Assembly (NCBI GenBank): GCA_039588295.1
Contig: JBDHAB010000004.1
Coordinates: 128,001 to 192,000, forward strand
DNA: 64,000 nt
Source: Gemmatimonadota bacterium
GTDB lineage: Bacteria; Gemmatimonadota; Gemmatimonadetes; Gemmatimonadales; GWC2-71-9
Reading direction: 5' to 3'
Under the pieces are notes generated by a model. That model ran no database searches, was not told where the DNA came from, and saw nothing but the letters and a program-made list of their open reading frames with translations. Positions 1 to 64,000 of the stretch are shown piece after piece; within the stretch, counting starts at the first letter, position 1, and the number at the start of each line of letters is the position of its first letter. The translations under genes were made by a program, and so were the position numbers.

Positions 1-344
1 CGCACGACCGGCACACGTCGGCGGGGCTCCCGTGTGCCGCGTGCCACCGGCCCCCCGCAATGAGTGCGAGAGAGCTGGACTGTTCGACCTGCCACGGCCT
101 GCACCATCAGCCCGAGGCGAATTGTCTCTCGTGCCACCGTGAGGGCGCCAAGGGGAGACACGACATCGCGTTTGCCCATCTCCAGTGCAGCCAGTGTCAT
201 GGCGACAAGGCGGCCGGCCTCACCAAGTGGAGTCGGCAGATCTGCACGGTGTGCCACGTCGACCGCGTGGAGCACAACGCGCCAGTCGCCTGTGAGCTGT
301 GCCACGAAATCGCGCCCATCGGGTCCGGGGGGTCCGACGGGTAG
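1..344 (+). CDS. Multiheme c-type cytochrome, C-terminal part (5' end outside the window)
   Basis: Frame is open from position 3. Six CxxCH motifs (CAACH, CSTCH, CLSCH, CSQCH, CTVCH, CELCH) in about 113 codons. Confidence 0.9.
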   Translation, partial: HDRHTSAGLPCAACHRPPAMSARELDCSTCHGLHHQPEANCLSCHREGAKGRHDIAFAHLQCSQCHGDKAAGLTKWSRQICTVCHVDRVEHNAPVACELCHEIAPIGSGGSDG

Positions 345-442
345 CCGCTCGCGCTCCTTGGCCGCCTTCGGCTCTGAGGCAGCGTTGAATTCGTCTCCAC
401 CAGTTCGCCTCCAAACATGGACTATCGCAACGCGGAGCCAAG

Positions 443-571
443 CTGGTTGTAGATATTCTCCACAACCAGTGTCGAAAAACACTACACCTCTGCGATAGTC
501 CCCGTCTTTCCTGGTCGTTGAAGTCGCTCTGCAGCACGACCTTCGTCTCCTTGGTGTAGAGATTCTCTACA
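443..571. promoter_or_regulatory. Three TGT-N11-ACA dyads, putative upstream activator sites for a sigma54 enhancer-binding protein
   Basis: TGTAGATATTCTCCACA (448-464, inside the inverted repeat CTGGTTGT/ACAACCAG), TGTCGAAAAACACTACA (470-486) and the perfect dyad TGTAGAGA-T-TCTCTACA (555-571). They lie 90-215 bp upstream of a -24/-12 motif. Confidence 0.65.
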
Positions 572-659
572 ATCCGTCCGTTGCCTCAGTCCCCGACGAC
601 TACCACGTAACTCGTTACTTGGCAATTAGTTAGTCGACGGATCCCGCCCCAAGAGCGCG

Positions 660-674
660 CGGCATTTGGCTTGC
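660..674 (+). promoter_or_regulatory. Putative sigma54 (-24/-12) promoter
   Basis: CGGCATTTGGCTTGC is GG-N10-GC ending in TTGC, about 80 bp before the ATG at 757. The operon encodes a GAFTGA activator, and an AT-rich IHF-like tract lies at about 608-633. Confidence 0.65.
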
Positions 675-756
675 CTTGTGTTGGGGGTGGGCGTGGCGGG
701 GTCAGCGACCTCTTCCGGGCGCCACCCGGTCACGACACAGACGCAAGGAGCGACCG

Positions 757-1428
757 ATGGCAGTGCTACTTGGCATTCTCACGATCGCGGCGCTGATCGG
801 CATCGACGTGCTCTTCCTGCGCGCTCGGCGAGCGCGCCGCGCCGAGGCAGTGGCGCCGCCGCGGCTTCCCCCGCTGTCAGAGTCCATCACCCGTCTGCCG
901 CAGGGGGTTTTTCTGCACCCTACGTTCACGTGGAGCCGCGTCAGGGAGGACGGAGACGTCGTGCTTGGCATCCACCCGCTCCTGTTCGGACTCGTGGGTG
1001 CACCGTACCAGATCGACGTGCTGTCCGAGGGGCAGGAGGTGGAGCGCGGCGGCGAGTTGGTGAAGCTCGGCCGCAGCGGACGCCGCCTCACGGTCCGCTC
1101 GCCGGTTTCCGGTCGGATTTCGGCGGTCAACGATGTGTTGACGGGCGAAGCCGAGTGGGACGGAGTGGAGGCGGACGACGGCAGGTGGGTCTACCGCATC
1201 ACGCCGCAGGGTCTCGGGGAGGAGGTCCCCTCGTGGTTCGTTGCCGAGCGCGCGAGTGAATGGAGCCGGCGGCAGTACGAACGGTTCAAGGAATACCTGT
1301 TCGGGGTGCTGCACGCGGGAGAGCTCGGGCTCACCATGACCGACGGTGGTGATGTGCCGAACGGGATTCTCGGGCGCCTCGCGGGCTCTGCGTGGGACGG
1401 GATTCAGCAGGAGTTCCTGGATCCATAG
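757..1428 (+). CDS. Membrane-anchored glycine-cleavage-H-like protein lacking the lipoyl lysine (paralog 1)
   Basis: AAGGAG RBS then ATG 757; N-terminal TM helix; H-protein pattern HPTFTW...VVLGI...SPVSGRISAVN; C-terminal GLTMTDGG motif. Confidence 0.8.
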   Translation: MAVLLGILTIAALIGIDVLFLRARRARRAEAVAPPRLPPLSESITRLPQGVFLHPTFTWSRVREDGDVVLGIHPLLFGLVGAPYQIDVLSEGQEVERGGELVKLGRSGRRLTVRSPVSGRISAVNDVLTGEAEWDGVEADDGRWVYRITPQGLGEEVPSWFVAERASEWSRRQYERFKEYLFGVLHAGELGLTMTDGGDVPNGILGRLAGSAWDGIQQEFLDP

Positions 1429-1517
1429 GCAGCATGATGGGTGGCATGTGGCGACGCCTGCGGCTCGAAGTTCGGGCCGTTGAGGGGAACGAGTGTGGAT
1501 GAGGGGACGGAGCGACG

Positions 1518-2384
1518 ATGAATCGAAGAGATTTGCTCAAGACGCTTGGGGCGGCTGGTGGCGCGGCGCTCGCCGGTCGGCCTGCGGCTGCGCAGGAAGC
1601 GGTGCCCTACGCCGGAGACACGGTCGGGGTACTGGTCGACACGACCAAGTGCATGGGGTGTCGCATGTGCGAGGTCGCCTGTGCTCAGGCCAACGGGCTG
1701 CCGGAGCCGGAGACCGACGTCGATCTCTCGACGCTCCGGTCCACGTCGCCGACGCAGTGGTCGGTGGTCAACCGGATGGAAACGGAGCGGGGCCCGGTCA
1801 ACGTCAAGCGGCAGTGTATGCACTGTCTGCAGCCGGCGTGTGCGTCGGCGTGTCTCACCAATGCGATGCACCGCACGGGCGAGGGTGCCGTCATATGGCG
1901 AGCGGGCAAATGCATGGGGTGCCGGTTCTGCATGGTCTCGTGTCCCTTCGACGTGCCGAAGTTCGAGTACGACAGCGCCAATCCCAAGATCCAGAAGTGC
2001 GTGCTGTGCTGGGATCGGCTCGAGGACGGGAAGCAGCCGGCCTGCGTCGAGAACTGCCCGTTTGGCTGTCTCGAGTTCGGGCGGCGTTCCGAATTGTTGG
2101 ACATTGCGCGGGCGAGGATCTACTCCGAGCCCGACAAGTACGTGCACCACATCTACGGCGAACACGAGGCTGGCGGGGCGGCATTTCTCTATCTCTCGTC
2201 CGTCCCGTTTGAGCAGTTGGGGCTCCGCACCGATATCGGGACGACGGCGTATCCCGTGTATACCAAGGAGTTTCTGTACGCCGTGCCGCTCGTGCTCACC
2301 TTGGTGCCGCCGCTTCTGCTGGCCGTGAGTAAGGCACGTCGCGGCGACGCGGAGGAGCCGGAAGAGGGGGGTGGGGAGTCATGA
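1518..2384 (+). CDS. Tat-exported 4Fe-4S dicluster protein (HybA/HmcB/NrfC-like)
   Basis: NRRDLLK twin-arginine signal; four Fe-S Cys groups (CMGCRMCEVAC, CMHCLQPACASAC, CMGCRFCMVSCP, KCVLC...ACVENCP); C-terminal TM anchor. Confidence 0.92.
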   Translation: MNRRDLLKTLGAAGGAALAGRPAAAQEAVPYAGDTVGVLVDTTKCMGCRMCEVACAQANGLPEPETDVDLSTLRSTSPTQWSVVNRMETERGPVNVKRQCMHCLQPACASACLTNAMHRTGEGAVIWRAGKCMGCRFCMVSCPFDVPKFEYDSANPKIQKCVLCWDRLEDGKQPACVENCPFGCLEFGRRSELLDIARARIYSEPDKYVHHIYGEHEAGGAAFLYLSSVPFEQLGLRTDIGTTAYPVYTKEFLYAVPLVLTLVPPLLLAVSKARRGDAEEPEEGGGES

Positions 2385-3649
2385 CCACGATACCGATTGC
2401 GGGACACCAAGCGGGACTTCGGTCCGAGGTTGGACGGTTTGTCCGGTTCCTGCTCCAGGAGCTCAAGCCGAAGGGCAAGATCCTCACCCCGTTCAATGTC
2501 ATCACCGGGATTATCGTCGCGGTGGCTGCGGTGTTGCTGGCGATCCGCTTCACTCGTGGACTGGGAGCGATCACCAATCTGTCGCAGGACTATCCGTGGG
2601 GACTGTGGATCGGCTTTGACGTGATCACAGGAGTCGCCTTTGCTGGCGGCGCCTACGTCATCACGTTCATGGTCTACATCCTCGGCATGGAGAAGTACCA
2701 TCCGATTGTCCGGGTGACCGTGCTGAACGGGTTCTTGGCGTACGTGTTCTACGCGGGAGCCCTGCTGTTGGACCTCGGCCGACCCTGGAACGTCATCAAC
2801 CCCGTCATTGGCAACTCGTTCGGGGTGAGCTCCGTGCTGTTCCTCGTCGCGTGGCACTTCATGCTGTACATGATGGCGGAGCTGGTGGAGTTCTCGCCGG
2901 CCGTAGCCGAATGGCTGGGCTGGCGCCGGGTCCGCAAGGTGCTGATGGGGATGACGCTGGGTGCCGTGATCTTCGGCATTACGCTGTCCTCCCTGCACCA
3001 GTCAGGGCTGGGTGCGCTCTACCTCATGGCGCGCGACAAGATCCATCCGCTCTGGTACTCGGAGTTCATCCCGATCCTGTTCCTGGTGTCCAGCATTTTC
3101 GCCGGACTCTCGATGGTGATCTTCGAGGGAAGTATCACGCACCGTGTGTTCCGGCATCGGGTCGGTGCGACGCTCGAAGCCTCGCACGGCGGGATTCAGT
3201 TGGGGCTCGCCCGCATCTGCGCGGGGGCGATGTTCGTCTACCTGGTCCTCCAGCTCTTGGTGTTCGTGCATGGACAGCGCTGGGAGCATTCGGCGACGGG
3301 GTGGGGCGCGTGGTATCTGCTCGAGCTAGTCGGCTTCGTGGCGATTCCAGCGTTCATGTTCGCCGAGAGCCATCGGAGCGGCTCGGTGCGGCTGCTGCGG
3401 TACGCGGCCGTCCTCACCTTGGTGGGTATCGTGCTCAATCGGCTCAACATTTCTGTGATTGGGTTCAAGTGGTATGCGGCAGTGCGGTACGTTCCCTCCT
3501 GGCAGGAGATCTGGGTGACCCTGGCGGTGATCTCCGCAGAGATCTGGGTGTTCCGGTGGGTGGTGAATCGCATGCCGGTGCTCGATTTCGCAATGGGGCA
3601 CGGCACAAGATCAGAGCCCGAACACGACTCGGTCCGATCGGTAGCGTGA
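2381..3649 (+). CDS. NrfD/PsrC-family integral membrane quinone-interacting subunit (HybB/HmcC-like)
   Basis: PWGLWIGFD, DLGRPW, LHQSGLG and HPLW motifs; about 10 TM segments; ATGA overlap with the upstream gene. Confidence 0.92.
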   Translation: MTTIPIAGHQAGLRSEVGRFVRFLLQELKPKGKILTPFNVITGIIVAVAAVLLAIRFTRGLGAITNLSQDYPWGLWIGFDVITGVAFAGGAYVITFMVYILGMEKYHPIVRVTVLNGFLAYVFYAGALLLDLGRPWNVINPVIGNSFGVSSVLFLVAWHFMLYMMAELVEFSPAVAEWLGWRRVRKVLMGMTLGAVIFGITLSSLHQSGLGALYLMARDKIHPLWYSEFIPILFLVSSIFAGLSMVIFEGSITHRVFRHRVGATLEASHGGIQLGLARICAGAMFVYLVLQLLVFVHGQRWEHSATGWGAWYLLELVGFVAIPAFMFAESHRSGSVRLLRYAAVLTLVGIVLNRLNISVIGFKWYAAVRYVPSWQEIWVTLAVISAEIWVFRWVVNRMPVLDFAMGHGTRSEPEHDSVRSVA

Positions 3650-3661
3650 GAGGAGCGCGCG

Positions 3662-4357
3662 ATGCAAGGCGCAACAGGTGACATCTTCGCGACGAAGGGT
3701 CTCGAGTACCTCATCGTCATCGGGTATTTGCTCCTGCTCATGGGCGTGTGGCGCCTTCTGAGTCCGCCCAAGCTCGCGAGAGTGCGTGGGATGAAGCCGC
3801 AACCAAAGGCGGTTGCTCCACCCCAATGGTTCGCACTCCCGAGCGGCGTGTTCTATCACCAAGGGCATGGATGGGCTGCGCCGACCGATGGCGACACCGT
3901 TCGCGTCGGGATGGACGACTTCGCGCAGCGCTTGGTGGGGAAGCCGGACGCGATTGTCTTGCCCCACGTCGGCGAGCGGCTCGAGCAAGGCGTCGAGGGG
4001 TGGGCGCTCCAGTTCGGCACCGAGAGGATCCCAATGGTGTCGCCGGTGAGCGGGGAAGTCGTGTCGGTGAACCCCGCGCTGGCGCAGTCGGTGGACGCGG
4101 TGAACGCTGATCCGTACGGGCGCGGCTGGTTGTGTGAGGTCAGCGTGTCGAGCCCACGAGCAGCCTTCAAGAACTTGTTGAGTGGCGAGCTCGCGCGCTC
4201 CTGGATGCGCCAGGTCGTCGAACGGCTGCGCCAGATGCCCACGGCGTCCTTGGGTGTCGTCATGCCGGACGGCGGCGTGCCCGTGTCCGGATTTGCACGG
4301 GTCATCGCGCCGGACGATTGGACGAACATGGCTCGGGACCTGCTGCTCAGCAGCTGA
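3662..4357 (+). CDS. Membrane-anchored GcvH-like protein lacking the lipoyl lysine (paralog 2)
   Basis: N-terminal TM; HQGHGW...VRVGMDDFAQ...SPVSGEVVSVN...NADPYGRGWL; C-terminal GVVMPDGG. Confidence 0.85.
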   Translation: MQGATGDIFATKGLEYLIVIGYLLLLMGVWRLLSPPKLARVRGMKPQPKAVAPPQWFALPSGVFYHQGHGWAAPTDGDTVRVGMDDFAQRLVGKPDAIVLPHVGERLEQGVEGWALQFGTERIPMVSPVSGEVVSVNPALAQSVDAVNADPYGRGWLCEVSVSSPRAAFKNLLSGELARSWMRQVVERLRQMPTASLGVVMPDGGVPVSGFARVIAPDDWTNMARDLLLSS

Positions 4358-4400
4358 CCGGGACGCGACGGGAACCGCGGTCGCGAGAAGGGAGGCCACA

Positions 4401-5189
4401 GTGTACGGCTCGGAAGAGCTTCCCTGTATCTGGGTGCTGGCCGGCGTGTTGAGCTACCGCGCGTGCGACCGGAACTACGATTGCGAGCACTGCGAGTTGT
4501 ACCACGCGCTCCGGGGGAGGACGGTTCCGGACGCTGAGCGGATGGTGCTCGGGGCCCGAGCCAAGCGAGCGGGGGAAGACACGACGGGGGTCGCGGACGA
4601 CGTGGTCAACGCGTATGTCTGCTACCTGACGGCTGGGTGCACGCTCCACTTCGACCGGCCGTACAGCCCCGGCCATTTTTGGCTCGAGGGCACCAACGGT
4701 CTGGTTACCGTCGGCCTCGATGATCACGTGCTCCGTGTGTTGTACCCCGTGGAGGAAACCGTTCCCCCCAAGGTCGGCATGTGTCTCAAGCGCGGGGAGC
4801 CGTGTGGCTGGGTCGTGCGTCGTCGCTCGACGATTCCGCTCACCATGCCGGTCTCCGGCGAAGTACAGGAGGTCAACGGCCGCTTCGTGACTACGGTGCG
4901 GGACACCCACCGCGGCGGGAACGACGAGCCGTGGTTCTTCCGAGTGGAGCTGCACGAAGACATCGACGCGGTGCCCGGTCTCTATCGCGGTGAACAGGCA
5001 CTGCAGTGGTACCTGCACAAGATCCAGGTGCTCAAGCGGCACCTACGTGATGCGGTCGCGCCCGAAGAGCAGTGCCATCTTGGCGCGATGATGGCGGACG
5101 GCGGGACACCCAGCCTCGATCTCGAGGCCATCCTCGGTTCCGAAGGCTTCGAGGCTCTGGTCGACGAGATCTTCCGAGTGCACATTTAG
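4401..5189 (+). CDS. GcvH-like protein with an N-terminal Cys-rich metal-binding domain (paralog 3)
   Basis: GGAGG RBS then GTG 4401; PCIW...CDRNYDCEHC; H-protein segment GHFW...VGLDD...MPVSGEVQEVN; C-terminal GAMMADGG. Confidence 0.8.
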   Translation: MYGSEELPCIWVLAGVLSYRACDRNYDCEHCELYHALRGRTVPDAERMVLGARAKRAGEDTTGVADDVVNAYVCYLTAGCTLHFDRPYSPGHFWLEGTNGLVTVGLDDHVLRVLYPVEETVPPKVGMCLKRGEPCGWVVRRRSTIPLTMPVSGEVQEVNGRFVTTVRDTHRGGNDEPWFFRVELHEDIDAVPGLYRGEQALQWYLHKIQVLKRHLRDAVAPEEQCHLGAMMADGGTPSLDLEAILGSEGFEALVDEIFRVHI

Positions 5190-5286
5190 AGGAGGAGACG
5201 GGCGCCGAGTGGGTGTCTGCGGCGGCCGCTGCCAGAGGTGGGTGCCAGCTGGCTGGCGGGCTGGGTGGGTGTACGAAGGGCGGACC

Positions 5287-6954
5287 ATGGCCAATCGATC
5301 CGGGATCAGATCCGTCACGTCGACGTTGAGCTTCAAGCTCTTCATCGTGCTCTTCGTCTCGGTGCTTCTCATCTTCTCCGTACACGCCGCGATAGGGAAC
5401 CGTTTTCAGCGGGGCAACCTGGAGACACTCGTCAAAACCGAGGCCTACCGCACCAGCGACCTCATCCGCCAGAGCCTCTTCAGCAGCATGCTCGCCAATG
5501 AGCGCGAGCGCACGTACGACATGATCGTGCAAATGGCGAACGAGCCGGGCGTCGAGCGGATTCGCATCTTCAACAAGCGCGGCGAGATCAAGTTCTCGAG
5601 TGACGAAGGCGAGATCGGTCGCAGTGTCGACCTTCAGGCGGAGGCTTGCTACGTTTGTCATTCCTCATCGGATCCTCTCACAGCGGTCCCGAGCCCGGAA
5701 CGAGCACGGGTCTTTCGACTCGCGAGGTCGGATCACCGGGTGCTCGGCATGATCAACCCGATCGGCAACGAGGAATCGTGCTGGAATGCGGCGTGCCACG
5801 CGCATAATGCCGATCAGTCGGTGCTCGGCGTCTTGGACGTGCAGATGTCCATGCAAACGGCGGACGAAGCACTCGCCGCCGGCCGGCGTCACACGGTAGA
5901 AGTGGCGGTGATCATCATTCTCCTCTCGAGCCTCCTCATGGCGGCGATCGTGTACCGGGCGGTCCACGTGCCCACAAAGAAACTGCGCTCCGGAACTGAA
6001 GCGCTGACGGCAGGGAATCTCGACGTCGAGATCGACCTCAAGCGCTCGGATGAGCTCGGAGCGTTGGCAGCGTCGTTCAACAAGATGGCGCGGAGTCTCA
6101 AGGCGGCCGACCAGGAGTTGCGCGAGTGGTCACAGACGCTCGAGGACCGAGTGCAGGAAAAGACGGAGGCACTCGACGAAATCAACAAGCAAATGATCCA
6201 GGTCGAGCGCACCGCCTCGTTGGGGCGGATGGCGGCAACGGTGGCGCACGAGCTCAACAATCCGTTGTCGGGCATCGTGACCTATGCCAAGCTCGTTGCG
6301 AAGAAGGTCGAACATCGTATGCCTGAGGGGCGCGATCGAGAGAAGATCCTGGAGCACCTGGATCTCGTGCGTTCGGAGTCGCTCCGGTGCGGCAATATCG
6401 TGCGGGATCTCTTGACGTATGCGCGGGGCAGGCAGGCCCAGTTCGAGCCGGCACGATTCAATGACATCGTGGAACGTGCGCTCAAGCTCGTAGCGCATCA
6501 CATCCAGTTGGGTCAAGCGCGGCCTACCGCCCGACTCGAATCGCGGTGTGACGCGCTGATCTGCGATCCCGAGCAGCTGTTGCAGGCACTGGTGGCACTC
6601 TTGGTGAATGCGGTGGAGGCGATGCCGGAGGGAGGGGAGCTCACCGTCCGCACGTGGGATGGAGAGGCCGACGGGGAGGAACGGCTGTTCGTGAGCGTAC
6701 GCGACAAGGGAGTCGGAATCCCTCGCGACGTGCAGCCCCACATCTTCGACCCGTTCTTCTCGACGAAGAGCGACGCCAAAGGGGTGGGACTAGGGCTCGC
6801 CGTCGTGTACGGTATTGTTCAACGGCATGAAGGCAGCATCTCGGTCGACTCGAAACCGGGAGAGGGCACCACATTCGTCGTGACGCTTCCCCGCCATCTC
6901 GTGCCCGGGGTACATGAGGCGGTCGCCGCCCAGGAAGGCACAGTGGGTTCATGA
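5287..6954 (+). CDS. Sensor histidine kinase with periplasmic heme-c motif(s), HAMP, HisKA and HATPase domains
   Basis: Two TM helices flank a domain containing CYVCH and CWNAACH; HAMP DELGALA; H-box AHELNNPL; DPFFSTK and GVGLGL. Confidence 0.92.
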   Translation: MANRSGIRSVTSTLSFKLFIVLFVSVLLIFSVHAAIGNRFQRGNLETLVKTEAYRTSDLIRQSLFSSMLANERERTYDMIVQMANEPGVERIRIFNKRGEIKFSSDEGEIGRSVDLQAEACYVCHSSSDPLTAVPSPERARVFRLARSDHRVLGMINPIGNEESCWNAACHAHNADQSVLGVLDVQMSMQTADEALAAGRRHTVEVAVIIILLSSLLMAAIVYRAVHVPTKKLRSGTEALTAGNLDVEIDLKRSDELGALAASFNKMARSLKAADQELREWSQTLEDRVQEKTEALDEINKQMIQVERTASLGRMAATVAHELNNPLSGIVTYAKLVAKKVEHRMPEGRDREKILEHLDLVRSESLRCGNIVRDLLTYARGRQAQFEPARFNDIVERALKLVAHHIQLGQARPTARLESRCDALICDPEQLLQALVALLVNAVEAMPEGGELTVRTWDGEADGEERLFVSVRDKGVGIPRDVQPHIFDPFFSTKSDAKGVGLGLAVVYGIVQRHEGSISVDSKPGEGTTFVVTLPRHLVPGVHEAVAAQEGTVGS

Positions 6955-8288
6955 GCAAGCGAAAGATCTTGATCGTTGACGATGAGATGTCGGTGCGGCA
7001 ATCGCTCGGCGAGTGGTTTCTCGAGGACGGCTTCGAGGTCGAGACGGCCGAAGACGGCAACCTCGCGCTCCAGAAGATGGAGCACGGTCCGTACGATATT
7101 GTGCTGGTAGACCTCAAGATGCCGGGCATGGACGGTATCGCGCTCCAGAAGCGCATCCGTGAGATCGACAGCCGTGCCACGGTCATCATTCTCACGGCAT
7201 ACGCATCCGTCGACACCGCGGTCGAAGCCTTGAAGCTCGGTGCGTTCGACTACGTGACCAAGCCCGTCGACCCCGATGACCTCTCCAACCTCGTGCGCAA
7301 CGCGCTGCGTCAGCAAGAACTCTCAGAAGAAAACGTCCGGCTCAAGGAGAAAGTCTCTGCGCTGAGTCAGGCGTCTCCCATTGTGGGCAAAAGCAAGAAG
7401 ATGCAGCACGTGCTGGAAATGATTAGCACCGTGGCCGAGACCGATTCGACGGTCGTGATCCGCGGAGAGAGCGGCACGGGAAAGGAGCTGATTGCCCGAG
7501 CCATCCACGCCCAGAGCAAGCGCCGGTTCTTCCCGATCGTGGCCGTGAATGCCGGATCGATCCCGGAAACGCTGTTGGAAAGTGAGCTGTTCGGACACGA
7601 GAAAGGCGCGTTCACGGGTGCGCAGTACCGCCGGAAAGGCAAGATCGAGTTGGCGCACGGCGGCACCCTCTTCCTGGATGAGATCGGCGACGTGACTGCC
7701 AAAATGCAGATCGATCTCCTGCGGGTCCTCGAGTCGAAACGGTTTACTCGGCTGGGAGGCAATCAGGAGATCACATCTGATTTTCGTTTAGTGTGCGCGA
7801 CGAACAAAGACCTCGAGGGGATGGTGGCGGATGGCCGATTCCGGGAAGATCTGTATTACCGGATCAACGTGTTTAGCATGCAGGTGCCGCCGTTGCGGGA
7901 GCGCCCCGAAGACGTCCTGCCGCTCGCCATGTTCTTTCTCGAGAAGTACGCGCGCGCCATGGGGAGACCGGTGCCGGCGCTGACATCGGTGGCCGAAGAA
8001 GTGCTGTGCCGCTATCGGTGGCCCGGCAACGTGCGCGAGCTGGAGAACGCCATCGAGCGGGCCATGGTGATCGGCAAGGGACCGACCATCGAGTCGGACG
8101 ACTTGCCCTTCCGGGAAGACCAGCCCGATCCGGCGAGATCGGCCCGTTCGCTCGCTGCGCTGGAGCGGGTACACATCGAGCGTGTGTTGCGGGAGACCGA
8201 TGGCAACGTGACGCAGGCGGCCCGAGTGCTCGGCATCGATCGCGCAACGCTCTACAACAAGATCAAGAGGTACGGCATCAGGCGGTAA
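6951..8288 (+). CDS. Sigma54-dependent response regulator (NtrC family)
   Basis: Receiver domain (LIVDDE, DLKMPG), Walker A GESGTGKE, GAFTGA, FLDEIG, WPGNVREL and a Fis-type HTH. Confidence 0.96.
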   Translation: MSKRKILIVDDEMSVRQSLGEWFLEDGFEVETAEDGNLALQKMEHGPYDIVLVDLKMPGMDGIALQKRIREIDSRATVIILTAYASVDTAVEALKLGAFDYVTKPVDPDDLSNLVRNALRQQELSEENVRLKEKVSALSQASPIVGKSKKMQHVLEMISTVAETDSTVVIRGESGTGKELIARAIHAQSKRRFFPIVAVNAGSIPETLLESELFGHEKGAFTGAQYRRKGKIELAHGGTLFLDEIGDVTAKMQIDLLRVLESKRFTRLGGNQEITSDFRLVCATNKDLEGMVADGRFREDLYYRINVFSMQVPPLRERPEDVLPLAMFFLEKYARAMGRPVPALTSVAEEVLCRYRWPGNVRELENAIERAMVIGKGPTIESDDLPFREDQPDPARSARSLAALERVHIERVLRETDGNVTQAARVLGIDRATLYNKIKRYGIRR

Positions 8289-8290
8289 TC

Positions 8291-8818
8291 GTGCCGGCCT
8301 CTATCCGCCTCGCGTACCTCAAGCATTACCCGTCGGTCTGGGCGGCAGCGCTGGAAGGCGGCGTGGCCGACGTGTTCCCGGCGGAAGTCCGAGGCGCTCC
8401 GCTGAATCTTGACTTGCGGCCAGCCTACGCACCCGATCGGCGGCAGTACCACGCGACGCTGATCCTGGCGAGCCTGCTCCGTCACCGTCCCGATGAGGAC
8501 GCCAAGATCCTGGGGGTCACGCCTGTGGATCTCTACATCCCCGTCCTGACCTTCGTCTTTGGGCAGTCACAGCTAGATGGTCCGGGTGCGGTCATCAGCA
8601 CGCATCGGCTCAGCAACGAGTTCTACGGACTGCCGCCTGACGATGGACTCCTGCTCGAGCGGGCCATCAAGGAAGCGATCCACGAGCTGGGGCACGCGTT
8701 TGGACTCGTGCACTGCCCGCGTGGCGCCTGTGTGATGCACGCATCGAGCTACGTGGAGGACGTGGACCTCAAGGATCCCGACTTCTGCGCCGACTGCCGA
8801 AGGGGATTGCTCGACTAG
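8291..8818 (+). CDS. Archaemetzincin-family Zn metalloprotease
   Basis: HELGHAFGLVH zinc motif followed by CPRGACVM and FCADC; GTG start 2 nt after the regulator stop. Confidence 0.88.
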   Translation: MPASIRLAYLKHYPSVWAAALEGGVADVFPAEVRGAPLNLDLRPAYAPDRRQYHATLILASLLRHRPDEDAKILGVTPVDLYIPVLTFVFGQSQLDGPGAVISTHRLSNEFYGLPPDDGLLLERAIKEAIHELGHAFGLVHCPRGACVMHASSYVEDVDLKDPDFCADCRRGLLD

Positions 8819-9543
8819 GCCCGGGCGGCTGCCTGCTCCGCCGCACGCTGCACGCGCTGCTGGCGCAACCAGCGCTCGTATTCGTGTGGGTGATGCTGCT
8901 TGAGCTCGCGGAGCGAGATCTTCCCGTGCAGCCACACGCGACTCATCGGAAACACGCCAGGCTTGAGGTGCACGTTGTACAGGTGCCAGAGAATGATGGC
9001 GAGAAACGCGAGCAGACCCTCCCAGCCGTGCACCAGGAGGGCGAGGTTGTAGACCCACAGGGGGAACACGCCCAGCGTGATCTCGATGAACCAGATCATG
9101 AGGCCGGTGACGATCATGACCACGGAGCCCCACACCACGGCCAGATACTCGAACTTCTCGAACGGATCGTACTTGTCGAAGGGTGGCGGCTCCTGGACCT
9201 TGCCAAGCTGATACCGGAAGTGATGGAACACGTCACGGACGTCCTGCACCCGTGGAAGCATGTACCCGAAGTCGCGCCGCCCCTGCTCGGTGAACAACAC
9301 GTAGCCGGTGTGAAAGATCGAGAGCAGAATCAGCACAGCGCCCGAGAACCGATGGAGGAAGGTGCGGATCGCGAATACCCCTTCCAGCTGAGCACCGACT
9401 TGGGGGACCAACAACGGCAGTCCAGTGACGATGAGCACGGTGAAGCTCACCACCAGGACCTGGTGCTGCACCCGCTGCGCCAGGGTGAACCGTTCGACCG
9501 TGAGGCGGTCGAGATCGGGTTCGTAGGGCTCCCACTCACGCAT
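8815..9543 (-). CDS. Di-heme cytochrome b subunit (FdnI/CbcL b-domain-like)
   Basis: RFTLAQRVQH, LHRFSG, EKFEYLAVVWG, HGWEGLLA and WHLYNVH motifs; 4 TM helices; collinear with the C-terminus of the 19-heme protein. Confidence 0.88.
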   Translation of the reverse strand: MREWEPYEPDLDRLTVERFTLAQRVQHQVLVVSFTVLIVTGLPLLVPQVGAQLEGVFAIRTFLHRFSGAVLILLSIFHTGYVLFTEQGRRDFGYMLPRVQDVRDVFHHFRYQLGKVQEPPPFDKYDPFEKFEYLAVVWGSVVMIVTGLMIWFIEITLGVFPLWVYNLALLVHGWEGLLAFLAIILWHLYNVHLKPGVFPMSRVWLHGKISLRELKQHHPHEYERWLRQQRVQRAAEQAAARA

Positions 9544-10879
9544 GTGCCTGTCCAGAATCTCGCCGGTCCACAACCCGGCGGCGGTACAGATCCAGGTAGA
9601 TCATCACGGCGGAGTAGATGACGATCCCGCCAATCATGATGAAGTAGAACCACTGCACGGCGAAGGCGAGCGTATTGATGTCGTCCCGAACGGACGCCAC
9701 GTGGATCTTCCCTCGGGTGACTCCCGCCCCGATCCCCGGGTGACAGGTGCCGCACGTCTCCCGGAGGTTTGCTGGGTTGACCATCGAGCGCGGGTCGGAA
9801 GACGGGAGCACCATGTGGGCTCCATGGCAGCTCTCGCAGTGGGCGACCGTGAGGATGCCCGTTTCGAGCGCGACCCCGTGATACGAGCCCAGGAACGTGG
9901 ACCCGCGCGCGGACGCGAGTCCGTACTTCTCGTTCAAATCCAGACGGTCATGGCATGCAGTGCACGTCTGCGCTACGTGGGTCGGGTACACGTGGGACTC
10001 GGGGCTCGTCACTGGCTGGATGGCGTGCTCGGCGTGGCAGTCGATGCACGTCGGCATGTCCATGTTACCGGCGTGGAACTCCTCGCCGTGAATGCCCCGG
10101 TCATACTGATCCATGATGCCGACATGACAACGGCCGCAGGTCTCGCACACATTGAGCCGGTTGGTGGGCGAGTCGGGGGTGGAGACGGGCTCGATCTCGT
10201 GGGCCCCGCTGCCCTCCCTCCCATGACAGTTGGTACACGTTGGGGCGACGGACAGTCCTTTGTCGATGAGCCCTCGCCCGTGCACGCTGTTGACGTAGGA
10301 CTCGATCGTCTGCACGTCGTCCTGCCCGAACCGTCCCATCCGCTCCGCGTCACTGTGGCAGTGCGCGCAGACCTCATACTCGGTCTGGTGGTAGACGGAG
10401 GAACCCGGATCGGACGGTTTGAGGATGTGGTGGTTCGTGTGGCAGTCCGCGCAGGTCGTCGGCGCTTCTCCCGTCAACGGATGCGGGCGCCCATGGATAC
10501 TGCTGCTGTGCTCAGCTCGCGCCTTGGCATGGCATCCGCCACAGTCGACCGGTGAGACCGTCCCGTGCGGATAATCCCCCACGTCGCTGTGGCACAGCGT
10601 GCAGCTGAACCCCATGCGGCCGTGAACGGATTCGGCGAACTGTGCTGCGTCGGTGTGCAGTCGCTCTGCCTGTGCTGAGTCTGACGCAATGCCGGCCAGG
10701 AACTCCTGGTTGCCGTGGCAGGCCATGCACACGTCTTGTGCACGGGCCGATGTGGCGAGGAGCGAGTGGAGTGCGAGCACGACCGTCAGGGGTGCAAGGA
10801 CACCGTGGTACCGGGGGGGTGACCCCAGGCGCCGTCCGCTCGTTCCCCAACCGAACCCGCGACCCCGACACCCGTGCAT
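9536..10879 (-). CDS. Membrane-anchored 11-heme cytochrome c (CbcL c-domain-like)
   Basis: Signal peptide ending ARA|Q; 11 CxxCH motifs; C-terminal TM; GGAGG upstream of ATG 10879; overlaps the start of the cytochrome b gene. Confidence 0.9.
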   Translation of the reverse strand: MHGCRGRGFGWGTSGRRLGSPPRYHGVLAPLTVVLALHSLLATSARAQDVCMACHGNQEFLAGIASDSAQAERLHTDAAQFAESVHGRMGFSCTLCHSDVGDYPHGTVSPVDCGGCHAKARAEHSSSIHGRPHPLTGEAPTTCADCHTNHHILKPSDPGSSVYHQTEYEVCAHCHSDAERMGRFGQDDVQTIESYVNSVHGRGLIDKGLSVAPTCTNCHGREGSGAHEIEPVSTPDSPTNRLNVCETCGRCHVGIMDQYDRGIHGEEFHAGNMDMPTCIDCHAEHAIQPVTSPESHVYPTHVAQTCTACHDRLDLNEKYGLASARGSTFLGSYHGVALETGILTVAHCESCHGAHMVLPSSDPRSMVNPANLRETCGTCHPGIGAGVTRGKIHVASVRDDINTLAFAVQWFYFIMIGGIVIYSAVMIYLDLYRRRVVDRRDSGQAHA

Positions 10880-11080
10880 GGCACCGCCACCTCCGAGAGG
10901 GTCCATCGCCGCACCCGGAAGATATCCACGCAGGGAGCCGGGACTTCGAATTCAGTGTGAGAATCCCTTTAGTCTGTTTAGTAGCAGGCACTTGGCTACT
11001 ACATTGTGGTTGGGATCGTGGACCGTACCTGTCGTTCCACCGTGACTGGGGGAGGTGTGGGCAATGAGGTGTGCCGAGGC

Positions 11081-13885
11081 GTGCGGGCAAACCCGCTAGT
11101 TCCTATCGCCTTTCTCGCGGTGGGGCTGCTCGCGAGCGCCGCTCCCGCCGTCGCGCAGGACGAAGAACCCTGCCTGATGTGTCATGGGAACGGGCAAATG
11201 TTCGCCGGTTCCGCGGACAGCGCACGGCTGCACGTCTCCGTGCGCCAGCTGGAGCGCTCCGTGCACGGTGCCGCCGGCTTGGCGTGCGGGATGTGTCACC
11301 AGGGAATGGATTTCCCGCACCCCGAGGAACGGCGCCAGGTAGACTGCGGGCTGTGTCACAGTCAGGAGGCGACGCAGCACCACGAGTCGCTCCACGGTCG
11401 GGCCGCCGAACGGGGAGATCCGCTGGCACCGAGCTGCGTTGATTGTCACGGAACCCACAACGTCAAGTCACATACAGACCCGACATCACCGACCCGGGTG
11501 GTGAACATCCCGTTCCTCTGCGGCGAGTGCCATCACGAGGGCACGCGGGTCTCTCGCACCCGTAACATCCCGCAAGATCGAATTCTCGAGAACTACTCCC
11601 TGTCGATTCACGGGGAGGGTCTGCTGCGACAGGGCCTCACGGTCACGGCGGTGTGCACGTCCTGCCATACGTCCCATCAGATCCTGCCGCACACGGACCC
11701 GCGGTCGAGCATTCATCCCAACAATGTTGCGGCCACCTGCACGCAGTGCCACGGGCTGATCGAGCAAGTACACCTGCAGGTGATCGAAGGCCGCCTCTGG
11801 GAAGAGGGACCCCACCAGATCCCGGCGTGCGTCGACTGCCACTCACCGCACAGGATCCGGCGGGTGTTCTACAGTGCCGGAGCGGCGAACGAGAATTGCC
11901 TCGGGTGCCATCGCGACGAGAGCCTGAGCGGTGTGGTCCGTGGCGATACCGTATCGCTGTACGTGGACGAGGCGGCATACGAGGCCTCGACCCACGGAGA
12001 GACGCCGTGCTCGCAGTGCCATTCGGAAGTGAACCCGGCGTTGTCGCGGGCATGTGCGGCGATTCGCTCGCCGGTGGACTGCAGCGTCTGCCATCCGGGC
12101 CCGGTGGAAGAGTACGGGTTGGGGATGCACGGCCGGCTCGCCGCCAACGGCGATCCTGATGCGCCGGTGTGTCTGGATTGCCATGACAAACATGCGACCG
12201 AGAGTCGCCTGACGCCAACGTCGCCCACGTTCCCGCGCAATGTGCCGGACCTCTGCGCCCAATGTCATCGCCACGGAGGGCAGGCCGCGATTCGGATCGT
12301 TTCGGACCTTCCCGAGCCCGTGGAGAGCTACGAGATGAGCATCCATGGGAAAGGGCTGATGCAGAGCGGGCTCGTGGTGACGGCGACGTGTTCCAGCTGC
12401 CACTCCCCGCATCGCGAACTCCCCGCCAGCGACGAAAACTCGACCGTCCATCGGGACAACCTCGCCGACACCTGCGGGCGGTGCCATCACGGAATCGAGG
12501 AGACCTTCCAGACCAGTATCCACTGGCCGGGGGTTGGGGATGGCGGAGACGCGGAACACGAACTGCCAACCTGCGAAGACTGCCACACCTCACACACGAT
12601 CAGGCGCGTGGACCGGTCGGACTTCCGTCTCACGATGATGAGCCAATGCGGCCGCTGCCACGAGAATGAGGCGGAGACATTCTTTGACACGTTCCACGGG
12701 AAGGTGTCTCGCCTGGGTGATGCGGCCGCGGCGAAGTGCTACGACTGTCACGGTACCCACAACATCCTCCCCGTGTCCAACGCCGCCTCGACCCTCAGTC
12801 GTCGTCACGTGGTCGAAACCTGCTCGCAGTGTCACCAAGGCGTGAACCTGAGATTCACCGGCTATCTGACGCACGCCACGCACCACGATCCCGACAAGTA
12901 CCCCTTCTTGTTTTGGACGTTTTGGGGGATGACGGCGTTGTTGGTTGGAACGCTGAGTTTTGCCACGCTCCACACGCTGGCGTGGCTCTGGCGTGGCATA
13001 GCGACGATGCCATTGTGGCACGGGTGGGCAGGGAGCAGTACGGGCGAGCACGCAGTCGGTGGCAAGATGTACCAACGGTTCACGCAGTTCCAGCGCACGC
13101 TGCACCTGGTGATGCTGCTGAGCTTCTTCACATTGGCGCTCACGGGGATGGTGCTCAAGTTCTCCCACATGGGATGGGCGCAGACATTCGCCGCGCTCGT
13201 CGGCGGCTTCGCCACCACCGGCGCCCTGCACCGGCTCGGAGCGGTCACGCTGATCGGGATTTTCCTGATCCATCTCTGGGATGTCCGGAAGCAGAAGCGG
13301 TGCTTGGGACTCTCGTGGTGGGAGTACATCACGGCCAAGGACTCCCTGATTTTCAACCGCAACGACGCGCGCGAGTTCTGGCAATCTGTCAAGTGGTTCC
13401 TCGGGAAGGGCCCGCGACCCAGGTACGGGCGCTACACCTACTGGGAGAAGTTCGACTACTTCGCCGTGTTCTGGGGCATGTTCATCATCGGGTCCACCGG
13501 GCTCGTGCTGTGGTTCCCCGAATGGTTCACGAAGGTCATTCCTGGGCAGTCGGTGAACATCGCGACGATTCTCCACAGTGACGAGGCGTTGCTCGCGGTG
13601 GCGTTCATCTTCACAGTCCACTTCTTCAACACGCACTTCCGTCCCGACAAGTTCCCCATGGATCCGGTCATCTTCACGGGACGGGTGACGGTCGAAGAGT
13701 TCAAGCGCGATAAGCCGGCAGAGTACGAGGACCTGGTAGAGCGCGGCAAGTTGGAAGAGCACATGGTCGATCCCTATCCGGAGCGGTGGGCGCGCGTGGC
13801 AACGATCTTCGGCATGACGGCGCTCGTGATCGGCGTCACGCTCATCGTGTTGATCGTGTACTCGATGCTGTTCGGCTACCGCTGA
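11081..13885 (+). CDS. Fused 19-heme cytochrome c / cytochrome b inner-membrane protein (CbcL-like quinol oxidoreductase)
   Basis: Signal peptide ending AVA|Q; 19 CxxCH motifs; then TM helices with RTLH, LHRLG, WEKFDYFAVFWG, HSDEALLA and HFFNTH. The start is uncertain (ORF open from 11006). Confidence 0.92.
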   Translation: MRANPLVPIAFLAVGLLASAAPAVAQDEEPCLMCHGNGQMFAGSADSARLHVSVRQLERSVHGAAGLACGMCHQGMDFPHPEERRQVDCGLCHSQEATQHHESLHGRAAERGDPLAPSCVDCHGTHNVKSHTDPTSPTRVVNIPFLCGECHHEGTRVSRTRNIPQDRILENYSLSIHGEGLLRQGLTVTAVCTSCHTSHQILPHTDPRSSIHPNNVAATCTQCHGLIEQVHLQVIEGRLWEEGPHQIPACVDCHSPHRIRRVFYSAGAANENCLGCHRDESLSGVVRGDTVSLYVDEAAYEASTHGETPCSQCHSEVNPALSRACAAIRSPVDCSVCHPGPVEEYGLGMHGRLAANGDPDAPVCLDCHDKHATESRLTPTSPTFPRNVPDLCAQCHRHGGQAAIRIVSDLPEPVESYEMSIHGKGLMQSGLVVTATCSSCHSPHRELPASDENSTVHRDNLADTCGRCHHGIEETFQTSIHWPGVGDGGDAEHELPTCEDCHTSHTIRRVDRSDFRLTMMSQCGRCHENEAETFFDTFHGKVSRLGDAAAAKCYDCHGTHNILPVSNAASTLSRRHVVETCSQCHQGVNLRFTGYLTHATHHDPDKYPFLFWTFWGMTALLVGTLSFATLHTLAWLWRGIATMPLWHGWAGSSTGEHAVGGKMYQRFTQFQRTLHLVMLLSFFTLALTGMVLKFSHMGWAQTFAALVGGFATTGALHRLGAVTLIGIFLIHLWDVRKQKRCLGLSWWEYITAKDSLIFNRNDAREFWQSVKWFLGKGPRPRYGRYTYWEKFDYFAVFWGMFIIGSTGLVLWFPEWFTKVIPGQSVNIATILHSDEALLAVAFIFTVHFFNTHFRPDKFPMDPVIFTGRVTVEEFKRDKPAEYEDLVERGKLEEHMVDPYPERWARVATIFGMTALVIGVTLIVLIVYSMLFGYR

Positions 13886-14042
13886 CCTCCCGAGTCCTGG
13901 CCCCGCAGCGGCTGTGACGGCGGGTTAGTAAGCGATTCTTTAAGAGAACCTTAAGAAAGCCGATAGAACGGCTGGGAATCTGGACGCATTCGACAGGGAA
14001 CCATACCTTAGGCTCGCTACCGTGCAACGGGGGGAGGGGCGT

Positions 14043-15446
14043 ATGGAACCGATGCTCTACCGCTCGATAGTCGCTGTCTGGGGGGTGGTCGCGCTGGCGC
14101 CGCCGCTTCACGCGCAGGGCTATCACGTTCGGCTGGACAACCGCTTCCAGTCCGTCGCGTACCAGACGCTCACGGGCGAGGAACTCAAGGCTGCGCCATT
14201 TGCGAGCACGCTGGACGCTTCCGCCTGGGGGTTCGGCATTCCCGGGCTCAAGCTCCACACCCGCGCACGGCTGACCACCGACTTCCACGACCCGGATGTG
14301 TGGCCCAGTGTCGAGCCCGTGCTGCAGCTGCTCGAGGGGTATGCCGAATACTCACGGCCCTTGTTCACGGTCCAGGCGGGCCGAACGCACGTGTTCTCGC
14401 GGCTGGGGTTCACGGGGCTGGACGGAGCGAAGCTGGATGTGCGTTTGCTCCAGGGACGTCTGCGTGCGTCCGCCTACGGCGGTTGGGGTCTCGCGCGCGC
14501 CGTCCCGTTCCCGCTGACGAGTGAAGAGGTCAATCCCCTCGGAGACTTCATCCCCCAGGATCGGCAAATCGTCGCGGGAGGCAGTCTCGGCTGGTCGCTG
14601 CCGTACGTCGAGGGCCGCATCCTGTACCAACGCGAGATCGATCGACGCGGTGACCAGGAGTGGGCGCTGTTCTCCGAGCGTGGGGCGATTGACGCCGTGA
14701 TCCGACCCATGGACCGGCTCACGCTCGCCGGCGGCGCCGAGTACGACATCGCCCGCGAGGAGCTGGGCAGAGCCGACGCGCGCGTGACCTACAACCAGCC
14801 AATGGGTCGCCTGCAGGTCTCGCTGGGCGGACGCCGCTATCGTCCGTTCTTCGAGCTCTACTCGATATGGGGCGTCTTCAGTCCCACGCCGTACACGGCA
14901 GGTTTCGCATCGGTGCGCGGGACCCCGATCTCCGGCCTCGAGGTGTGGACTCGTGGCGAGGTGTTCGACTACGACGACACCGGGGTCGCGTCGCCGATCG
15001 CGACGGTTGAAGACGATGGCTGGCGCTGGGCGGTTGGGGCCGTCGTGACGCGGGTGCCGCAGTGGGTGTTCAACGCCACGTATCACGTGGAGCCCGCGCC
15101 CGGTGCGTCGTCGCTGGGGTTTGACGCGAGCGCGATGTTCATGGCGCTGGACAACGTCACGATTCGAGCACGTGGCGGGTACCTCAAGCGACCCCTCGAG
15201 TATCGGATCAACGATGCGAAGGTGTGGACCTACGGCTTGCGTGCCGACGTCCGGCCGGTCCCCGGCATTTCGCTCAACGCCGAGGTGCTGCGCTACGATG
15301 AAACCCGGCAGGGTCTGAGCGCAACCGAAGTGGCGTTTGATCAGTTCCGGATTCACCTTAGTGCAACGCTCACGTTCGGGTCGGGAGCGGACAGGCCTGG
15401 TCTCCACCCCTCGATTCTCCGCATGCCGGAACGGAGGCCGCAATGA
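14043..15446 (+). CDS. Putative outer-membrane beta-barrel (porin of a porin-cytochrome conduit)
   Basis: GGAGGGG RBS; signal peptide LHA|Q; alternating aromatic/hydrophobic beta-strand pattern; no Cys; ATGA overlap with the 12-heme gene. Confidence 0.7.
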   Translation: MEPMLYRSIVAVWGVVALAPPLHAQGYHVRLDNRFQSVAYQTLTGEELKAAPFASTLDASAWGFGIPGLKLHTRARLTTDFHDPDVWPSVEPVLQLLEGYAEYSRPLFTVQAGRTHVFSRLGFTGLDGAKLDVRLLQGRLRASAYGGWGLARAVPFPLTSEEVNPLGDFIPQDRQIVAGGSLGWSLPYVEGRILYQREIDRRGDQEWALFSERGAIDAVIRPMDRLTLAGGAEYDIAREELGRADARVTYNQPMGRLQVSLGGRRYRPFFELYSIWGVFSPTPYTAGFASVRGTPISGLEVWTRGEVFDYDDTGVASPIATVEDDGWRWAVGAVVTRVPQWVFNATYHVEPAPGASSLGFDASAMFMALDNVTIRARGGYLKRPLEYRINDAKVWTYGLRADVRPVPGISLNAEVLRYDETRQGLSATEVAFDQFRIHLSATLTFGSGADRPGLHPSILRMPERRPQ

Positions 15447-16354
15447 AGACGACGATGACGGTCGCCGCCGCCACCGTGATGGTGACCGTTCTGGGAGCTG
15501 GCGCGGCCACGAACGCCTCCCGACTGGAGACGAACCGACAGTTCGATCATACGAAGCACTCGGGCTTCGACTGCACCGCGTGCCATACCGATGTTGCGCG
15601 AGGGCAGTTCTATCCGGAGCCGTCGTTCTGCGCGGCGTGCCACGACGGGCGTGTACAGCCAGAGATCGACTGGGCGCCTCCGACTCCAGGGTCGAGGGCC
15701 AACCTACGCTTCCAACATGCGCCGCATGTTAGGGCAGTCGAGTGCGGGACGTGCCACGCGCAAGGGGGCCAGCGCACCGCAGCGGAGGTGTGCCTGGGCT
15801 GTCACGGCATCGCGGAACACCAGGCGGCCGATTCGCCGTGCACGCTCTGCCACGTGCAGCCACCAGCGCCGGCGTCGCACGAGGGCGGCTTCCGCGAGCG
15901 ACACCGTGTGCAAGCGGCGGCCACACCGGAAACCTGCGCCACCTGCCACGTGCGGTCCGACTGTCTCGACTGCCACCGGCCCGGCGCGGCCTCGCCCACG
16001 GGCGGGTATCATCCGGCGGATTACCTCGCGAGTCATCCCGTCGCGGCGTACTCGCAAGAGACCACGTGCGCCGACTGTCACAACGTCGGAGCGTTCTGCG
16101 CGACCTGTCACCAGCGAGCGGGGCTCACGATCACGGGCGTGACGGGTTCGGGCTATCACGACGGTACGGGATTCTTCGTTGGGGGCCACGGACAGGCGGC
16201 ACGACAAAGCCTGGAAAGCTGCGTGGCGTGTCACACCGAACAGGATTGCCTGAAGTGTCATGTCAATCTGAATCCACACGGACCCGACTTCGACGCACAA
16301 GCGCAACGGGAGGCAGCGGCGGCCGTGTGCGCGGTATGTCACGGTGGCTTGTGA
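15443..16354 (+). CDS. Exported 12-heme cytochrome c
   Basis: Signal peptide; 12 CxxCH motifs in 303 aa, with closely paired CxxCH-x4/5-CxxCH units. Confidence 0.92.
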   Translation: MKTTMTVAAATVMVTVLGAGAATNASRLETNRQFDHTKHSGFDCTACHTDVARGQFYPEPSFCAACHDGRVQPEIDWAPPTPGSRANLRFQHAPHVRAVECGTCHAQGGQRTAAEVCLGCHGIAEHQAADSPCTLCHVQPPAPASHEGGFRERHRVQAAATPETCATCHVRSDCLDCHRPGAASPTGGYHPADYLASHPVAAYSQETTCADCHNVGAFCATCHQRAGLTITGVTGSGYHDGTGFFVGGHGQAARQSLESCVACHTEQDCLKCHVNLNPHGPDFDAQAQREAAAAVCAVCHGGL

Positions 16355-16365
16355 CGTACGTCACG
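16350..16365. promoter_or_regulatory. Crp/Fnr-family-like box
   Basis: TGTGA-CGTACG-TCACG, a 9/10 match to TGTGA-N6-TCACA, upstream of the tetraheme gene. Confidence 0.4.
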
Positions 16366-16478
16366 TGCCGCGGCAAAGACGGAACGATTGCAGTACACTT
16401 CGGGTAAGACAAACGGGCACAGGTGTGGCTAATGCATCGGTGCCCGCGGTTCGTCCATACGAGAGGGAGGGAAAACGA

Positions 16479-16877
16479 ATGCGCTTCGTGAGATTCGTAT
16501 CGGCTGCAGCTGTTGGCGGTCTGGGGCTCGTCCTCGCCACCGCGGCACACGCGCAGGCAGCCAAGCCCCCGGCGGTCAGTCATACGGTCGAGGGCCGCGC
16601 CCAGTGCTTGATGTGTCACAAGACAGGCGTCATGGAGGCGGTTCCCGACGCGCCGGCCAGTCACGTGGATCGTCCGAACGAAGCGTGCCTGTGGTGTCAC
16701 GCGGCTGATGCGGCAATCCAGACCAAGGAAGCCAAGGCCATTACACATTCCTTGGAAGGCAAAGCCCAGTGCATGATGTGCCACAGTGGGAAGCTGGAGG
16801 GGATGCCGGCAGCGCCGGAGGACCACTCAGACAGAGACGTCAAGTACTGCACCCTCTGCCACACACCTCCAGCGTAA
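16479..16877 (+). CDS. Small periplasmic tetraheme cytochrome c made of two diheme repeats
   Basis: GGGAGG RBS; signal peptide AHA|Q; CLMCH, CLWCH, CMMCH, CTLCH; internal repeat SHTVEGRAQC / THSLEGKAQC. Confidence 0.9.
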   Translation: MRFVRFVSAAAVGGLGLVLATAAHAQAAKPPAVSHTVEGRAQCLMCHKTGVMEAVPDAPASHVDRPNEACLWCHAADAAIQTKEAKAITHSLEGKAQCMMCHSGKLEGMPAAPEDHSDRDVKYCTLCHTPPA

Positions 16878-16900
16878 GCGCGCTCCACGCAACGGTTGGC

Positions 16901-16932
16901 GGCCCCCGAGGTGGTTCAGAGCCTCGGGGGCC
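16901..16932 (+). terminator. Stem-loop after the tetraheme gene
   Basis: Perfect 11-bp stem GGCCCCCGAGG/CCTCGGGGGCC with a weak T tail. Confidence 0.55.
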
Positions 16933-17015
16933 GTATTGTGTGGGGCACCCTCGAGGCGTTGCATCAATGGTGCGATAGCACCATCATCTTCCATGTCGTT
17001 TGCGAGGGAGAAGCG

Positions 17016-17489
17016 ATGCCTAGGCTCAAGGAGGGTGTCGAGGAATTCCTGGCGCAGCGGAGGATCGCGGTGGCAGGCGTTCGACGCGCAAAGAGCGATG
17101 CGGCGAACTTGGTCTATCGCAAGCTCAAGAGCGCCGGGTACGAGGTATATCCGGTCAACCCCAATGCGACGGAAGTGGAGGCCGATCGCTGCTACCCGGA
17201 TCTCGCCTCGATTCCCGAAGGGGTGGATGCCGTGGTGATCGCCACACGCCCGGAGGCGACTGAGCGCATCGTTCGTGAGTGCGCCGCCGTCGGCGTGCAC
17301 CGGGCGTGGATACACCGATCGTTCGGAAAGGGTAGTGTGTCACCGGTGGCGGTGGAGTTCTGCCGACAGAACGGCATCCAGGTCATCGCCGGCGGCTGCC
17401 CCATGATGTTCTGTGAACCGGTCGACGTCGCGCACAAATGCATGCGCTGGGTCCTCAACTTCACCGGCGGTCTGCCGAAGGAGACCTGA
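17016..17489 (+). CDS. CoA-binding protein (YccU-like)
   Basis: IAVAGV...GYEVYPVNP...CYPDL...VIAGGCPMM pattern; GGGAG RBS. Confidence 0.85.
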
Positions 17490-17971
17490 TGGTCGTACTC
17501 GAAACCACATCCGGCGAAATCACCGTCGAGCTGTACCCGGAGCAGGCACCCGCCACGGTCGAGAACTTCCTCCAGTATGTCGACGACGGGTTCTTCGATG
17601 GGACGGTCTTCCACCGTGTGATCCCGGGGTTCATGGTCCAAGGCGGCGGCTTCAGCGAGACCATGTCGCAGAAACCGACGAGGCCGTCGGTCAAGAACGA
17701 AGCCGACAACGGCCTCAAGAACGAGCGGGGCACCCTGGCGATGGCGCGCACTTCGGATATCAACAGTGCCACCTCGCAGTTCTTCATCAACCTCGTCCAC
17801 AACACGTTTCTGGATCACGGGGCGCGGGACTTCGGGTACGCCGTGTTCGGCAAGGTCGTTGACGGCATGGAGGCGGTCGATGCCATCGCCAAGGTCCGGA
17901 CAGGAAACAAGGGCGGTCATCAGGACGTGCCCGTGGAGCCGGTGACCCTCAGGACCGCCCGGCGGAAATGA
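17489..17971 (+). CDS. Cyclophilin-type peptidyl-prolyl isomerase
   Basis: [31 protein letters not shown] and GYAVFGKV motifs. Confidence 0.95.
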
Positions 17972-18645
17972 CGAAGGCCAAGCTCACGCCGCTCACCGGA
18001 TACGAAACGCTGTCGCAAGAGGAGATGCTGCGGCGGGCCAAAGCGTTCTATGAGGTTGCGCGGCGCCGTCGGACGGTCAGGCAGTTCTCTCCGCGTCCGG
18101 TGCCCCGCGACGTGATCGAGTACTGCCTTCGCGCCGCCGGCACGGCGCCCAGCGGCGCGAACCGCCAGCCCTGGCACTTCGTGGTGGTTGCCGACCCCAC
18201 GGTGAAACGTCAGATCCGGGAGGCGGCGGAACGCGAGGAGCGGGAGTTCTACACCCATCGTGCTCCCCCCGATTGGCTGGAGGCGCTAGCGCCCCTCGGC
18301 ACTGATGAGCACAAGCCGTTCCTCGAGACGGCGCCCTACCTGATCGCGGTGTTCGGCGAGCGTTACCAGGTGGGGGCTGACGGCCGGAAGCTGACCAACT
18401 ACTACGTAACCGAGTCAGTCGGGCTGGCGGCCGGCGTACTCATCACCGCGCTCCATCAGGCGGGCCTTGCGTCTCTCACGCATACTCCCAGCCCGATGGG
18501 GTTCCTCAACCAGATCCTGGGGCGGCCGGAGCGCGAGCGGCCGTTCCTGCTGCTCGTGGTGGGGTCTCCGGCTGAGGATGCGACGGTACCGGCCATCACC
18601 AGGAAGCCGCTCAATGCCATCACAACGTTCGTAGGGGAGACGTAG
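17968..18645 (+). CDS. Nitroreductase-superfamily flavoprotein, iodotyrosine deiodinase-like
   Basis: [50 protein letters not shown] and LTHTPSPM motifs. Confidence 0.85.
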
Positions 18646-18744
18646 ACACCCCGAGAGCGTACGCGGCGAGGCGGGCGAGCGCCGTGGCGGTGCCGCGAGC
18701 AGGAGTGCGACGAGGGGACGCCGTCGGGGAGCAGCGACTGGTGC

Positions 18745-21114
18745 TCAGTGAGCCACGGGGTCTCTACGCCAGACTCGCGACCTGCGATCGGACTTGGGTG
18801 GACCGCCGTCCTGATCGGAACGGCTGCGGACCGCGTCCAGCGTCTCGCGGACTTGTCTGGCGAGTGCCTCCGGGGTGAACGGCTTATGCAACAAGGTGTA
18901 GCCGGACTCGACTATCCTGTGACCGAGGAGGGCGTCGTCGGAATAGCCAGACATGTACAACACTTCCGTTTCGCATCGGAGTGCTTTGACCTTTTCGGCT
19001 AGCTCCGGCCCGGACATCACCGGCATGACCACGTCAGTGAGCAGCAGGTCGATCTTCCCCTCATATCCGGCGACGAGCGATAGGGCGATGCCCGGGTCAG
19101 AGGCCGCGAGGACTTTGTAGCCGAAGCGCTCCAGGACCCTCTGGACGAGCTCCCGCAAGCAGTTTTCGTCTTCCGCGACGAGGATCGTTTCGGTGCCGCC
19201 GATGCAGACAGGCTCCGTGCAATCCGCGTCAGCGGCCTCCGTCCCCTCCTGCGCCAAGGGTAGGTAGACCGTGAAGGTCGTGCCCGCTCCAGGTTTGCTG
19301 CGGACCGTGATGTTCCCCTGACTCTGGGAAACGATGCCGTACACCGTCGACAGGCCCAAGCCGGTTCCTTTGGCGGGCCCTTTCGTGGTGAAGAAGGGAT
19401 CAAAGATGCGTGCCTGGGTGGCTTCGTCCATGCCGACCCCGGTGTCGCTGACGGTGAGCATCACGTAACCGTCCGCTGTGGGTTCGAGACGTTCGCGCTT
19501 CGCGGACGTCGCGTCCACGTTTGCAGTTCTGAGGGTCAGCGAGCCGCCTTGGGGCATGGCGTCGCGGGCGTTGACGACGAGGTTGACAAGTACCTGCTCG
19601 ATTTGCCCAGGGTCGGCAACGATGCACTCGGGTGCCGCGTCGAGCTGGGTCGTGAATCCGATGTCTTCGCCGATCAGACGTCGCAGCATCTTGTCGATCC
19701 CGGTAACGACCGCATTCAGATCGAGGACCTTGGGCTGAATCACCTGCTTGCGGCTGAATGTCAGGAGCTGACGGGTAAGCCCGGCGCCTCGCTGGACGCT
19801 CTGTTGGATCTGCTCGATGTCTTCGTGCGCTGGGTCGTTGCCATCGAGGTTCAACGAGAGAAGCTCGGAGTAGCCGCTGATCGCCGTCAGCAGGTTGTTG
19901 AAGTCGTGGGCCACACCGCCAGCCAGTCGCCCGATCGCTTCCATCTTCTGGGCTTGGCGCAGCTGATCCTCGCTCTCACGGAGCGCCTGTTCTGCTCGGT
20001 GCCGGTCGCTGATGTCGACGTAGTAGTGGATCAGCCGGGTCACCGTGCCATCCTCGCCGAACATCGGACTGAAATAACAGATCAGGCGTCTCTCGGTTCC
20101 CTCTGCCCCAGGAACCGTTTCTTGGACGCTGACAAGCCCGCGCCGTTCTAGGCATTGCCGCATTGCTCCTCTCGTGCGGCCGCCGATACCTGAGTCGACA
20201 CCCTTCTTCGACCAATAGTCCTCTGGACTCTTGCCGATGAGCCACTCGCGTTCACGTCGATCGGATATCGCTGCGGGATTGACGTAGAGGTAGCGGTAGT
20301 CGAGGTCGAGCACTCCCACCTCGGCTGGTATGCTGTCCAGTATTTGCTGCTGCTGGATGTTGACAAGCTTCATCTTTTGCTGAGCGGCCTGCACCCGCTC
20401 GACCATTCGGTTGAACGACTTGGCCAACACACCGACCTCGTCCGTCGAGGAGATCGGTGCTCGTACCGAGAGATCACCCTCGGCGAGCCGCTCGGTCGCT
20501 CCCACCATGGTCCTCAGCGGGCCTGTGACCAACCTGCTGACGATTAGGACCGCGAGCAATCCGCAGCAGAATACGAGCGCGCTCACGATCTGGACGGTCT
20601 GTTGCAGTCCCTGCGCCTTCGTCAATACCGCCTCCGTCGACATGGCAAGATAGATCGTGCCGATCTCGCGGCCGTCGAATCGGATGGCTCTCATGACTTG
20701 GTAGGCCTTGCGGTCGGGGGAAAGGCCCGACGCGGCCATGGCTCGAGTGGGGATGGTCAGCGCGACCACGTCGGAGCGTAGTGAGACGAGGATGCTGCCG
20801 GCGTTGTCGAACACCTCGATGTACATAACGTCTTCGTCCGCCAGAACGCCCTGTAGTGCCGCCTCAATGCTTCGCTGGTCCTCGAAGAGCACAGCCGACC
20901 GCACGTTGAACGCCGCCATCGTGCCAATGCCCTCAGCGCTGTGTGCGAGGGCCTGAATCGCCTCCCGCTCGAATGACGCCGGGAAGTAGAGATAGATGAA
21001 CCCGGAGATGGCGCCGATGACCAACGTGAAGAGCCCGACGAGCTTGCCTTGAACCGTGACGAGCCTACGTCGGCGCGGAGCCGATGTGGGAGGCTGGGTC
21101 ATCGTCGCCGGCAT
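18745..21114 (-). CDS. Hybrid sensor histidine kinase (HAMP-PAS-HisKA-HATPase-REC)
   Basis: Two TMs; [29 protein letters not shown]-terminal receiver (LLTDVVMP). Confidence 0.93.
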
Positions 21115-21117
21115 GAC

Positions 21118-21813
21118 CTACGAGTCCCCGGCAACGATCTGAGACAGCTTCAACAATTCGGAGCTGAAGTCCGCGCCTTCGGCGTTGGCGCCGTCCAGAT
21201 TGATCAGGATCTTGGGTCGACCGGCCTCGGAGCCGATCCCGACGGCAATACCGTTCGCGACGTACTCCGGAACGCCAGTGATCGTGAGGATGTGTCGCCG
21301 CCGGCTGAGGTTCGCGAGGGCACCAATGCTCACGGCGCGGAGTGGTGCGATGTAGAGCACGTCCAGGTCGTGCTCCACCGCTGCCTCCGCCAGGCGTGCT
21401 GTGTCGCGGAACGCGAGCGGTACGCAACGGACGGGAAGTCCGGTGATCTCCGTTCCGATACCGCTGCGATGCGCCTCGAGGAAGGCATCCCGCGCGTTGA
21501 GCGACGATCGGAACTGGTCCTGATAGACGATGCCGATGACGATCTCGTCGCCCACCCGGCTCTTGAGCTCATGATCGAAGCTCAGGATTCTGGAGGCCAA
21601 GGAGATCTGGAGGTCGACTGGGACGGGCATGTCCTGAGCCCATGCCAGCGTTGGGGCGACTACTAGAGCACAAAGCGCAAGCCACCGTCCCCTGCATCCG
21701 ATGGCCCCCCCGAGTGCGGACGGTGGCTTGGATGGCCGAGGTCTCCTCGTGTCGCTAACCTTCGGGACGCAACCGCCCGATGTGCTGCGCATGAACCGTT
21801 CGTCGGAACGCAT
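21118..21813 (-). CDS. YfiR/DUF4154-family periplasmic protein
   Basis: Signal peptide ending LAWA|Q; C-terminal KILINL...EGADFSSELLKLS typical of YfiR-like proteins; lies between the TonB receptor and the kinase. The start is uncertain. Confidence 0.75.
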   Translation of the reverse strand: MRSDERFMRSTSGGCVPKVSDTRRPRPSKPPSALGGAIGCRGRWLALCALVVAPTLAWAQDMPVPVDLQISLASRILSFDHELKSRVGDEIVIGIVYQDQFRSSLNARDAFLEAHRSGIGTEITGLPVRCVPLAFRDTARLAEAAVEHDLDVLYIAPLRAVSIGALANLSRRRHILTITGVPEYVANGIAVGIGSEAGRPKILINLDGANAEGADFSSELLKLSQIVAGDS

Positions 21814-21824
21814 TGGCGGCCGAC

Positions 21825-23810
21825 TTACATCTTGGCGGTCAGAGACAGTCGGTACGTGCGCCCGTTCTGGGGTATCCCGTTCTGGATGTGTTCCCACCCT
21901 CCCGGTGTTTCGTAATAGGCGTCGAAGACGTTACGGACAGAGAACGACGCCTTGAAATGCCTCAGCAGTTCTCTCGTCGAGATCGTGATGTTGGCGAGCC
22001 AAAACGAGTCGGTCGTGGTTCCCCAAACGGTTCCGCGCTGATGGTCGTAGCTGATCTGGGCCGCGGCGGTGACCTTGTCGAAGAATTCGTACGTTGCGCC
22101 GACGCGGAGGAGATGTTTGGGGCAGTTGCTCAGAAGCTCGTCTGTGTCGGGGACTTTCGCATGCTGGAACGCGTAGCTCGCATACGCACTGACCCCGAAT
22201 GGGAAACGGGCGGTGAGCGCCGCTTCTGCCCCCAACGCGTTAACCTGCTCCACGTTCTCGAACGTTCCCAAATCGTCCGCCGGATCGACCGTTTCATCGA
22301 TCAGATCCTTGATGCGGTAGCTGTACAAGGAGACGCTCCCTGCCACCGCTCTGCTCACCCGCTGCTGCCAGAGCAGCTCCAGTGTGCGTATTCTCTCGGG
22401 CCTCAGATTGGGGTTGACCTTGAACCAATCCTCCTCCTCGTAGTGCGACTCGTAGCGGTGCGGGGCGCGGAACGCCTGACCGTACAGAAGTTTGATCGTG
22501 CTCGACGGTGTCACGTGGTAGACTACGGCGCCGCGCGGCGAGACTGGTGTGCCTTGGTCTGAATACCGGTCGACTCGGATGCCGAGTGTGAGCGCGAGGG
22601 TCGAGGTGATCTGAGATTCGTTTTGCGCGAAGGCAGAGTAGGTGGTGAATGGCCAGTCGCCGGTAAACGCATCGCCTTCCTCGTTCCGCCACCGGTAGTC
22701 GGCCCGATGGTCGCGCCTGAGCTCCCCGCCGAAGATGATTCGGTGCGCTGGGCTCACGTCCCAGCGAAGCTGGGCCTCGCCTCCCGACCACCGACCGTCT
22801 GAGGCATCGGCCCACATCCCTCCATCGGACGGCTCGTAGGGATAGAATCCGTCGTAGCTGTAGCGGTCGTGGTAGGCCCGGATTCGGACGTGTTTGTCGA
22901 CGCCCAGATCGCGCTCGAATTTGAGCTCGGCATACGAGCGCTCGTCGATGGTCTCCGCAGCGTCGTCGTTGAAGTTCACCTCCCAAGGTGCGGTGGGGAT
23001 GCCTTTCTTGCGCGATGTGCCGAGCAGTGCCAGCGTGAAACCCCGGTAGCCCACCTTCGCATGCACCCCGTAGTCCTGATCCCAGTCGAGGCCCTCGGAG
23101 ACGCCGTTGTTCGTCACCGGATCGTCGAACTCCGCGAAGTAGAGATCCTGGCCGTTGGCGTCCCGCCAGGTCGCCATCACGGAGACGTCGACCCCGCCCG
23201 CGAATTCACGGCCCATCAGCGCCGTGCCCTGGCGGTGGGTGAAGCTCCCGTACTCCGCCCTCGTGCTCACACCGTCAATGGACCCACCGCGTTTGGTGAC
23301 CACGTTGATCACGGCGAGCATCGCGTTGCTGCCGTATAGTGCCGAACCTGGACCGCGGACGATCTCAACCCGTTCGAACATGTCCGTGCTGAGTCCGAGC
23401 GTGGTTTCCAGGAACGCGGACTCGTAGATGTTCTCGTTCATCGGGTGCCCATCGAGCAGCAGGAGAACACGGTTGTTGTAGTCCGTGGGCCGGCTGAAAC
23501 CTCGTACGCCGAGGTAGAAGTAGTTGCGGTCGTAGCTGGCGTAGAAACCGGGCTGATTCGCCAACGCCTCTCCCAAAGTGCCATAGCCGAAATGCTCGAT
23601 CTCTTCGGCCGTGAGGACCGTGACGGCCGCGGGGGCCTCGCGCGTCGTTTGGTTGTACTTTGCCGCCGCGCTCACCCGAATGTTCAACAGCGAGTCGAGA
23701 GCCGACAGGTCGGCCAGCGCCTCGGGTTCCTGTGCGCGTGCCGGCTCGGCAGGAATGGAGCCCCAGAAGATCATTGCTCCGAGAAGGGCGAGCAGGATTC
23801 TGTGGCGCAT
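21825..23810 (-). CDS. TonB-dependent receptor
   Basis: Signal peptide; plug motifs (EAPAAVTVLT, ERVEIVRGPGSALYG, AVINVVTK); barrel end NVFD...GRTYRLSL. Confidence 0.93.
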   Translation of the reverse strand: MRHRILLALLGAMIFWGSIPAEPARAQEPEALADLSALDSLLNIRVSAAAKYNQTTREAPAAVTVLTAEEIEHFGYGTLGEALANQPGFYASYDRNYFYLGVRGFSRPTDYNNRVLLLLDGHPMNENIYESAFLETTLGLSTDMFERVEIVRGPGSALYGSNAMLAVINVVTKRGGSIDGVSTRAEYGSFTHRQGTALMGREFAGGVDVSVMATWRDANGQDLYFAEFDDPVTNNGVSEGLDWDQDYGVHAKVGYRGFTLALLGTSRKKGIPTAPWEVNFNDDAAETIDERSYAELKFERDLGVDKHVRIRAYHDRYSYDGFYPYEPSDGGMWADASDGRWSGGEAQLRWDVSPAHRIIFGGELRRDHRADYRWRNEEGDAFTGDWPFTTYSAFAQNESQITSTLALTLGIRVDRYSDQGTPVSPRGAVVYHVTPSSTIKLLYGQAFRAPHRYESHYEEEDWFKVNPNLRPERIRTLELLWQQRVSRAVAGSVSLYSYRIKDLIDETVDPADDLGTFENVEQVNALGAEAALTARFPFGVSAYASYAFQHAKVPDTDELLSNCPKHLLRVGATYEFFDKVTAAAQISYDHQRGTVWGTTTDSFWLANITISTRELLRHFKASFSVRNVFDAYYETPGGWEHIQNGIPQNGRTYRLSLTAKM

Positions 23811-24316
23811 GGGTGCCTCGGCGAAAAAGGGAGGTCGTTGTGGGTTAATCGCTGGAGGGGCAAATCATGGTGGCGTTCTTGAGATCAGCGATCCGACTCA
23901 TCGGACGCACCATGTTCGGTTGCCCCCAATCCGGATTCCTCTAAGAGGCAAACTGTGTGCGAGGTTCGCGGGCTTTGGTGACGCACCGCACACCCACACG
24001 CACGACCGCTTCGGCGGGCGCGTGGCGGCGGTCGCATCGAGGCCTGCAACCCGGTGTCACCCTTAGGGTTGGAATGGTGGATCGGCGCCTGCGGCGTGAC
24101 GCAATGGCGCAGATCTTCACGCGTGTTTTCCCGTCATGGGCGTCGTGGTCTTGCGGCCACTCATGGAGGGCTGGGGAAAGCCGCCGGATTCTGCCACTCT
24201 GGGTTGCATGCTTCAACCCGCCGCGGCCACCGTCCCGGCCATCCCGCGGAAGCTGCTGGACGCCATTGCCGGTTTCTTGGACGTCGGCAGGGCTCCCGGC
24301 GAGCCCCAACATTCCT

Positions 24317-24366
24317 AAAGGATCCTTAATATAATAAACTAAATATTACAATAATACTATGCTACA
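24317..24366 (+). promoter_or_regulatory. AT-rich promoter/operator region of the sulfur operon
   Basis: Strongly AT-rich tract in GC-rich DNA containing the dyad TAATAT-N10-ATATTA (24327-24348) and TATAAT/TACTAT hexamers. Confidence 0.5.
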
Positions 24367-24438
24367 TTGCTCGTCGGTTGCCAGCCGGCAGCGCCGCTGT
24401 CGCCAGGCAGGAGACAATATGGAAAGGGGGGCAGCGCT

Positions 24439-25770
24439 GTGAAGCGCATGGTAATTCTCGGTGCGGGCACCGCAGGCACGATCATGGCGAACCGCCTGCG
24501 GAAACTCTACAAGCGACAGATCCGCGCCGGAGAGATGAGCATCTCGATTGTCGATCAAGACAATCAGCACGTCTATCAGCCGGGTCTGCTGTTCGTTCCC
24601 TTCCAGACCTACACGCCCGAGGATACGGTCGAGCCGCGGAGACACCACATCCACGAGGAGGTGGACTATGTCACGGGCGAGATCGATCGGGTAGCGCCCG
24701 ATGAGGATCGTGTCTACCTGAGCGACGGTCGCACGCTCGACTACGACATTCTGATCCTAGCGACGGGCACGCGGGTCGTTCCCGAAGAGACCGAGGGGCT
24801 CACGGGCGAGGGCTGGCACGAGAAGATGTTCGAGTTCTACACACTCGAGGGCGCGACGGCGCTCGCCGACGCGCTCGACACGTGGGAAGGTGGACGCCTG
24901 GTTCTCAATATTGTTGACCTCCCCATCAAATGCCCGATTGCGCCGCTCGAGTTCGTGTTCCTCGCGGACGACTACTTCACCAAGAGGGGCATGCGCGACC
25001 GTGTGCAGATCACGCTCGTGACGCCGATGGACGGTGCCTTCACCCGTCCGCTGGCCGCAAAGGCGTTCGGTGACCTCTTGGGGGAGAAACGCATCGAGTT
25101 GGTCACCGAATTCAACACCGGTGAGGTCGACGGCCCCAATGGCAAGCTGATGTCGTGGGACGAGCGCACGGTCGACTTCGACCTGCTGGTGAGCGTTCCG
25201 TTGCACCTGGGTGCCGCCTACATCGGTCGCTCGCCCGGATTGGGTGACGACATGGACTTCGTGCGCACCGATCCGAACGCCCTGCAGGCGAATCGCAAGG
25301 ACAACATCTTCGCGCTCGGGGATGCGACCAACGTCCCGACCTCGAAGGCCGGCTCGGTCGCGCACTTCCAGGCGGAGGTCCTCGAGGAGAACATCCGGCG
25401 GTTCGTGGCCGGTGAGGAGCTCGAGCCCGCATTCGACGGTCACGCCAACTGCTTCATCGAAACCGGGCACGACAAGGCCGTGCTCATCGATTTCAACTAC
25501 GACGTCGAGCCGCTGCCAGGGAAGTTCCCGTTTGGGGGGGTCGGACCGCTGTCGTTGCTGAAAGAGACGCGGCGCAACCACTGGGGCAAGCTGGCGTTCA
25601 AATGGGTGTACTGGCACATGCTGATGCCGGGACGCGACCTCCCGGGGGTGACCACACGTCTCAGCATGCGTGGCAAGCGGCGCGGAGACCTGCCGAAACT
25701 GGAGCGGCACCCCGTGCAGGGTGGGGCGCCGGACACGGGAGCATCCAAAGAAGAGGCGCACGTCGCCTGA
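24439..25770 (+). CDS. sqr: Sulfide:quinone oxidoreductase-like flavoprotein
   Basis: GAGTAG FAD motif, HVYQPG, KCPIAPLE, FALGDAT, SKAGS and HANCFIE (two catalytic-type Cys). Confidence 0.85.
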   Translation: MKRMVILGAGTAGTIMANRLRKLYKRQIRAGEMSISIVDQDNQHVYQPGLLFVPFQTYTPEDTVEPRRHHIHEEVDYVTGEIDRVAPDEDRVYLSDGRTLDYDILILATGTRVVPEETEGLTGEGWHEKMFEFYTLEGATALADALDTWEGGRLVLNIVDLPIKCPIAPLEFVFLADDYFTKRGMRDRVQITLVTPMDGAFTRPLAAKAFGDLLGEKRIELVTEFNTGEVDGPNGKLMSWDERTVDFDLLVSVPLHLGAAYIGRSPGLGDDMDFVRTDPNALQANRKDNIFALGDATNVPTSKAGSVAHFQAEVLEENIRRFVAGEELEPAFDGHANCFIETGHDKAVLIDFNYDVEPLPGKFPFGGVGPLSLLKETRRNHWGKLAFKWVYWHMLMPGRDLPGVTTRLSMRGKRRGDLPKLERHPVQGGAPDTGASKEEAHVA

Positions 25771-25794
25771 CACAGGCATGGAGGAGAAGAGGAG

Positions 25795-26109
25795 ATGACA
25801 GCGACATTTGCAGGCCATCAGGTCGACGTCGACCACGAAGGCTACATGCAGAAACCAGCACAATGGAACAAGGAAATCGCCGCCGAAATGGCGCGCGAGG
25901 TCGGGATCGAGACGCTCACCGAGCGGCATTGGCAGGTCGTTGAGTTCGTGCGGTCCCGCTACCTCGAGACGGGCTCGGCGCCGTCAATCCGCTCGCTCGG
26001 GAAGGAGTCCGGTGTTCCGGTGAAGGAGCTCTACAAACTCTTCCCCAAAGGACCCGCCAAGCTCGCCGCCCGCATCGGCGGCATCCCCAAGCCGCGCGGC
26101 TGCATCTGA
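25795..26109 (+). CDS. TusE/DsrC-family sulfur-carrier protein with a single C-terminal Cys
   Basis: VDHEGY...W...LTERHW...LYKLFPKGPAKLAARIGGIPKPRGCI; only the penultimate Cys is present. Confidence 0.9.
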   Translation: MTATFAGHQVDVDHEGYMQKPAQWNKEIAAEMAREVGIETLTERHWQVVEFVRSRYLETGSAPSIRSLGKESGVPVKELYKLFPKGPAKLAARIGGIPKPRGCI

Positions 26110-26131
26110 TTTGGAGGCAAGGAGTCACACC

Positions 26132-26644
26132 ATGACCAGCACCGTCATGCCCGAGCCGACCACCGCGGTCGAGGGCCGGGCCGATTCAATCCAAAAGGTC
26201 TCGATCATCATCTCCAAGGGGTCGCTCGAGGGAATCTACCCCGGCCTCATCATGGCCAACGGCGCCCGCATGGAGGGCATCGAGGCGAACGTGTTCTTCA
26301 CGTTCTTCGGCATGGATGCCATCACGAAGAAACGACACAACGCCATCAAGGTTGCGACGGTCGGGAATCCGGGATTACACATCCCGACGCTGCTCGGAGC
26401 GATCCCCGGGATGTCGGCCTTCGTCACTAGTCAGATGAAGAAGGAAATGGAGAAGCTGGACATCCCGCCGATTCCCGAGTTCATCGAGATGATTGCGGAC
26501 ACCGGCGCCGGAATCTACGCGTGCCTGGCGACGGTGGACATGTTCAAGCTCAAGAAGGAGGACTTCGTCGATCACGTGACGGATATCATCACTGTCGGCG
26601 AGTTCTACGAGATGGCCGCCGGGGGCGAGATCGTCTTCACCTGA
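26132..26644 (+). CDS. DsrE/DsrF-family (DsrE2-like) sulfur transferase
   Basis: AAGGAG RBS; SIIISKGSL, VFFTFFG, IYAC...DMF; C-terminal IVFT. Confidence 0.88.
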   Translation: MTSTVMPEPTTAVEGRADSIQKVSIIISKGSLEGIYPGLIMANGARMEGIEANVFFTFFGMDAITKKRHNAIKVATVGNPGLHIPTLLGAIPGMSAFVTSQMKKEMEKLDIPPIPEFIEMIADTGAGIYACLATVDMFKLKKEDFVDHVTDIITVGEFYEMAAGGEIVFT

Positions 26645-26816
26645 GCCCCCGGCAGAGCAGTTGAGAGACGGCCCGGTTGGCCTCCTCCACCCGACCCATG
26701 CCCCCCGGGAAGGTACGAGAGGAACGCCTTCCGGGCCGTCTGTACACTCCCTGGCGGCCTCGCCCGCCGCGCTCAGCCCACTACCTTATCGGGATCGCCA
26801 GAGAGGAGTCTTCGGT

Positions 26817-27347
26817 ATGCCAGTGCCCCACATTGCTCGGCCCGACCCGTCCGAATACGTCCCCTACTTCGGCAGGTACGTGGAGTTGGTGCCGGACGGT
26901 GACATCCTCGCACTCCTCGAACGGCAGATCGGTGAGACCGCGGCCCTCCTCGCCGGTCTCACCGAGGAGCAGGCCAACGCGCGGTATGCAGTGGGCAAGT
27001 GGAGCATCAAGGAGGTGATCGGGCACGTGGCCGATACCGAGCGGATCTTCGTCTACCGCGCACTGCGATTCAGCCGTGACGACCACACACCGCTTCCCGG
27101 GTTCGAGCAGGACGACTTCGTGGCCGGTGGCAACGCGCACCGCCAACCCCTCACCGCTCTCCTCACGGAGCTCGAGAGCGTGCGGGCGGCCACCCTCACG
27201 TTCTTCCGATCGCTGGATGCAGACATGCTGCTGCGCCGGGGAACGGCAGAGAACAACGCGATCAGCGTGCGGGCCATCCCGTTTATCCTGGCCGGTCACG
27301 AACGCCACCACGTGACGGTCATCGAGGACCGCTACCTGCAGGGTTGA
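26817..27347 (+). CDS. DinB-family protein
   Basis: YAVGKWSIKEVIGHVADTE and GHERHH metal-binding histidines. Confidence 0.88.
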   Translation: MPVPHIARPDPSEYVPYFGRYVELVPDGDILALLERQIGETAALLAGLTEEQANARYAVGKWSIKEVIGHVADTERIFVYRALRFSRDDHTPLPGFEQDDFVAGGNAHRQPLTALLTELESVRAATLTFFRSLDADMLLRRGTAENNAISVRAIPFILAGHERHHVTVIEDRYLQG

Positions 27348-27535
27348 ACCGTCCAACGATGCAACGAGCCCTTTTGGCGATCTTTGTGCTGGTCCTGCTG
27401 GCGGCGGACTGGGTCGCGGTGCACGATATTCTCAAAGGAGAGCCCGACACCACGGGTGAGTATCTGGTAGTGGGGTTCAGCGGTGTGGTGTTTGGCGTAT
27501 TGCTGGGTCTGTGGAGACGATCGCGGCGTGGGTAA
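27344..27535 (+). CDS. Small two-TM membrane protein, hypothetical
   Basis: Two hydrophobic stretches with a basic C-tail; overlaps the DinB stop; alternative ATG at 27359. Confidence 0.55.
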   Translation: MNRPTMQRALLAIFVLVLLAADWVAVHDILKGEPDTTGEYLVVGFSGVVFGVLLGLWRRSRRG

Positions 27536-27544
27536 GGGGGAACC

Positions 27545-27593
27545 GGTCCCTGGTCCCTGCTCCCTGCTCCCTGCTCCCTTCTCCCTTCTCCCT
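27545..27593. repeat. Heptamer tandem repeat (NNTCCCT) x7
   Basis: GGTCCCT x2, GCTCCCT x3, TCTCCCT x2, immediately upstream of mtnA. Confidence 0.85.
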
Positions 27594-27611
27594 TTCCACT
27601 ATCTTCTACCT

Positions 27612-28631
27612 GTGCCAATCGCTCCCATTGCCTGGATCGCGGATGGTGTGCGCATCCTCGATCAGACTCGGTTGCCTACGGAGGAGCACTATCTCGACCT
27701 CCGCTCCATCGACGAGGTGGCAGAGTCGATTTGCATGCTCCGAGTGCGCGGCGCGCCCTTGATCGGTATCGCGGCGGCAATGGGGCTGGCTGCGGCGGCG
27801 GGAACGGCGGCGCGCCGCGGCATCTTGTCATCGGGCTGGCTGGACGACGGCGCACGTCAACTTGAGGAAACGCGGCCGACCGCCGTCAACCTCCGCTGGG
27901 CTCTCGATCGGATGCGGCTGACGGCGCGGTCGGCGTTTCAGGGGAACCGTGAGCAGCAGCACATCGCCGATCTGTTGCACGACGAGGCGCAGCGGATCTG
28001 GGACATCGAAAGCGGTATGTGCGTCGCCATCGGCGAAGCCGGTGCGGAGCTCCTCGCCTCGGGGTTCACGGTGCTCACCCACTGTAATGCTGGCGCGCTC
28101 GCCACGGGCGGCCTGGGGACCGCGCTCGCCGTCATCTATGTCGCGTCGGAGCAAGGCAAAGGAATCGATGTGGTTGCGACCGAGACGCGGCCGCTTCGCC
28201 AAGGCGCGCGTCTGACGGCGTGGGAGCTGGCGAAGGCGGGGATCCCGGCACGGGTGATCGTCGACAGTGCCGCGGCGTCGCTCATGGCTCGAGGTGAGAT
28301 CGACGTGGTGCTCACGGGGGCGGACCGTATCGCCGCGAATGGTGACGTCGCCAACAAGATCGGCACCTACGCCCTCGCGGTTCTGGCCAATGCGCACGGG
28401 ATTCCGTTCTATGTTGCCGCTCCCCGCAGCACGTTCGATCTCACGCTCGCGTCGGGGGATCAGATTCCCATCGAGGAACGATCGGCCGAGGAGCTGCCCG
28501 CGGCCTCGGGCGTCGCGGTGTACAACCCCGCGTTCGACGTCACGCCCGCACAGCTGGTGCAGGCAATCGTCACCGACAAGGGCGTGGTGCGGCACCCCCT
28601 GCTTGACGGGATCAACGAGATGTTCGGCTAG
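27612..28631 (+). CDS. mtnA: Methylthioribose-1-phosphate isomerase
   Basis: LDQTRLP, VRGAPLIG, RPTAVNL, THCNAGALAT, ETRP, GADRI, NKIGT and NPAFDVTP motifs. Confidence 0.95.
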   Translation: MPIAPIAWIADGVRILDQTRLPTEEHYLDLRSIDEVAESICMLRVRGAPLIGIAAAMGLAAAAGTAARRGILSSGWLDDGARQLEETRPTAVNLRWALDRMRLTARSAFQGNREQQHIADLLHDEAQRIWDIESGMCVAIGEAGAELLASGFTVLTHCNAGALATGGLGTALAVIYVASEQGKGIDVVATETRPLRQGARLTAWELAKAGIPARVIVDSAAASLMARGEIDVVLTGADRIAANGDVANKIGTYALAVLANAHGIPFYVAAPRSTFDLTLASGDQIPIEERSAEELPAASGVAVYNPAFDVTPAQLVQAIVTDKGVVRHPLLDGINEMFG

Positions 28632-28640
28632 GGGACTCGC

Positions 28641-29312
28641 TCAGGCTACCAGCGCGTCTCTCACATGTGCCTCGATGAACGTGCACCACCCGTCGAGCCC
28701 TTCGCCGGTCAAGGCCGACGTCAGGAAGAACCTCAGGTTCGGGTTCACCTCGTGCCCATAGGCGATCGCGCGATCGACGTCGAATTGGAGGTGGGGCAGC
28801 AGGTCGATCTTGGTGAGAATCGCGTATTCCGCCTCACGAAACACCTTGGGGTATTTGACCGGCTTGTCCTCCCCTTCGGGGATGGAGAACACGACGATCT
28901 TGGATTCCTCGCCCAGGTCCCAGCTTGCCGGGCAGACGAGATTGCCCACGTTCTCGATGAACACGAGATCGGTGCGATTGAGATCGATGGCCTCGAGCGC
29001 GGTGAGGATCTGTCGGGCATCCAAGTGACATGCGCCGCCCGTCACCACCGCCTGCACGAGCCTATTCGTGCAACGCGCGAGGCGCTCGGCGTCGTTCTCG
29101 GTCTGCACGTCACCCGTGATCACCGCGATCTCGACATGGTCGCCCAGGCACTCCAGCGTACGCTCCAGCAGGAGCGTCTTGCCAGCACCCGGTGATGAAA
29201 CGAGGTTGAACGCCGTGACACGGTGCTCCTCGAGCCGCCGCCGTACCTCGGCGGCGATCTCGTCGTTTCGCTCCATCACCTTCTCGCGAACCTCGATCTT
29301 CCGGATGGCCAT
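28641..29312 (-). CDS. hypB: Hydrogenase nickel-incorporation GTPase
   Basis: SSPGAGKT, TGGACHLDA, ENVGNLVCPA, EGEDKPVKYP and TKIDL motifs. Confidence 0.95.
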   Translation of the reverse strand: MAIRKIEVREKVMERNDEIAAEVRRRLEEHRVTAFNLVSSPGAGKTLLLERTLECLGDHVEIAVITGDVQTENDAERLARCTNRLVQAVVTGGACHLDARQILTALEAIDLNRTDLVFIENVGNLVCPASWDLGEESKIVVFSIPEGEDKPVKYPKVFREAEYAILTKIDLLPHLQFDVDRAIAYGHEVNPNLRFFLTSALTGEGLDGWCTFIEAHVRDALVA

Positions 29313-29494
29313 CGGACCCCCATGCGCTACGCCGTTTCCAGAGCCTACCGCGGCGAGCATGAAGAAACGGTTAATCGGCGGTGATGGTTGACGTTAGGCT
29401 CCGCAGGTGTAAGAACATCAGATGAGACACGCCCGCGCAGCACGCGCACCCATCACCTGACCCCGGTCACCTAACGGCCACCACCGTATCCTCT

Positions 29495-30980
29495 ATGACC
29501 CATATCACCCACCGACGACCAAGGCACCACCGGCTCTACCGCCCTCGTCATCGATGGCGATGGCCGGGTACGCGCCCGCGCCTATCGGGAGTTCACGCAG
29601 TACTTCCCGGAACCCGGGATGGTCGAGCACGATCCCGAGGAGATCTGGCGTGTCACTCTGACCGTGGCGCGCGAGGCCACCGCCCAGTCGAACGAACCGC
29701 CGGTGGCCATCGGGATCACGAATCAGCGGGAGACCGTCGTCTGCTGGGACCGCGAGACCGGCGAGCCGCTGCACCGCGCGCTCGTGTGGCAGGATCGGCG
29801 GACGGCCCCACGTTGCCGACAGCTCCAAGCCGAGCTGGGAGACACCTACGTGGCGGAGCGAACGGGCCTCGTATGGGATCCGTACTTCTCCGCGACGAAG
29901 ATCGAGTGGATGGCGCGAGAGATCCCCGAAGTCAGGCGGCGGATGGCGCAAGGGAGGGCCGTGTTCGGCACGATCGACAGTTGGCTGGTCTACAAGCTCA
30001 CCGCGGGTCGGGCGTTCGTGACGGACCACACCAATGCCTCGCGCACGCTGCTGTACAATATCGAAACGTTGGACTGGGATGGTGAGTTATTGGAGCTGTT
30101 CCAGGTCTCCCGGGAGGCGCTGCCGGCGATCACGCGGTCCAGTGAAGTCGTCGGTGTCGCGGATCCGGCTCATCTGGGCAGCGAGATCCCGATTGCGGGG
30201 ATTGCGGGCGACCAGCAGGCGGCGCTGTACGGTCAGGGCTGCTGGAGTCCGGGCCAGGCGAAATGCACGTATGGCACAGGGGCGTTTCTCCTCATGGCCG
30301 TGGGACAGACGCTGCCGCCCGTCCGTGAGGGTCGGGGTGTGCTCACTACGGTCTCCTGCGCGGCGGAGGGGAGCCCGAGCTACGCACTGGAGGGTTCGAT
30401 CTTCATCGCCGGGGCGGCGATCCAGTGGCTTCGCGACGGACTCGGGATCCTGGAGCGCGCGGCCGAGACGGAGACCCTTGCCAGGGGACTCACCGACACG
30501 GACGGGGTGTTCTTCGTTCCCGCGCTCGTGGGGCTGGGCGCGCCCCACTGGGAGGCGGAGGCGCGCGGGACGATCGTGGGACTCACCCGCGGCTCGACCC
30601 GCGCACACCTCGCCCGTGCGGCGTTGGAGGCCATGGCCTACAGCACCAGAGATGTGGTCGACGCGATGTCGACCGTCAGTGGCGTTGACCTCGCGGAGCT
30701 CAAGGCGGACGGGGGTGCCGCGGCCAATGACTGGCTGATGCAGTTTCAAGCGGACACCCTTGGGGTTCGGGTCGCTCGCCCGGACGTCGTGGAGACCACC
30801 GCGATGGGAGCAGCCGCGCTGGCAGGGCTCGCGACGGGCGTGTGGCCGAGCCCGGAGCTGTTCTCGGAGCGCCGCTCGTATCGTTGGTTCGAGCCGGAGG
30901 GGTCGGCCGAAGACGCGTACGCCGGATGGCGTCGCGCGGTGGATACGGCACTCCACTGGGCTCGGAGCCCCAGGACATGA
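29495..30980 (+). CDS. glpK: Glycerol kinase with an apparent +1 frameshift in the first codons (sequence error or pseudogene)
   Basis: DQGTTGS (from 29517), ITNQRET, WQDRRT, TDHTNASRT, GDQQAAL and KCTYGTG motifs. The ATG at 29495 is 22 nt before DQGTT, so out of frame. Confidence 0.88.
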
Positions 30981-31089
30981 CGGTTTCTTTAGGATGGGCT
31001 CACGAACTTTTTGGCTGCTCGGGGATACATTCCCTGTAGCCAAATGCGAGAGTGTTTCCCGTCTTTCGGGCGGAGGGTATATTTCCAAC

Positions 31090-31494
31090 ATGCAAGCCAA
31101 GTACAAGTTCCTTTTCGGAGCCGTCCTGGTCGGTGGGACCGTCGGGTTCCTGATGACCTCGGGCATCAAGGATACGGGGGTGTATTTCCTTACCCCGTCC
31201 GAGCTGGCGTCCAAGGTGAGCGCCGACCCCTCGTTCCACGACGTCGGCGTCAAGATGGGCGCTCGGGTGGTCCACGGGTCGATCGAACGGGATGTTGCGT
31301 CGCAGACGATTACCTTCGAGGTAACGGACGGATCGCAGGCATACCCGGTGGTGTACCGCGGCCTCGCGCCCGACACGTTCACGGACGACGTGGACGTTGT
31401 GGTGGAAGGACGCCTGGATCCGGACGGCACGTTCCGCGCGACCAGCCTGCTCGCCAAGTGCGGCTCGCGCTACGAGACCGTCCCCTCGGCGTGA
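31090..31494 (+). CDS. ccmE: Heme chaperone CcmE, CxxxY variant
   Basis: N-terminal TM, VYFLTPSE, PVVYRG..PDTF, VVVEG and LLAKCGSRY. Confidence 0.92.
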   Translation: MQAKYKFLFGAVLVGGTVGFLMTSGIKDTGVYFLTPSELASKVSADPSFHDVGVKMGARVVHGSIERDVASQTITFEVTDGSQAYPVVYRGLAPDTFTDDVDVVVEGRLDPDGTFRATSLLAKCGSRYETVPSA

Positions 31495-31498
31495 CGGC

Positions 31499-33565
31499 AT
31501 GACAACCCTCGGACAACTTGCGCTGTGGCTCGCGCTGCTTCTCGGCGCCTGGGGCACGATTGTCGGCTTCTATGGCGGGCTGAAGCAGCGTCCCGAGCTC
31601 ATCCAGAGCGCCCGTCGCGCCACCTACGCCCTGTGTGGCGTTCTCGTGGTTGCATCGATCGGCCTCCTGACCGCCCTGCTCAAGCACGATTTCAACGTCA
31701 CCTACGTCGCGAGCTACACCAGCCGCAATCTCCCGACGGTCTACATCCTGTCGGCCTTCTACGGGGGGCAGGCGGGCAGCTTGCTGTTCTGGGCGGTGGT
31801 GCTGTCGGTCTTCGGCGCGCTGGCCCAGCTGCTGACCTCGCGCAAGTACGACTATCTCCTGCCCTATGTGGCAGCGGTGACCTCGGCGGTGACGCTGTTC
31901 TTCGTGATCGTCACGCTGTTCGCGGCCAACCCGTTCGAGCGCCTGCCGTTCACGCCGGCTGATGGAAGCGGGCTCAATCCGCAGCTCCAGAATCCCGGCA
32001 TGGTGGTCCATCCGCCGATGCTGTACTTGGGGTACATCAGCATCGCCGTGCCGTTTGCGTTTGCGATGGCGGCGCTCATCTCGAAGCGGCTGGACACCGG
32101 GTGGCTTCATGCGCTGCGTAAGTGGACCATTGTGTCGTGGTTGTTCCTCTCGATCGGCATCACGCTCGGCATGTGGTGGGCATACGTCGAGTTGGGCTGG
32201 GGTGGCTATTGGGCGTGGGATCCGGTAGAGAACGCGAGCTTCCTGCCGTGGCTCACGATGACGGCGTTCTTGCATTCCGTGATGATTCAGGAAAAGCGCG
32301 GCATGCTGAAGAAGTGGAACATGGTGCTCATCTCGCTGAGTTTCCTGCTTTCGATCTTCGGCACGTTCATCACGCGCAGCGGCATTATCTCGAGCGTTCA
32401 CTCGTTCACGCAGTCGTCGATCGGGTATTATTTCCTGGCCTTCCTGATCCTCATCATTCTTGTCGTTGCCTGGCTCCTGTGGTCACGGCTCCCGGTGTTG
32501 GAGTCCGAAGCACACCTCGAGAGCATGGCGTCGCGCGAGGCGAGCTTCCTGTTCAACAACCTGCTGCTGGTTGGCATCGCCTTCTCGGTCTTCTGGGGAA
32601 CGATGTTCCCCATCCTGTCGGAGCTGGTGCGCGGAACGCAGGTGACGGTCGGCCCACCATTCTTCAACCAGGTGAACGTCCCGATTGGCTTGGCGCTCTT
32701 GGCGCTCACCGGCATCGGGCCGCTCATCGCGTGGCGCAAGGCCAGCCTCGCCAACCTGCGGAGGCACTTCGCGGCCCCCGTGGCTGCGGGGGTGATCACG
32801 GGCGTGATCCTGGTGGCGCTCGGAGTCACGCATTTCTATGCGGCCATGGCGTTCACACTCGCCATGTTTGTCGTCGCAACCGTCACGCAGGAATTCGTCC
32901 GGGGGGTCGGCGCGCGACACCGGCTGCACGGTGAGGGCTACGCCCAGGCGTTCGCTCGGCTCGTTGGTCGCAATCGTCGCCGCTACGGCGGGTACGTCGT
33001 GCACCTGGGAATCGTGACCTACTTCGTGGCGTTCGCCGGCATGGCGTTCAAGAACGAGACGCAGGCGTCGCTCAAGCCGGGTGAATCGGTCGACCTCAGA
33101 TCACCGTTTGGCTACACCTACACGTTCACGCACATCGGCGTTTCGCAGTACGACGAGCTGAACCGTCTCGTGAGCGCCGCCAGCGTGGATGTTGCACGCG
33201 ATGGTGAACGTGTGGGCATCATGAAGAGTGAGAAGCGGCAGCACTTCACGTGTGCCCAGCCGATCGATCCGTGTCCGCGCGGCTTGCGTGAGGCCTCGTT
33301 CGAGCCTTCCACCGAGGCGGGTATCCGGAGCGACGTGCGGGAGGATCTCTACATCGTCTACGCCGGATCGGTCGAGGGGACGGAAGAAGCCGTCTACCGG
33401 TTCACGATCAATCCTCTGGTGTGGTGGATCTGGTTCGGCGGGTTCGTGCTGGTGGTCGGTGGTGTCGTAACCCTGTGGCCCGGAACGACGGTACGGGCGC
33501 AACGCCGCGAGGAGACGGTTGGCGGGTATCAGGTCCAGCTCGTCGGACAGGGTGCCGATGCCTAG
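31499..33565 (+). CDS. ccmF: Cytochrome c heme lyase CcmF
   Basis: GSLLFW, GLNPQLQ, HPPMLYLGY, WWD motif WGGYWAWDPVEN and RSG..SSVHSF. Confidence 0.96.
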   Translation: MTTLGQLALWLALLLGAWGTIVGFYGGLKQRPELIQSARRATYALCGVLVVASIGLLTALLKHDFNVTYVASYTSRNLPTVYILSAFYGGQAGSLLFWAVVLSVFGALAQLLTSRKYDYLLPYVAAVTSAVTLFFVIVTLFAANPFERLPFTPADGSGLNPQLQNPGMVVHPPMLYLGYISIAVPFAFAMAALISKRLDTGWLHALRKWTIVSWLFLSIGITLGMWWAYVELGWGGYWAWDPVENASFLPWLTMTAFLHSVMIQEKRGMLKKWNMVLISLSFLLSIFGTFITRSGIISSVHSFTQSSIGYYFLAFLILIILVVAWLLWSRLPVLESEAHLESMASREASFLFNNLLLVGIAFSVFWGTMFPILSELVRGTQVTVGPPFFNQVNVPIGLALLALTGIGPLIAWRKASLANLRRHFAAPVAAGVITGVILVALGVTHFYAAMAFTLAMFVVATVTQEFVRGVGARHRLHGEGYAQAFARLVGRNRRRYGGYVVHLGIVTYFVAFAGMAFKNETQASLKPGESVDLRSPFGYTYTFTHIGVSQYDELNRLVSAASVDVARDGERVGIMKSEKRQHFTCAQPIDPCPRGLREASFEPSTEAGIRSDVREDLYIVYAGSVEGTEEAVYRFTINPLVWWIWFGGFVLVVGGVVTLWPGTTVRAQRREETVGGYQVQLVGQGADA

Positions 33566-34145
33566 GAGTCCGCGCGTCGCTCGGCGCGAAGCCCTCAAGC
33601 TCGGGTTGGCTGGGTTGTTGCCGCTCGGGCTCCCTCAGGAGCCGGAGGCCCAAGACCGGGGTGAGGCGGCTCCCAGGCTGTACGATCCGTTTCGGGCGGG
33701 ACGGGCGCAGGATCGCATCACGGATTATGAGAACGATCCGTTCATCATCGAGGTGGAGAGCCGGCTCCGCTGCACCTGCGGCTGCAACCTCGACGTGTAT
33801 ACCTGTCGCACGACGGACTTCACCTGCGGTACCTCGCCGGCGATGCACCGCGAGGTCGTGGCCCTGGTTGAGGCGGGCAAGACGGGTGAGGAAATTCTCG
33901 AGGCGTTCGTCGCGCAGCATGGCGAGCTGGTGCTGATGGCGCCCAAGAAGGAAGGGTTCAACCTGGCTGCGTATTTCGTCCCCGGCGCCGCGATCCTGAC
34001 GGCGGGTGGGCTGCTCGTGTGGGCGCTTGCGCGCCGCGGGGGGCGGATGCAGGCGGTCCAGTCCGCGGAGGGAATGGATCTCTCGGGGCTGGGGGACGAA
34101 GACCGTGAAAAGCTCGAGGCGGAGCTGCAGAATCTGGAGCTCTAG
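33558..34145 (+). CDS. ccmH: CcmH-like cytochrome c biogenesis protein (Cys-rich variant)
   Basis: LRCTCGC...C...C; EILEAFVAQHGELVLMAP; C-terminal TM; directly follows ccmF. Confidence 0.78.
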   Translation: MPRSPRVARREALKLGLAGLLPLGLPQEPEAQDRGEAAPRLYDPFRAGRAQDRITDYENDPFIIEVESRLRCTCGCNLDVYTCRTTDFTCGTSPAMHREVVALVEAGKTGEEILEAFVAQHGELVLMAPKKEGFNLAAYFVPGAAILTAGGLLVWALARRGGRMQAVQSAEGMDLSGLGDEDREKLEAELQNLEL

Positions 34146-34147
34146 AC

Positions 34148-34708
34148 ATGTTGGAGTTGATAGCGGGGATCGTGGTGGCGTTCGTGGCGGTGGCGGCAGT
34201 CCTCCAGCCGTTGCTGGTGCAGTCGACGGGTCGACAGGCCGGCGGATCGGCGGATCCAAGCGTCGAGTTCGAGGTCTTGGAGGAATCCGAGTCCCCTAAG
34301 GTGCAGGCGTTGCTGGCCCTCAAGGAGATCGAGTTCGATCGGGCCACAGGCAAGCTCTCTGATACCGACTACCAGCAACTCAAGGCCAAGTACTCGGCAC
34401 TGGCACTCGAGGCGATCAAGGCGGAGGAAGCGGGCGAGGCTGCACAGGCCGAGGGTGACGCCGCGGAGGAGCTCGTGCGTCAGGCGGCGGCCGGGAAGAT
34501 GGCGGTGTGCCCGGACTGCGGTCCACGCCCCGAGGCGGACGCGGCCTTCTGCGCCGACTGTGGGCAGCCGCTCACCAGATCCGAATCGACTCCTGAGGGC
34601 AAAGGGCGGTTCTGCGAGGCATGCGGGAACGCGCTCACGACCACCGCTAAGTTTTGCGATGCCTGTGGGGTGAAGGTTGGGGCGCAGCCGGCGGGGTCGG
34701 TCAGCTGA
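34148..34708 (+). CDS. CcmI-like N-terminal membrane protein with double zinc ribbons
   Basis: TM helix; LKEIEFDRATGKLSDTDYQQLK; CPDCG, CADCG, CEACG, CDACG. Confidence 0.75.
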   Translation: MLELIAGIVVAFVAVAAVLQPLLVQSTGRQAGGSADPSVEFEVLEESESPKVQALLALKEIEFDRATGKLSDTDYQQLKAKYSALALEAIKAEEAGEAAQAEGDAAEELVRQAAAGKMAVCPDCGPRPEADAAFCADCGQPLTRSESTPEGKGRFCEACGNALTTTAKFCDACGVKVGAQPAGSVS

Positions 34709-34752
34709 GGCTCAGGTTTTCGCTTGTGGTCAGCTTCATAGCCTAACCCCGT

Positions 34753-34792
34753 GCGGCGGTGTGAGCTAGATCACGCCGCCGCGTTGCGTTTT
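34753..34792 (+). terminator. Stem-loop after the ccm cluster, also containing a Crp-like box
   Basis: GCGGCGGTGTGA-GCTAGA-TCACGCCGCCGC followed by GTTGCGTTTT; core TGTGAGCTAGATCACG at 34760-34775. Confidence 0.5.
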
Positions 34793-34906
34793 CATGGCGG
34801 ATTCACCCGATCTTCACTGTTTTGGCGATAGGTTTATTCGGATTAGTGTCTCGAGCATGAAACTTGAGGGGTTTCTGGACGCCTCCACCCCGGAGTCCGG
34901 AGAGAG

Positions 34907-35863
34907 ATGATGAGTAGAGCAACGAGCTTGATCCTCGCGTTGGCAGTGCTGGGTGCCTGTGCTGACGATGGGCAGCGAGGTGAGTTGGTGGGACTGGACG
35001 CCAAAGTTGCGCCCAGTGACGAGGAGAACTGGCTCCACCGCCAATCCGTCGCACGCGCCAGGATGGTCCGTCCGGGACATCTGACCTGGGCTGGTCCCAA
35101 CCGCAGATTCCTATTGGTGACGGACCACTACCGGGGGGTTGTGTTTAAGTACCGGGTCAACCAGGGCGAACTGCTCCTGAAGCGGGAGTTCCAGTTCAAC
35201 GCAGGCATCAGCGGCGTGGCCTGGGGTGCAAACCGCCTATTTGTCGCCAACACCACCACGGCATCGGTCGGAGTCTATCGGTCGTCCGGTACCTGGATGT
35301 ACGACCTCGGCGGTCCGGGCGCATTTGCGTATCCGACCGACATCGAGGTGGACGACGAGCGGGATCTGGTGTTCGTCTTGGACAACCGCAGACAGTCGAT
35401 CTCGGTGTTCACCATCGACGGGGACCACAGGAATACGTGGGCTGCCTCGGCCCTGGGGATGGAGAACCCGGTTGCGATGGGTCTTGACCCCGTCCGAGGG
35501 GAACTCCTCGTCAGTGACTATGGCAACCTGGTGGGGTTCGGAGGCGGGGGAGCGGCCATCCATGTGTTTGACTACGACGGTAACCGGCGCAAGACGATCT
35601 CGGACGAGTCGCTGTTCCCGCGGCCGCAGGGGATAGCGGTGGACGGCCAAGGGCGGATCCTGATGGTTGACGCGCTAGCCTGCCAGTTGATGGTGATTGA
35701 CCGAGAATCGGGCGCCGTTCTCGCCACACACGGTGAGCCGGGCACGGAACCCGGCCAGATGCTGCTTCCTCTCGACGTCGCGGTTGACGCGAACGGCCGA
35801 GCCTTCGTCACCAACAATCGCCTGGGGCGGATCGAGCTGTTTGAGGTAGGAGGTGGATCGTGA
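34907..35863 (+). CDS. NHL-repeat beta-propeller lipoprotein
   Basis: Lipobox LGAC; repeated blades (PTDIEVD, PVAMGLD, PQGIAVD, PLDVAVD). Confidence 0.85.
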   Translation: MMSRATSLILALAVLGACADDGQRGELVGLDAKVAPSDEENWLHRQSVARARMVRPGHLTWAGPNRRFLLVTDHYRGVVFKYRVNQGELLLKREFQFNAGISGVAWGANRLFVANTTTASVGVYRSSGTWMYDLGGPGAFAYPTDIEVDDERDLVFVLDNRRQSISVFTIDGDHRNTWAASALGMENPVAMGLDPVRGELLVSDYGNLVGFGGGGAAIHVFDYDGNRRKTISDESLFPRPQGIAVDGQGRILMVDALACQLMVIDRESGAVLATHGEPGTEPGQMLLPLDVAVDANGRAFVTNNRLGRIELFEVGGGS

Positions 35864-36507
35864 GGAAACGTCGATACGCACTGGTGTTCCTCGCTCTAGC
35901 GCTTGCGCCAGTGGTTGCGGTGGCCTTGCTCGAGGCCCGATCTACCACGGCCTTGCTCACGGGACACCTTGGATGCACCGGATATTGCCACCTTGCGCAC
36001 GGTGGAGGTGGCCCCACGCTCACGCGCGAGGCTGCCTATGACCTGTTGTGTATGAGCTGCCACAACCCGGCGGCTCCGGTCGGCAACGCCCCACCCGCCG
36101 ATTACCACACCGAGGATCCCAACGACTCAAACGACGGGACGACGTACTCCTTCCAGGTGCAGTGCGTGGAGTGTCACCTAGACTCGCCGCACAGCAACGT
36201 GGTGAATGCGTGGGGCGGAACGAACCTCAAGCTTGTCCGTGCATCGGTGACGAATCCGTCCAACAGCGTCTCCTACGATGTCCGCTTCGAGGCGCTCTCG
36301 GGGGACTACTCATTCTGCGATGAGGAGGGCCCTGATACCGAGTGGGACAATCTCTGCGACATGTGCCACAGTGACATCTACGCGGGCCGACACCACAACG
36401 ATCCGGTGGCGGGAGGGAATTGGGGCGACAGCAACCACCACCGGAGCGGATCAACCTGCACAGGGGGCAACTGCCACAATCACGACCGAGGCTTCCAACT
36501 CAGATAG
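35860..36507 (+). CDS. Secreted multiheme cytochrome c with 3 canonical and 2 extended heme motifs
   Basis: Signal peptide; CTGYCH, CMSCH, CVECH, CDMCH, CTGGNCH; GTGA overlap with the NHL gene. Confidence 0.85.
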   Translation: MRKRRYALVFLALALAPVVAVALLEARSTTALLTGHLGCTGYCHLAHGGGGPTLTREAAYDLLCMSCHNPAAPVGNAPPADYHTEDPNDSNDGTTYSFQVQCVECHLDSPHSNVVNAWGGTNLKLVRASVTNPSNSVSYDVRFEALSGDYSFCDEEGPDTEWDNLCDMCHSDIYAGRHHNDPVAGGNWGDSNHHRSGSTCTGGNCHNHDRGFQLR

Positions 36508-36637
36508 CCTGTATGGGTTGGGGAGTACCCCCGGAGAGGTACCTTGCCGTGGGGACCAGCAGAGCGGCTCGGCTTCGGTCGGGCCGCTGTGGTTTGCGGG
36601 AGGAGGGAGACCGTCACGGCGTGGCTAGACATTGGAT

Positions 36638-36652
36638 CGGCGCACCAATTGC
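36638..36652 (+). promoter_or_regulatory. Possible sigma54 promoter of the glycosylation operon
   Basis: CGGCGCACCAATTGC is GG-N10-GC ending in TTGC, about 120 bp upstream of the GT2 gene. Confidence 0.35.
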
Positions 36653-36770
36653 GTAACCGCTTGACAGGCAATAGGCTAGAAGAGGCTCAGTGCCCATTCA
36701 TGGCGCGTTGTTGTCGCCCCGCGGCCTTTGGGAAACGCCAGTCGCTTCATCGGAAAGAGGCAGCCTTGAG

Positions 36771-37757
36771 TTGAAGGTCCTCATTGCCATCCCGGCGTTC
36801 GACGAGGAGGCCACGCTCGGTCATGTCATCGGGTGCCTCCCGCGGGAGCTGCCCGGTGTCTCGTCAGTTGGTGTGCTCGTCGTGGACGACGGCTCGACCG
36901 ACGGCACCGCCGAGGATGCTCGGAAAGCCGGAGCCCGAGTCGTACGGCATCGTCGCCACCTCGGTCTCGGCGCTGCGTTCAACACAGCAGTCGCGGAGGG
37001 TTTGCGCCTCGGGGCCGACGTGCTGGTCACCATCGATGCCGACGGCCAGTTCGACCCCGCGCAGATCCCGGATCTGATCATGCCGATCGTGGACGGCGCC
37101 GCCGACCTGGTGACCGGCAGTCGGTTCGTCGGTGGCCGGCGGCCATCCAGCATGCCCGCCGCTCGCTACTGGGGAAACCGGTTCTTTTCAGGGCTGCTCA
37201 GCCGACTCCTGCAGGAGAAGCTGCAGGACGTGTCCTGCGGCTTCCGGGCGTACTCGCGGGAGGCGCTTTTCAACCTGAACCTGCTCGGCAAGCACACCTA
37301 CACGCAGGAAGCGATCTTCGATCTGGTCTTCAAGGGGCTCAGGGTGGTGGAGGTACCGATTACGGTGCGCTACTTTGAGGCCCGTCAGTCGCGTGTGGCG
37401 GGGAGCCTGGTGAACTACGGGATCAAGGCTCTCAAGATCATCGCCCGCACTGCCCGGGACTTCAAACCGCTCAGGTTCTTCGGGGTGTTTGCGCTCGTTG
37501 TGCTCGCGGTTGGTGTGGGGCTCGACCTCTGGCTCCTGGCTTTCTTTCTTCGCACAGGGAACTTCTCACCGTACAAGTTCGTGGGCTTTGTGGGGACCGC
37601 CCTCATCGTGGTCGCCATCCTAATCCTGGGCTTTGCGCTGCTCGCGGACATGCTAGATCGGCTCAGGGTCAATCAGGAGCGGGTGCTGTATCAGCAGCGC
37701 AAGATGCTGTTCGGGGGCAAGCGCCACGATGATGGGGGAGGCGACGGGACGTCGTGA
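36771..37757 (+). CDS. GT2 glycosyltransferase (polyprenyl-phosphate sugar synthase-like)
   Basis: IPAFDEE, VVDDGSTD, DADGQF, DVSCGFRAY motifs; two C-terminal TMs. Confidence 0.92.
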   Translation: MKVLIAIPAFDEEATLGHVIGCLPRELPGVSSVGVLVVDDGSTDGTAEDARKAGARVVRHRRHLGLGAAFNTAVAEGLRLGADVLVTIDADGQFDPAQIPDLIMPIVDGAADLVTGSRFVGGRRPSSMPAARYWGNRFFSGLLSRLLQEKLQDVSCGFRAYSREALFNLNLLGKHTYTQEAIFDLVFKGLRVVEVPITVRYFEARQSRVAGSLVNYGIKALKIIARTARDFKPLRFFGVFALVVLAVGVGLDLWLLAFFLRTGNFSPYKFVGFVGTALIVVAILILGFALLADMLDRLRVNQERVLYQQRKMLFGGKRHDDGGGDGTS

Positions 37758-38998
37758 CCTCCCGCCGCCGACTTCGGGTACTGATCTCCACGAGCACGTT
37801 CCCGATCCATACCGACGACGGTGTGCCGCGTTTCATCTTCGATCTTGCGCGGTATCTCCAGGCTCACGCTGACGTGACGGTATTGGCTCCGGACGGTCCG
37901 GGAGCAAGACGATCAGAGGACATGGAAGGCGTCGATGTTCGCCGTTTCACCTATGCCGTCCCCCGCTCGAGCCAGCGCCTGGCGCTCGGACAGGGTATGT
38001 GGGACAATCTCCGGGAATCCTGGCTCGCCAAAGCGCAGATTCCCTCGTTCATGGTGGCCCAGCTCCGGGCAACGAAGCGACTGATCCGCGAGAATCGGAT
38101 CGATGTGGTAAATGCCCATTGGCTCGTGCCGTGCGGGCTCACAGCGGCCTATGCCGTTGGGCGGCATCCGAGCACGCGGTTGGTGCTGCACGTTCACGCG
38201 GGCGACGTGTACTTTCTCAACCGCCTGCCCGGTGGTACTGCGATCGCTCGCTACGTCGCGCGCCGCTGCGCCGGAGTCCTTGCCGACGGCAGCCACGTGC
38301 GCGATTCGCTGGACGCGCTGATCGGGTGGCCGAGCGATGCAACGCTTCGGCCGATGGGTGTCGACCTCGGCGTGTTCGGGCGCGATTCGGCAGACCAGGC
38401 AGGTGGGTTGGAGCGTAGCGAATTCGACGATGGGTTCCTGCTCTTCTTTGGCCGCTTCTCGGAAAAGAAGGGTGCGGTCTACCTGGTACGTGCACTCCCA
38501 CGGATTCTCGAGGTGCAGCCGGGACTGGGACTGGTCATGATCGGTGACGGTCCCGAGCGCCACCGCGTCGAGGAGGAGGTCGCCAGACTCGATGTCGCCA
38601 GCGCAGTGCGGTTTCTGGGCCGGAGGTCACATGCAGAGATTGCGTGGTATCTCCACCACTGCCGGGTTGCGGTCGTGCCGTCGATAATCGATCGGTACGG
38701 AGAAACCGAAGGCATGCCGACAGTCGTGGTGGAAGCACTAGCCGCAGGCGCGTTGGTGGTGGGAACCGCCGTCGACGGTATACCGGACGTACTGCGGCAC
38801 GCCGAGAACGGCTGGCTGTGTCGGGAGAAGGACCCGCAGGATCTCGCCGCAAAGATCCTCCAGGCGCTGCGCAGTCGCCCCGATTCGCCGGTAGGTCGCG
38901 GAGCGGCGGCGACGGCGGAGCGTTTTGGATGGGGGTCTGTCGCGGAGGATTACGTTGCACATCTCGAGCGGGCCGTCACTGGAGCAAAGGGGGAGTGA
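37754..38998 (+). CDS. GT4 glycosyltransferase
   Basis: AHW..P.G, FFGRFSEKKG, EGMPTVVVEALAAG motifs. Confidence 0.92.
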   Translation: MTSRRRLRVLISTSTFPIHTDDGVPRFIFDLARYLQAHADVTVLAPDGPGARRSEDMEGVDVRRFTYAVPRSSQRLALGQGMWDNLRESWLAKAQIPSFMVAQLRATKRLIRENRIDVVNAHWLVPCGLTAAYAVGRHPSTRLVLHVHAGDVYFLNRLPGGTAIARYVARRCAGVLADGSHVRDSLDALIGWPSDATLRPMGVDLGVFGRDSADQAGGLERSEFDDGFLLFFGRFSEKKGAVYLVRALPRILEVQPGLGLVMIGDGPERHRVEEEVARLDVASAVRFLGRRSHAEIAWYLHHCRVAVVPSIIDRYGETEGMPTVVVEALAAGALVVGTAVDGIPDVLRHAENGWLCREKDPQDLAAKILQALRSRPDSPVGRGAAATAERFGWGSVAEDYVAHLERAVTGAKGE

Positions 38999-40911
38999 TG
39001 GGCCGTAGACTCCACTGGATGGTACTGGGTGGCGGGGTCGTGCTCACTATGCTCGCCTATCGCCCTGCGCTCGACGTTGGGTTCGTCTTCGATGACCGGA
39101 TCAACATCGAGCAAGCCTCGGGTGTGCACTGGACCGAGGTATCCCGGGCAGCGGTTCGGGCGCTCAGGGACTCCACACTGATTCCGCGTCGGGCCGTTGC
39201 GAACGCGTCCTTCGCGCTCAACCACCTCGCCGGCGGCCTCGAGCCGCGGGGTTATCATCTCGTCAACATCCTGACTCATCTCGCCGTGGGCCTTGCGCTT
39301 GTGTGGGTCGCGCTCCTCTACCTGCGGGCGGTGTTCCCCGATCGGGAGCGGGAGCGGCTACTCCTTGCGGCCGTTCTGTCGGCCGTGCTGTTCCTGGTCC
39401 ATCCGCTCAATTCGCAGGCGGTGACGTACGTCGTCCAGCGGATGGCGTCGCTGGCGGCGCTGTTTTCGCTGCTCGCGCTCGGTGCCTACTGGGTCGGGCG
39501 CACCCGTCCGGGCGGCCGCGGGATCCCGTGGTTCGGCGCGGCCGCGGTTGCCTGGCTGCTCGCACTTGGCAGCAAGGAGAACGCGATCCTGCTGCCGCTC
39601 GTCGTGCTCACCTACGAGTGGTGCTTCAAGCGTGCCGAGTGGCGTGACCGGTGGCGCGGGATGGCGCCCGGTCATCGCTGGGGCGCCGGCATCGCCGGAC
39701 TCGTGCTGCTGGCGGTCGCCGCAGTCGCGATCCTCGGGTATGCCGGCGGGAATCCGGTCCAGTGGGCGGGCACGTTCCAGTATCGCGACTACACGCCTGT
39801 GGAGCGGGTGTTGACCCAGGCCAGGGTGCAGGTGTTCTACCTGACGCTCCTCGTGTGGCCGGCACCGGGACGCCTGAGCCTGGATCACGACTTCGCGGTG
39901 TCCCGCGGTCTCCTCGCGCCTCCGACGACGGTGCTGGCATGCCTGTTCTGGCTCGTGGTGCTTGCTGCAGGACTGGTTCTGGCCGTGCGACGGCCGCGCT
40001 ACGGTTTTCCCCTGCTGGCGTACCTGGAGTGGCATCTCGTCGAAGCGGGGCCGGTGAACCTTGAGCTGGTGTTCGAGCACCGCATGTACTTGCCGATGAC
40101 GATGCTGGCACTCGCGGCCGCGGTGGGTCTCGCCGAAGTGTCGAACCGCTACCGACGTGTGAGCGTGGTTGCCGCGCTGCTGCTCGCACTGCCGCTCGCG
40201 TGGGGCACGTGGCAGCGGAATCTCGTCTGGGCCGATCCGGAGGTGTTCATCTGGGACACCGCGCGCAAGGCGCCGAGCAAGGTCAGGCCATGGTACAACC
40301 TCGGCACACTACTGCTCAAGTGGGATCGGCCCGAGGAGGCGGTCGAGCCACTGGAGCGTGCGGTGCAGGCTGATTCGACCGACTGGCGGGCGACCGATCA
40401 GCTGGGGCTCGCGTATCTGGGGGTGGGGCGCACGGACGATGCGCTGGCCACGTTCCGACGTGCTGCGGCGCTCGAGCCGGACGAGGTCGAGCCGGAGCTG
40501 CACATCGGGCGGGCACTCGAGCTGCGGGGATCGACGCTAGAGGCGTCGCGGCACTTGCTGGATGTCGGCACGCGTCGCGGCTTGGCGGGGGACGTCATGA
40601 TGGCTATGCTGGCGCTGCAGCGGGCCGTCGAGCTCGACTCGACGAGCTCTGCGGCGCATAACGCGCTGGGGAACGCGTATCTGCTCGCGGGCCGACCGCT
40701 CGACGCACTCCCCCAGTACCGCCAGGCGGTATCCCTGGACTCCACCAATGTCGAAGCGGTGTACAACGCTGGCATGACGATGGCGGATCACGGTGATCCC
40801 GTGGAGGCGCTGGTGCTGCTCGAGCGGTTCGTCGAGTTGGCACCGGCGCGGTTCGCCTCGCAGGTCGCGGCCGTGCGTAACAGAGTCCGGGATCTGAGGG
40901 GTGAGTTGTGA
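38998..40911 (+). CDS. TMTC-like GT-C membrane protein with TPRs (putative protein O-glycosyltransferase), paralog A
   Basis: GFVFDD after TM1, YHLVNILTH, HPLNSQAV, SKENA, EHRMYLP, then C-terminal TPRs. Confidence 0.82.
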   Translation: MGRRLHWMVLGGGVVLTMLAYRPALDVGFVFDDRINIEQASGVHWTEVSRAAVRALRDSTLIPRRAVANASFALNHLAGGLEPRGYHLVNILTHLAVGLALVWVALLYLRAVFPDRERERLLLAAVLSAVLFLVHPLNSQAVTYVVQRMASLAALFSLLALGAYWVGRTRPGGRGIPWFGAAAVAWLLALGSKENAILLPLVVLTYEWCFKRAEWRDRWRGMAPGHRWGAGIAGLVLLAVAAVAILGYAGGNPVQWAGTFQYRDYTPVERVLTQARVQVFYLTLLVWPAPGRLSLDHDFAVSRGLLAPPTTVLACLFWLVVLAAGLVLAVRRPRYGFPLLAYLEWHLVEAGPVNLELVFEHRMYLPMTMLALAAAVGLAEVSNRYRRVSVVAALLLALPLAWGTWQRNLVWADPEVFIWDTARKAPSKVRPWYNLGTLLLKWDRPEEAVEPLERAVQADSTDWRATDQLGLAYLGVGRTDDALATFRRAAALEPDEVEPELHIGRALELRGSTLEASRHLLDVGTRRGLAGDVMMAMLALQRAVELDSTSSAAHNALGNAYLLAGRPLDALPQYRQAVSLDSTNVEAVYNAGMTMADHGDPVEALVLLERFVELAPARFASQVAAVRNRVRDLRGEL

Positions 40912-42569
40912 CCGGCAAGAGGATGCTGCCGATCGCGGTGCTTGCGGCCGGTGTGCTTCTCGCGGGGCTCGCCTACCTGCCGGCGTTGGACGCGGATTTC
41001 GTTTTCGACGACCCGCCCAACATCGTGGCGCAGTCCGGGATTCACTGGACCGAGTTTTCGGTAGAGGCGGTGCGGGGGCTCAGGGACTCGACGTTGATCC
41101 CGCGGCGGGTGGTGGCGAACACGACGTTCGCGTTGAACCACCTCGTGGGTGGGCTGGACCCCTGGGGGTATCACCTCGTCAACATCCTCGTCCATCTCGC
41201 GGTCGGGCTGGCCTTGGCCTGGGTGGCATTTCTGTATCTGCGGGCGGTGCTGCCGGGGAAGGACCGGGATGCCCTGGCGCTGGCGGTGGTGGTGCCGGTG
41301 GTGGTGTTCCTGGTGCATCCGCTCAACACGCAGGCGGTGAGCTACGTGGTACAGCGGATGGCGTCGTTGGTGGCGCTGTTCTGCCTGCTGGCATTTGGGG
41401 CGTATCTGGTGGGGCGGAACAAGCCGATACAGCGCGGTAGATGGCCGTGGTATGTCGCAGCGGTGGTGCTGTGGGGTCTGGCGTTGGGGAGCAAGGAGAA
41501 TGCGGTGCTCCTGCCGCTGGTGGTGGTGATCTATGAGGTGTGTTTCCACCGTCAGACGTGGCGCGAGTGGTGGGCAGCTCAGAGCCCTGCCGCCCGCGGA
41601 CGGCTGGTGGGTGTGATCGGTGTCGTGCTACTGGCCGCAGTGGGTTTCATTGCGGTGTACGCCGGGACGAGGCCGATTGCGTTCACCCGGGAGTGGGCGC
41701 AGCGGGACTTCAACGGGTGGGAGAGGATCCTGACACAGTTGCGGGTGCAGGTGTTTTACCTGGGGCTACTGCTGTGGCCGGCGCCGGGTCGGTTGAACCT
41801 GGACCATGACTTCAGCGTGTCGCGGGGATTGGCCGAGCCGGCATCGACACTCCTGGCGGGGCTCTTCTGGGTGGCGGCTGTTGTAGGAGCGCTGGCGCTG
41901 GCACGGCGGCGCCCGCGGTATGGTTTCCCCGTGCTGGCCTACCTGACATGGCATCTCGTGGAGGCGGGCCCACTGAACCTGGAGCTGGTGTTCGAGCACC
42001 GGATGTACCTGCCGCTCACCATGCTGGTCTTGCTGCTAGCGGTGGCCTTTGCTGATCTGGGCGACCGCAGGCGCTGGCCGGCTGTCATTGCGGCCTTGGT
42101 GGTCGTCCTCCCGCTGAGCTGGGCCACATCGACGCGCAATCAGGTGTGGGCGGATCCGGTCGCGCTCCATTGGGACACGGCCCACAAGTCCCCCAACAAG
42201 TTCCGGCCGTGGTACAACTTGGGCACGCTGCTCGGTGCCAACGGGCAAGTGCAGGAGGCGCTCGAGCCACTCGAGCGAGCCGTGTCGCTCCGCCCTGATT
42301 ATTCGCCTGCGCACAACCAGCTCGGCAACGTCTATTACTTCCTGGATCGTAAGGGGGAGGCGCTCACAGAGTATCGAGCGGCGGTGCGCCTGAACGCACA
42401 GAACGCCGAGGCGGTGTACAACGTTGGTATGCTGCTGGATGAACAGGGGAGGTTTGTTGAGGCGGTCCCCTACTACCGGCGGTTCGTAGAGATCGCCCCG
42501 GCGGAACTGGCCCCACGCGCTAATGAAGTGCGGCGGCGGCTAGGCGCGTCAGGTGACGTCCGCAGGTAG
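40908..42569 (+). CDS. TMTC-like GT-C membrane protein with TPRs, paralog B
   Basis: DFVFDD, YHLVNILVH, HPLNTQAV, SKENA, EHRMYLP; close tandem paralog of A with fewer TPRs. Confidence 0.82.
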   Translation: MTGKRMLPIAVLAAGVLLAGLAYLPALDADFVFDDPPNIVAQSGIHWTEFSVEAVRGLRDSTLIPRRVVANTTFALNHLVGGLDPWGYHLVNILVHLAVGLALAWVAFLYLRAVLPGKDRDALALAVVVPVVVFLVHPLNTQAVSYVVQRMASLVALFCLLAFGAYLVGRNKPIQRGRWPWYVAAVVLWGLALGSKENAVLLPLVVVIYEVCFHRQTWREWWAAQSPAARGRLVGVIGVVLLAAVGFIAVYAGTRPIAFTREWAQRDFNGWERILTQLRVQVFYLGLLLWPAPGRLNLDHDFSVSRGLAEPASTLLAGLFWVAAVVGALALARRRPRYGFPVLAYLTWHLVEAGPLNLELVFEHRMYLPLTMLVLLLAVAFADLGDRRRWPAVIAALVVVLPLSWATSTRNQVWADPVALHWDTAHKSPNKFRPWYNLGTLLGANGQVQEALEPLERAVSLRPDYSPAHNQLGNVYYFLDRKGEALTEYRAAVRLNAQNAEAVYNVGMLLDEQGRFVEAVPYYRRFVEIAPAELAPRANEVRRRLGASGDVRR

Positions 42570-42743
42570 GGATTGCAGGCAAGTGCGTCCTGCCAGAGCC
42601 AGCCACAGTCCTGGATGTCCCCGGTCTCGTTATCCAGATCTCCTCACGTGCCCGGACGGGAGTCAACTGGGAGATCTATGCGGGTTGTTGCAGTGAGTGC
42701 GCTGTTCACGGCCAGATCCGTGTTACACGTTCCTTCAGTCACT

Positions 42744-43661
42744 ATGCGCTATTGGCGTCTCATCGTCGCCGTAGCTGCCCTCACGATTCTGGTGATGTAT
42801 GTGGGACACGGAGAATTCGTTCGTGTGCTGTTGCGGACCCGGCCGACGTGGCTGCTGCTGTACCTGGTCGGCCTTGGAGCACTACCGCTCCTGTATGGCT
42901 GCCAGATCTGGGTCTCCCTCCGTCTCCTCGGTCACGATTTGCCCGTTTCCAGCGCCCTGTCCGGCAGTGTCAACGCATGGGCCGTAGGACAGATCACACC
43001 CGCGCGTGCGGGTGATCTGAGTCTCGCGCACTTCCTTGGTGCGAAGGCACCAGCGCCTGTCGTCGTCAGCTTGGTCGTGGTGGATAAGGCCCTCAGCTTG
43101 GCGTTGCTGGCCTTCATCGCCGCTGTTGCCGGTGTCACACTTGAGTTCAGCCTGGCAACATCCGTGATAATCGCTTCAGCGATTCTGCTCGGAGTGCTGG
43201 GTATTGGGAGCGTGCTCTTCCTGGCGATCCTGAGGATACCACGCGCTTGGCGATTATTGCCCCAGTTCGCCCGTCGCTTCTCCGAGCAGGCGCGACAAGC
43301 GCTCCTGGCCGTCACTGCGAGGTGGTCGCTGATCGCGTGGAACCTCGTGGCCATCCTGCTCAAGTGGACTGTTGTGTTCACGTTGATTTGGGTACTGTTC
43401 CGATCTCTCGACTACTATCCTCACGTTAGGTTTGTCACAGCTGCCTCAGCGATTGGGCGGTTACTTGCCCTAGTCCCTGTCACCGTTGGCGGTATCGGGC
43501 TCAAGGAGCCGATTCAAATCGTGATCTATCAGCTTGATGGCATTCCCGACGAAGCGGTTGTGGCCGTAAGCACACTCGGTGCGTCCCTTGGTTTCTTGAT
43601 GACAGCCTTTCTGCCGCTGCTCATAGCGAGAGGGTTCGGTTGGCGATCGGAGGTGTCGTGA
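42744..43661 (+). CDS. Lysylphosphatidylglycerol-synthase TM-domain (flippase-like) protein
   Basis: ITPARAGD, VVVDK and LVPVTVGGIGLKE motifs; multi-TM. Confidence 0.78.
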   Translation: MRYWRLIVAVAALTILVMYVGHGEFVRVLLRTRPTWLLLYLVGLGALPLLYGCQIWVSLRLLGHDLPVSSALSGSVNAWAVGQITPARAGDLSLAHFLGAKAPAPVVVSLVVVDKALSLALLAFIAAVAGVTLEFSLATSVIIASAILLGVLGIGSVLFLAILRIPRAWRLLPQFARRFSEQARQALLAVTARWSLIAWNLVAILLKWTVVFTLIWVLFRSLDYYPHVRFVTAASAIGRLLALVPVTVGGIGLKEPIQIVIYQLDGIPDEAVVAVSTLGASLGFLMTAFLPLLIARGFGWRSEVS

Positions 43662-44713
43662 AGCGCCTACTTGCGACGGCGTGGCGGTACTGGCGAGCAC
43701 GCTACCGACTGTCGTACCCACTCCAAGTTGGGTTTGCGGTGAACAACACGTGCAATACGTTCTGCCAAATGTGCAACGTTTGGCAGATGCGACCCAAGGA
43801 AGAGTTGGGTCTCGATCAGATCCGGGCGATCTTCTCCCGGCGTCTCTTTCAAAACTGCGTCACGGTCAGCTTGACGGGTGGTGAGCCAACAATGCGGCGT
43901 GATCTCGGTGAAATCCCCAAGATCCTCGCCGAGACGCTGCCGACTTTGAGGCAGGTTAATCTCACGAGCAACGGGTACACGCCGTCGGCGCTCAGCGCGC
44001 ACCTTGAGTCTTGTCTCCCGGTACTTCAATCTCATCGTGTCGGAATGTCGGTGAATATCTCCATCGATGGTGTCGGCGAAGTGCATGACAGGGTACGTGG
44101 ACGAGAGGGTGCCTTCGAGAATTTGAGTACCTCAGTGTCCGTCGTGCTAGGCTTGCAGCAGCGATATCGAGTCAACCTTGCTCTTGCGTGTACGATCACG
44201 CGGGGCAACCTGGCTGGGGTGAGGGACGTTCTTGAGTATGCGAAGCGACTCGGCGTGTACGTCATCTTCCGAAACGGCTTCACCATCCGCCGCATCGGGA
44301 GCGAATCAACGTTCGGTGAGTTTGGCGTTACGCCGGCTCAGATACCGGACGTCATAGACTTCTATGCCAATGCGGCGCTTCGGTATGATCCGACCTACCA
44401 GCGTCGCGAGTACTATCGCATGTTGCTTAGGATGCTCAAGGGGGGGGAACGAGACGTCCCGTGTCTGTATCGCAAGGCTGGGCTGTTCATCGATCATCGA
44501 GGAGAGATGTTCGTCTGTACCGTATTCAGCGATCGAATTGGGTCGGCGATCGGTGAACACGCGGAGAGCCAATTCCTGGATTCGGCCGAACATCGCAGCG
44601 AGTTGGCGTGCAGGGACTGCCGCAAGTGCTCGCATGATGTCACTCTCTATACCTCACTCGTCCAGCAAGGTATGGAGAAGCTTAGAGCGCACGTGACGGG
44701 TGTGAAGCGGTGA
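43658..44713 (+). CDS. Radical SAM protein with a C-terminal SPASM/twitch-like Cys cluster
   Basis: CNTFCQMC, LTGGEP, ISIDG...HDRVRG; C-terminal PC...VC...CRDCRKC. Confidence 0.9.
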   Translation: MKRLLATAWRYWRARYRLSYPLQVGFAVNNTCNTFCQMCNVWQMRPKEELGLDQIRAIFSRRLFQNCVTVSLTGGEPTMRRDLGEIPKILAETLPTLRQVNLTSNGYTPSALSAHLESCLPVLQSHRVGMSVNISIDGVGEVHDRVRGREGAFENLSTSVSVVLGLQQRYRVNLALACTITRGNLAGVRDVLEYAKRLGVYVIFRNGFTIRRIGSESTFGEFGVTPAQIPDVIDFYANAALRYDPTYQRREYYRMLLRMLKGGERDVPCLYRKAGLFIDHRGEMFVCTVFSDRIGSAIGEHAESQFLDSAEHRSELACRDCRKCSHDVTLYTSLVQQGMEKLRAHVTGVKR

Positions 44714-45957
44714 GGTTACTGAGGCTGCTTGTGGAGATACTAGGATGTGTTGTACTGCTTCCAGCGGCATGGATAAGGCGCGCGATGGGCCGCAAGTCGG
44801 GTCAGCGAATTGCCATCGTTGGCTGGTATGGATCTGAAACGGTCGGGGACGTCGCGATACTTGGGCAGGTGTTGAGCGAGTGGCGGCACGTCCTGCCACG
44901 GGTCACCATCACGATCGTCAGTTTCGCACCGAAGATCACGCAGCGCTCGCTCGATGATATCGATGAGCGGAAGGCACTTATTGCTGGAGAGGGTCTTGCC
45001 AGTTGCTGGGCTCTGGTCATGGCGGATTGGCTGGTATTCGGTGGCGGGCCTCTCATGCAGAGCCCAACGACGTTCCTGTGGCTGGCTCGGGTAATCGCGG
45101 TGAAGGTGGCGGGCGGTCAAGTTGTCGTGCACGGCTGTGGAGTAGGACCGATCCGGACTGCTGCAATGTGTCTGGCGGCATCAATGATCCTGCACCGGGC
45201 GGATCTGATAATGCTGCGTGACCGCACGATTGAGCAGTGGCTCCCGAGGTTTGCAGGTTCGTACCACGTCGTGTTTGACCCGGCATTCGACTATGTCAGA
45301 AGCATGTGTGAGTCGGAGCCCCGCGCGGATTCGGGACAACGATCACAGCGGGTGCTCGCCTTGTTTCTGCGATGGCCGTCAAAGCAGTACTTGGAGAGGG
45401 GAACCCTGCCTGAGGATCTCGTCGACACGATCGTTCAGGCCCTCATTTCGCTTACAGACCAGATGAATCTTCTCCTGCGCGCGTGCGTGATGCACGCGGA
45501 CTACCCGGAAAGCGATGACCGCCGCATTTATCAGCATCTTCGGCGCTCTCTACGTCGTGGTGTCACACTCGACCTGTCGTCGGAGCGACAAGCGCTGCGA
45601 GACATCGTGCATGCCGCCCGAAGTAGTGATGCCGTACTTGCAATTCGGTATCATGGATTGGTGATCGCGCTCGCCACGGGCACGCCGTTTCTGGCGGTTG
45701 ATTATACAGAACCGTGGGGCAAAACGAGGTCGACCGCCGAGCGCGTGGGCATGAGCGACCATGTCTTGTCGTGGACGCAGTCGACTGCCGCAACGATTGC
45801 GGATGAGTTGGCGAGCGTTTTGGCTCACGAGGCTCACCGGGAACAAGCGCGAGTGTTGGATGAGGATTTTGTGGGTCAACGCGTGGAGCTGCTGCAGATG
45901 CTTGTTGAGCGACGGAGAGACGGAGGTTACGAGGCGCGTGCCATGAGGTCTTCGTAG
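44710..45957 (+). CDS. Polysaccharide pyruvyl transferase family protein (CsaB-like)
   Basis: GWYGSETVGD, FGGGPL, GCGVGP, LRD, DPAF and RYHGLVIA motifs. Confidence 0.85.
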   Translation: MRLLRLLVEILGCVVLLPAAWIRRAMGRKSGQRIAIVGWYGSETVGDVAILGQVLSEWRHVLPRVTITIVSFAPKITQRSLDDIDERKALIAGEGLASCWALVMADWLVFGGGPLMQSPTTFLWLARVIAVKVAGGQVVVHGCGVGPIRTAAMCLAASMILHRADLIMLRDRTIEQWLPRFAGSYHVVFDPAFDYVRSMCESEPRADSGQRSQRVLALFLRWPSKQYLERGTLPEDLVDTIVQALISLTDQMNLLLRACVMHADYPESDDRRIYQHLRRSLRRGVTLDLSSERQALRDIVHAARSSDAVLAIRYHGLVIALATGTPFLAVDYTEPWGKTRSTAERVGMSDHVLSWTQSTAATIADELASVLAHEAHREQARVLDEDFVGQRVELLQMLVERRRDGGYEARAMRSS

Positions 45958-47078
45958 AGTCGCTCGTACTCAGTAATCTGGCGCTCTAGCGTGAATTGCC
46001 GTGCCACCGTGAGCCGTCCCTGTTCTCCCATGGCGTGTGCCAAGGCCGGCTCCCGCAGGATTGCGAGACATCGCCCGGCCATACCCGCAGGATCATCCAA
46101 TTCGGTGAGATACCCATTCACCCCATCTCTGATCACCTCAGGGTGACCGCTGACTCTGGTGGCCACGCACGGAAGACCGTTGGCGAAGGCCTCGAGTATC
46201 ACCATCGGAAGACCCTCACATGCAGACGGTATCAGCAGAACAGACGAAGACCTGTACAGGGGTGTTATGTTGCGGGACCGCAGCTTGCCCACCCAATGCA
46301 CAGCTCCCGCTTGCCCCAGCTCCTCGAAGAGTGCCACTACGTGCGGCACCTCGGACGGCTCCACTCCGACGATGTTGAGCGTAACGTCAGCGCGCTTCTG
46401 TCGGATACGTTGGAGCACAGAGGGCAAAACAGTGATGCGTTTTCGGTGAGTCGAGTTTCCTACATAGAGGATGGCCGTGGTGCTGCGCAGGGGGGAGGGT
46501 TCCAGAGGCGCGGTGTCGGTGATCGATGGTACTGCGTTGTAAATTATGGTCGCGCTACGGCCCTTCGTCTCACCAAGCACATCGCAAGCCGAACTGCGGG
46601 AGATGAATGACTCTGCGTCAGCCATCTTCAGCATGGCCCAATCCGACACCCGATGTAGCGTTGTGGTTAAGAACCGGTATCGAAGGTTCGCTAGGCTACG
46701 CCCATAGAGGCGTCCATCGATCCGGTAGGGCCGATGCGCCTCCGCAAAGGCACGAAAGCTCACGTGAAACGTCGCGAGAATCGGAGTTCTGATTCCCATA
46801 CTCCACATCCCGAGTGTAAACAGCAGCGCCTCACCATTGTGGCAGTGTACAACGTCAAATGCCCGCGCGCGTGATGCCAGCAGGGCAGTGCGGATGATCC
46901 ATCCAGCCGCCGTCTTCGAGACGCGCTCAACCGTCGGATCATCTACGCTGGTCCCTGCCGCTATTACGCATGACTCATGTCCTCGCTCTAGTAGTCCACT
47001 GTGTAGATGCGCGACCACCTCGCCTACGCCGCCTATCCGATCTGGAGGTAGGTAGGGCACAACATGGAGGATTCGCAT
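45927..47078 (-). CDS. GT4 glycosyltransferase
   Basis: MRILHV, GGVG, EGLPMVILEAFANG and EVIRDGVNGYL motifs. Confidence 0.9.
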   Translation of the reverse strand: MRILHVVPYLPPDRIGGVGEVVAHLHSGLLERGHESCVIAAGTSVDDPTVERVSKTAAGWIIRTALLASRARAFDVVHCHNGEALLFTLGMWSMGIRTPILATFHVSFRAFAEAHRPYRIDGRLYGRSLANLRYRFLTTTLHRVSDWAMLKMADAESFISRSSACDVLGETKGRSATIIYNAVPSITDTAPLEPSPLRSTTAILYVGNSTHRKRITVLPSVLQRIRQKRADVTLNIVGVEPSEVPHVVALFEELGQAGAVHWVGKLRSRNITPLYRSSSVLLIPSACEGLPMVILEAFANGLPCVATRVSGHPEVIRDGVNGYLTELDDPAGMAGRCLAILREPALAHAMGEQGRLTVARQFTLERQITEYERLYEDLMARAS

Positions 47079-47087
47079 TGCCCGAAC

Positions 47088-47816
47088 CTAACTCGGCATT
47101 ATTGAGGGCTTGCTGGCCACCAGCACGTGGTCGCATGGGTAAAGCGTCGCCATGCCGACCAACCGATCCAGGAGGCCGAGGAGACGCACGAGAATCAGAT
47201 AGTTAGCCAGCCACACCGGCCAGCGCAGCAGCGGCAGGCTCCCGAGCGTGCTCATGATGAGCGCACTCGCGCCATGGCCGAGGAAGCACAAGAGCCCGCC
47301 CGTCGGCGTGATCTCAAGCACCTCCAGGTCGGCCCGCCGGCACAGCGCTTCAAGCCCGTAGCGGGTGTACCGGTAGTAGTCATGCGGTGCCTCGTGGACC
47401 ACCGAGAGGTGCGGCACACTCAGGATGGTGACGCCGCCCGGTTTCAACACCCGCGCAATTTCGCCCATCGCGTCCCACGGCCTCGGCACGTGCTCGACTA
47501 CCTGGCTGCACAGGACGGTGTCGATCGACTCGTCGCCGATCTCCGACATGCGCTGAAGGTCCGCGATGACGTCGACGTCGCCCGAGCGATTCTCCACGTC
47601 GACCGAGAGGACTTCCAACCCCACGGTGGTCAGGAGTCGCTTGTACGGGGATCGGCCAGAGCCCGCATCCAGGCAGCGACCGTGCGCGTGTGCCGAAATC
47701 TGCCGGCGCACCGCGGCGTTAAGCCGCGCGCGGGCGAGGGAGAGGGTGTGCAGGAGCCCCCGAGAGGCGAGGGCCTCCTCGATGCGCTGCCTGCCGCGCT
47801 GCAGGAAGCGGGTCAC
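47088..47816 (-). CDS. Class I SAM-dependent methyltransferase
   Basis: CLDAGSG, LCSQVVEH, RVLKPGG and HEAPHDYYRYT motifs. GTG 47816 chosen as start to avoid overlapping the cytochrome gene. Confidence 0.85.
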   Translation of the reverse strand: MTRFLQRGRQRIEEALASRGLLHTLSLARARLNAAVRRQISAHAHGRCLDAGSGRSPYKRLLTTVGLEVLSVDVENRSGDVDVIADLQRMSEIGDESIDTVLCSQVVEHVPRPWDAMGEIARVLKPGGVTILSVPHLSVVHEAPHDYYRYTRYGLEALCRRADLEVLEITPTGGLLCFLGHGASALIMSTLGSLPLLRWPVWLANYLILVRLLGLLDRLVGMATLYPCDHVLVASKPSIMPS

Positions 47817-47862
47817 GGTGGACGGAGACTGCTGCGCAGGGGTGCGTGCGGATGCCGGGTCC

Positions 47863-48638
47863 TCATCTCGCCGCGGGCTGCAGCGAGCCACCGCCGTGCG
47901 ATGCATGACACTCCGTGCACTTCCCCCCAGGGCCATGTGCCGGGGCCGCTGCCGCCGCGGCAGCCCGTGACAGACGGCGGCGACCTGCGCTCGCGCCGAC
48001 CGTCGACAGCCCGCTGGCCGAGTGGCACGACTGGCACTGCAGGTCGGGCGTGCTCTCGCGCAAGAGCCGCGTGCCCGGCTGACCGTGGTGCAGGTCGTGA
48101 CAGTCCGAGCACGCGAGGGAAACGTGCTCGTGGGTCGCATACTCCGACGAGCTGTGGCACCCGGCGCAGATCATGCGCTGTTCGCTCGCGTCGGGGATCG
48201 GCGACAGCCGGTCGTGCGGGTCGTGACAGTCGGTACACTCGATCACCGCGGACTGCGACGCCAGTTGCAGCGGCGAGCGCAGGTACCGGCGCGACGCCCG
48301 CCGCCGCCCGGTGGGCTGCGGTATGCTCACCTCCACATCGCCGAGCGGGTGAACCCCTACGCCGGTCGGCCCGAGGTACCGCGCGCCGTCGGATTGGCGG
48401 ACGGCCGTGAGTGCGGGGAGGCCGGGTTGCTGCTGACGGAGGCTCTCGTTGAGGTGAGGGAGCCTTCGCCGAGTCGCAGCGTCGCCCTGGTCGGCCGTCC
48501 CACGTGGGCGGCGTGGCAGTAGTCGCACGAACTGAGTTCTCCCACACCCTCGGTCTCCGCCACCTGAGGATGCTGACCCTGGGCGGAGGTGGGAACGAGG
48601 GCCACCACCGGCAGCCACGCGAGCCTGGCTATCCGCAA
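47863..48638 (-). pseudogene. Secreted multiheme cytochrome c split by a frameshift (at least 6 hemes)
   Basis: Signal peptide and CDYCH are in one frame (48638-48357). HPLG...IECTDCHDPH, CAGCH, CSDCH, CQSCH and CTECH are in another frame ending at 47863. Could be a sequence error. Confidence 0.72.
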
Positions 48639-48639
48639 G

Positions 48640-50544
48640 CTAGAACCGCCTCCGGACCCAGATTGTGACCCGGTTATCCGCCCGGCCGACTACGTCGTTC
48701 CAGGTACGCGCCTGGAAATCCGCGGCGACGGTGACGAGTGCCACGGTCAGCGTGGCACCGATGCCGCCACCGATGTTCCGGCGGGTGTCGTCGGTAGCCA
48801 GCCGGGTGACGCTCCACGCCCCGAGGTGGGCGCGTGTGCGGAGCCAGCGCAGCCCCTCCCAGTTGGCACCACCCGAAATGTTGAGGGTGCGGGCCAGATT
48901 GCCGGGATCGCCCGACCAGCTCATGCCCCCACCCAGCCCGACCCGGACCTGCTGAGGCAGGCGGACGTTGATGCCACCGCTCACCGACGTGGCGCTGAAG
49001 GCGTAGTCGCCACTGGTTCTGCGGATCCGCGTCACGGCCACTCTCCCGGACCCCAGCGGAACGGAACCCGCGATGCGCAACCCGAACTCCAGCTCGCTGA
49101 GGTCCCGGAGGAAGAGGCCGCCCGTGCTGCCGGATGGGAGTTCCGACAGCGGCTCCGCCCGGCGCAGCCGCACGAACGTTTCCGCGGGGCCAACCGACGC
49201 CCGGGCGTTGGCCGAGAGGGTGAGATGATCGAGTGGCCCACTCGCAGGTGAGGCGTACGCGTAGTCGACCTGGACGGTATCGCCGGGGGCGATCCGGCTC
49301 GCCGGAGCGAGGGTCACCAGCGTAAACGCACCGCTTGGAAGCAACTCGTAATCCAGTCCCGCTTCGTAGAGGATGGCCCGGTCCCCGCTGAAGATGCGAA
49401 CCGAGGCAGCCTCCACCCTGGGATTCTCGAGCAGGAAGCTCCCGTCCGCGCCGACGACGCGCTCTTCCCCCACCACGTCGGCCAGCCCCTCGTCCGTGGC
49501 CTCCGCCTGTCCGCGGAGGTATTGGACCGATCCGCCGCCGCCCAGTCGGACGGAGCCGAACAGACGGTAGCCGAAGCCCACCGACTGCCCAACCGACAGC
49601 TCCCGTTGCCGCTCGATCCGGCCCCGCACCCACCGCGAGGAGACGTTGCTGCGACCCACGAGCCCGGGACCGACAGGGTACGACATGCCGTATCCCGCAC
49701 TCCAAACCGATCGCCCTGCTGCGTCGGATCGGGTGTTGCGATATTGGAACGAAAGGCTCGACTGCACTCTTTGGGCATGCCGGATGCGGCCGATCTCGGA
49801 CCACTGCAGGCTCCGCCGACCTAGGCCGTCCACGAAGCTCAACCTGGAGCTCCAGGAGCTGCCCCGGCCCCAGCCGTGTCGATGTCCCAGGCTGGCCACC
49901 CACTGCGCGTCCTTGCGGTTGCTCGCCTGTGTCCACCAGAAGCGCTGCACGAGCAATTGCGTCTTGCGATTGCGCGCCTCCAGCGCGAGTGAGCGGTTCG
50001 TGAAGGTCAGGGGCGAACCGGTGGTAAACCCCTCCGTCTCCGCCTTGTGGCGGTACAACAGCTTCGTCGGCAGACCGGGCAACTGCGCGTCGAAACGGGC
50101 TCCATAGTATGAAACCCATCGCTCCGTTTCAAAGCCGGTCCGATCCTGCCGGACGGTGGTGCTCCGACCGCCATTCAGCGTCAGCCAGTATGGCCGGCTG
50201 TTCTGGAGAACGTTCGCATGCGCCGACCATCCGAAGTCGCGCAGGGAGGAGGACTCGGTGCTCGTGCCCCCGATCTGCGTCCACTGCGGTTGCAGGGTGA
50301 CGCCGAACCGGAACGCGCCGGGATGGAGGATGACGCCGTCCACTTCGAGCGACGCGAACTCCGTCGTCTGGAGGTTGTAGGCTCCGGCGGGGAAGGTCTG
50401 GTCGCTTTTCCAGTTTCGGAGCAGTCGTGCACCGATGCTCCCCCTCACGTCCGTGAGGGAGAACCACGTCTGAGCGGAAACGGGTTCCGCCGTGCTCCCC
50501 AGAGTTCCCAGGAGGAAGAACCATGCGAGCAGGCCGTGTCTCAT
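48640..50544 (-). CDS. Putative outer-membrane beta-barrel protein with an inserted soluble domain
   Basis: Signal peptide VSA|Q; amphipathic beta strands; C-terminal ...WVRRRF (terminal Phe); no Cys. Confidence 0.7.
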   Translation of the reverse strand: MRHGLLAWFFLLGTLGSTAEPVSAQTWFSLTDVRGSIGARLLRNWKSDQTFPAGAYNLQTTEFASLEVDGVILHPGAFRFGVTLQPQWTQIGGTSTESSSLRDFGWSAHANVLQNSRPYWLTLNGGRSTTVRQDRTGFETERWVSYYGARFDAQLPGLPTKLLYRHKAETEGFTTGSPLTFTNRSLALEARNRKTQLLVQRFWWTQASNRKDAQWVASLGHRHGWGRGSSWSSRLSFVDGLGRRSLQWSEIGRIRHAQRVQSSLSFQYRNTRSDAAGRSVWSAGYGMSYPVGPGLVGRSNVSSRWVRGRIERQRELSVGQSVGFGYRLFGSVRLGGGGSVQYLRGQAEATDEGLADVVGEERVVGADGSFLLENPRVEAASVRIFSGDRAILYEAGLDYELLPSGAFTLVTLAPASRIAPGDTVQVDYAYASPASGPLDHLTLSANARASVGPAETFVRLRRAEPLSELPSGSTGGLFLRDLSELEFGLRIAGSVPLGSGRVAVTRIRRTSGDYAFSATSVSGGINVRLPQQVRVGLGGGMSWSGDPGNLARTLNISGGANWEGLRWLRTRAHLGAWSVTRLATDDTRRNIGGGIGATLTVALVTVAADFQARTWNDVVGRADNRVTIWVRRRF

Positions 50545-51431
50545 TGAGCGTTCGCCGGTGCCTCGGTGGGGGCGGTGTGGCACCTGGTGCAATCCACGAG
50601 GTCGAAGGCGACCTCGCCATCATGACAGGCACCGCAGGCGGCGCCGTCTCGCATGGCCGCCATGGTGAGCGTGTCCGAGCCGGCGCGCATGGCAAAGAGG
50701 GATGGGTGACATGCGGTACACCGGTACCGGATGCGGTGGCGCCAATGGGGGAAGCGGGCATGGGGGAACGCCGCCTCCACGTTCTCGTCGACGCCGTGGC
50801 GCGCAAGCACGACGTCTTTGCCCAGCGGGTTGGTGATGGGCTCGAACGCAGGCATGCCCTCGTGGCACCGCACGCAGGTCGACGTTGCGAATGACACCGG
50901 GCCGTGGCACTGCCCGCACGCCTCCCCGTTGTTGATCAACGCCATGGTGACGGGCTCACCCCGGTAGCGCACGATGGCCGGATGGCAGCCATCGCACCCA
51001 ACCCACTGGACGTGGGAGGAATGGGGGAACCGTGCATCGAACATCGGATCCGGGCCTTTGTAGAGGAAATCGAATCCGAACGCGTGCTGATCGGCGCCAT
51101 CCGGCTCACCGGCGACCGACCAGCGCGGGTCGATCACGCCGCGACGGAGGGCCTCCATCCAATCAACCCCGTCCGCCACGTCGCGCGGCAGCAGGGCGAG
51201 AACGCTGTCCCGCGCCGTCACCCGTTCGATGGCGGGCCGGTCGGCAACCGTGTCACTTGGGATGCTGCGGGAGACAATGCCCGGCGCTGTCTGGGAGGTC
51301 TCGGGCTCCTGGGGCAGGTCGAGCAGAACGGCCGCCGCCGTCGAGCAGCCCGCCAGGAGTGCTGCCGCCACCACGGTGCATGCAGCCCGTCCTCCAAATC
51401 GAGACCCGGATGTGGATGCAACTCGTGTCAT
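50541..51431 (-). CDS. Hexaheme lipoprotein cytochrome with two c7 (PpcA-like) triheme domains
   Basis: Lipobox LLAGC; two repeats of FPHxxH...CxxCH...M...G..CGxCH...F...CxRCH. Confidence 0.88.
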   Translation of the reverse strand: MTRVASTSGSRFGGRAACTVVAAALLAGCSTAAAVLLDLPQEPETSQTAPGIVSRSIPSDTVADRPAIERVTARDSVLALLPRDVADGVDWMEALRRGVIDPRWSVAGEPDGADQHAFGFDFLYKGPDPMFDARFPHSSHVQWVGCDGCHPAIVRYRGEPVTMALINNGEACGQCHGPVSFATSTCVRCHEGMPAFEPITNPLGKDVVLARHGVDENVEAAFPHARFPHWRHRIRYRCTACHPSLFAMRAGSDTLTMAAMRDGAACGACHDGEVAFDLVDCTRCHTAPTEAPANAQ

Positions 51432-51522
51432 CGCTCATCCCGCTTCGATCGGACAGCCCCGTGTGGTCCACCCGTCCCACCCGCTCGCCCCCAGCTGGAT
51501 CCTGTCTCTTACCCCGATTTCA

Positions 51523-51539
51523 TGGCAAGATCATTGCCT
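51523..51539. promoter_or_regulatory. Dyad giving a sigma54-like GG-N10-GC motif on both strands
   Basis: Plus strand TGGCAAGATCATTGC and minus strand AGGCAATGATCTTGC, in the divergent intergenic region. Confidence 0.4.
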
Positions 51540-51809
51540 CTTCCGTATAAAGCAATCGTGAACAGCGACTTAAGGCCCGGCGGAGGCCCCGATGAATGTG
51601 TTCTGGCACCGTGGCGTAGGTGCCACGGACGTTGCAGAATTGGGACGGAACCTATGTTAATACAGGCTTCATTAAATCTTTACGGCTGAGGGCGTACAGT
51701 CCCACAGCCTCTAGGCAGAAAGAGTACGTAGGCGTTGGCAAAGGCCCGTATTGGGGCCCCAAGAGCGGCCTTTGCGAAGTGGTTAGGTCCATGGACTGGA
51801 GGAGGAGGT

Positions 51810-52463
51810 ATGAAGAGAACGCTTGTTTCAACGATGGTGGCGCTCGCAATGCCTGTTTTCGCGGCGTCGGCTTCGCCCCTGTGGAATGCGACCCTGTCGA
51901 CGACGCCGTGGACGAGCTTGGCGGCCAGCCCGCACGACTTCACGGCGTCCAATCCGGATCCGACCTACGCCGCGATTGCCGCGACGAACAAGTGTGAGTC
52001 GTGTCACCACCCTCACGAAGCGATTGGCGCCGCCTACGGTCCGCTGTGGAACCACAGCCTCAATTCAGGCGCCAACGCGTATACGATGTACGGTACCACC
52101 ATCGCTGGCAACGACCCCACCAACAATGCGGTCGGCAACGCATCGCTCCGGTGCTTGGGCTGCCATGACGGCACGCTTCCGATCGATGCCTACGGCGGCA
52201 GCGCGGGCACCCCGACGCTCACGGTCGGCCTGGAGAAGTTCAGCAACCTGGCCGACGTGACAACCGATCTGACGGACGATCACCCGGTGGGGTACAACAT
52301 TCCTCTTGGTACGGCGGGCTGGCAGGCCAATCTCACCGGTGCTTCTGCCACGGCCTACAGCGGCGACGTGGAGTGTGCCAGCTGCCACGATCCGCACGGC
52401 ACGACGTACGGCGTGAAGTTTCTGCGGGCTGCGGACTTCTGCACGGACTGCCACGACAAGTAG
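51810..52463 (+). CDS. OmcE-like tetraheme cytochrome (candidate cytochrome nanowire subunit)
   Basis: GGAGGAGGAGG RBS; signal peptide; ordered motifs PHDF, CESCHHPH, PLWNH, YTMY, SLRCLGCHDG, DLTDDHPV, VECASCHDPH, FLR, CTDCHDK-stop, matching the OmcE pattern as I recall it. Confidence 0.85.
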   Translation: MKRTLVSTMVALAMPVFAASASPLWNATLSTTPWTSLAASPHDFTASNPDPTYAAIAATNKCESCHHPHEAIGAAYGPLWNHSLNSGANAYTMYGTTIAGNDPTNNAVGNASLRCLGCHDGTLPIDAYGGSAGTPTLTVGLEKFSNLADVTTDLTDDHPVGYNIPLGTAGWQANLTGASATAYSGDVECASCHDPHGTTYGVKFLRAADFCTDCHDK

Positions 52464-52521
52464 GCAGGTCTGCCCTGGCACCGAAGCCGGGGAATGAGTA
52501 CAATCGAGATGCGACGATGGG

Positions 52522-52546
52522 GGTGGCCGAGGTTGGCCACCTTCTT
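52522..52546 (+). terminator. Hairpin between the OmcE-like gene and the NHL gene
   Basis: GGTGGCC-GAGGTT-GGCCACC followed by TTCTT. Confidence 0.55.
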
Positions 52547-52581
52547 CGTATGGAGAATTGGCGAAGGCAGGGGATCGTCAG

Positions 52582-53661
52582 ATGCTCGGGAGAAGCTATA
52601 GCATGATTCGGTTCGGTGGTCCGGTTCTGGCGATGGTGGTGGCTACGGCGTGTGCCAGCGGCGGCACCATGGAATACATCTTCTATCCGCCCCCGCCAGA
52701 CACGGCCCGCTTCCAATTCCTCAGGGGCATCTCCTCGCTCGATGACGTCAAAGGCTCCGGGCGGTCCTTATTCGCGGCCATTGTGGGTGAAGAGAGGAAG
52801 GCGAGCCCGATCCGCATCATCCGGCCGTACGGGGTCTCTGTCGACAGTGGCCTGATTTACGTCTGCGACGTCAATCTGCCCGGCGTCTCGATCATCGATC
52901 TGGCCGAGAAGTCGATGCGGCAGGTCATGAGCCCGACCCTGCCGCGACCCAGTGCCTGTGTGGTGGATCGGGCGACCGGTCAGCTCTACATCGCCGATTC
53001 CGAGCGACAGGAGATAGTGATCATAGGGACGGACGGCATCTACGCCGGCGTCGTGGGAGACAGCCTGCGCGGGCCCGGCGGTGTCTACGTGACCGATGAC
53101 CGGGTGTGGGTTACCGATATCGGAACGAAGCAGGTTCGCGTGTACGACAAGGCAACGCGCCAGCATCTGCGCGCATTCCCGGATCGGGGCCTCGAAAGAG
53201 ACGATCCGGCTCGGCTCCAGTGGCCCATGAGCCTGTCTGTGCATGGAGACCGCGTGTACGTCACCGACCAGTTCGCTGCGCACGTGAACGTCTATTCGAC
53301 GGACGGGGCGTACGTCAGAACGATCGGGCGACGCGGGGTGAGTTTCGGGGCCTTCGACCTGCCCAAGGGTGTCGTCGTGGATCCCGCAGGCCGGGTCTAT
53401 GTGGCGGACTTTCAGTTTCACCACGTCCAGGTGTTCGACGAGGAAGGGAGCGTGCTCACCTACTTCGGGGGTGGGGGTCGGGGGCGACCCGGATACCTGG
53501 GCGGGCCCATCGGCCTTGCCATCGACGACGTCAACCTTGAGTACTTTCGGGAGTACGTGCACCCGGACTTCGACCTGAAGTTTCTTATTTACGTGACGAA
53601 TCAGGTCGGTGCCCAGAAGCTCTCGGTCTACGGGTTCGTCGAGCCGAAAGCGGGACGCTAG
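52582..53661 (+). CDS. NHL-repeat beta-propeller lipoprotein
   Basis: Lipobox ATAC; FYPPPPDTARFQFL; blades PYGVSV, PGGVYV, PMSLSV, PKGVVVD, PIGLAID. Alternative ATG at 52603. Confidence 0.88.
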   Translation: MLGRSYSMIRFGGPVLAMVVATACASGGTMEYIFYPPPPDTARFQFLRGISSLDDVKGSGRSLFAAIVGEERKASPIRIIRPYGVSVDSGLIYVCDVNLPGVSIIDLAEKSMRQVMSPTLPRPSACVVDRATGQLYIADSERQEIVIIGTDGIYAGVVGDSLRGPGGVYVTDDRVWVTDIGTKQVRVYDKATRQHLRAFPDRGLERDDPARLQWPMSLSVHGDRVYVTDQFAAHVNVYSTDGAYVRTIGRRGVSFGAFDLPKGVVVDPAGRVYVADFQFHHVQVFDEEGSVLTYFGGGGRGRPGYLGGPIGLAIDDVNLEYFREYVHPDFDLKFLIYVTNQVGAQKLSVYGFVEPKAGR

Positions 53662-53904
53662 ACCCTAGCGCCGACCTGCGGCGGATGTTGCACGTCGGCA
53701 CTCGGGCCATCGATCCGAAGCACGTTCGGCTGCGGGCCCGAATGGCGCCGGTAAAGGTCACCCCAGCCACGTGGCGTGGATCGACCCAGGTGCCATCCTC
53801 GAACTCCCAGCCGTTGGCTCCAGCAGTCTCCACCGCATTGACGACTCATAACTGACCGTCTCGCGCAAGCAGCGGAAACACGGCCTGGCCAGGAGGGCCG
53901 GACG

Positions 53905-55437
53905 TCATTGATTCGGCCGGTTCGCACTCATGGCTTCGAGGGCTGCCGCGGCCGTTCTATTCTGCCGATCGAGGCGGAGGACACGACGGTACCATCCTTC
54001 GGCCTCCCCCGTGTTCCCGCGGCCGGCAGCGCGACTTGCGAGCCGCAGGTACTGCATCACGTACACCTGGGTGTTCAGCACGCCCGCGCGTCTGTGCTCG
54101 TCGGCCTTTGCGGGTTGTCCGAGGCGCTCGTACTCCCGAATCAGCGCCACGCGCAGGGCGTTGGACCGTGGGCTCACCCGCACGGCCGTCTCGAATACCG
54201 TGACGTTATCGCGCCACACCGCGTTCCGGCGCGCCGTGAGCACCGACAAGGTGGTGAGCAGGACGACCGTCACGACCAGCGAGATGGGGACGCTTCGGAG
54301 TGCGCGACCGTGGACGCCTGCGGAGGCAACTGCCCGGACTGCCGCATACGCAAGGCCCAGCATCGGGACGTAGAGAAACCGTTCGCCGATCATTGCTCCC
54401 CTGAGTGGAACGATGTTCATGACGGGGAGGAGGGTAATAAAGAACCAGGCAATTCCAAATGCCACATGCGTGTTCCGGCGCATGTTGTATGCGGCGATGA
54501 ACACCACAATCGCGATGACGCCAAGCGCACCGAGAGCGCCGGGGTCGAGATAGGATTCCGGAATGCCGACCTCATGGCGAACGGATTGGCGCACGGGAAT
54601 CAGGAGAAGTCGGAGGTACTTTGCCACGACTGCCGCCTGCATCAGCATCGTTCTCGTGAAGGTGACACCCATCCACTCACCGCTCGCCAGCCCGCCGAGG
54701 AGGTGACTGCGCCACCAGACGAACGCCGCCGCAATGGCGACGAACCCGAGGAGATACGCAGAGTATCCTCGGTGCAGTGTGAATCCGTTCCTTCGGCGCC
54801 GGAGCAGCAAGTCGGACAGCACCACGAGCAGTGGCAGCGTGATGGCCATCTCCTTGGCCAGCAGTGCGAGGCCGAAGCACACATACACGGCCGCCACGGC
54901 ACCTGGGTGCCATGAGCCGCGCCTTCGTAGCCCTAAGTGCAGGTAGAGGGACAGCAAGACCAGGGACGCGGAGAGAAGGTCTGCGAATCCGGTCACATTG
55001 GCTACTGCCTCTGTCATGATCGGATGGGACGCAAAGACCGCTGCCACGATCATCCCCGCCCCGCGCGTGCCGGACAACAGGGTGAACACGGCGTAGGTCA
55101 GGAGGACGTTCACCACATGCACGAGACCATTGAGCGCGTGATACGCCAAAGGACTCAGTCCGAAGGCGTGATGTACGATCGCAAACACCAGCGTCCGGAG
55201 CGGCCGATAGTATGCCATGCCCTCGGCAGCCACACCCGTGCGGTAGTCGGTGAAGAACTGCGGCAGGTTCCCGAGATCGCGGACGGCAGGATTGTCGACG
55301 AGAACGGGAAAGTCGTCCCAGACGAAGCCGTTCAGCAGCGTATTCGCGTAGATCAGGACGGTTCCGAGCACGAGCGCGACGGGGACTACCGGAGGGTCCT
55401 TCCGCGTCGCCGGGCCGCTGTTACCTGCCATCGTCAT
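53905..55437 (-). CDS. TMTC-like GT-C membrane protein with a short TPR tail, paralog C
   Basis: NGFVWDD, YYRPL, HPIMTEAV, AKEMA, ERFLY and RNAVW motifs. Confidence 0.82.
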   Translation of the reverse strand: MTMAGNSGPATRKDPPVVPVALVLGTVLIYANTLLNGFVWDDFPVLVDNPAVRDLGNLPQFFTDYRTGVAAEGMAYYRPLRTLVFAIVHHAFGLSPLAYHALNGLVHVVNVLLTYAVFTLLSGTRGAGMIVAAVFASHPIMTEAVANVTGFADLLSASLVLLSLYLHLGLRRRGSWHPGAVAAVYVCFGLALLAKEMAITLPLLVVLSDLLLRRRRNGFTLHRGYSAYLLGFVAIAAAFVWWRSHLLGGLASGEWMGVTFTRTMLMQAAVVAKYLRLLLIPVRQSVRHEVGIPESYLDPGALGALGVIAIVVFIAAYNMRRNTHVAFGIAWFFITLLPVMNIVPLRGAMIGERFLYVPMLGLAYAAVRAVASAGVHGRALRSVPISLVVTVVLLTTLSVLTARRNAVWRDNVTVFETAVRVSPRSNALRVALIREYERLGQPAKADEHRRAGVLNTQVYVMQYLRLASRAAGRGNTGEAEGWYRRVLRLDRQNRTAAAALEAMSANRPNQ

Positions 55438-55524
55438 CGGTGTTCACTGCCCACGGCTGGTCCGTGCCTGTGTGCTCCGTGAACGACCGGTGTTGTCACT
55501 TGCAGCGCCTCGAGAACCGGCATA

Positions 55525-57345
55525 CTACTGCGAGAGCTTGGCGCGGAGGAGCGCGATCTGCGCAGCGAACCGCTGCGGAGCAGTCTCCATGAACCGGCGG
55601 TAGAGAACCCGAGCCTCCTCTTCACGTCCCGCCTGTTCGTACGCTCTGCCGAGATTGTAGAGCGCCTCCGGAAACAGCGGGTCGATCTCGAGCGCCCGCT
55701 GCCACAAGACAGTCGCCTCAGTGCGGTTCCCTCGTCGGTCTAGAAGATTGGCCAGGTTATTGAGGGCGGTCGGGTGGCGCGGACTCAATTCCACGGCACG
55801 TCGATAATGGTATTCCGCTCGATCGAAGTCCCCCAGGCGTGCGTACGCGACGCCGAGGCTCAGGTGCGCCCCCTGGGACGATGGGGCCAACTCCACCGCC
55901 CGGGACAGATGACGCCGGGCCTCTTTGGGGGCGCCGAGTGCGAGAGCGACGTCGCCCAGGTTCAGCCACGCGCGACTGTATTCCGGGAAGACCGTGGCGG
56001 CATACCGAGCATGTCGGCGGGCTCCCTCATAATCCCCGACATCGAAGTACGCCGTGGAGAGCGAGGCTTGCACGAACGCGCTCCCCGGCTGCACGGTCGC
56101 AGCGCTGGTGAACAAGGCCATCGCATCGTGCCAGTCGCTCGTTCGCAACCAGGTTCGCCCCGCATAGAGAACGATGACAGCCGCGACTGCCACACGTCCC
56201 AACGCCCTTCCGCGCGCTCCGGACAGCCGGACCAGGGCATCCAATCCCACGATTGCCGCGATCGCGAGGCCCGCCGTAGGGAAGTACAGGAACCGCTCGG
56301 CAAACAATGATGCGACCGGCCGCACCGCGTTCACACCAAGGAGCGCGACGTGTGACAGCACCATACTCAATCCAACGAACGCCACGCGCGAGCGCCGGGC
56401 CAGCCACGAGAGCGTCCACAAGGAGACGAGCAGGACGGCGCTCCCGAGAATGACGCGCGCGTCAAGGAAACTCCGAGCGATTGGGATGGCCTCGTAGGAG
56501 TAGTCTGCCGAGAGCGGTACCGGGTAGATCCACAGCTGGGCAGCCTGCGCCAGAAGCGCCATTGCAGTGATGAACCGAGGACCGAGGGGCTCCGCAATCA
56601 GGGGGTTGAACACGTACTCGATGGGTGACTGGCGCAGCCCCCCGAATCCGGCCGCAAGCCCGGCCACATAGACAACAGCAGTCAGCAGATACACACCGAA
56701 TCGGCCCCACTGCGGCTTCGGCTTCCTGGTGGCCTCGAACAGCAGCAGCACACCAAGCAGCGCAACGGCGCCTTCCTTACAGAGCAATGCGAGCCCGAAC
56801 AGGATGACACCGGTCACGTGTGCCCATGATGCTCGAATCGCCCCGCTGCCGGGCGAGCGGACGTAGAGCACGAGAGCGGCAAGAGAAAACAGCGCTGCCA
56901 GGAGCTCGCTTCGCGCCGCGCCCCAGGCCACGGCTTCGCTGGTCACCGGATGGACTGCGAAGACGGCGGCACCACAGGCGGCAAGTGTCGCCCGGCCTGT
57001 GAGTGCGGTGACGAGCAGCATTACCAGGACGGCGTTTGCCCAATGGAGCAGGATGTTGCCTAGGTGATACCCGAACGGGCTGAGGCCGCCCAGCGCGTAG
57101 TTGACGGCGTAGGACAGCGTAATGAGCGGTCGATAGTGCGTTCGGGAGGATGCCGACGTGGACTCCCAGAACCCGGATGTGAACATCTCAGGGAGGTTGG
57201 CCAGGTTCCGGATGACCGGGTTCTGCTGGATAAACGGGATGTCGTCGACCACAAAGCCGTTGGAGAGTGCGTTCACGTATGCGACGAAGATCAAGGCCCC
57301 CAGCAGGAGCGCGAATGCTGCAAGCCGTCTTGTCTCCCCCGACAT
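55525..57345 (-). CDS. TMTC-like GT-C membrane protein with TPRs, paralog D
   Basis: NGFVVDD, HYRPL, HPVTSEAV, CKEGA, LSADYS, ERFLY, then several TPRs. The start is uncertain. Confidence 0.82.
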   Translation of the reverse strand: MSGETRRLAAFALLLGALIFVAYVNALSNGFVVDDIPFIQQNPVIRNLANLPEMFTSGFWESTSASSRTHYRPLITLSYAVNYALGGLSPFGYHLGNILLHWANAVLVMLLVTALTGRATLAACGAAVFAVHPVTSEAVAWGAARSELLAALFSLAALVLYVRSPGSGAIRASWAHVTGVILFGLALLCKEGAVALLGVLLLFEATRKPKPQWGRFGVYLLTAVVYVAGLAAGFGGLRQSPIEYVFNPLIAEPLGPRFITAMALLAQAAQLWIYPVPLSADYSYEAIPIARSFLDARVILGSAVLLVSLWTLSWLARRSRVAFVGLSMVLSHVALLGVNAVRPVASLFAERFLYFPTAGLAIAAIVGLDALVRLSGARGRALGRVAVAAVIVLYAGRTWLRTSDWHDAMALFTSAATVQPGSAFVQASLSTAYFDVGDYEGARRHARYAATVFPEYSRAWLNLGDVALALGAPKEARRHLSRAVELAPSSQGAHLSLGVAYARLGDFDRAEYHYRRAVELSPRHPTALNNLANLLDRRGNRTEATVLWQRALEIDPLFPEALYNLGRAYEQAGREEEARVLYRRFMETAPQRFAAQIALLRAKLSQ

Positions 57346-57540
57346 CGGGCCCGAAGGGATCTTCGTAGGACATTCCTTGAGTCTTTCCATGCTCCGGACT
57401 CCCGTCAGATCACCCGAGCGGCTTGTCGACAAAGAACGTCTCGGTCACACCGATCCCGCCAACCACCGCGGCGCGCGCGAGAAGATACGACAGGTAGAGG
57501 TATCCGAGTCGCCGGTTTCCGAGCAGGGGATCTTCACAAT

Positions 57541-57799
57541 CCTCACGAAGTTCAACACCAATTCCTGGGTCACCACGGGCCTTACGGACGATCACCCGGT
57601 CGGGTACGATCTGCCGAACGACGTTAATGAGTACAGCCAAACGCCCTCGACGGCTAAGTTGTACGGTGGCGCCATAGAGTGCGCAAGCTGTCACGACCCA
57701 CACGGCACTACCTACGGCGTGAAGTTCCTGCGGGCTCAGGATTTCTGCTCGGACTGCCACAACAAGCAGGTCAAGTTGTGCGCCCGCGCGGCGGGTTGA
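57541..57799 (+). pseudogene. 5'-truncated second copy of the OmcE-like gene
   Basis: Encodes VTTGLTDDHPVGY...IECASCHDPHGTTYGVKFLRAQDFCSDCHNK, very similar to 52258-52460. No signal peptide or first two hemes, and the stop position reads CAG instead of TAG. Confidence 0.85.
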
Positions 57800-57809
57800 G
57801 ATCGCGGAG

Positions 57810-57846
57810 CCGGGGGTGGCCAAAGATTGCCACCCCCGGTTTTATT
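57810..57846 (+). terminator. Rho-independent terminator, related to the 52522 hairpin
   Basis: CCGGGGGTGGC-CAAAGATT-GCCACCCCCGG followed by TTTTATT. Confidence 0.8.
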
Positions 57847-57875
57847 GTGGTCGAGACCTCGTACGGAGTTGTGGA

Positions 57876-58499
57876 GTGTCGATTCGAATTCGCCTTCACT
57901 TGTTGGCTCTGACCTGCTCGGTGTGTGCTCTTGGAGCGTGTGCGAGCAGTGGTTCGATTGAGTATGTCTTCTTCCCGCCTCCGCCGGACACGGTGCGGCT
58001 TCAGTATTTGGGTAAGATCAGTCCACTTGACGATCGCAAGGAGGTGGGGCGTTCCGTATTTGCCATGCTTGGGGGTGGGGAGGAGGAACAGAGCCCAATC
58101 CGCCTCCTTCGCCAGTACGGCGTGACGACCGATACCGGAACCATCCACGCCTGCGACGTGAACCTGCCTGGCGTCCAGGCGATCGATCTGGGGGAGCGAG
58201 ATATCCGCCAGATCAAGAGCCCCACCATGATGCAGCCGAGCATTCGCACCGTGGATCCCGTCACCGACGAGCTCTACGTGGTAGAGGACAATCGGGACGA
58301 GATCGTCGTGCTTGGGGTGGATGGTATGTTCAAGAGTGTCGTGCCGATGGACGTGTGGATCGACTACGCCAATCTGGATCTTTATCGGGATTGGGTGCAC
58401 CCGGATTTCACGCTGAAGCACCCAGTGCTGGTTGCGAACCAACTCAGCCCTGATAAGTTGGCCATTTGCGGGTTCGTGGAACCAAGACAGGGCCGGTAA
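57876..58499 (+). pseudogene. Internally deleted copy of the NHL lipoprotein at 52582
   Basis: Same N-terminus (GACASSGSIEYVFFPPPPDT) and C-terminus (VHPDF...GFVEP) but about 150 aa are missing in frame. Confidence 0.75.
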
Positions 58500-60200
58500 T
58501 TGGCGTTACAGGCGCTACGGAAGTCGCTCCTGACATCGGAGCTAGGGCCACTCGCTCTTCTCATTGCGGTCAACCCGGTGGTCTACTCGATCAACCGGAG
58601 CGCGGCGTACTTTCCGCCGGATTCCATCCTCTACGCCGTTATGGCCAGGGACTTCCTAGACGGTCTCCCGCTGCATGTATCGGGTTGGGGTGGGGCCGGC
58701 GGTGGAGTCATCTTGCCACCACTCTACCCAGCCGTGGTCGCACTAATGTCGATCGCGAGCCCGAATCGGTTGGCAGTGGCGGAGTATGTGAGCGCCATCA
58801 GCATCATCCTGGCTGCCATTCCCCTGTATCTCACGGCTCGCTCATACGCCGGGAGAATTCCCAGCCTCATCGGAGTCGGTGCCCTCCAGTGCATGGGGTT
58901 CTACTTCCACACGGCTCTTCAACCGCTCACAGAGGGCCTGTTCATACTGGTCTCAGCGATTGCTGCCTACGTGTTGGTCAGGACGGCGAGGAGAGGGACG
59001 AAGTTGAGGTGGGTCCTGATATCCGGTGTCTGCGCCGCGCTCGTCTACTTCACCCGCCAGATAGGCCTGCTGTTTCTCCCATGCGCGGTTCTGTTCTTCC
59101 TCCTTCCGGGAACAGAGTCCTTTCGAAGTCGAGTGAAGCGACGAGTCACAGCGGCAGTGGTGGTGGTGGGTGGTTTTCTGGTTCTTGCTGGACCGTATGC
59201 GCTGACGCTTTACTTGCAGACTGGTCAACTCCCCCTCAAGCAGCGTTTCAGTACTCGATCGCAGGCGGTGCAACCGAGCGCTGAAGACCTCCGCACAATT
59301 GAGCGTATCCGCGCGGAGACAAGCGCCGGCTACGAAGGCACGTACGGTGAGCGCCGAAGGCTCCGAAAGCTGAACGAGGCCCGATCGGCTATGCTCTCTT
59401 CGGTTGTTGCAGGTGACGGCAACCAAAGGAGCCTCGTTTCGTCGGTTTTCAAGACGCTCATGTCCCCGCGAAGTGTGATTCAACGGATCGGCTCCAACCT
59501 GCGGCATGTGGTGACCGCCGCCGGTCCGGGGCTTTCCCTCCTGTTTTGCATGGCCATGCTCTTTCCACTCACGCGTACGACGGATGAGCGCCGACGGTGG
59601 GTCTGGAGTGTGCCGTGGTTGTGGGTGGTTGGATATGTCTTTGGGCTTTCTCTGGTATCGACCACAGTTGACCGCTACGTCCTTGTAATCATCCCATTCC
59701 TGTTCCTGCAGTCGGTGCTTTTCCTCACAACTGTCGGGGGTTGGCTGCCTGCGGTGCGTACCCGTCATGGGCGGCTGCCCATTGACGGAGGGCTCGCCAC
59801 GATCGTGTTCGTGATCGGGTTAGCGTCGGCGCCGTCTTTGTTTGCAGACGTTTCCCGCTATCCGAAGCTGTTGGAGTCGGAGTTGCCAATGGGTGCGCTG
59901 CGTAACGTTGTTGGCAGGGGTGACCCCATGTTCACCCTCTACCCGGCAGATGCCTACTTCTTGGGTGGAATCTTCCGCGTCCAGCCGGACGCACGCACGG
60001 GAGACTTGGCTGCGTTTGCTCGTCGCACGGGTGTCAAGTGGCTGGTCGTTCGCCGCACCCCGCAGATCATGCAGGAGTTGCAGTACTACTCCGAATCCTC
60101 GTGGTACCTCGATCCAGGCGTGGTCAGTGACACCAACTTGGTCTTCATGGGCTCGAGCGAGGATGACGTGTTACACCTTTATCGCGTTCGCGATCAGTAG
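58500..60200 (+). CDS. ArnT/PMT-like (GT-C) membrane glycosyltransferase
   Basis: PDSILY, PPLYP, LTEGLF, FTRQIG and DRYVL motifs; multi-TM. Confidence 0.78.
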   Translation: MALQALRKSLLTSELGPLALLIAVNPVVYSINRSAAYFPPDSILYAVMARDFLDGLPLHVSGWGGAGGGVILPPLYPAVVALMSIASPNRLAVAEYVSAISIILAAIPLYLTARSYAGRIPSLIGVGALQCMGFYFHTALQPLTEGLFILVSAIAAYVLVRTARRGTKLRWVLISGVCAALVYFTRQIGLLFLPCAVLFFLLPGTESFRSRVKRRVTAAVVVVGGFLVLAGPYALTLYLQTGQLPLKQRFSTRSQAVQPSAEDLRTIERIRAETSAGYEGTYGERRRLRKLNEARSAMLSSVVAGDGNQRSLVSSVFKTLMSPRSVIQRIGSNLRHVVTAAGPGLSLLFCMAMLFPLTRTTDERRRWVWSVPWLWVVGYVFGLSLVSTTVDRYVLVIIPFLFLQSVLFLTTVGGWLPAVRTRHGRLPIDGGLATIVFVIGLASAPSLFADVSRYPKLLESELPMGALRNVVGRGDPMFTLYPADAYFLGGIFRVQPDARTGDLAAFARRTGVKWLVVRRTPQIMQELQYYSESSWYLDPGVVSDTNLVFMGSSEDDVLHLYRVRDQ

Positions 60201-60426
60201 ATCGGCGGCCCACCTTGAGCGTCACCACCGCGAGCACGGTGCAGATCACGCCCACCGCCATGCACCCTCAGACGGCCGCGAGGAGAACGACAATCTCCCA
60301 GAATTCCCACGTCTTGCGCCACGGGCGAACGCGAGCCCTCAAACGTGCGGAGAGGGCTGACGGTTTGCGGTTGGGCGTTCCTCGAACCCGTGGGCTACGG
60401 GAACTGAAAACAGAGAACCAAGAAAC

Positions 60427-62103
60427 CTAGAACTCGAACCCCTCCATCTTCCTCAAGCTCATCTTGAGCGACACCACTGTCGCGGCCGCACAAATCAGGA
60501 CGACGATGACAAACGCACCGATCATCATCGCGTTTACCGGGACAGGCTGCCCGCGGAAGCTTGCCTGGAGGTAGGTGTAGACGGGCACCGCCTCAACGAC
60601 GATGACGAGCGTGAGCAGGGCAATCGTCGTCATCATGAATACGAGGCCGCCGAACGAAGTCGGAATCTGGGCGGCGTTTTCCGTCTCAAACTGCGGATAG
60701 AGCGCTCCGAACCCCAACGCCATCGCGCTGATCGCGAGCGTGAGCAGGATGATGGTACCGATCCCAACGGCCATCATGAACGGGGCCGCCTGCAGCAAGA
60801 CGTTCGTCAAGACCGTGATCACCAGCGCAAGCACGAGCAGCGGGACGGTGCCCACCCAGTACTTCGACCAGAGGAGCGCCCGAAGGTCTAGTGGACTCGA
60901 TCGCAAGAGCCACATCTGACGGCCTTCGAGCGAGATCGCCGGGAAGACGAATCGTGCGGCTATCGCAGCCAACACGAATCCCGCCAGCCCGAGGTTGAGG
61001 AACGAGATGACCGTGACCAGGACGAACGGGACTTGTTCGCCCCTGAACAGGGGCAACGCCCGGATATTGAAGAGGTAGATCACCACGAGGACGCCGAGCA
61101 GAATGAGCTGGCTCCACTGGGTGGTGTCGCGGAAGAAGAGCTTGAGGTCCTTGATCACGAACTCACGCTTCGCGACCGACAGCGGCTTGAACAGCGGATT
61201 CAATGCCACCTGCCAGATCCATCCTTTGACGAACCGCTCCGCGCCTTCCTGCGCCTTCGTGAATCCGGGCAGGTAGAGCTTGGCATGCAGCAAAGCACCC
61301 AGCACGACGGTTGCCGCAGCCGAGCTCCAAAGAATGATCACGGGGAACGGGTCGAACGGCCCCACGAGATAGCCGATCACGGCTTCGGTCGCCCACTCAC
61401 TCGGGAGCAACGGCGACGTCGGCGTCCGCAACACCGTGATGAAGTCGAGCAGGCTCTGGAACCCCTCGGGGCGTGCCAACTGCTCGGGGCGGATGATCCG
61501 GAACAGCAGCACCACGCCGCCGGCCGCCGCAAGGGCCATGACAGACAGCAGGTCGCGGGTGCGGCGTGCCGGGAACACGTTGACCAAGATGAGCGTGAAC
61601 GCGCTGCCGACGACGGCCGGCATGATGATGAGCGGCAGAAACACCCCAATGGCAAACAAGCCGAACCACCACCCGCCGTTGTAGATCACGCCGTACGCGG
61701 CGAAAATCGGCACTGCCATCAGGCACACCATCCAACTGCTGTGCACTATGGTTTCCCCGAGTTTCGCCAAATAGATGTGTAGCCAGTCCACCGGCGAAGA
61801 GACCAGAAGATCCAGATCTCTGGCCAGGAAGAACGACGACAGTGCCGTGATGACGTTGGAGAGTAGCAGAATCGACAGGAACGACAGCAGCACCAGACTC
61901 AGGAGCTTACCTGCGAGCAACGGCCCGATCTCCTCGACGCCGCGAAAGTAGACCAGCACCCGATACAACACGCCGAAGACCGCAAGCCAAAACACCAGCC
62001 CGACGGTTCCAATGATGGCGGCCTTTCCGCCGCTCTGGCCTTGTCGGAACCGAGTGCGGGCCGTGCGCCACTTCGGGGTCAGGACGAGCGCGAGCGATTC
62101 CAT
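60427..62103 (-). CDS. Putative ABC-2-type exporter permease
   Basis: About 12 TMs; DLDLLVSSPV, KDLKLFFRD and SLEGRQMWLLRSSP; start overlaps the ATPase stop. Confidence 0.85.
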   Translation of the reverse strand: MESLALVLTPKWRTARTRFRQGQSGGKAAIIGTVGLVFWLAVFGVLYRVLVYFRGVEEIGPLLAGKLLSLVLLSFLSILLLSNVITALSSFFLARDLDLLVSSPVDWLHIYLAKLGETIVHSSWMVCLMAVPIFAAYGVIYNGGWWFGLFAIGVFLPLIIMPAVVGSAFTLILVNVFPARRTRDLLSVMALAAAGGVVLLFRIIRPEQLARPEGFQSLLDFITVLRTPTSPLLPSEWATEAVIGYLVGPFDPFPVIILWSSAAATVVLGALLHAKLYLPGFTKAQEGAERFVKGWIWQVALNPLFKPLSVAKREFVIKDLKLFFRDTTQWSQLILLGVLVVIYLFNIRALPLFRGEQVPFVLVTVISFLNLGLAGFVLAAIAARFVFPAISLEGRQMWLLRSSPLDLRALLWSKYWVGTVPLLVLALVITVLTNVLLQAAPFMMAVGIGTIILLTLAISAMALGFGALYPQFETENAAQIPTSFGGLVFMMTTIALLTLVIVVEAVPVYTYLQASFRGQPVPVNAMMIGAFVIVVLICAAATVVSLKMSLRKMEGFEF

Positions 62104-62861
62104 CAGTCTTGCAGAATCGCCGCCAGCTCTTTCACTGCCTCACCACCCGTCAGCTTCAGGAAGAGGTCCTCGAGGGAGACATCACCCGCCGCGGTCTGCT
62201 CTCGAAGCTCTTCGATCGTGCCAGAGGCGACGATGTTGCCTTCCTGGATGATCGCGATTCGATCGCACATCGCTTGGGCGACTTCGAGCGTATGCGTGCT
62301 CATGAGTATCGTTCCGCCGCGGCCGACGAATGTCCGAAAGATGTCCTTGAGCAACCTGGCGCCCTTGGGATCGAGCCCGACCATGGGCTCGTCGACCACG
62401 ATGCATTCGGGGCGATGGATCAGTGCGCTCGAGATGATGAGCTTTTGCCGCATCCCGTGGCTGTACGACTCGACGAGTTCGTTCTTCCACACCGACAGCT
62501 CGAACAGCTCGAACAGCTCGTCGATGCGTCGTTCCACGGCGTTCCCGTCTTGCCCGAACAACCCCGCCACGAACCGCAGGAACTCCACGCCCGTCAACTT
62601 CTCGTACACGAACGGGCGGTCGGGAATGAACCCCAGTCGTTGCTTGGCGGCCATGGGGTGTTCGAGGAGATCGTCGCCGCCGAGCCAGATGCGCCCTTCG
62701 GTCGGACGCATGATGCCCGCGATCATCCGGAGGGTAGTGGTCTTTCCGGCGCCGTTGGGACCGAGGAACCCGAACAGTGCACCGCGCGGCACGTGGAGGT
62801 CGATGGCATTGACCGCGACGAACTTGCCGTACGTCTTGGTGAGCTTCTCGAGCCGGATCAT
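62103..62861 (-). CDS. ABC transporter ATP-binding protein
   Basis: GPNGAGKTT, YSHGMRQKL, VVDEP and STH motifs. Confidence 0.95.
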   Translation of the reverse strand: MIRLEKLTKTYGKFVAVNAIDLHVPRGALFGFLGPNGAGKTTTLRMIAGIMRPTEGRIWLGGDDLLEHPMAAKQRLGFIPDRPFVYEKLTGVEFLRFVAGLFGQDGNAVERRIDELFELFELSVWKNELVESYSHGMRQKLIISSALIHRPECIVVDEPMVGLDPKGARLLKDIFRTFVGRGGTILMSTHTLEVAQAMCDRIAIIQEGNIVASGTIEELREQTAAGDVSLEDLFLKLTGGEAVKELAAILQD

Positions 62862-64000
62862 TCGCTGTCCCCGTCGCGCACGACGTCGAGGGTAAGACGG
62901 CCAATCAACTGGATCAACTCGACCTGACGGGCGAGACCGCCGACGGTGAATCGGAGGTGGGCGGCGTCGGCTGGGAATTGGCCAAACGTCGGGTCCACCG
63001 CCACCCACTCGTCGAGGTAGACCTCCGGCCACGCGTGATAGTAAAACTTTCCGTCGACATAGACGAGCCCGGCCGCCGTCCGAGCGGGGAGCCCGGCCGC
63101 GCGGGCCAGCGCCACGTACAAGACGGTGTGTTCGTTGCAGTCGCCTCGACGGCTTTCGAGGACCTCCAGCGCGCTCGGGATGCTCACGGTTACCCGTTTG
63201 TCGACCTCATCGTACACCCACTGGTTGATCAGCTGTGCGGCGCGTGCCGGGTTCCGCGTCCGACCGAGAATTTGCCGAGCCTGGGCTTGGATGCGTGGGT
63301 CGTGGCTCTGCACCAACGGCTCGGGTTGGAGGTAGCGGGCGAACCGCTCGCCAACTGCCGGAACGAACCACCGAGTCCGAAGCTGCTCGCGACGTTCGCG
63401 GCGGATAACGAGCGTGTCACCGCGCAGTTCCTGCCGACCGCCGCTCAAGTCGTACGCACTCAAGTCGATCCCGCCTACCCGCACCGTGAGCTGCGACAGC
63501 GACGCCGTCGTCAATTCGACGTTGGAGGCGATGGCGGTTTGGCGGATCAGGTCGGTGCTCACGTCCAGGGCAACCCGAGTTGCCTCTCGGCGAACGAAGT
63601 TCTCGAACGCGATCTCGTATGCGGTGCGCTCCATAGTGAAGCCGACGGGCGTCGTCGCGTGGACAATCTGTCCGAGATCGTCGATCCAGGCTTGGACGGT
63701 GAAGCCACCCATCTCCTGACGCACCTGCCACGCGTGCACCGTGTCCCATCGCGCGGCGACCCAGATGGGTTCGTCGCCGATCAACTCGGCGGAGTCCGGT
63801 ACGACAAAGGTGGATTCGGCCGTTACGGTAATCTTCACGTCCCGCTCGGCCAGTTGGAGCGGATCGAATAGCCGCACTGCGTAGGTCTTGCCGACCGCGA
63901 GGTTACCGCCGAACGCAATGTTGAGCGGTAACAACGCTGGCAACACGACGGGCTGGTCGAGCGGGACTCGCAGATCCTGCGTGTTATCCGCGCTCTCGAT
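62858..64000 (-). CDS. Transglutaminase-like domain protein (5' end outside the window)
   Basis: Catalytic-type GDCNEH, YHAWPEVY and VDPT motifs; frame is open to the window edge. Confidence 0.88.
   Translation of the reverse strand: MESADNTQDLRVPLDQPVVLPALLPLNIAFGGNLAVGKTYAVRLFDPLQLAERDVKITVTAESTFVVPDSAELIGDEPIWVAARWDTVHAWQVRQEMGGFTVQAWIDDLGQIVHATTPVGFTMERTAYEIAFENFVRREATRVALDVSTDLIRQTAIASNVELTTASLSQLTVRVGGIDLSAYDLSGGRQELRGDTLVIRRERREQLRTRWFVPAVGERFARYLQPEPLVQSHDPRIQAQARQILGRTRNPARAAQLINQWVYDEVDKRVTVSIPSALEVLESRRGDCNEHTVLYVALARAAGLPARTAAGLVYVDGKFYYHAWPEVYLDEWVAVDPTFGQFPADAAHLRFTVGGLARQVELIQLIGRLTLDVVRDGDSE

Follow-up and report, generated by a model that had tools for sequence, protein, structure and literature searches.

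An OmcE-type cytochrome cluster in a probable Gemmatimonadales genome with an optional sugar cassette and TMTC-like candidate glycosyltransferases

We analyzed a stretch of 64,000 nucleotides from a Gemmatimonadota bacterium (hereafter the window), in which a ~25-kb locus (34907..60200) starts directly downstream of ccmE-ccmF-ccmH and a zinc-ribbon gene. It sits in a chromosomal slot of variable content, bounded by ccmH and ABC/transglutaminase genes, and it is not a single operon, as its genes form four or more transcription units spread over both strands. A scan for promoters and terminators gave a signal no better than chance. All of the genes that a sequence-only reading had listed here were recovered by Pfam or NCBIfam matches, homology, motifs or a model of the barrel protein.

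The OmcE-family tetraheme cytochrome (51810..52463, + strand) has a signal peptide and matched PDB 7tfs with an E-value of 1.7e-11. It is 30% identical to OmcE, with four CxxCH motifs and four distal histidines aligned, and Foldseek analysis of its model (pLDDT 70, no hemes) returned 7tfs as the sole match, a modest one (probability 1.00, E 2e-3, TM 0.49). It is followed by the NHL beta-propeller lipoprotein NHL2 (52603..53661, +; PF01436), which is 27% identical to the NHL protein preceding omcE in G. sulfurreducens. A second such lipoprotein of the cluster core, NHL1 (34907..35863, +; PF01436), has orthologues of 30-37% identity in relatives, where they adjoin a gene for a 13-14-heme protein. 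In the window, NHL1 is followed by a short cytochrome c (35860..36507, +) with three CxxCH and two atypically spaced motifs, which matches only the first (N-terminal) module of the 13-14-heme protein and may be either a natural short form or a truncation. The - strand encodes a hexaheme c7-type lipoprotein cytochrome (50541..51431; six CxxCH motifs; TIGR04257, 118 bits), a large beta-barrel of the outer membrane that carries a small inserted beta-sandwich (48640..50544) and a heptaheme cytochrome whose gene (47863..48638) is frameshifted in the assembly, as seen by comparison with its orthologue in genome G008. The barrel has no Pfam match; it was recognized from its orthologues in omcE-like loci and from an AF2 model (all-beta, pLDDT 78) that in Foldseek resembled the large outer-membrane barrels LptD, MtrB and ushers. 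Homology to the Geobacter omcE barrel was not detected by hhalign (probability 1.5%, last 74 columns only, input alignments shallow at 8 and 3 rows), and this proposal was dropped.

In the part of PMC13712944 available to us, omcE clusters are described as containing omcE, two beta-propeller lipoproteins, multiheme cytochromes and a large barrel; in Geobacter, genes for glycosylation come next. The window likewise contains a large barrel and a pair each of beta-propeller lipoproteins and multiheme cytochromes, one of the cytochromes from the frameshifted gene. Judged by its genes, the locus is an OmcE-type cytochrome "nanowire" cluster with a predicted filament, as the sequence-only reading had proposed. 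Its claim of an undescribed system is not supported, because the same part of PMC13712944 already reports omcE clusters paired with glycosylation genes.

The sugar cassette includes, on the + strand, a family 2 glycosyltransferase (GT2) bearing two C-terminal TM helices (36690..37757; PF00535). Its best NCBIfam matches, AglJ (3.8e-39) and PpgS (1.6e-27), both fall below cut-off, and it is likely a polyprenyl-phosphate sugar synthase. It is followed by a GT4 glycosyltransferase (GT4a, 37754..38998; PF00534), two TMTC-like GT-C/TPR proteins, a (38998..40911) and b (40908..42569), an LPG-synthase-TM/flippase-like membrane protein (42573..43661; PF03706 and TIGR00374, both above cut-off), a radical SAM protein (43658..44713; PF04055) and a polysaccharide pyruvyltransferase family protein (44710..45957; PF04230). 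A second GT4 enzyme (GT4b, 45927..47078; PF00534) and a SAM methyltransferase (47088..47816; PF08241; 86% identical to its G008 orthologue) lie on the - strand, as do TMTC-like proteins c (53905..55437) and d (55525..57390), and a PMT_2/ArnT-like GT-C membrane protein with ~10 TM segments (58500..60200, +; PF13231, E 1.7e-11) closes the locus. The radical SAM protein belongs to a tight family of ~351 aa with relatives 48-58% identical. A metagenome scan with it found distant relatives only (22-38%), and among 39 metagenome radical-SAM loci of at least 6 kb, a pyruvyltransferase was present in 13, a GT4 in 23, a TMTC-like gene in one and omcE in none.

Consistent with the sequence-only reading, no Wzx, Wzy or Wzz was recognized among the locus proteins scanned, and the set of three by which a Wzy-dependent O-antigen or capsule locus would be identified was thus not found among them. 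As an argument against O-antigen or capsule synthesis, however, the absence of Wzx is weak, because a PF01943 flippase does occur in the G. sulfurreducens cluster and in the sister cassettes of G004 and G008. Elsewhere in the host genome, Wzx and Wzy_C were matched on other contigs and Wzz was not.

The four TMTC-like proteins were confirmed in part. Protein d was assigned by PF08409 (31 bits, cut-off 27) and a, b and c by homology and motifs, so that one of the four exceeds the PF08409 cut-off; a has no PF08409 match, b is 59% identical to a and has a weak PMT_2 match (E 0.009), and c is 30% identical to d. The TPR part of the claim stood for a, b and d, and not for c, which has a short C-terminal part and no Pfam TPR match. 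TPR arms on three of the four suggest protein acceptors. Crude hydropathy analysis gave 6-8 TM segments. Animal TMTC1-4 protein O-mannosyltransferases share the N-terminal multi-TM domain followed by TPRs, and their motif set comprises M1 DD, M2 SHKSYRP, M4 KE, M5 DW and M7 ERxxY, with ArnT as the closest structural template (PMC7801869). DD and KE are invariant in all four window paralogues, which are known from sequence, and an M7-type motif reads ERFLY in c and d and EHRMY in a and b. In contrast to the animal proteins, M2 is reduced to YRP in c and d and to PRR in a and b, and M5 was found in none of the four. The animal TMTCs carry the family label GT105.

The bacterial family is very large (93,452 clusters at E<=1e-10), and in the literature searched no member had been shown to be active. 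PF08409 detected 17 of 43 family members at E<=0.01 and, by genome, 12 of 61 vs 41 of 61 with a purpose-built profile; it was therefore rejected as the sole survey tool. A PDB search with sequence profiles of the membrane domain gave no matches, and the ESM Atlas returned only unnamed or TPR clusters. In a quick tree (SH-aLRT only, rows chosen by context, one short row dropped, deep branches not relied on), the four window paralogues fell outside a 25-row clade from pilus loci, and OmcE-linked TMTC-like proteins did not form one clade. Since the pilin locus also has a TMTC and a GT2 to itself, pilin does not suggest itself as the target of the window enzymes.

Comparison with the G. sulfurreducens region, which the sequence-only reading had suggested, revealed the same anatomy: a barrel, GT2, TMTC-like, GT2 and GT4 genes follow omcE, the TMTC-like gene being three genes after it, at about 658.9-660.3 kb of G100:C1. 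As far as the consulted part of PMC13712944 describes them, the Geobacter/Geomonas clusters (G. sulfurreducens OmcE, PDB 7TFS) share with the window a tetraheme cytochrome with all eight His ligands, two NHL lipoproteins, multiheme cytochromes, a large barrel and adjoining heme-maturation genes, and in both GT2, GT4, GT-C, methyltransferase, flippase-type or sugar exporter and TPR/TMTC-like genes adjoin the core. Both types occur with and without glycan genes. They differ in heme maturation (Ccm in the window vs ResB/CcsB), in the partner cytochromes (hexaheme c7 and heptaheme vs 9- and 8-heme), in the barrel, in gene order and in sugar genes, the window having four TMTC-like genes, PF03706 in place of Wzx, a pyruvyltransferase and a radical SAM gene, and lacking gmd/fcl. 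The minimal cluster of Desulfuromonas soudanensis (PDB 9YUQ) has the same core and matches the cassette-free loci of G001-G003; unlike the cassette-bearing window, it lacks glycosylation genes, and its filament lacks extra density. According to that portion of the paper, the filament shows likely glycan density solely in cases with glycosylation genes, being present on OmcE of G. sulfurreducens and not on that of D. soudanensis. By logic rather than homology, the arrangement may also be likened to Pseudomonas aeruginosa TfpW, an arabinofuranosyltransferase described in the excerpt of bioRxiv 10.1101/2020.04.19.049825 that we consulted as a membrane enzyme that sugar-coats a surface-filament subunit, in that case pilin.

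Next to these likenesses, the occurrence of the cassette across genomes was uneven. GT2, GT4 and TMTCa follow NHL1 and a multiheme gene on the same strand in G000, G004 and G008. In three congeners (G001-G003), the slot is continuous and the cassette absent from it. OmcE was found in 14 of 251 sampled Gemmatimonadota genomes, and 10 of the 15 loci read in this phylum are without any glycosyltransferase. In the cross-phylum set, a TMTC-like gene was present at 4 of 80 loci and GT2 at none of the 80, and none of 28 full cores had any glycosyltransferase. TMTC-like genes are present in 34 of 54 OmcE-less relatives, often adjoining pilin genes; in G007, one occupies the slot with the omcE module absent; and in G368, the seven sugar genes are found again as one block, with OmcE and barrel matches absent. 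Tight coupling of glycan genes to OmcE, as the sequence-only reading had it, is contradicted by these results, and the sugar cassette is optional at OmcE loci. The narrower linkage of TMTC-like to OmcE-like genes did hold in Desulfuromonadia, where, among the matches listed, 19 of 91 OmcE-like genes had a TMTC-like gene within 20 kb vs at most 4.5 expected, in a sample whose related members are not independent.

Our explanation, in which belief and doubt are evenly balanced, is that an OmcE-family cluster gained an optional cassette whose TMTC-like enzymes likely O-glycosylate the cluster's exported cytochromes via a lipid-linked sugar, with the OmcE filament as the most likely acceptor. CcmEFH would attach the hemes, and OmcE would exit through, or be anchored by, the barrel and polymerize via cross-subunit His ligation. 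GT2 would load a sugar onto polyprenyl phosphate; the GT4, methyl-, pyruvyl- and radical-SAM enzymes would extend and tailor it; and the flippase-like protein would carry it over the inner membrane. In the periplasm, the TMTC-like proteins would transfer it to Ser/Thr, with TPR arms choosing the acceptor, and the PMT_2 enzyme may extend the glycan. The gene content (GT2, flippase-like, TMTC-like, PMT_2) supports this logic of lipid donor and GT-C transfer, proposed earlier, for a putative acceptor. Mature G. sulfurreducens OmcE contains no N-x-S/T sequon, which fits O-linkage. The Ser+Thr share of OmcE was 0.18-0.24 with the cassette vs 0.20-0.21 without it, showing no difference, and was dropped as a glycosylation signal.

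The G. sulfurreducens anatomy, the contrast of density and genes in the accessible part of PMC13712944, the Desulfuromonadia enrichment, the clade placement, the invariant DD and KE motifs and the recurrent GT2-GT4-TMTCa order fit O-glycosylation of the cytochromes. Against it stand the cassette-free congeners and phylum loci, the cross-phylum rarity, TMTC-like genes in OmcE-less relatives, the lone gene of G007, the block of G368, the flat Ser+Thr share, the lack of one OmcE-linked clade, the broken heptaheme gene and the kinship within the enrichment sample. Another possibility is that the genes are a general periplasmic protein-glycosylation island in a variable slot that the omcE module also uses, with other surface proteins as acceptors. 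We consider this unlikely: it draws on G007, G368, the size of the TMTC-like family and the lower GC3 of the LPG, rSAM, pyrT and GT4b genes (0.64-0.68, vs 0.75-0.86 in the TMTC genes and the intact core), whereas the Desulfuromonadia enrichment, the density contrast as far as PMC13712944 was available, and TMTC-like genes flanking the module on both sides in the window and adjoining it in G004, G016 and G343 argue against it.

Alternatively, the module may be decaying in this strain, with no working filament, so that the cassette would have no nanowire to decorate here. The earlier list correctly placed a multiheme cytochrome at 47863-48638; its gene, however, carries a frameshift: relative to the G008 orthologue, a gap of 76 nt near 48457 removes one heme motif. 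The 13-14-heme gene would be cut down to its first module, and a second omcE-NHL copy (~57452-58499), absent from that list, is broken: an omcE remnant retains only the two C-terminal heme motifs (57452..57799, +; 62% over residues 140-217), and its NHL2 copy is internally deleted (57816..58499, +; residues 17-166 joined in frame to 317-367). The frameshifted heptaheme gene and the broken second copy are signs of decay in the locus. That the module makes no working filament is nevertheless improbable, as omcE and the hexaheme gene are complete and keep every heme ligand, NHL1, NHL2 and the barrel are full length too, and G008 carries an intact heptaheme equivalent. The frameshift itself may stem from the assembly; on its two sides, contigs of 100% identity stop 6 and 9 nt away, and reads do not bridge the site. 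That the sugar genes instead serve to build or alter a glycolipid, lipid A/LPS or a short glycan at the surface, with GT-C enzymes acting on lipid acceptors like ArnT, is very doubtful: the PMT_2/ArnT-like and pyruvyltransferase genes, the Wzx-type flippases of sister cassettes, the Wzx and Wzy_C genes elsewhere and the ArnT template (PMC7801869) favor it, but the TPR arms, the family members adjoining pilin or cytochrome genes and the absence of Wzy and Wzz matches from the locus do not.

Returning to O-glycosylation of exported cytochromes, the locus type itself is already in print, as the consulted part of PMC13712944 shows. What is new here is a probable Gemmatimonadales host, outside the five phyla listed in that part, and a TMTC-like gene near omcE, in G. 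sulfurreducens and in the Desulfuromonadia sample, that points to a candidate transferase. A wider reading, which we offer tentatively and with more doubt than conviction, is that bacterial TMTC-like enzymes are initiating O-glycosyltransferases of cytochrome nanowires, with separate lineages for pilins and exported cytochromes, each with an exchangeable lipid-sugar donor cassette; the G. sulfurreducens gene three after omcE would make the OmcE glycan coat, and Gemmatimonadales would build glyco-tuned and bare OmcE wires in one genus. For OmcE's glycan coat, a role in insulating the wire has been put forward (PMC9473688). If our explanation is right, it names a knock-out target for that coat in the genetically tractable G. 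sulfurreducens, and a very large bacterial family related to the human TMTCs would gain a substrate. The cassette-bearing and cassette-free clusters within one Gemmatimonadales genus offer a natural comparison, and OmcE clusters suggest that extracellular electron transfer via OmcE-type wires occurs in Gemmatimonadota.

Re-annotation recovered every gene that the sequence-only reading had named in the 25-kb stretch, which occupies the slot bounded on one side by ccmE-ccmF-ccmH together with a zinc-ribbon gene, and on the other by an ABC/transglutaminase group. These flanking genes make Gemmatimonadales the likely host: the CcmF of the window shares 73% identity with the CcmF from a genome titled Gemmatimonadales and 41% with its counterpart in a further Gemmatimonadota genome, and of five genomes tried with the ABC permease, two yielded relatives, both of them Gemmatimonadota records. 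The 217-aa protein encoded at 51810-52463 matches G. sulfurreducens OmcE (PDB 7tfs; E 1.7e-11, 30% identity), and its four CxxCH motifs and four distal His residues all align to OmcE; these heme-ligand positions are invariant or nearly so in an alignment of 90 sequences, retained from 120 listed homologues. Foldseek, run with the predicted model, returned 7tfs as its sole match. The modeled barrel appears all-beta, resembling LptD, MtrB and usher barrels, and no homology between it and the G. sulfurreducens barrel was detectable. OmcE-like genes were found in 7 of 61 close relatives and, among 251 genomes sampled across the phylum, in at least 14. At four loci (L021, L074, L094 and L136), 11-heme proteins that include an OmcE-like part are encoded near omcE, and in G181 (L139-L140) two omcE modules lie in mirror image around NHL1 and a 14-heme gene. 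An OmcE-like gene with two NHL genes (L082) was located on a contig titled Thermoplasmata archaeon, which may be misbinned.

The locus had been put forward as a candidate for an undescribed system, a claim that is not supported, as omcE clusters with glycosylation genes already appear in the available text of PMC13712944. That text describes a minimal cluster (two multiheme cytochromes, two beta-propeller lipoproteins, omcE and a large barrel) and a commoner form with 15-70 further genes downstream of the core, encoding GT2, GT4, GT39, sugar modification, methyltransferases, exporters and TPR proteins. It reports density on the G. sulfurreducens OmcE that is likely glycan, with no such density on D. 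soudanensis OmcE, and lists five phyla, Gemmatimonadota not among them. In the available portions of two other papers, OmcE glycans were suggested as wire insulation (PMC9473688) and full-length TMTC homologues were noted in uncharacterised prokaryotes (PMC7801869). The literature searched named no transferase for the OmcE glycan and yielded no report of an omcE cluster in Gemmatimonadota or of a bacterial TMTC with pilin glycosylation; the available parts of reviews PMC12954529 and PMC12307469 added nothing on glycosylation.

In the G. sulfurreducens genome, the 7tfs protein is encoded in full (232 residues), and omcE is followed by a barrel, GT2, a TMTC-like gene, another GT2, GT4, gmd and fcl, as well as by methyltransferases, a flippase of Wzx type and a YfhO-like protein. 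Its TMTC-like protein is 30% identical to c (53905..55437, minus strand) and d (55525..57390, minus strand) of the window, with E values of 1.6e-28 and 8e-25, and retains DD, its other motifs being unmatched by the patterns used. Because mature G. sulfurreducens OmcE has no N-x-S/T sequon, any glycan on it would likely be O-linked. The window OmcE has three such sequons, and OmcE Ser/Thr content showed no correspondence with cassette presence.

The linkage of TMTC-like genes to OmcE-like genes held in Desulfuromonadia but not throughout Gemmatimonadota. In the class to which a Desulfuromonadales record belongs, 81 genomes were searched, with OmcE-like matches in 54 and TMTC-like matches in 51. 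The count took 91 of the 150 OmcE-like matches listed, limited to frames no longer than 330 aa with E at or below ~3e-39, and the 150 listed of 282 TMTC matches; a TMTC-like gene lay within 20 kb of 19 of the 91 (18 of 49 genomes) against at most 4.5 for random placement, and within 10 kb of 12 against 2.3, in counts that include kin and hence are not independent. By contrast, 10 of the 15 loci read in the phylum had neither cassette nor TMTC-like gene (two of these loci lie on 5.7- and 12.8-kb contigs), two had a single TMTC-like gene, and three had a cassette: the source genome; G008, where it is divided between two contig ends; and G004, where it adjoins NHL1 and the multiheme gene while omcE is on another contig. 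Tailoring genes differ among these three cassettes, and those of G004 and G008 use Wzx-type flippases. In three congeners (G001-G003) the slot is continuous from the ccm to the ABC genes, with seven core genes and no glycosyltransferase. In the neighborhood survey across phyla (best 80 of 520 listed loci, flanks up to 10 kb), NHL was present at 75/80 and a barrel match at 35/80, but TMTC at only 4/80, GT2 at none and GT4 at none (one weak), and none of the 28 full cores among these loci had a glycosyltransferase. Tight cassette-omcE coupling is thus contradicted by the cassette-free slots, by rarity across phyla and by a sugar block in the OmcE-less genome G368.

In G368 (96% complete, 3 contigs), where omcE and barrel matches were absent, all seven sugar genes (GT2, both GT4s, flippase-like, radical SAM, pyruvyltransferase and methyltransferase) form one block at 36-52% identity to those of the window, shared with two other multi-TM proteins and without TMTC in the 38 kb read. 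The block stands alone (L222:9684-19944 and L223:1-844), and its two related ~650-aa multi-TM proteins have a WDSLxYHL motif, one with a weak PMT_2 match; they are possibly an unnamed GT-C family. Radical SAM adjoins, or is apparently fused with, pyruvyltransferase in many glycan loci (window 43658-45957; L145-L158). Of the 54 relatives in which OmcE was not matched, 34 carry TMTC-like genes, and in G007 a lone one lies in the slot corresponding to that of the window locus, with no omcE module. A general protein-glycosylation island occupying a shared slot would be an unlikely, though not negligible, explanation. Among 25 further TMTC loci, chosen rather than randomly sampled, 14 adjoin pilin-motif genes and four a pentaheme cytochrome gene. 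The source genome itself, with six TMTC-like genes, has pilin gene(s), a TMTC-like gene, further membrane protein(s) and GT2 at ~30.5-38 kb of contig C42, likely a pilin glycosylation module; this arrangement, inside the pilRS/pilBTC/pilMNOPQ region, is conserved across the order (L101, where a membrane protein is GT87-like, L102, L110-L115, L118, L119, L127, L129 and L130). On contig C37 (~22.4-27.3 kb), as at L100, L103 and L107, a TMTC-like gene adjoins one for a pentaheme cytochrome that includes a collagen-like stretch, and DUF1207 and SnoaL-like genes lie alongside.

A decaying module is quite improbable, despite damage that the original gene list had overlooked. The heptaheme cytochrome gene (47863-48638) has a clean 76-nt gap relative to the G008 orthologue, with loss of one heme motif and a frameshift; the cytochrome at 35860 is the first module only of a 13-14-heme protein in relatives; and a second omcE-NHL copy (~57452-58499) is broken. 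The frameshift flanks match contigs of one public run at 100%, and since these end before reaching it, at distances of 6 and 9 nt, the frameshift may be an assembly error. Contigs near-identical to 46500-60300 were found in a run labeled marine sediment metagenome (15 of 27 at 99% or more). That the sugar genes modify lipid or LPS is about as improbable as a decaying module.

Elsewhere in the window, 11006-16877 encodes a fusion of a 19-heme cytochrome with a cytochrome b-like membrane domain, along with a barrel-like protein and 12-heme and 4-heme cytochromes; the group is conserved in congeners and may be a second electron conduit. Hmc-like FeS/NrfD genes, three GcvH-like proteins and a two-component system lie at 676-8288, and at 24367-26644 is what we take to be a sulfide:quinone-reductase-like flavoprotein with TusE/DsrC-like and DsrE-like genes.

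All four TMTC-like proteins keep the DD and KE motifs; YRP and ERFLY are found in c and d, PRR and EHRMY in a (38998..40911, plus strand) and b (40908..42569, plus strand). Only d passed the PF08409 cut-off; the profile itself matched 17 of 43 aligned family members at E<=0.01. A quick tree covered 52 membrane domains, with one short row left out; in it, 25 pilus-locus rows formed a single clade (SH-aLRT 98), and the window's four proteins fell outside it in three lineages. Nearest to a and b were the G004 cassette gene and three genes at an Aromatoleum omcE-like locus, and Geobacter-type omcE-linked genes formed a separate group. Given this spread over several lineages, OmcE-linked TMTCs probably stem from more than one recruitment.

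The evidence is read most economically as a modular system, in which an exchangeable block for the sugar donor (GT2 lipid-sugar synthase, GT4s, tailoring enzymes and flippase) would supply a membrane GT-C whose identity would set the acceptor; at the window locus these GT-Cs would be the TMTC-like proteins placed inside the omcE cluster. Since the pilin has its own TMTC and GT2, the exported cytochromes of the cluster would be the likeliest acceptors of the candidate transferases, a reading to which we give an even chance. The most useful output is a knock-out candidate in G. sulfurreducens.

What the first reader, a model, noticed from the sequence alone, without database searches (positions are those of the whole stretch)
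51810..52463. OmcE-type cytochrome nanowire subunit in an apparently non-Geobacter genome
Seen: a 217-aa secreted tetraheme with motifs in the order HDF, CxxCHxPH, PLWN, SLxCLxCHDG, DLTDDHPV, ECxSCHDPH, FLR, CxxCHxK-stop. It has a very strong RBS (GGAGGAGGAGG) and a hairpin separating it from the downstream gene, a layout typical of an abundant structural subunit. It is Thr/Ser-rich and has four N-x-S/T sequons (NAT, NHS, NAS, NLT). Known: Geobacter OmcE polymerises into a heme filament reported to be glycosylated; I matched its motif order from memory. Inference: this organism makes cytochrome filaments.
Basis: partly seen in the sequence, partly recalled or inferred. Interest (0 to 1): 0.9.

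Follow-up and report, generated by a model that had tools for sequence, protein, structure and literature searches.

The report
OmcE nanowire cytochrome gene in Gemmatimonadota
This gene encodes a four-heme protein of the same family as the building block of Geobacter's electrically conductive protein filaments and sits in the matching export gene cluster, so this uncultured Gemmatimonadota lineage probably has the parts to wire itself to its surroundings, although no filament has been shown and one companion gene is broken.

Summary
The ORF (51810-52463, +, 217 aa) is real and belongs to the OmcE family. Its only clear PDB relatives are the two solved OmcE filaments (7TFS, 9YUQ; profile E 7e-46 and 2e-43, next 5e-12). 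Its model matches 7TFS alone (Z 10.8), and all four CxxCH motifs and four distal histidines are kept. The host is a Gemmatimonadota MAG. The gene lies in an omcE-type cluster: a large beta-barrel, two NHL propellers, multiheme cytochromes and GT39/TMTC-like glycosylation genes. OmcE matches occur in 23 of 401 genomes of the phylum, and 19 of 20 regions checked carry the cluster. The RBS and hairpin are confirmed. The four N-sequons are at chance level and no oligosaccharyltransferase was found, so O-linked glycosylation is likelier. A seven-heme companion, itself an OmcE-like module plus three hemes, has a frameshifting 76-bp deletion here, and a decayed second omcE-NHL copy lies downstream. 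Filament formation is inferred, not shown. OmcE homologues across several phyla are published, and this scan noted them before on other DNA. I found no report for Gemmatimonadota, but two key papers were unreadable. Verdict: new member of a known kind.

The parts
51810..52463 (+). omcE-type tetraheme cytochrome c, 217 aa with signal peptide; candidate filament subunit
51798..51808 (+). Shine-Dalgarno repeat GGAGGAGGAGG
52514..52549 (+). GC-rich stem-loop between omcE and the NHL gene; probable partial terminator or processing site
   Evidence: z -3.4/-4.3; the 100 nt after omcE reach z <= -2 in 10 of 19 relatives
52558..53661 (+). NHL beta-propeller, probable lipoprotein (true start probably a later ATG)
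   Evidence: a homologue is near omcE in 20 of 20 regions
50541..51431 (-). six-heme c7-type cytochrome with lipobox-like LLAGC, divergent from omcE
   Evidence: PF14522 E 6e-26; TIGR04257 E 1e-34
48640..50544 (-). large outer-membrane beta-barrel (about 28 long strands plus an inserted beta domain); candidate secretion pore or anchor
   Evidence: AF2 pLDDT 91.7, all-beta; Foldseek hits are large OM barrels (LptD, MtrB, SlpA) at TM about 0.4
47863..48638 (-). seven-heme cytochrome (OmcE-like four-heme module plus three hemes), broken by a 76-bp frameshifting deletion near 48457 that removes most of the second heme motif
34907..36507 (+). second NHL propeller and small multiheme cytochrome; beside the core in relatives, here separated from it by glycosylation genes
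36690..47834 (.). glycosylation genes: glycosyltransferase-like ORFs, two TMTC-like membrane proteins with TPRs, LPG-synthase-like protein, radical SAM, pyruvyltransferase, GT4, methyltransferase
53905..57432 (-). two TMTC-like (GT-C, O-mannosyltransferase-type) genes
   Evidence: PF08409 over cut-off in one; 31% identity between the two, E 6e-35
57539..58499 (+). decayed duplicate: 3' third of a second omcE (62% identity to residues 140-217, stop codon lost), a copy of the hairpin (about 57806-57843) and an internally deleted NHL gene
58500..60200 (+). PMT_2 (GT39-like) membrane glycosyltransferase
   Evidence: PF13231 E 1.7e-11
30760..34145 (+). cytochrome c maturation genes ccmE, ccmF, ccmH flanking the cluster

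Best explanation
The gene encodes the subunit of an OmcE-type cytochrome filament. Shown here: family membership, all eight heme-ligand histidines, the OmcE fold and the cluster. Inferred from OmcE of G. sulfurreducens and D. soudanensis: the protein is exported to the periplasm and receives four hemes from the neighbouring Ccm system. It then leaves through the large beta-barrel with help from the NHL lipoproteins and stacks head to tail, one heme per subunit taking its distal His from the next subunit, which gives an insulated heme chain. The RBS and hairpin would give much more subunit than accessory protein. The c7 six-heme lipoprotein and the seven-heme OmcE-module protein would link the filament base to periplasmic and inner-membrane cytochromes; CbcL-like multiheme/cytochrome b and NrfD modules lie in the same window. 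Surface Ser/Thr are probably O-glycosylated by the GT39/TMTC-like enzymes. Export to Fe/Mn oxides, humics or partner cells under anoxia is the likelier direction for a heterotroph that also has two heme-copper oxidases, but uptake is not excluded.
For: The sole phmmer PDB hit under E 0.8 is 7TFS, E 1.4e-11. The family profile hits 7TFS at 7e-46 and 9YUQ at 2e-43, next 5e-12. The model matches 7TFS only: Foldseek E 7.5e-5, TM 0.55; Z 10.8, rmsd 3.1 A over 165 residues, next Z 3.2. H42/H69/H158/H196 align to OmcE H31/H58/H149/H208 and are His in 93-94 of 94 rows. It is the only intact stand-alone copy in the genome. Its cluster matches the published minimal omcE cluster and the glycosylation-gene variant (PMC13712944). 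Barrel, NHL and c7 homologues lie beside omcE in 19 of 20 regions from the phylum. Both solved family members are filaments.
Against: No filament, expression or proteome data. Identity to OmcE is only 27-29%, and the protein sits on a long branch. It has about 13 more residues before the first His than OmcE and the shortest heme3-heme4 linker of 94 rows (17, against 20 in OmcE); both regions are low-confidence in the model. [quoted passage not shown] The seven-heme companion is frameshifted with no second copy, and a decayed duplicate shows recent turnover of the locus.
Confidence: 0.62

Rival explanations
1. The protein is a surface or terminal cytochrome of a porin-cytochrome conduit (c7 lipoprotein, barrel, OmcE-like outlet), acting as a monomer or short oligomer rather than a micrometre filament.
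For: The barrel resembles MtrB-class barrels at a general level (TM 0.43). OmcE modules also occur fused to further hemes in 7- and 11-heme proteins, so the module is not only a polymer unit. Non-polymerising paralogues are known for OmcS.
Against: The strong RBS and hairpin suggest an excess of subunit over barrel. The ligand set is the filament's, and both solved members are filaments.
Confidence: 0.2
2. The cluster works in relatives but is decaying in this strain, so no functional wire is made.
For: A 76-bp frameshifting deletion in the seven-heme gene, with no intact copy elsewhere; a pseudogenised second omcE-NHL pair; 3 of 9 genus members have no match (these are 78-90% complete).
Against: omcE, NHL, c7 and barrel frames are intact. 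A seven-heme or other fused OmcE-module gene was not seen in 6 of 20 fetched regions, so it may be dispensable, though some regions are cut short. The deletion could be an assembly error or a subpopulation allele.
Confidence: 0.13
3. It is a soluble periplasmic tetraheme shuttle (c3, STC or c554-like role).
For: Signal peptide without lipobox; weak Pfam c3/c7 matches limited to the C-terminal CxxCH pair.
Against: No c3, STC or c554 structure is matched by sequence or fold; linkage to an outer-membrane barrel is conserved.
Confidence: 0.05

Closest known systems
OmcE of Geobacter sulfurreducens
   Same: Four CxxCH plus four distal His in register; HD, PLWN, DLxxDHPV, ECxSCH, FLR and terminal CxxCHxK; same fold; cluster with barrel, propellers, cytochromes and glycosylation genes next to heme-maturation genes.
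   Different: 27-29% identity; longer N-terminus, shorter heme3-heme4 linker; phylum Gemmatimonadota; omcE is divergent from the c7-barrel operon; a companion carries an OmcE-like module plus three hemes (broken here).
OmcE of Desulfuromonas soudanensis WTL (PDB 9YUQ, DSOUD_2954; PMC13712944)
   Same: Matched by the family profile at E 2e-43 over the full length; minimal cluster composition.
   Different: D. soudanensis lacks the glycosylation genes and glycan density, and forms antiparallel bundles through loops that are not conserved; no bundling can be inferred here.
OmcS hexaheme nanowire (PDB 6EF8)
   Same: Works by the same inter-subunit His ligation and heme packing (PMC9473688).
   Different: Six hemes, 407 aa; only a weak match here (profile E 1.4e-9 with no stretch passing alone; Z 3.2).
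Porin-cytochrome conduits (MtrAB type, PDB 6R2Q)
   Same: Large beta-barrel next to multiheme cytochromes.
   Different: The tetraheme is not MtrA- or MtrC-like (Z 3.0); the barrel matches MtrB only at TM 0.43, no better than LptD.

Membership tests
OmcE tetraheme nanowire cytochromes | Four CxxCH motifs and four further conserved His (PMC13712944) | tested here: met
OmcE tetraheme nanowire cytochromes | Full-length sequence homology to solved OmcE | tested here: met
   phmmer E 1.4e-11; profile E 7e-46 and 2e-43
OmcE tetraheme nanowire cytochromes | OmcE fold (mostly coil) | tested here: met
   AF2 pLDDT 66.6 without hemes; Foldseek and VIA single out 7TFS
OmcE tetraheme nanowire cytochromes | Large outer-membrane beta-barrel gene nearby | tested here: met
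   48640-50544
OmcE tetraheme nanowire cytochromes | Two beta-propeller lipoproteins and two multiheme cytochromes in the cluster | tested here: met
   NHL at 52558 and 34907; six-heme c7 and a small multiheme gene intact, seven-heme gene broken; lipidation read by eye only
OmcE tetraheme nanowire cytochromes | One heme takes its distal His from the neighbouring subunit | tested here: inconclusive
   All four distal His are present, so the ligand is kept whichever it is; no call gave the residue in OmcE or model coordinates
OmcE tetraheme nanowire cytochromes | Polymerises into extracellular conductive filaments | not testable with these tools
   needs cryo-EM, proteomics, conductance
OmcE tetraheme nanowire cytochromes | Surface glycosylation (G. 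sulfurreducens; absent in D. soudanensis, so not defining) | tested here: inconclusive
   GT39/TMTC-like genes adjacent; sequons at chance, no STT3 match
OmcS hexaheme nanowires | Six hemes, about 400 aa | tested here: not met
   four hemes, 217 aa
Soluble periplasmic tetrahemes (cytochrome c3, STC, c554) | Full-length match to these folds | tested here: inconclusive
   not listed; PF14537 matches only residues 181-216

The most novel reading that the evidence does not exclude
Several genera of Gemmatimonadota, heterotrophs with oxygen reductases and no cultured electroactive member that I found reported, build O-glycosylated OmcE nanowires. Their clusters also encode an in-operon protein made of an OmcE-like module plus extra hemes (seven hemes here, eleven in many other phyla) that serves as the filament's base adaptor or tip. 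PMC13712944 looked for such a protein and did not find one in the Desulfuromonadia operons.
Probability: 0.3. Interest if true: 0.68.

Novelty: new member of a known kind. Interest (0 to 1): 0.42.

Why it matters
If the filament is made, a widespread uncultured phylum not counted among metal reducers would have long-range extracellular electron transfer in about 6% of sampled species, including most of this genus. That would bear on Fe/Mn and carbon cycling in sediments. The conserved OmcE-module-plus-hemes companion is a concrete candidate for how OmcE filaments start or are anchored, an open question, and it can be tested genetically or structurally. The family itself is known to be widespread, so the finding extends a known system and does not found a new one.

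Tried and rejected
Complex prediction of two copies with four hemes: no answer, score 0.00 against a mark of 0.42; by the tool's own statement this is no evidence either way. Sequencing runs: no RNA holder listed. Contigs of two marine-sediment runs from one study lie on the stretch in short, near-identical pieces; none of the listed pieces bridges the deletion at 48457, and 54 more pieces were not shown, so the deletion is unconfirmed and the habitat is only a hint. The protein homologue search timed out. Rfam: no family in the window. No sigma-70 promoter upstream and no intrinsic terminator by consensus. N-glycosylation rejected as unsupported. A sigma-54-like site at 51523 is not conserved upstream in 15 relatives. 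No NiFe hydrogenase match. No Pfam or NCBIfam model names OmcE; only Paired_CXXCH passes a cut-off convincingly. The careful tree did not finish; the quick tree is weakly resolved at depth, so no donor or origin is claimed. Wang 2022 (OmcE structure), Baquero 2023 (homologue survey) and the supplement of PMC13712944 could not be read; they may list Gemmatimonadota or the interface His.

Full report
Observation. The frame 51810-52463 (+) encodes 217 aa with the motifs in the order given. GGAGGAGGAGG lies at 51798-51808. A stem-loop at 52514-52549 folds better than all 200 shuffles (z -3.4 and -4.3); it lacks a U-run and is not called as an intrinsic terminator. The 100 nt after omcE reach z <= -2 in 10 of 19 relatives. 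The four sequons are present but at chance level (P 0.18), none has the bacterial D/E-x-N-x-S/T form, and only NH[S/T] inside the PLWNH core recurs (16 of 93). Thr+Ser is ordinary for the family.

Family. phmmer against the PDB returns two sequences at E <= 1: 7TFS at 1.4e-11 and NrfH at 0.82. 7TFS is the G. sulfurreducens OmcE filament. In that alignment H42, H69, H158 and H196 face OmcE H31, H58, H149 and H208. I aligned the mature protein with 93 four-heme homologues; they were picked as C-terminal four-heme matches (95 such rows; the window's own copy and one duplicate were left out, as were seven five-heme rows). All eight ligand His are kept in 93-94 of 94 rows. The profile finds 7TFS (E 7e-46) and 9YUQ (2e-43) over their full length, and then nothing better than 5e-12. 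The AlphaFold2 model (pLDDT 66.6, no hemes) matches 7TFS alone: Foldseek E 7.5e-5, TM 0.55; VIA Z 10.8, rmsd 3.1 A over 165 residues, with OmcS and MtrA at Z about 3. Differences from OmcE: 27-29% identity, about 13 more residues before the first His, and a heme3-heme4 linker of 17 residues, the shortest of 94.

Host. The five best titled loci are Gemmatimonadota MAGs (69% and 38-43% identity). Flanking housekeeping genes match them at roughly 70-89% in translated comparison, and stretches from genomes of the window's own family match loci titled Gemmatimonadota. [quoted passage not shown] The window also holds multiheme/cytochrome b pairs that I read as CbcL-like (name recalled), an FeS-NrfD pair, and ccmEFH; more cytochrome genes lie just upstream.

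Cluster. PMC13712944 (parts 1-4 of 10 of the text, the Discussion and search passages read) defines the minimal omcE cluster as two multiheme cytochromes, two beta-propeller lipoproteins, OmcE and a large beta-barrel, often followed by 15-70 glycosylation genes (GT2, GT4, GT39, TPR proteins) and placed next to heme-maturation genes. The window has all of these. An NHL propeller follows omcE, and a second lies at 34907. A c7-type six-heme gene and a 630-aa protein are divergent from omcE; the latter models as an all-beta barrel of about 28 strands (pLDDT 91.7) with general likeness to LptD, MtrB and SlpA. Four TMTC-like genes, a PMT_2 gene, GT4 and sugar-modifying genes flank the core. No STT3 match was found, so if the subunit is glycosylated, O-linkage by these GT-C enzymes is the likelier route (inference).

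Distribution. With the profile, 23 of 401 genomes of the phylum match at E <= 1e-25 (13 of 146 genera), and 6 of 9 in the genus; both counts include this genome. I fetched regions from 20 of the 22 other matching genomes: barrel, NHL and c7 homologues lie beside omcE in 19 of 20, and the twentieth contig ends just after omcE. Outside the phylum the family is broad. One search confirmed 217 of 557 candidate stretches and kept 79 loci, from Acidobacteriota, Planctomycetota, Bacteroidota, Nitrospirota, Verrucomicrobiota, Pseudomonadota and others. A barrel homologue was found in 45 of 79 and NHL in 67 of 79 (26 and 36 of the 37 loci of 15 kb or more). In a quick tree of 116 rows the protein and its nearest relative form a long branch inside an eight-row Gemmatimonadota clade (support 99), while other members of the same genus carry different OmcE lineages. 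Exchange of the locus among kin is likely, but no donor is claimed.

Damage. The gene after the barrel is a seven-heme cytochrome in relatives (284 aa in L001). Here it has a 76-bp deletion near 48457 that shifts the frame and removes most of the second heme motif; no second copy was found in the assembly. It was intact where seen in the fetched regions (12 of 20 regions, one of two copies in one region with six hemes). Downstream, 57539-58499 holds the 3' third of a second omcE with its stop lost, a copy of the hairpin and an internally deleted NHL gene; the two TMTC-like genes between the copies are not at this place in L001.

A lead. The seven-heme companion begins with an OmcE-like four-heme module (hhalign probability 99.2%, E 1.3e-19 over 154 columns), followed by three more hemes. 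A gene of this build (mostly 7 or 11 hemes) occurs in 14 of 20 Gemmatimonadota regions and 48 of 79 titled loci (the loci were found with an OmcE query, so the second count is biased upward). PMC13712944 asks what anchors or tips the filament and found no candidate in the operons it studied. This protein is a candidate; the role is inference only.

Mechanism. Shown: family, ligands, fold, cluster. Inferred from the solved filaments (PMC9473688, PMC12954529 and PMC12307469, passages read): export, heme attachment by Ccm, passage through the barrel, and head-to-tail stacking with one inter-subunit His ligand, fed by the c7 and seven-heme cytochromes from inner-membrane quinol oxidases. I put this at 0.62. 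A non-polymerising conduit outlet (0.20), a decaying locus in this strain (0.13) and a periplasmic shuttle (0.05) are the rivals. PMC12977616 (passages) warns that homology does not identify which paralogues polymerise. The direction of electron flow is open, since homologues occur in lineages I recall as sulfur oxidisers (Thiobacillus, Hydrogenophilales).

Novelty. PMC13712944 lists clusters in five phyla and its main text does not mention Gemmatimonadota; a review says OmcE homologues occur across bacteria and archaea, citing Baquero 2023 among others. Searches for Gemmatimonadota with OmcE (1 paper, which says nanowires were not investigated), with 'cytochrome nanowire' (0), with multiheme and extracellular electron transfer (4 papers, passages of 3 read) and with 'electroactive' (the same 1 paper) found no such report; passages of PMC10954620 do not mention the phylum either. 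Wang 2022, Baquero 2023 and the supplement of PMC13712944 were not available and may hold one. Earlier notes of this scan describe OmcE homologues in at least nine other findings, none holding all my search words including Gemmatimonadota. Verdict: a sound new member of a known kind in an apparently unreported phylum; interest 0.42.

Noticed in passing
window 47863-48638 (-): Seven-heme companion with an OmcE-like module; 76-bp frameshifting deletion near 48457, unconfirmed by reads. Two contigs of one run end within 10 bp of the site on either side.
   Followed up: partly
window 57539-58499 (+): Decayed duplicate of the omcE 3' end, hairpin and NHL gene on the far side of two TMTC-like genes; it looks like the scar of a glycosylation-gene insertion or locus swap.
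   Followed up: partly
L125, L126, L127, L124 and the window: Genomes of one genus carry three different OmcE lineages and different gene orders, in those with enough flank at the site between ccm genes and an ABC permease; this suggests a swappable surface locus.
   Followed up: partly
window 51523-51537 (+): Sigma-54-like -24/-12 site 287 nt upstream of omcE (background 0.003 per 420 nt for the strict pattern); not conserved in 15 relatives.
   Followed up: partly
window 51605-51626: Inverted repeat TGGCAC-N10-GTGCCA in the divergent promoter region; possible regulator site.
   Followed up: no
window 14022-16354 (+): 474-aa probable outer-membrane barrel (no Pfam match) followed by a 12-heme cytochrome: a separate porin-cytochrome-like pair.
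   Followed up: no
window 8815-13885: Divergent 19-heme plus cytochrome b fusion and 11-heme plus cytochrome b pair, CbcL-like inner-membrane quinol oxidases.
   Followed up: partly
window 676-8288 (+): FeS-NrfD pair flanked by glycine-cleavage-H-like proteins and a two-component system with a sigma-54-type regulator.
   Followed up: no
L144 6412-19345: Further cytochrome island just upstream of the window, next to gyrB and recF: 8-, 9- and 21-heme proteins, NrfD-like and cytochrome b genes.
   Followed up: no
window 35860-36507 (+): Small multiheme cytochrome with non-canonical Cx3CH and Cx4CH motifs, at the place where most relatives have a 13-14-heme protein.
   Followed up: partly
L010, L014, L017: Flavobacteriaceae and Vicingaceae (Bacteroidota, including named isolates) carry OmcE homologues with barrel and 11-heme genes; culturable hosts for a test.
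   Followed up: no
L130, L133, L136, L137, L140: Five-heme OmcE-like genes in Gemmatimonadota clusters, mostly beside a four-heme copy.
   Followed up: no
window 51876-51887 (residues 23-26): The mature N-terminus repeats the PLWN motif found at 78-81; also seen in L001.
   Followed up: no
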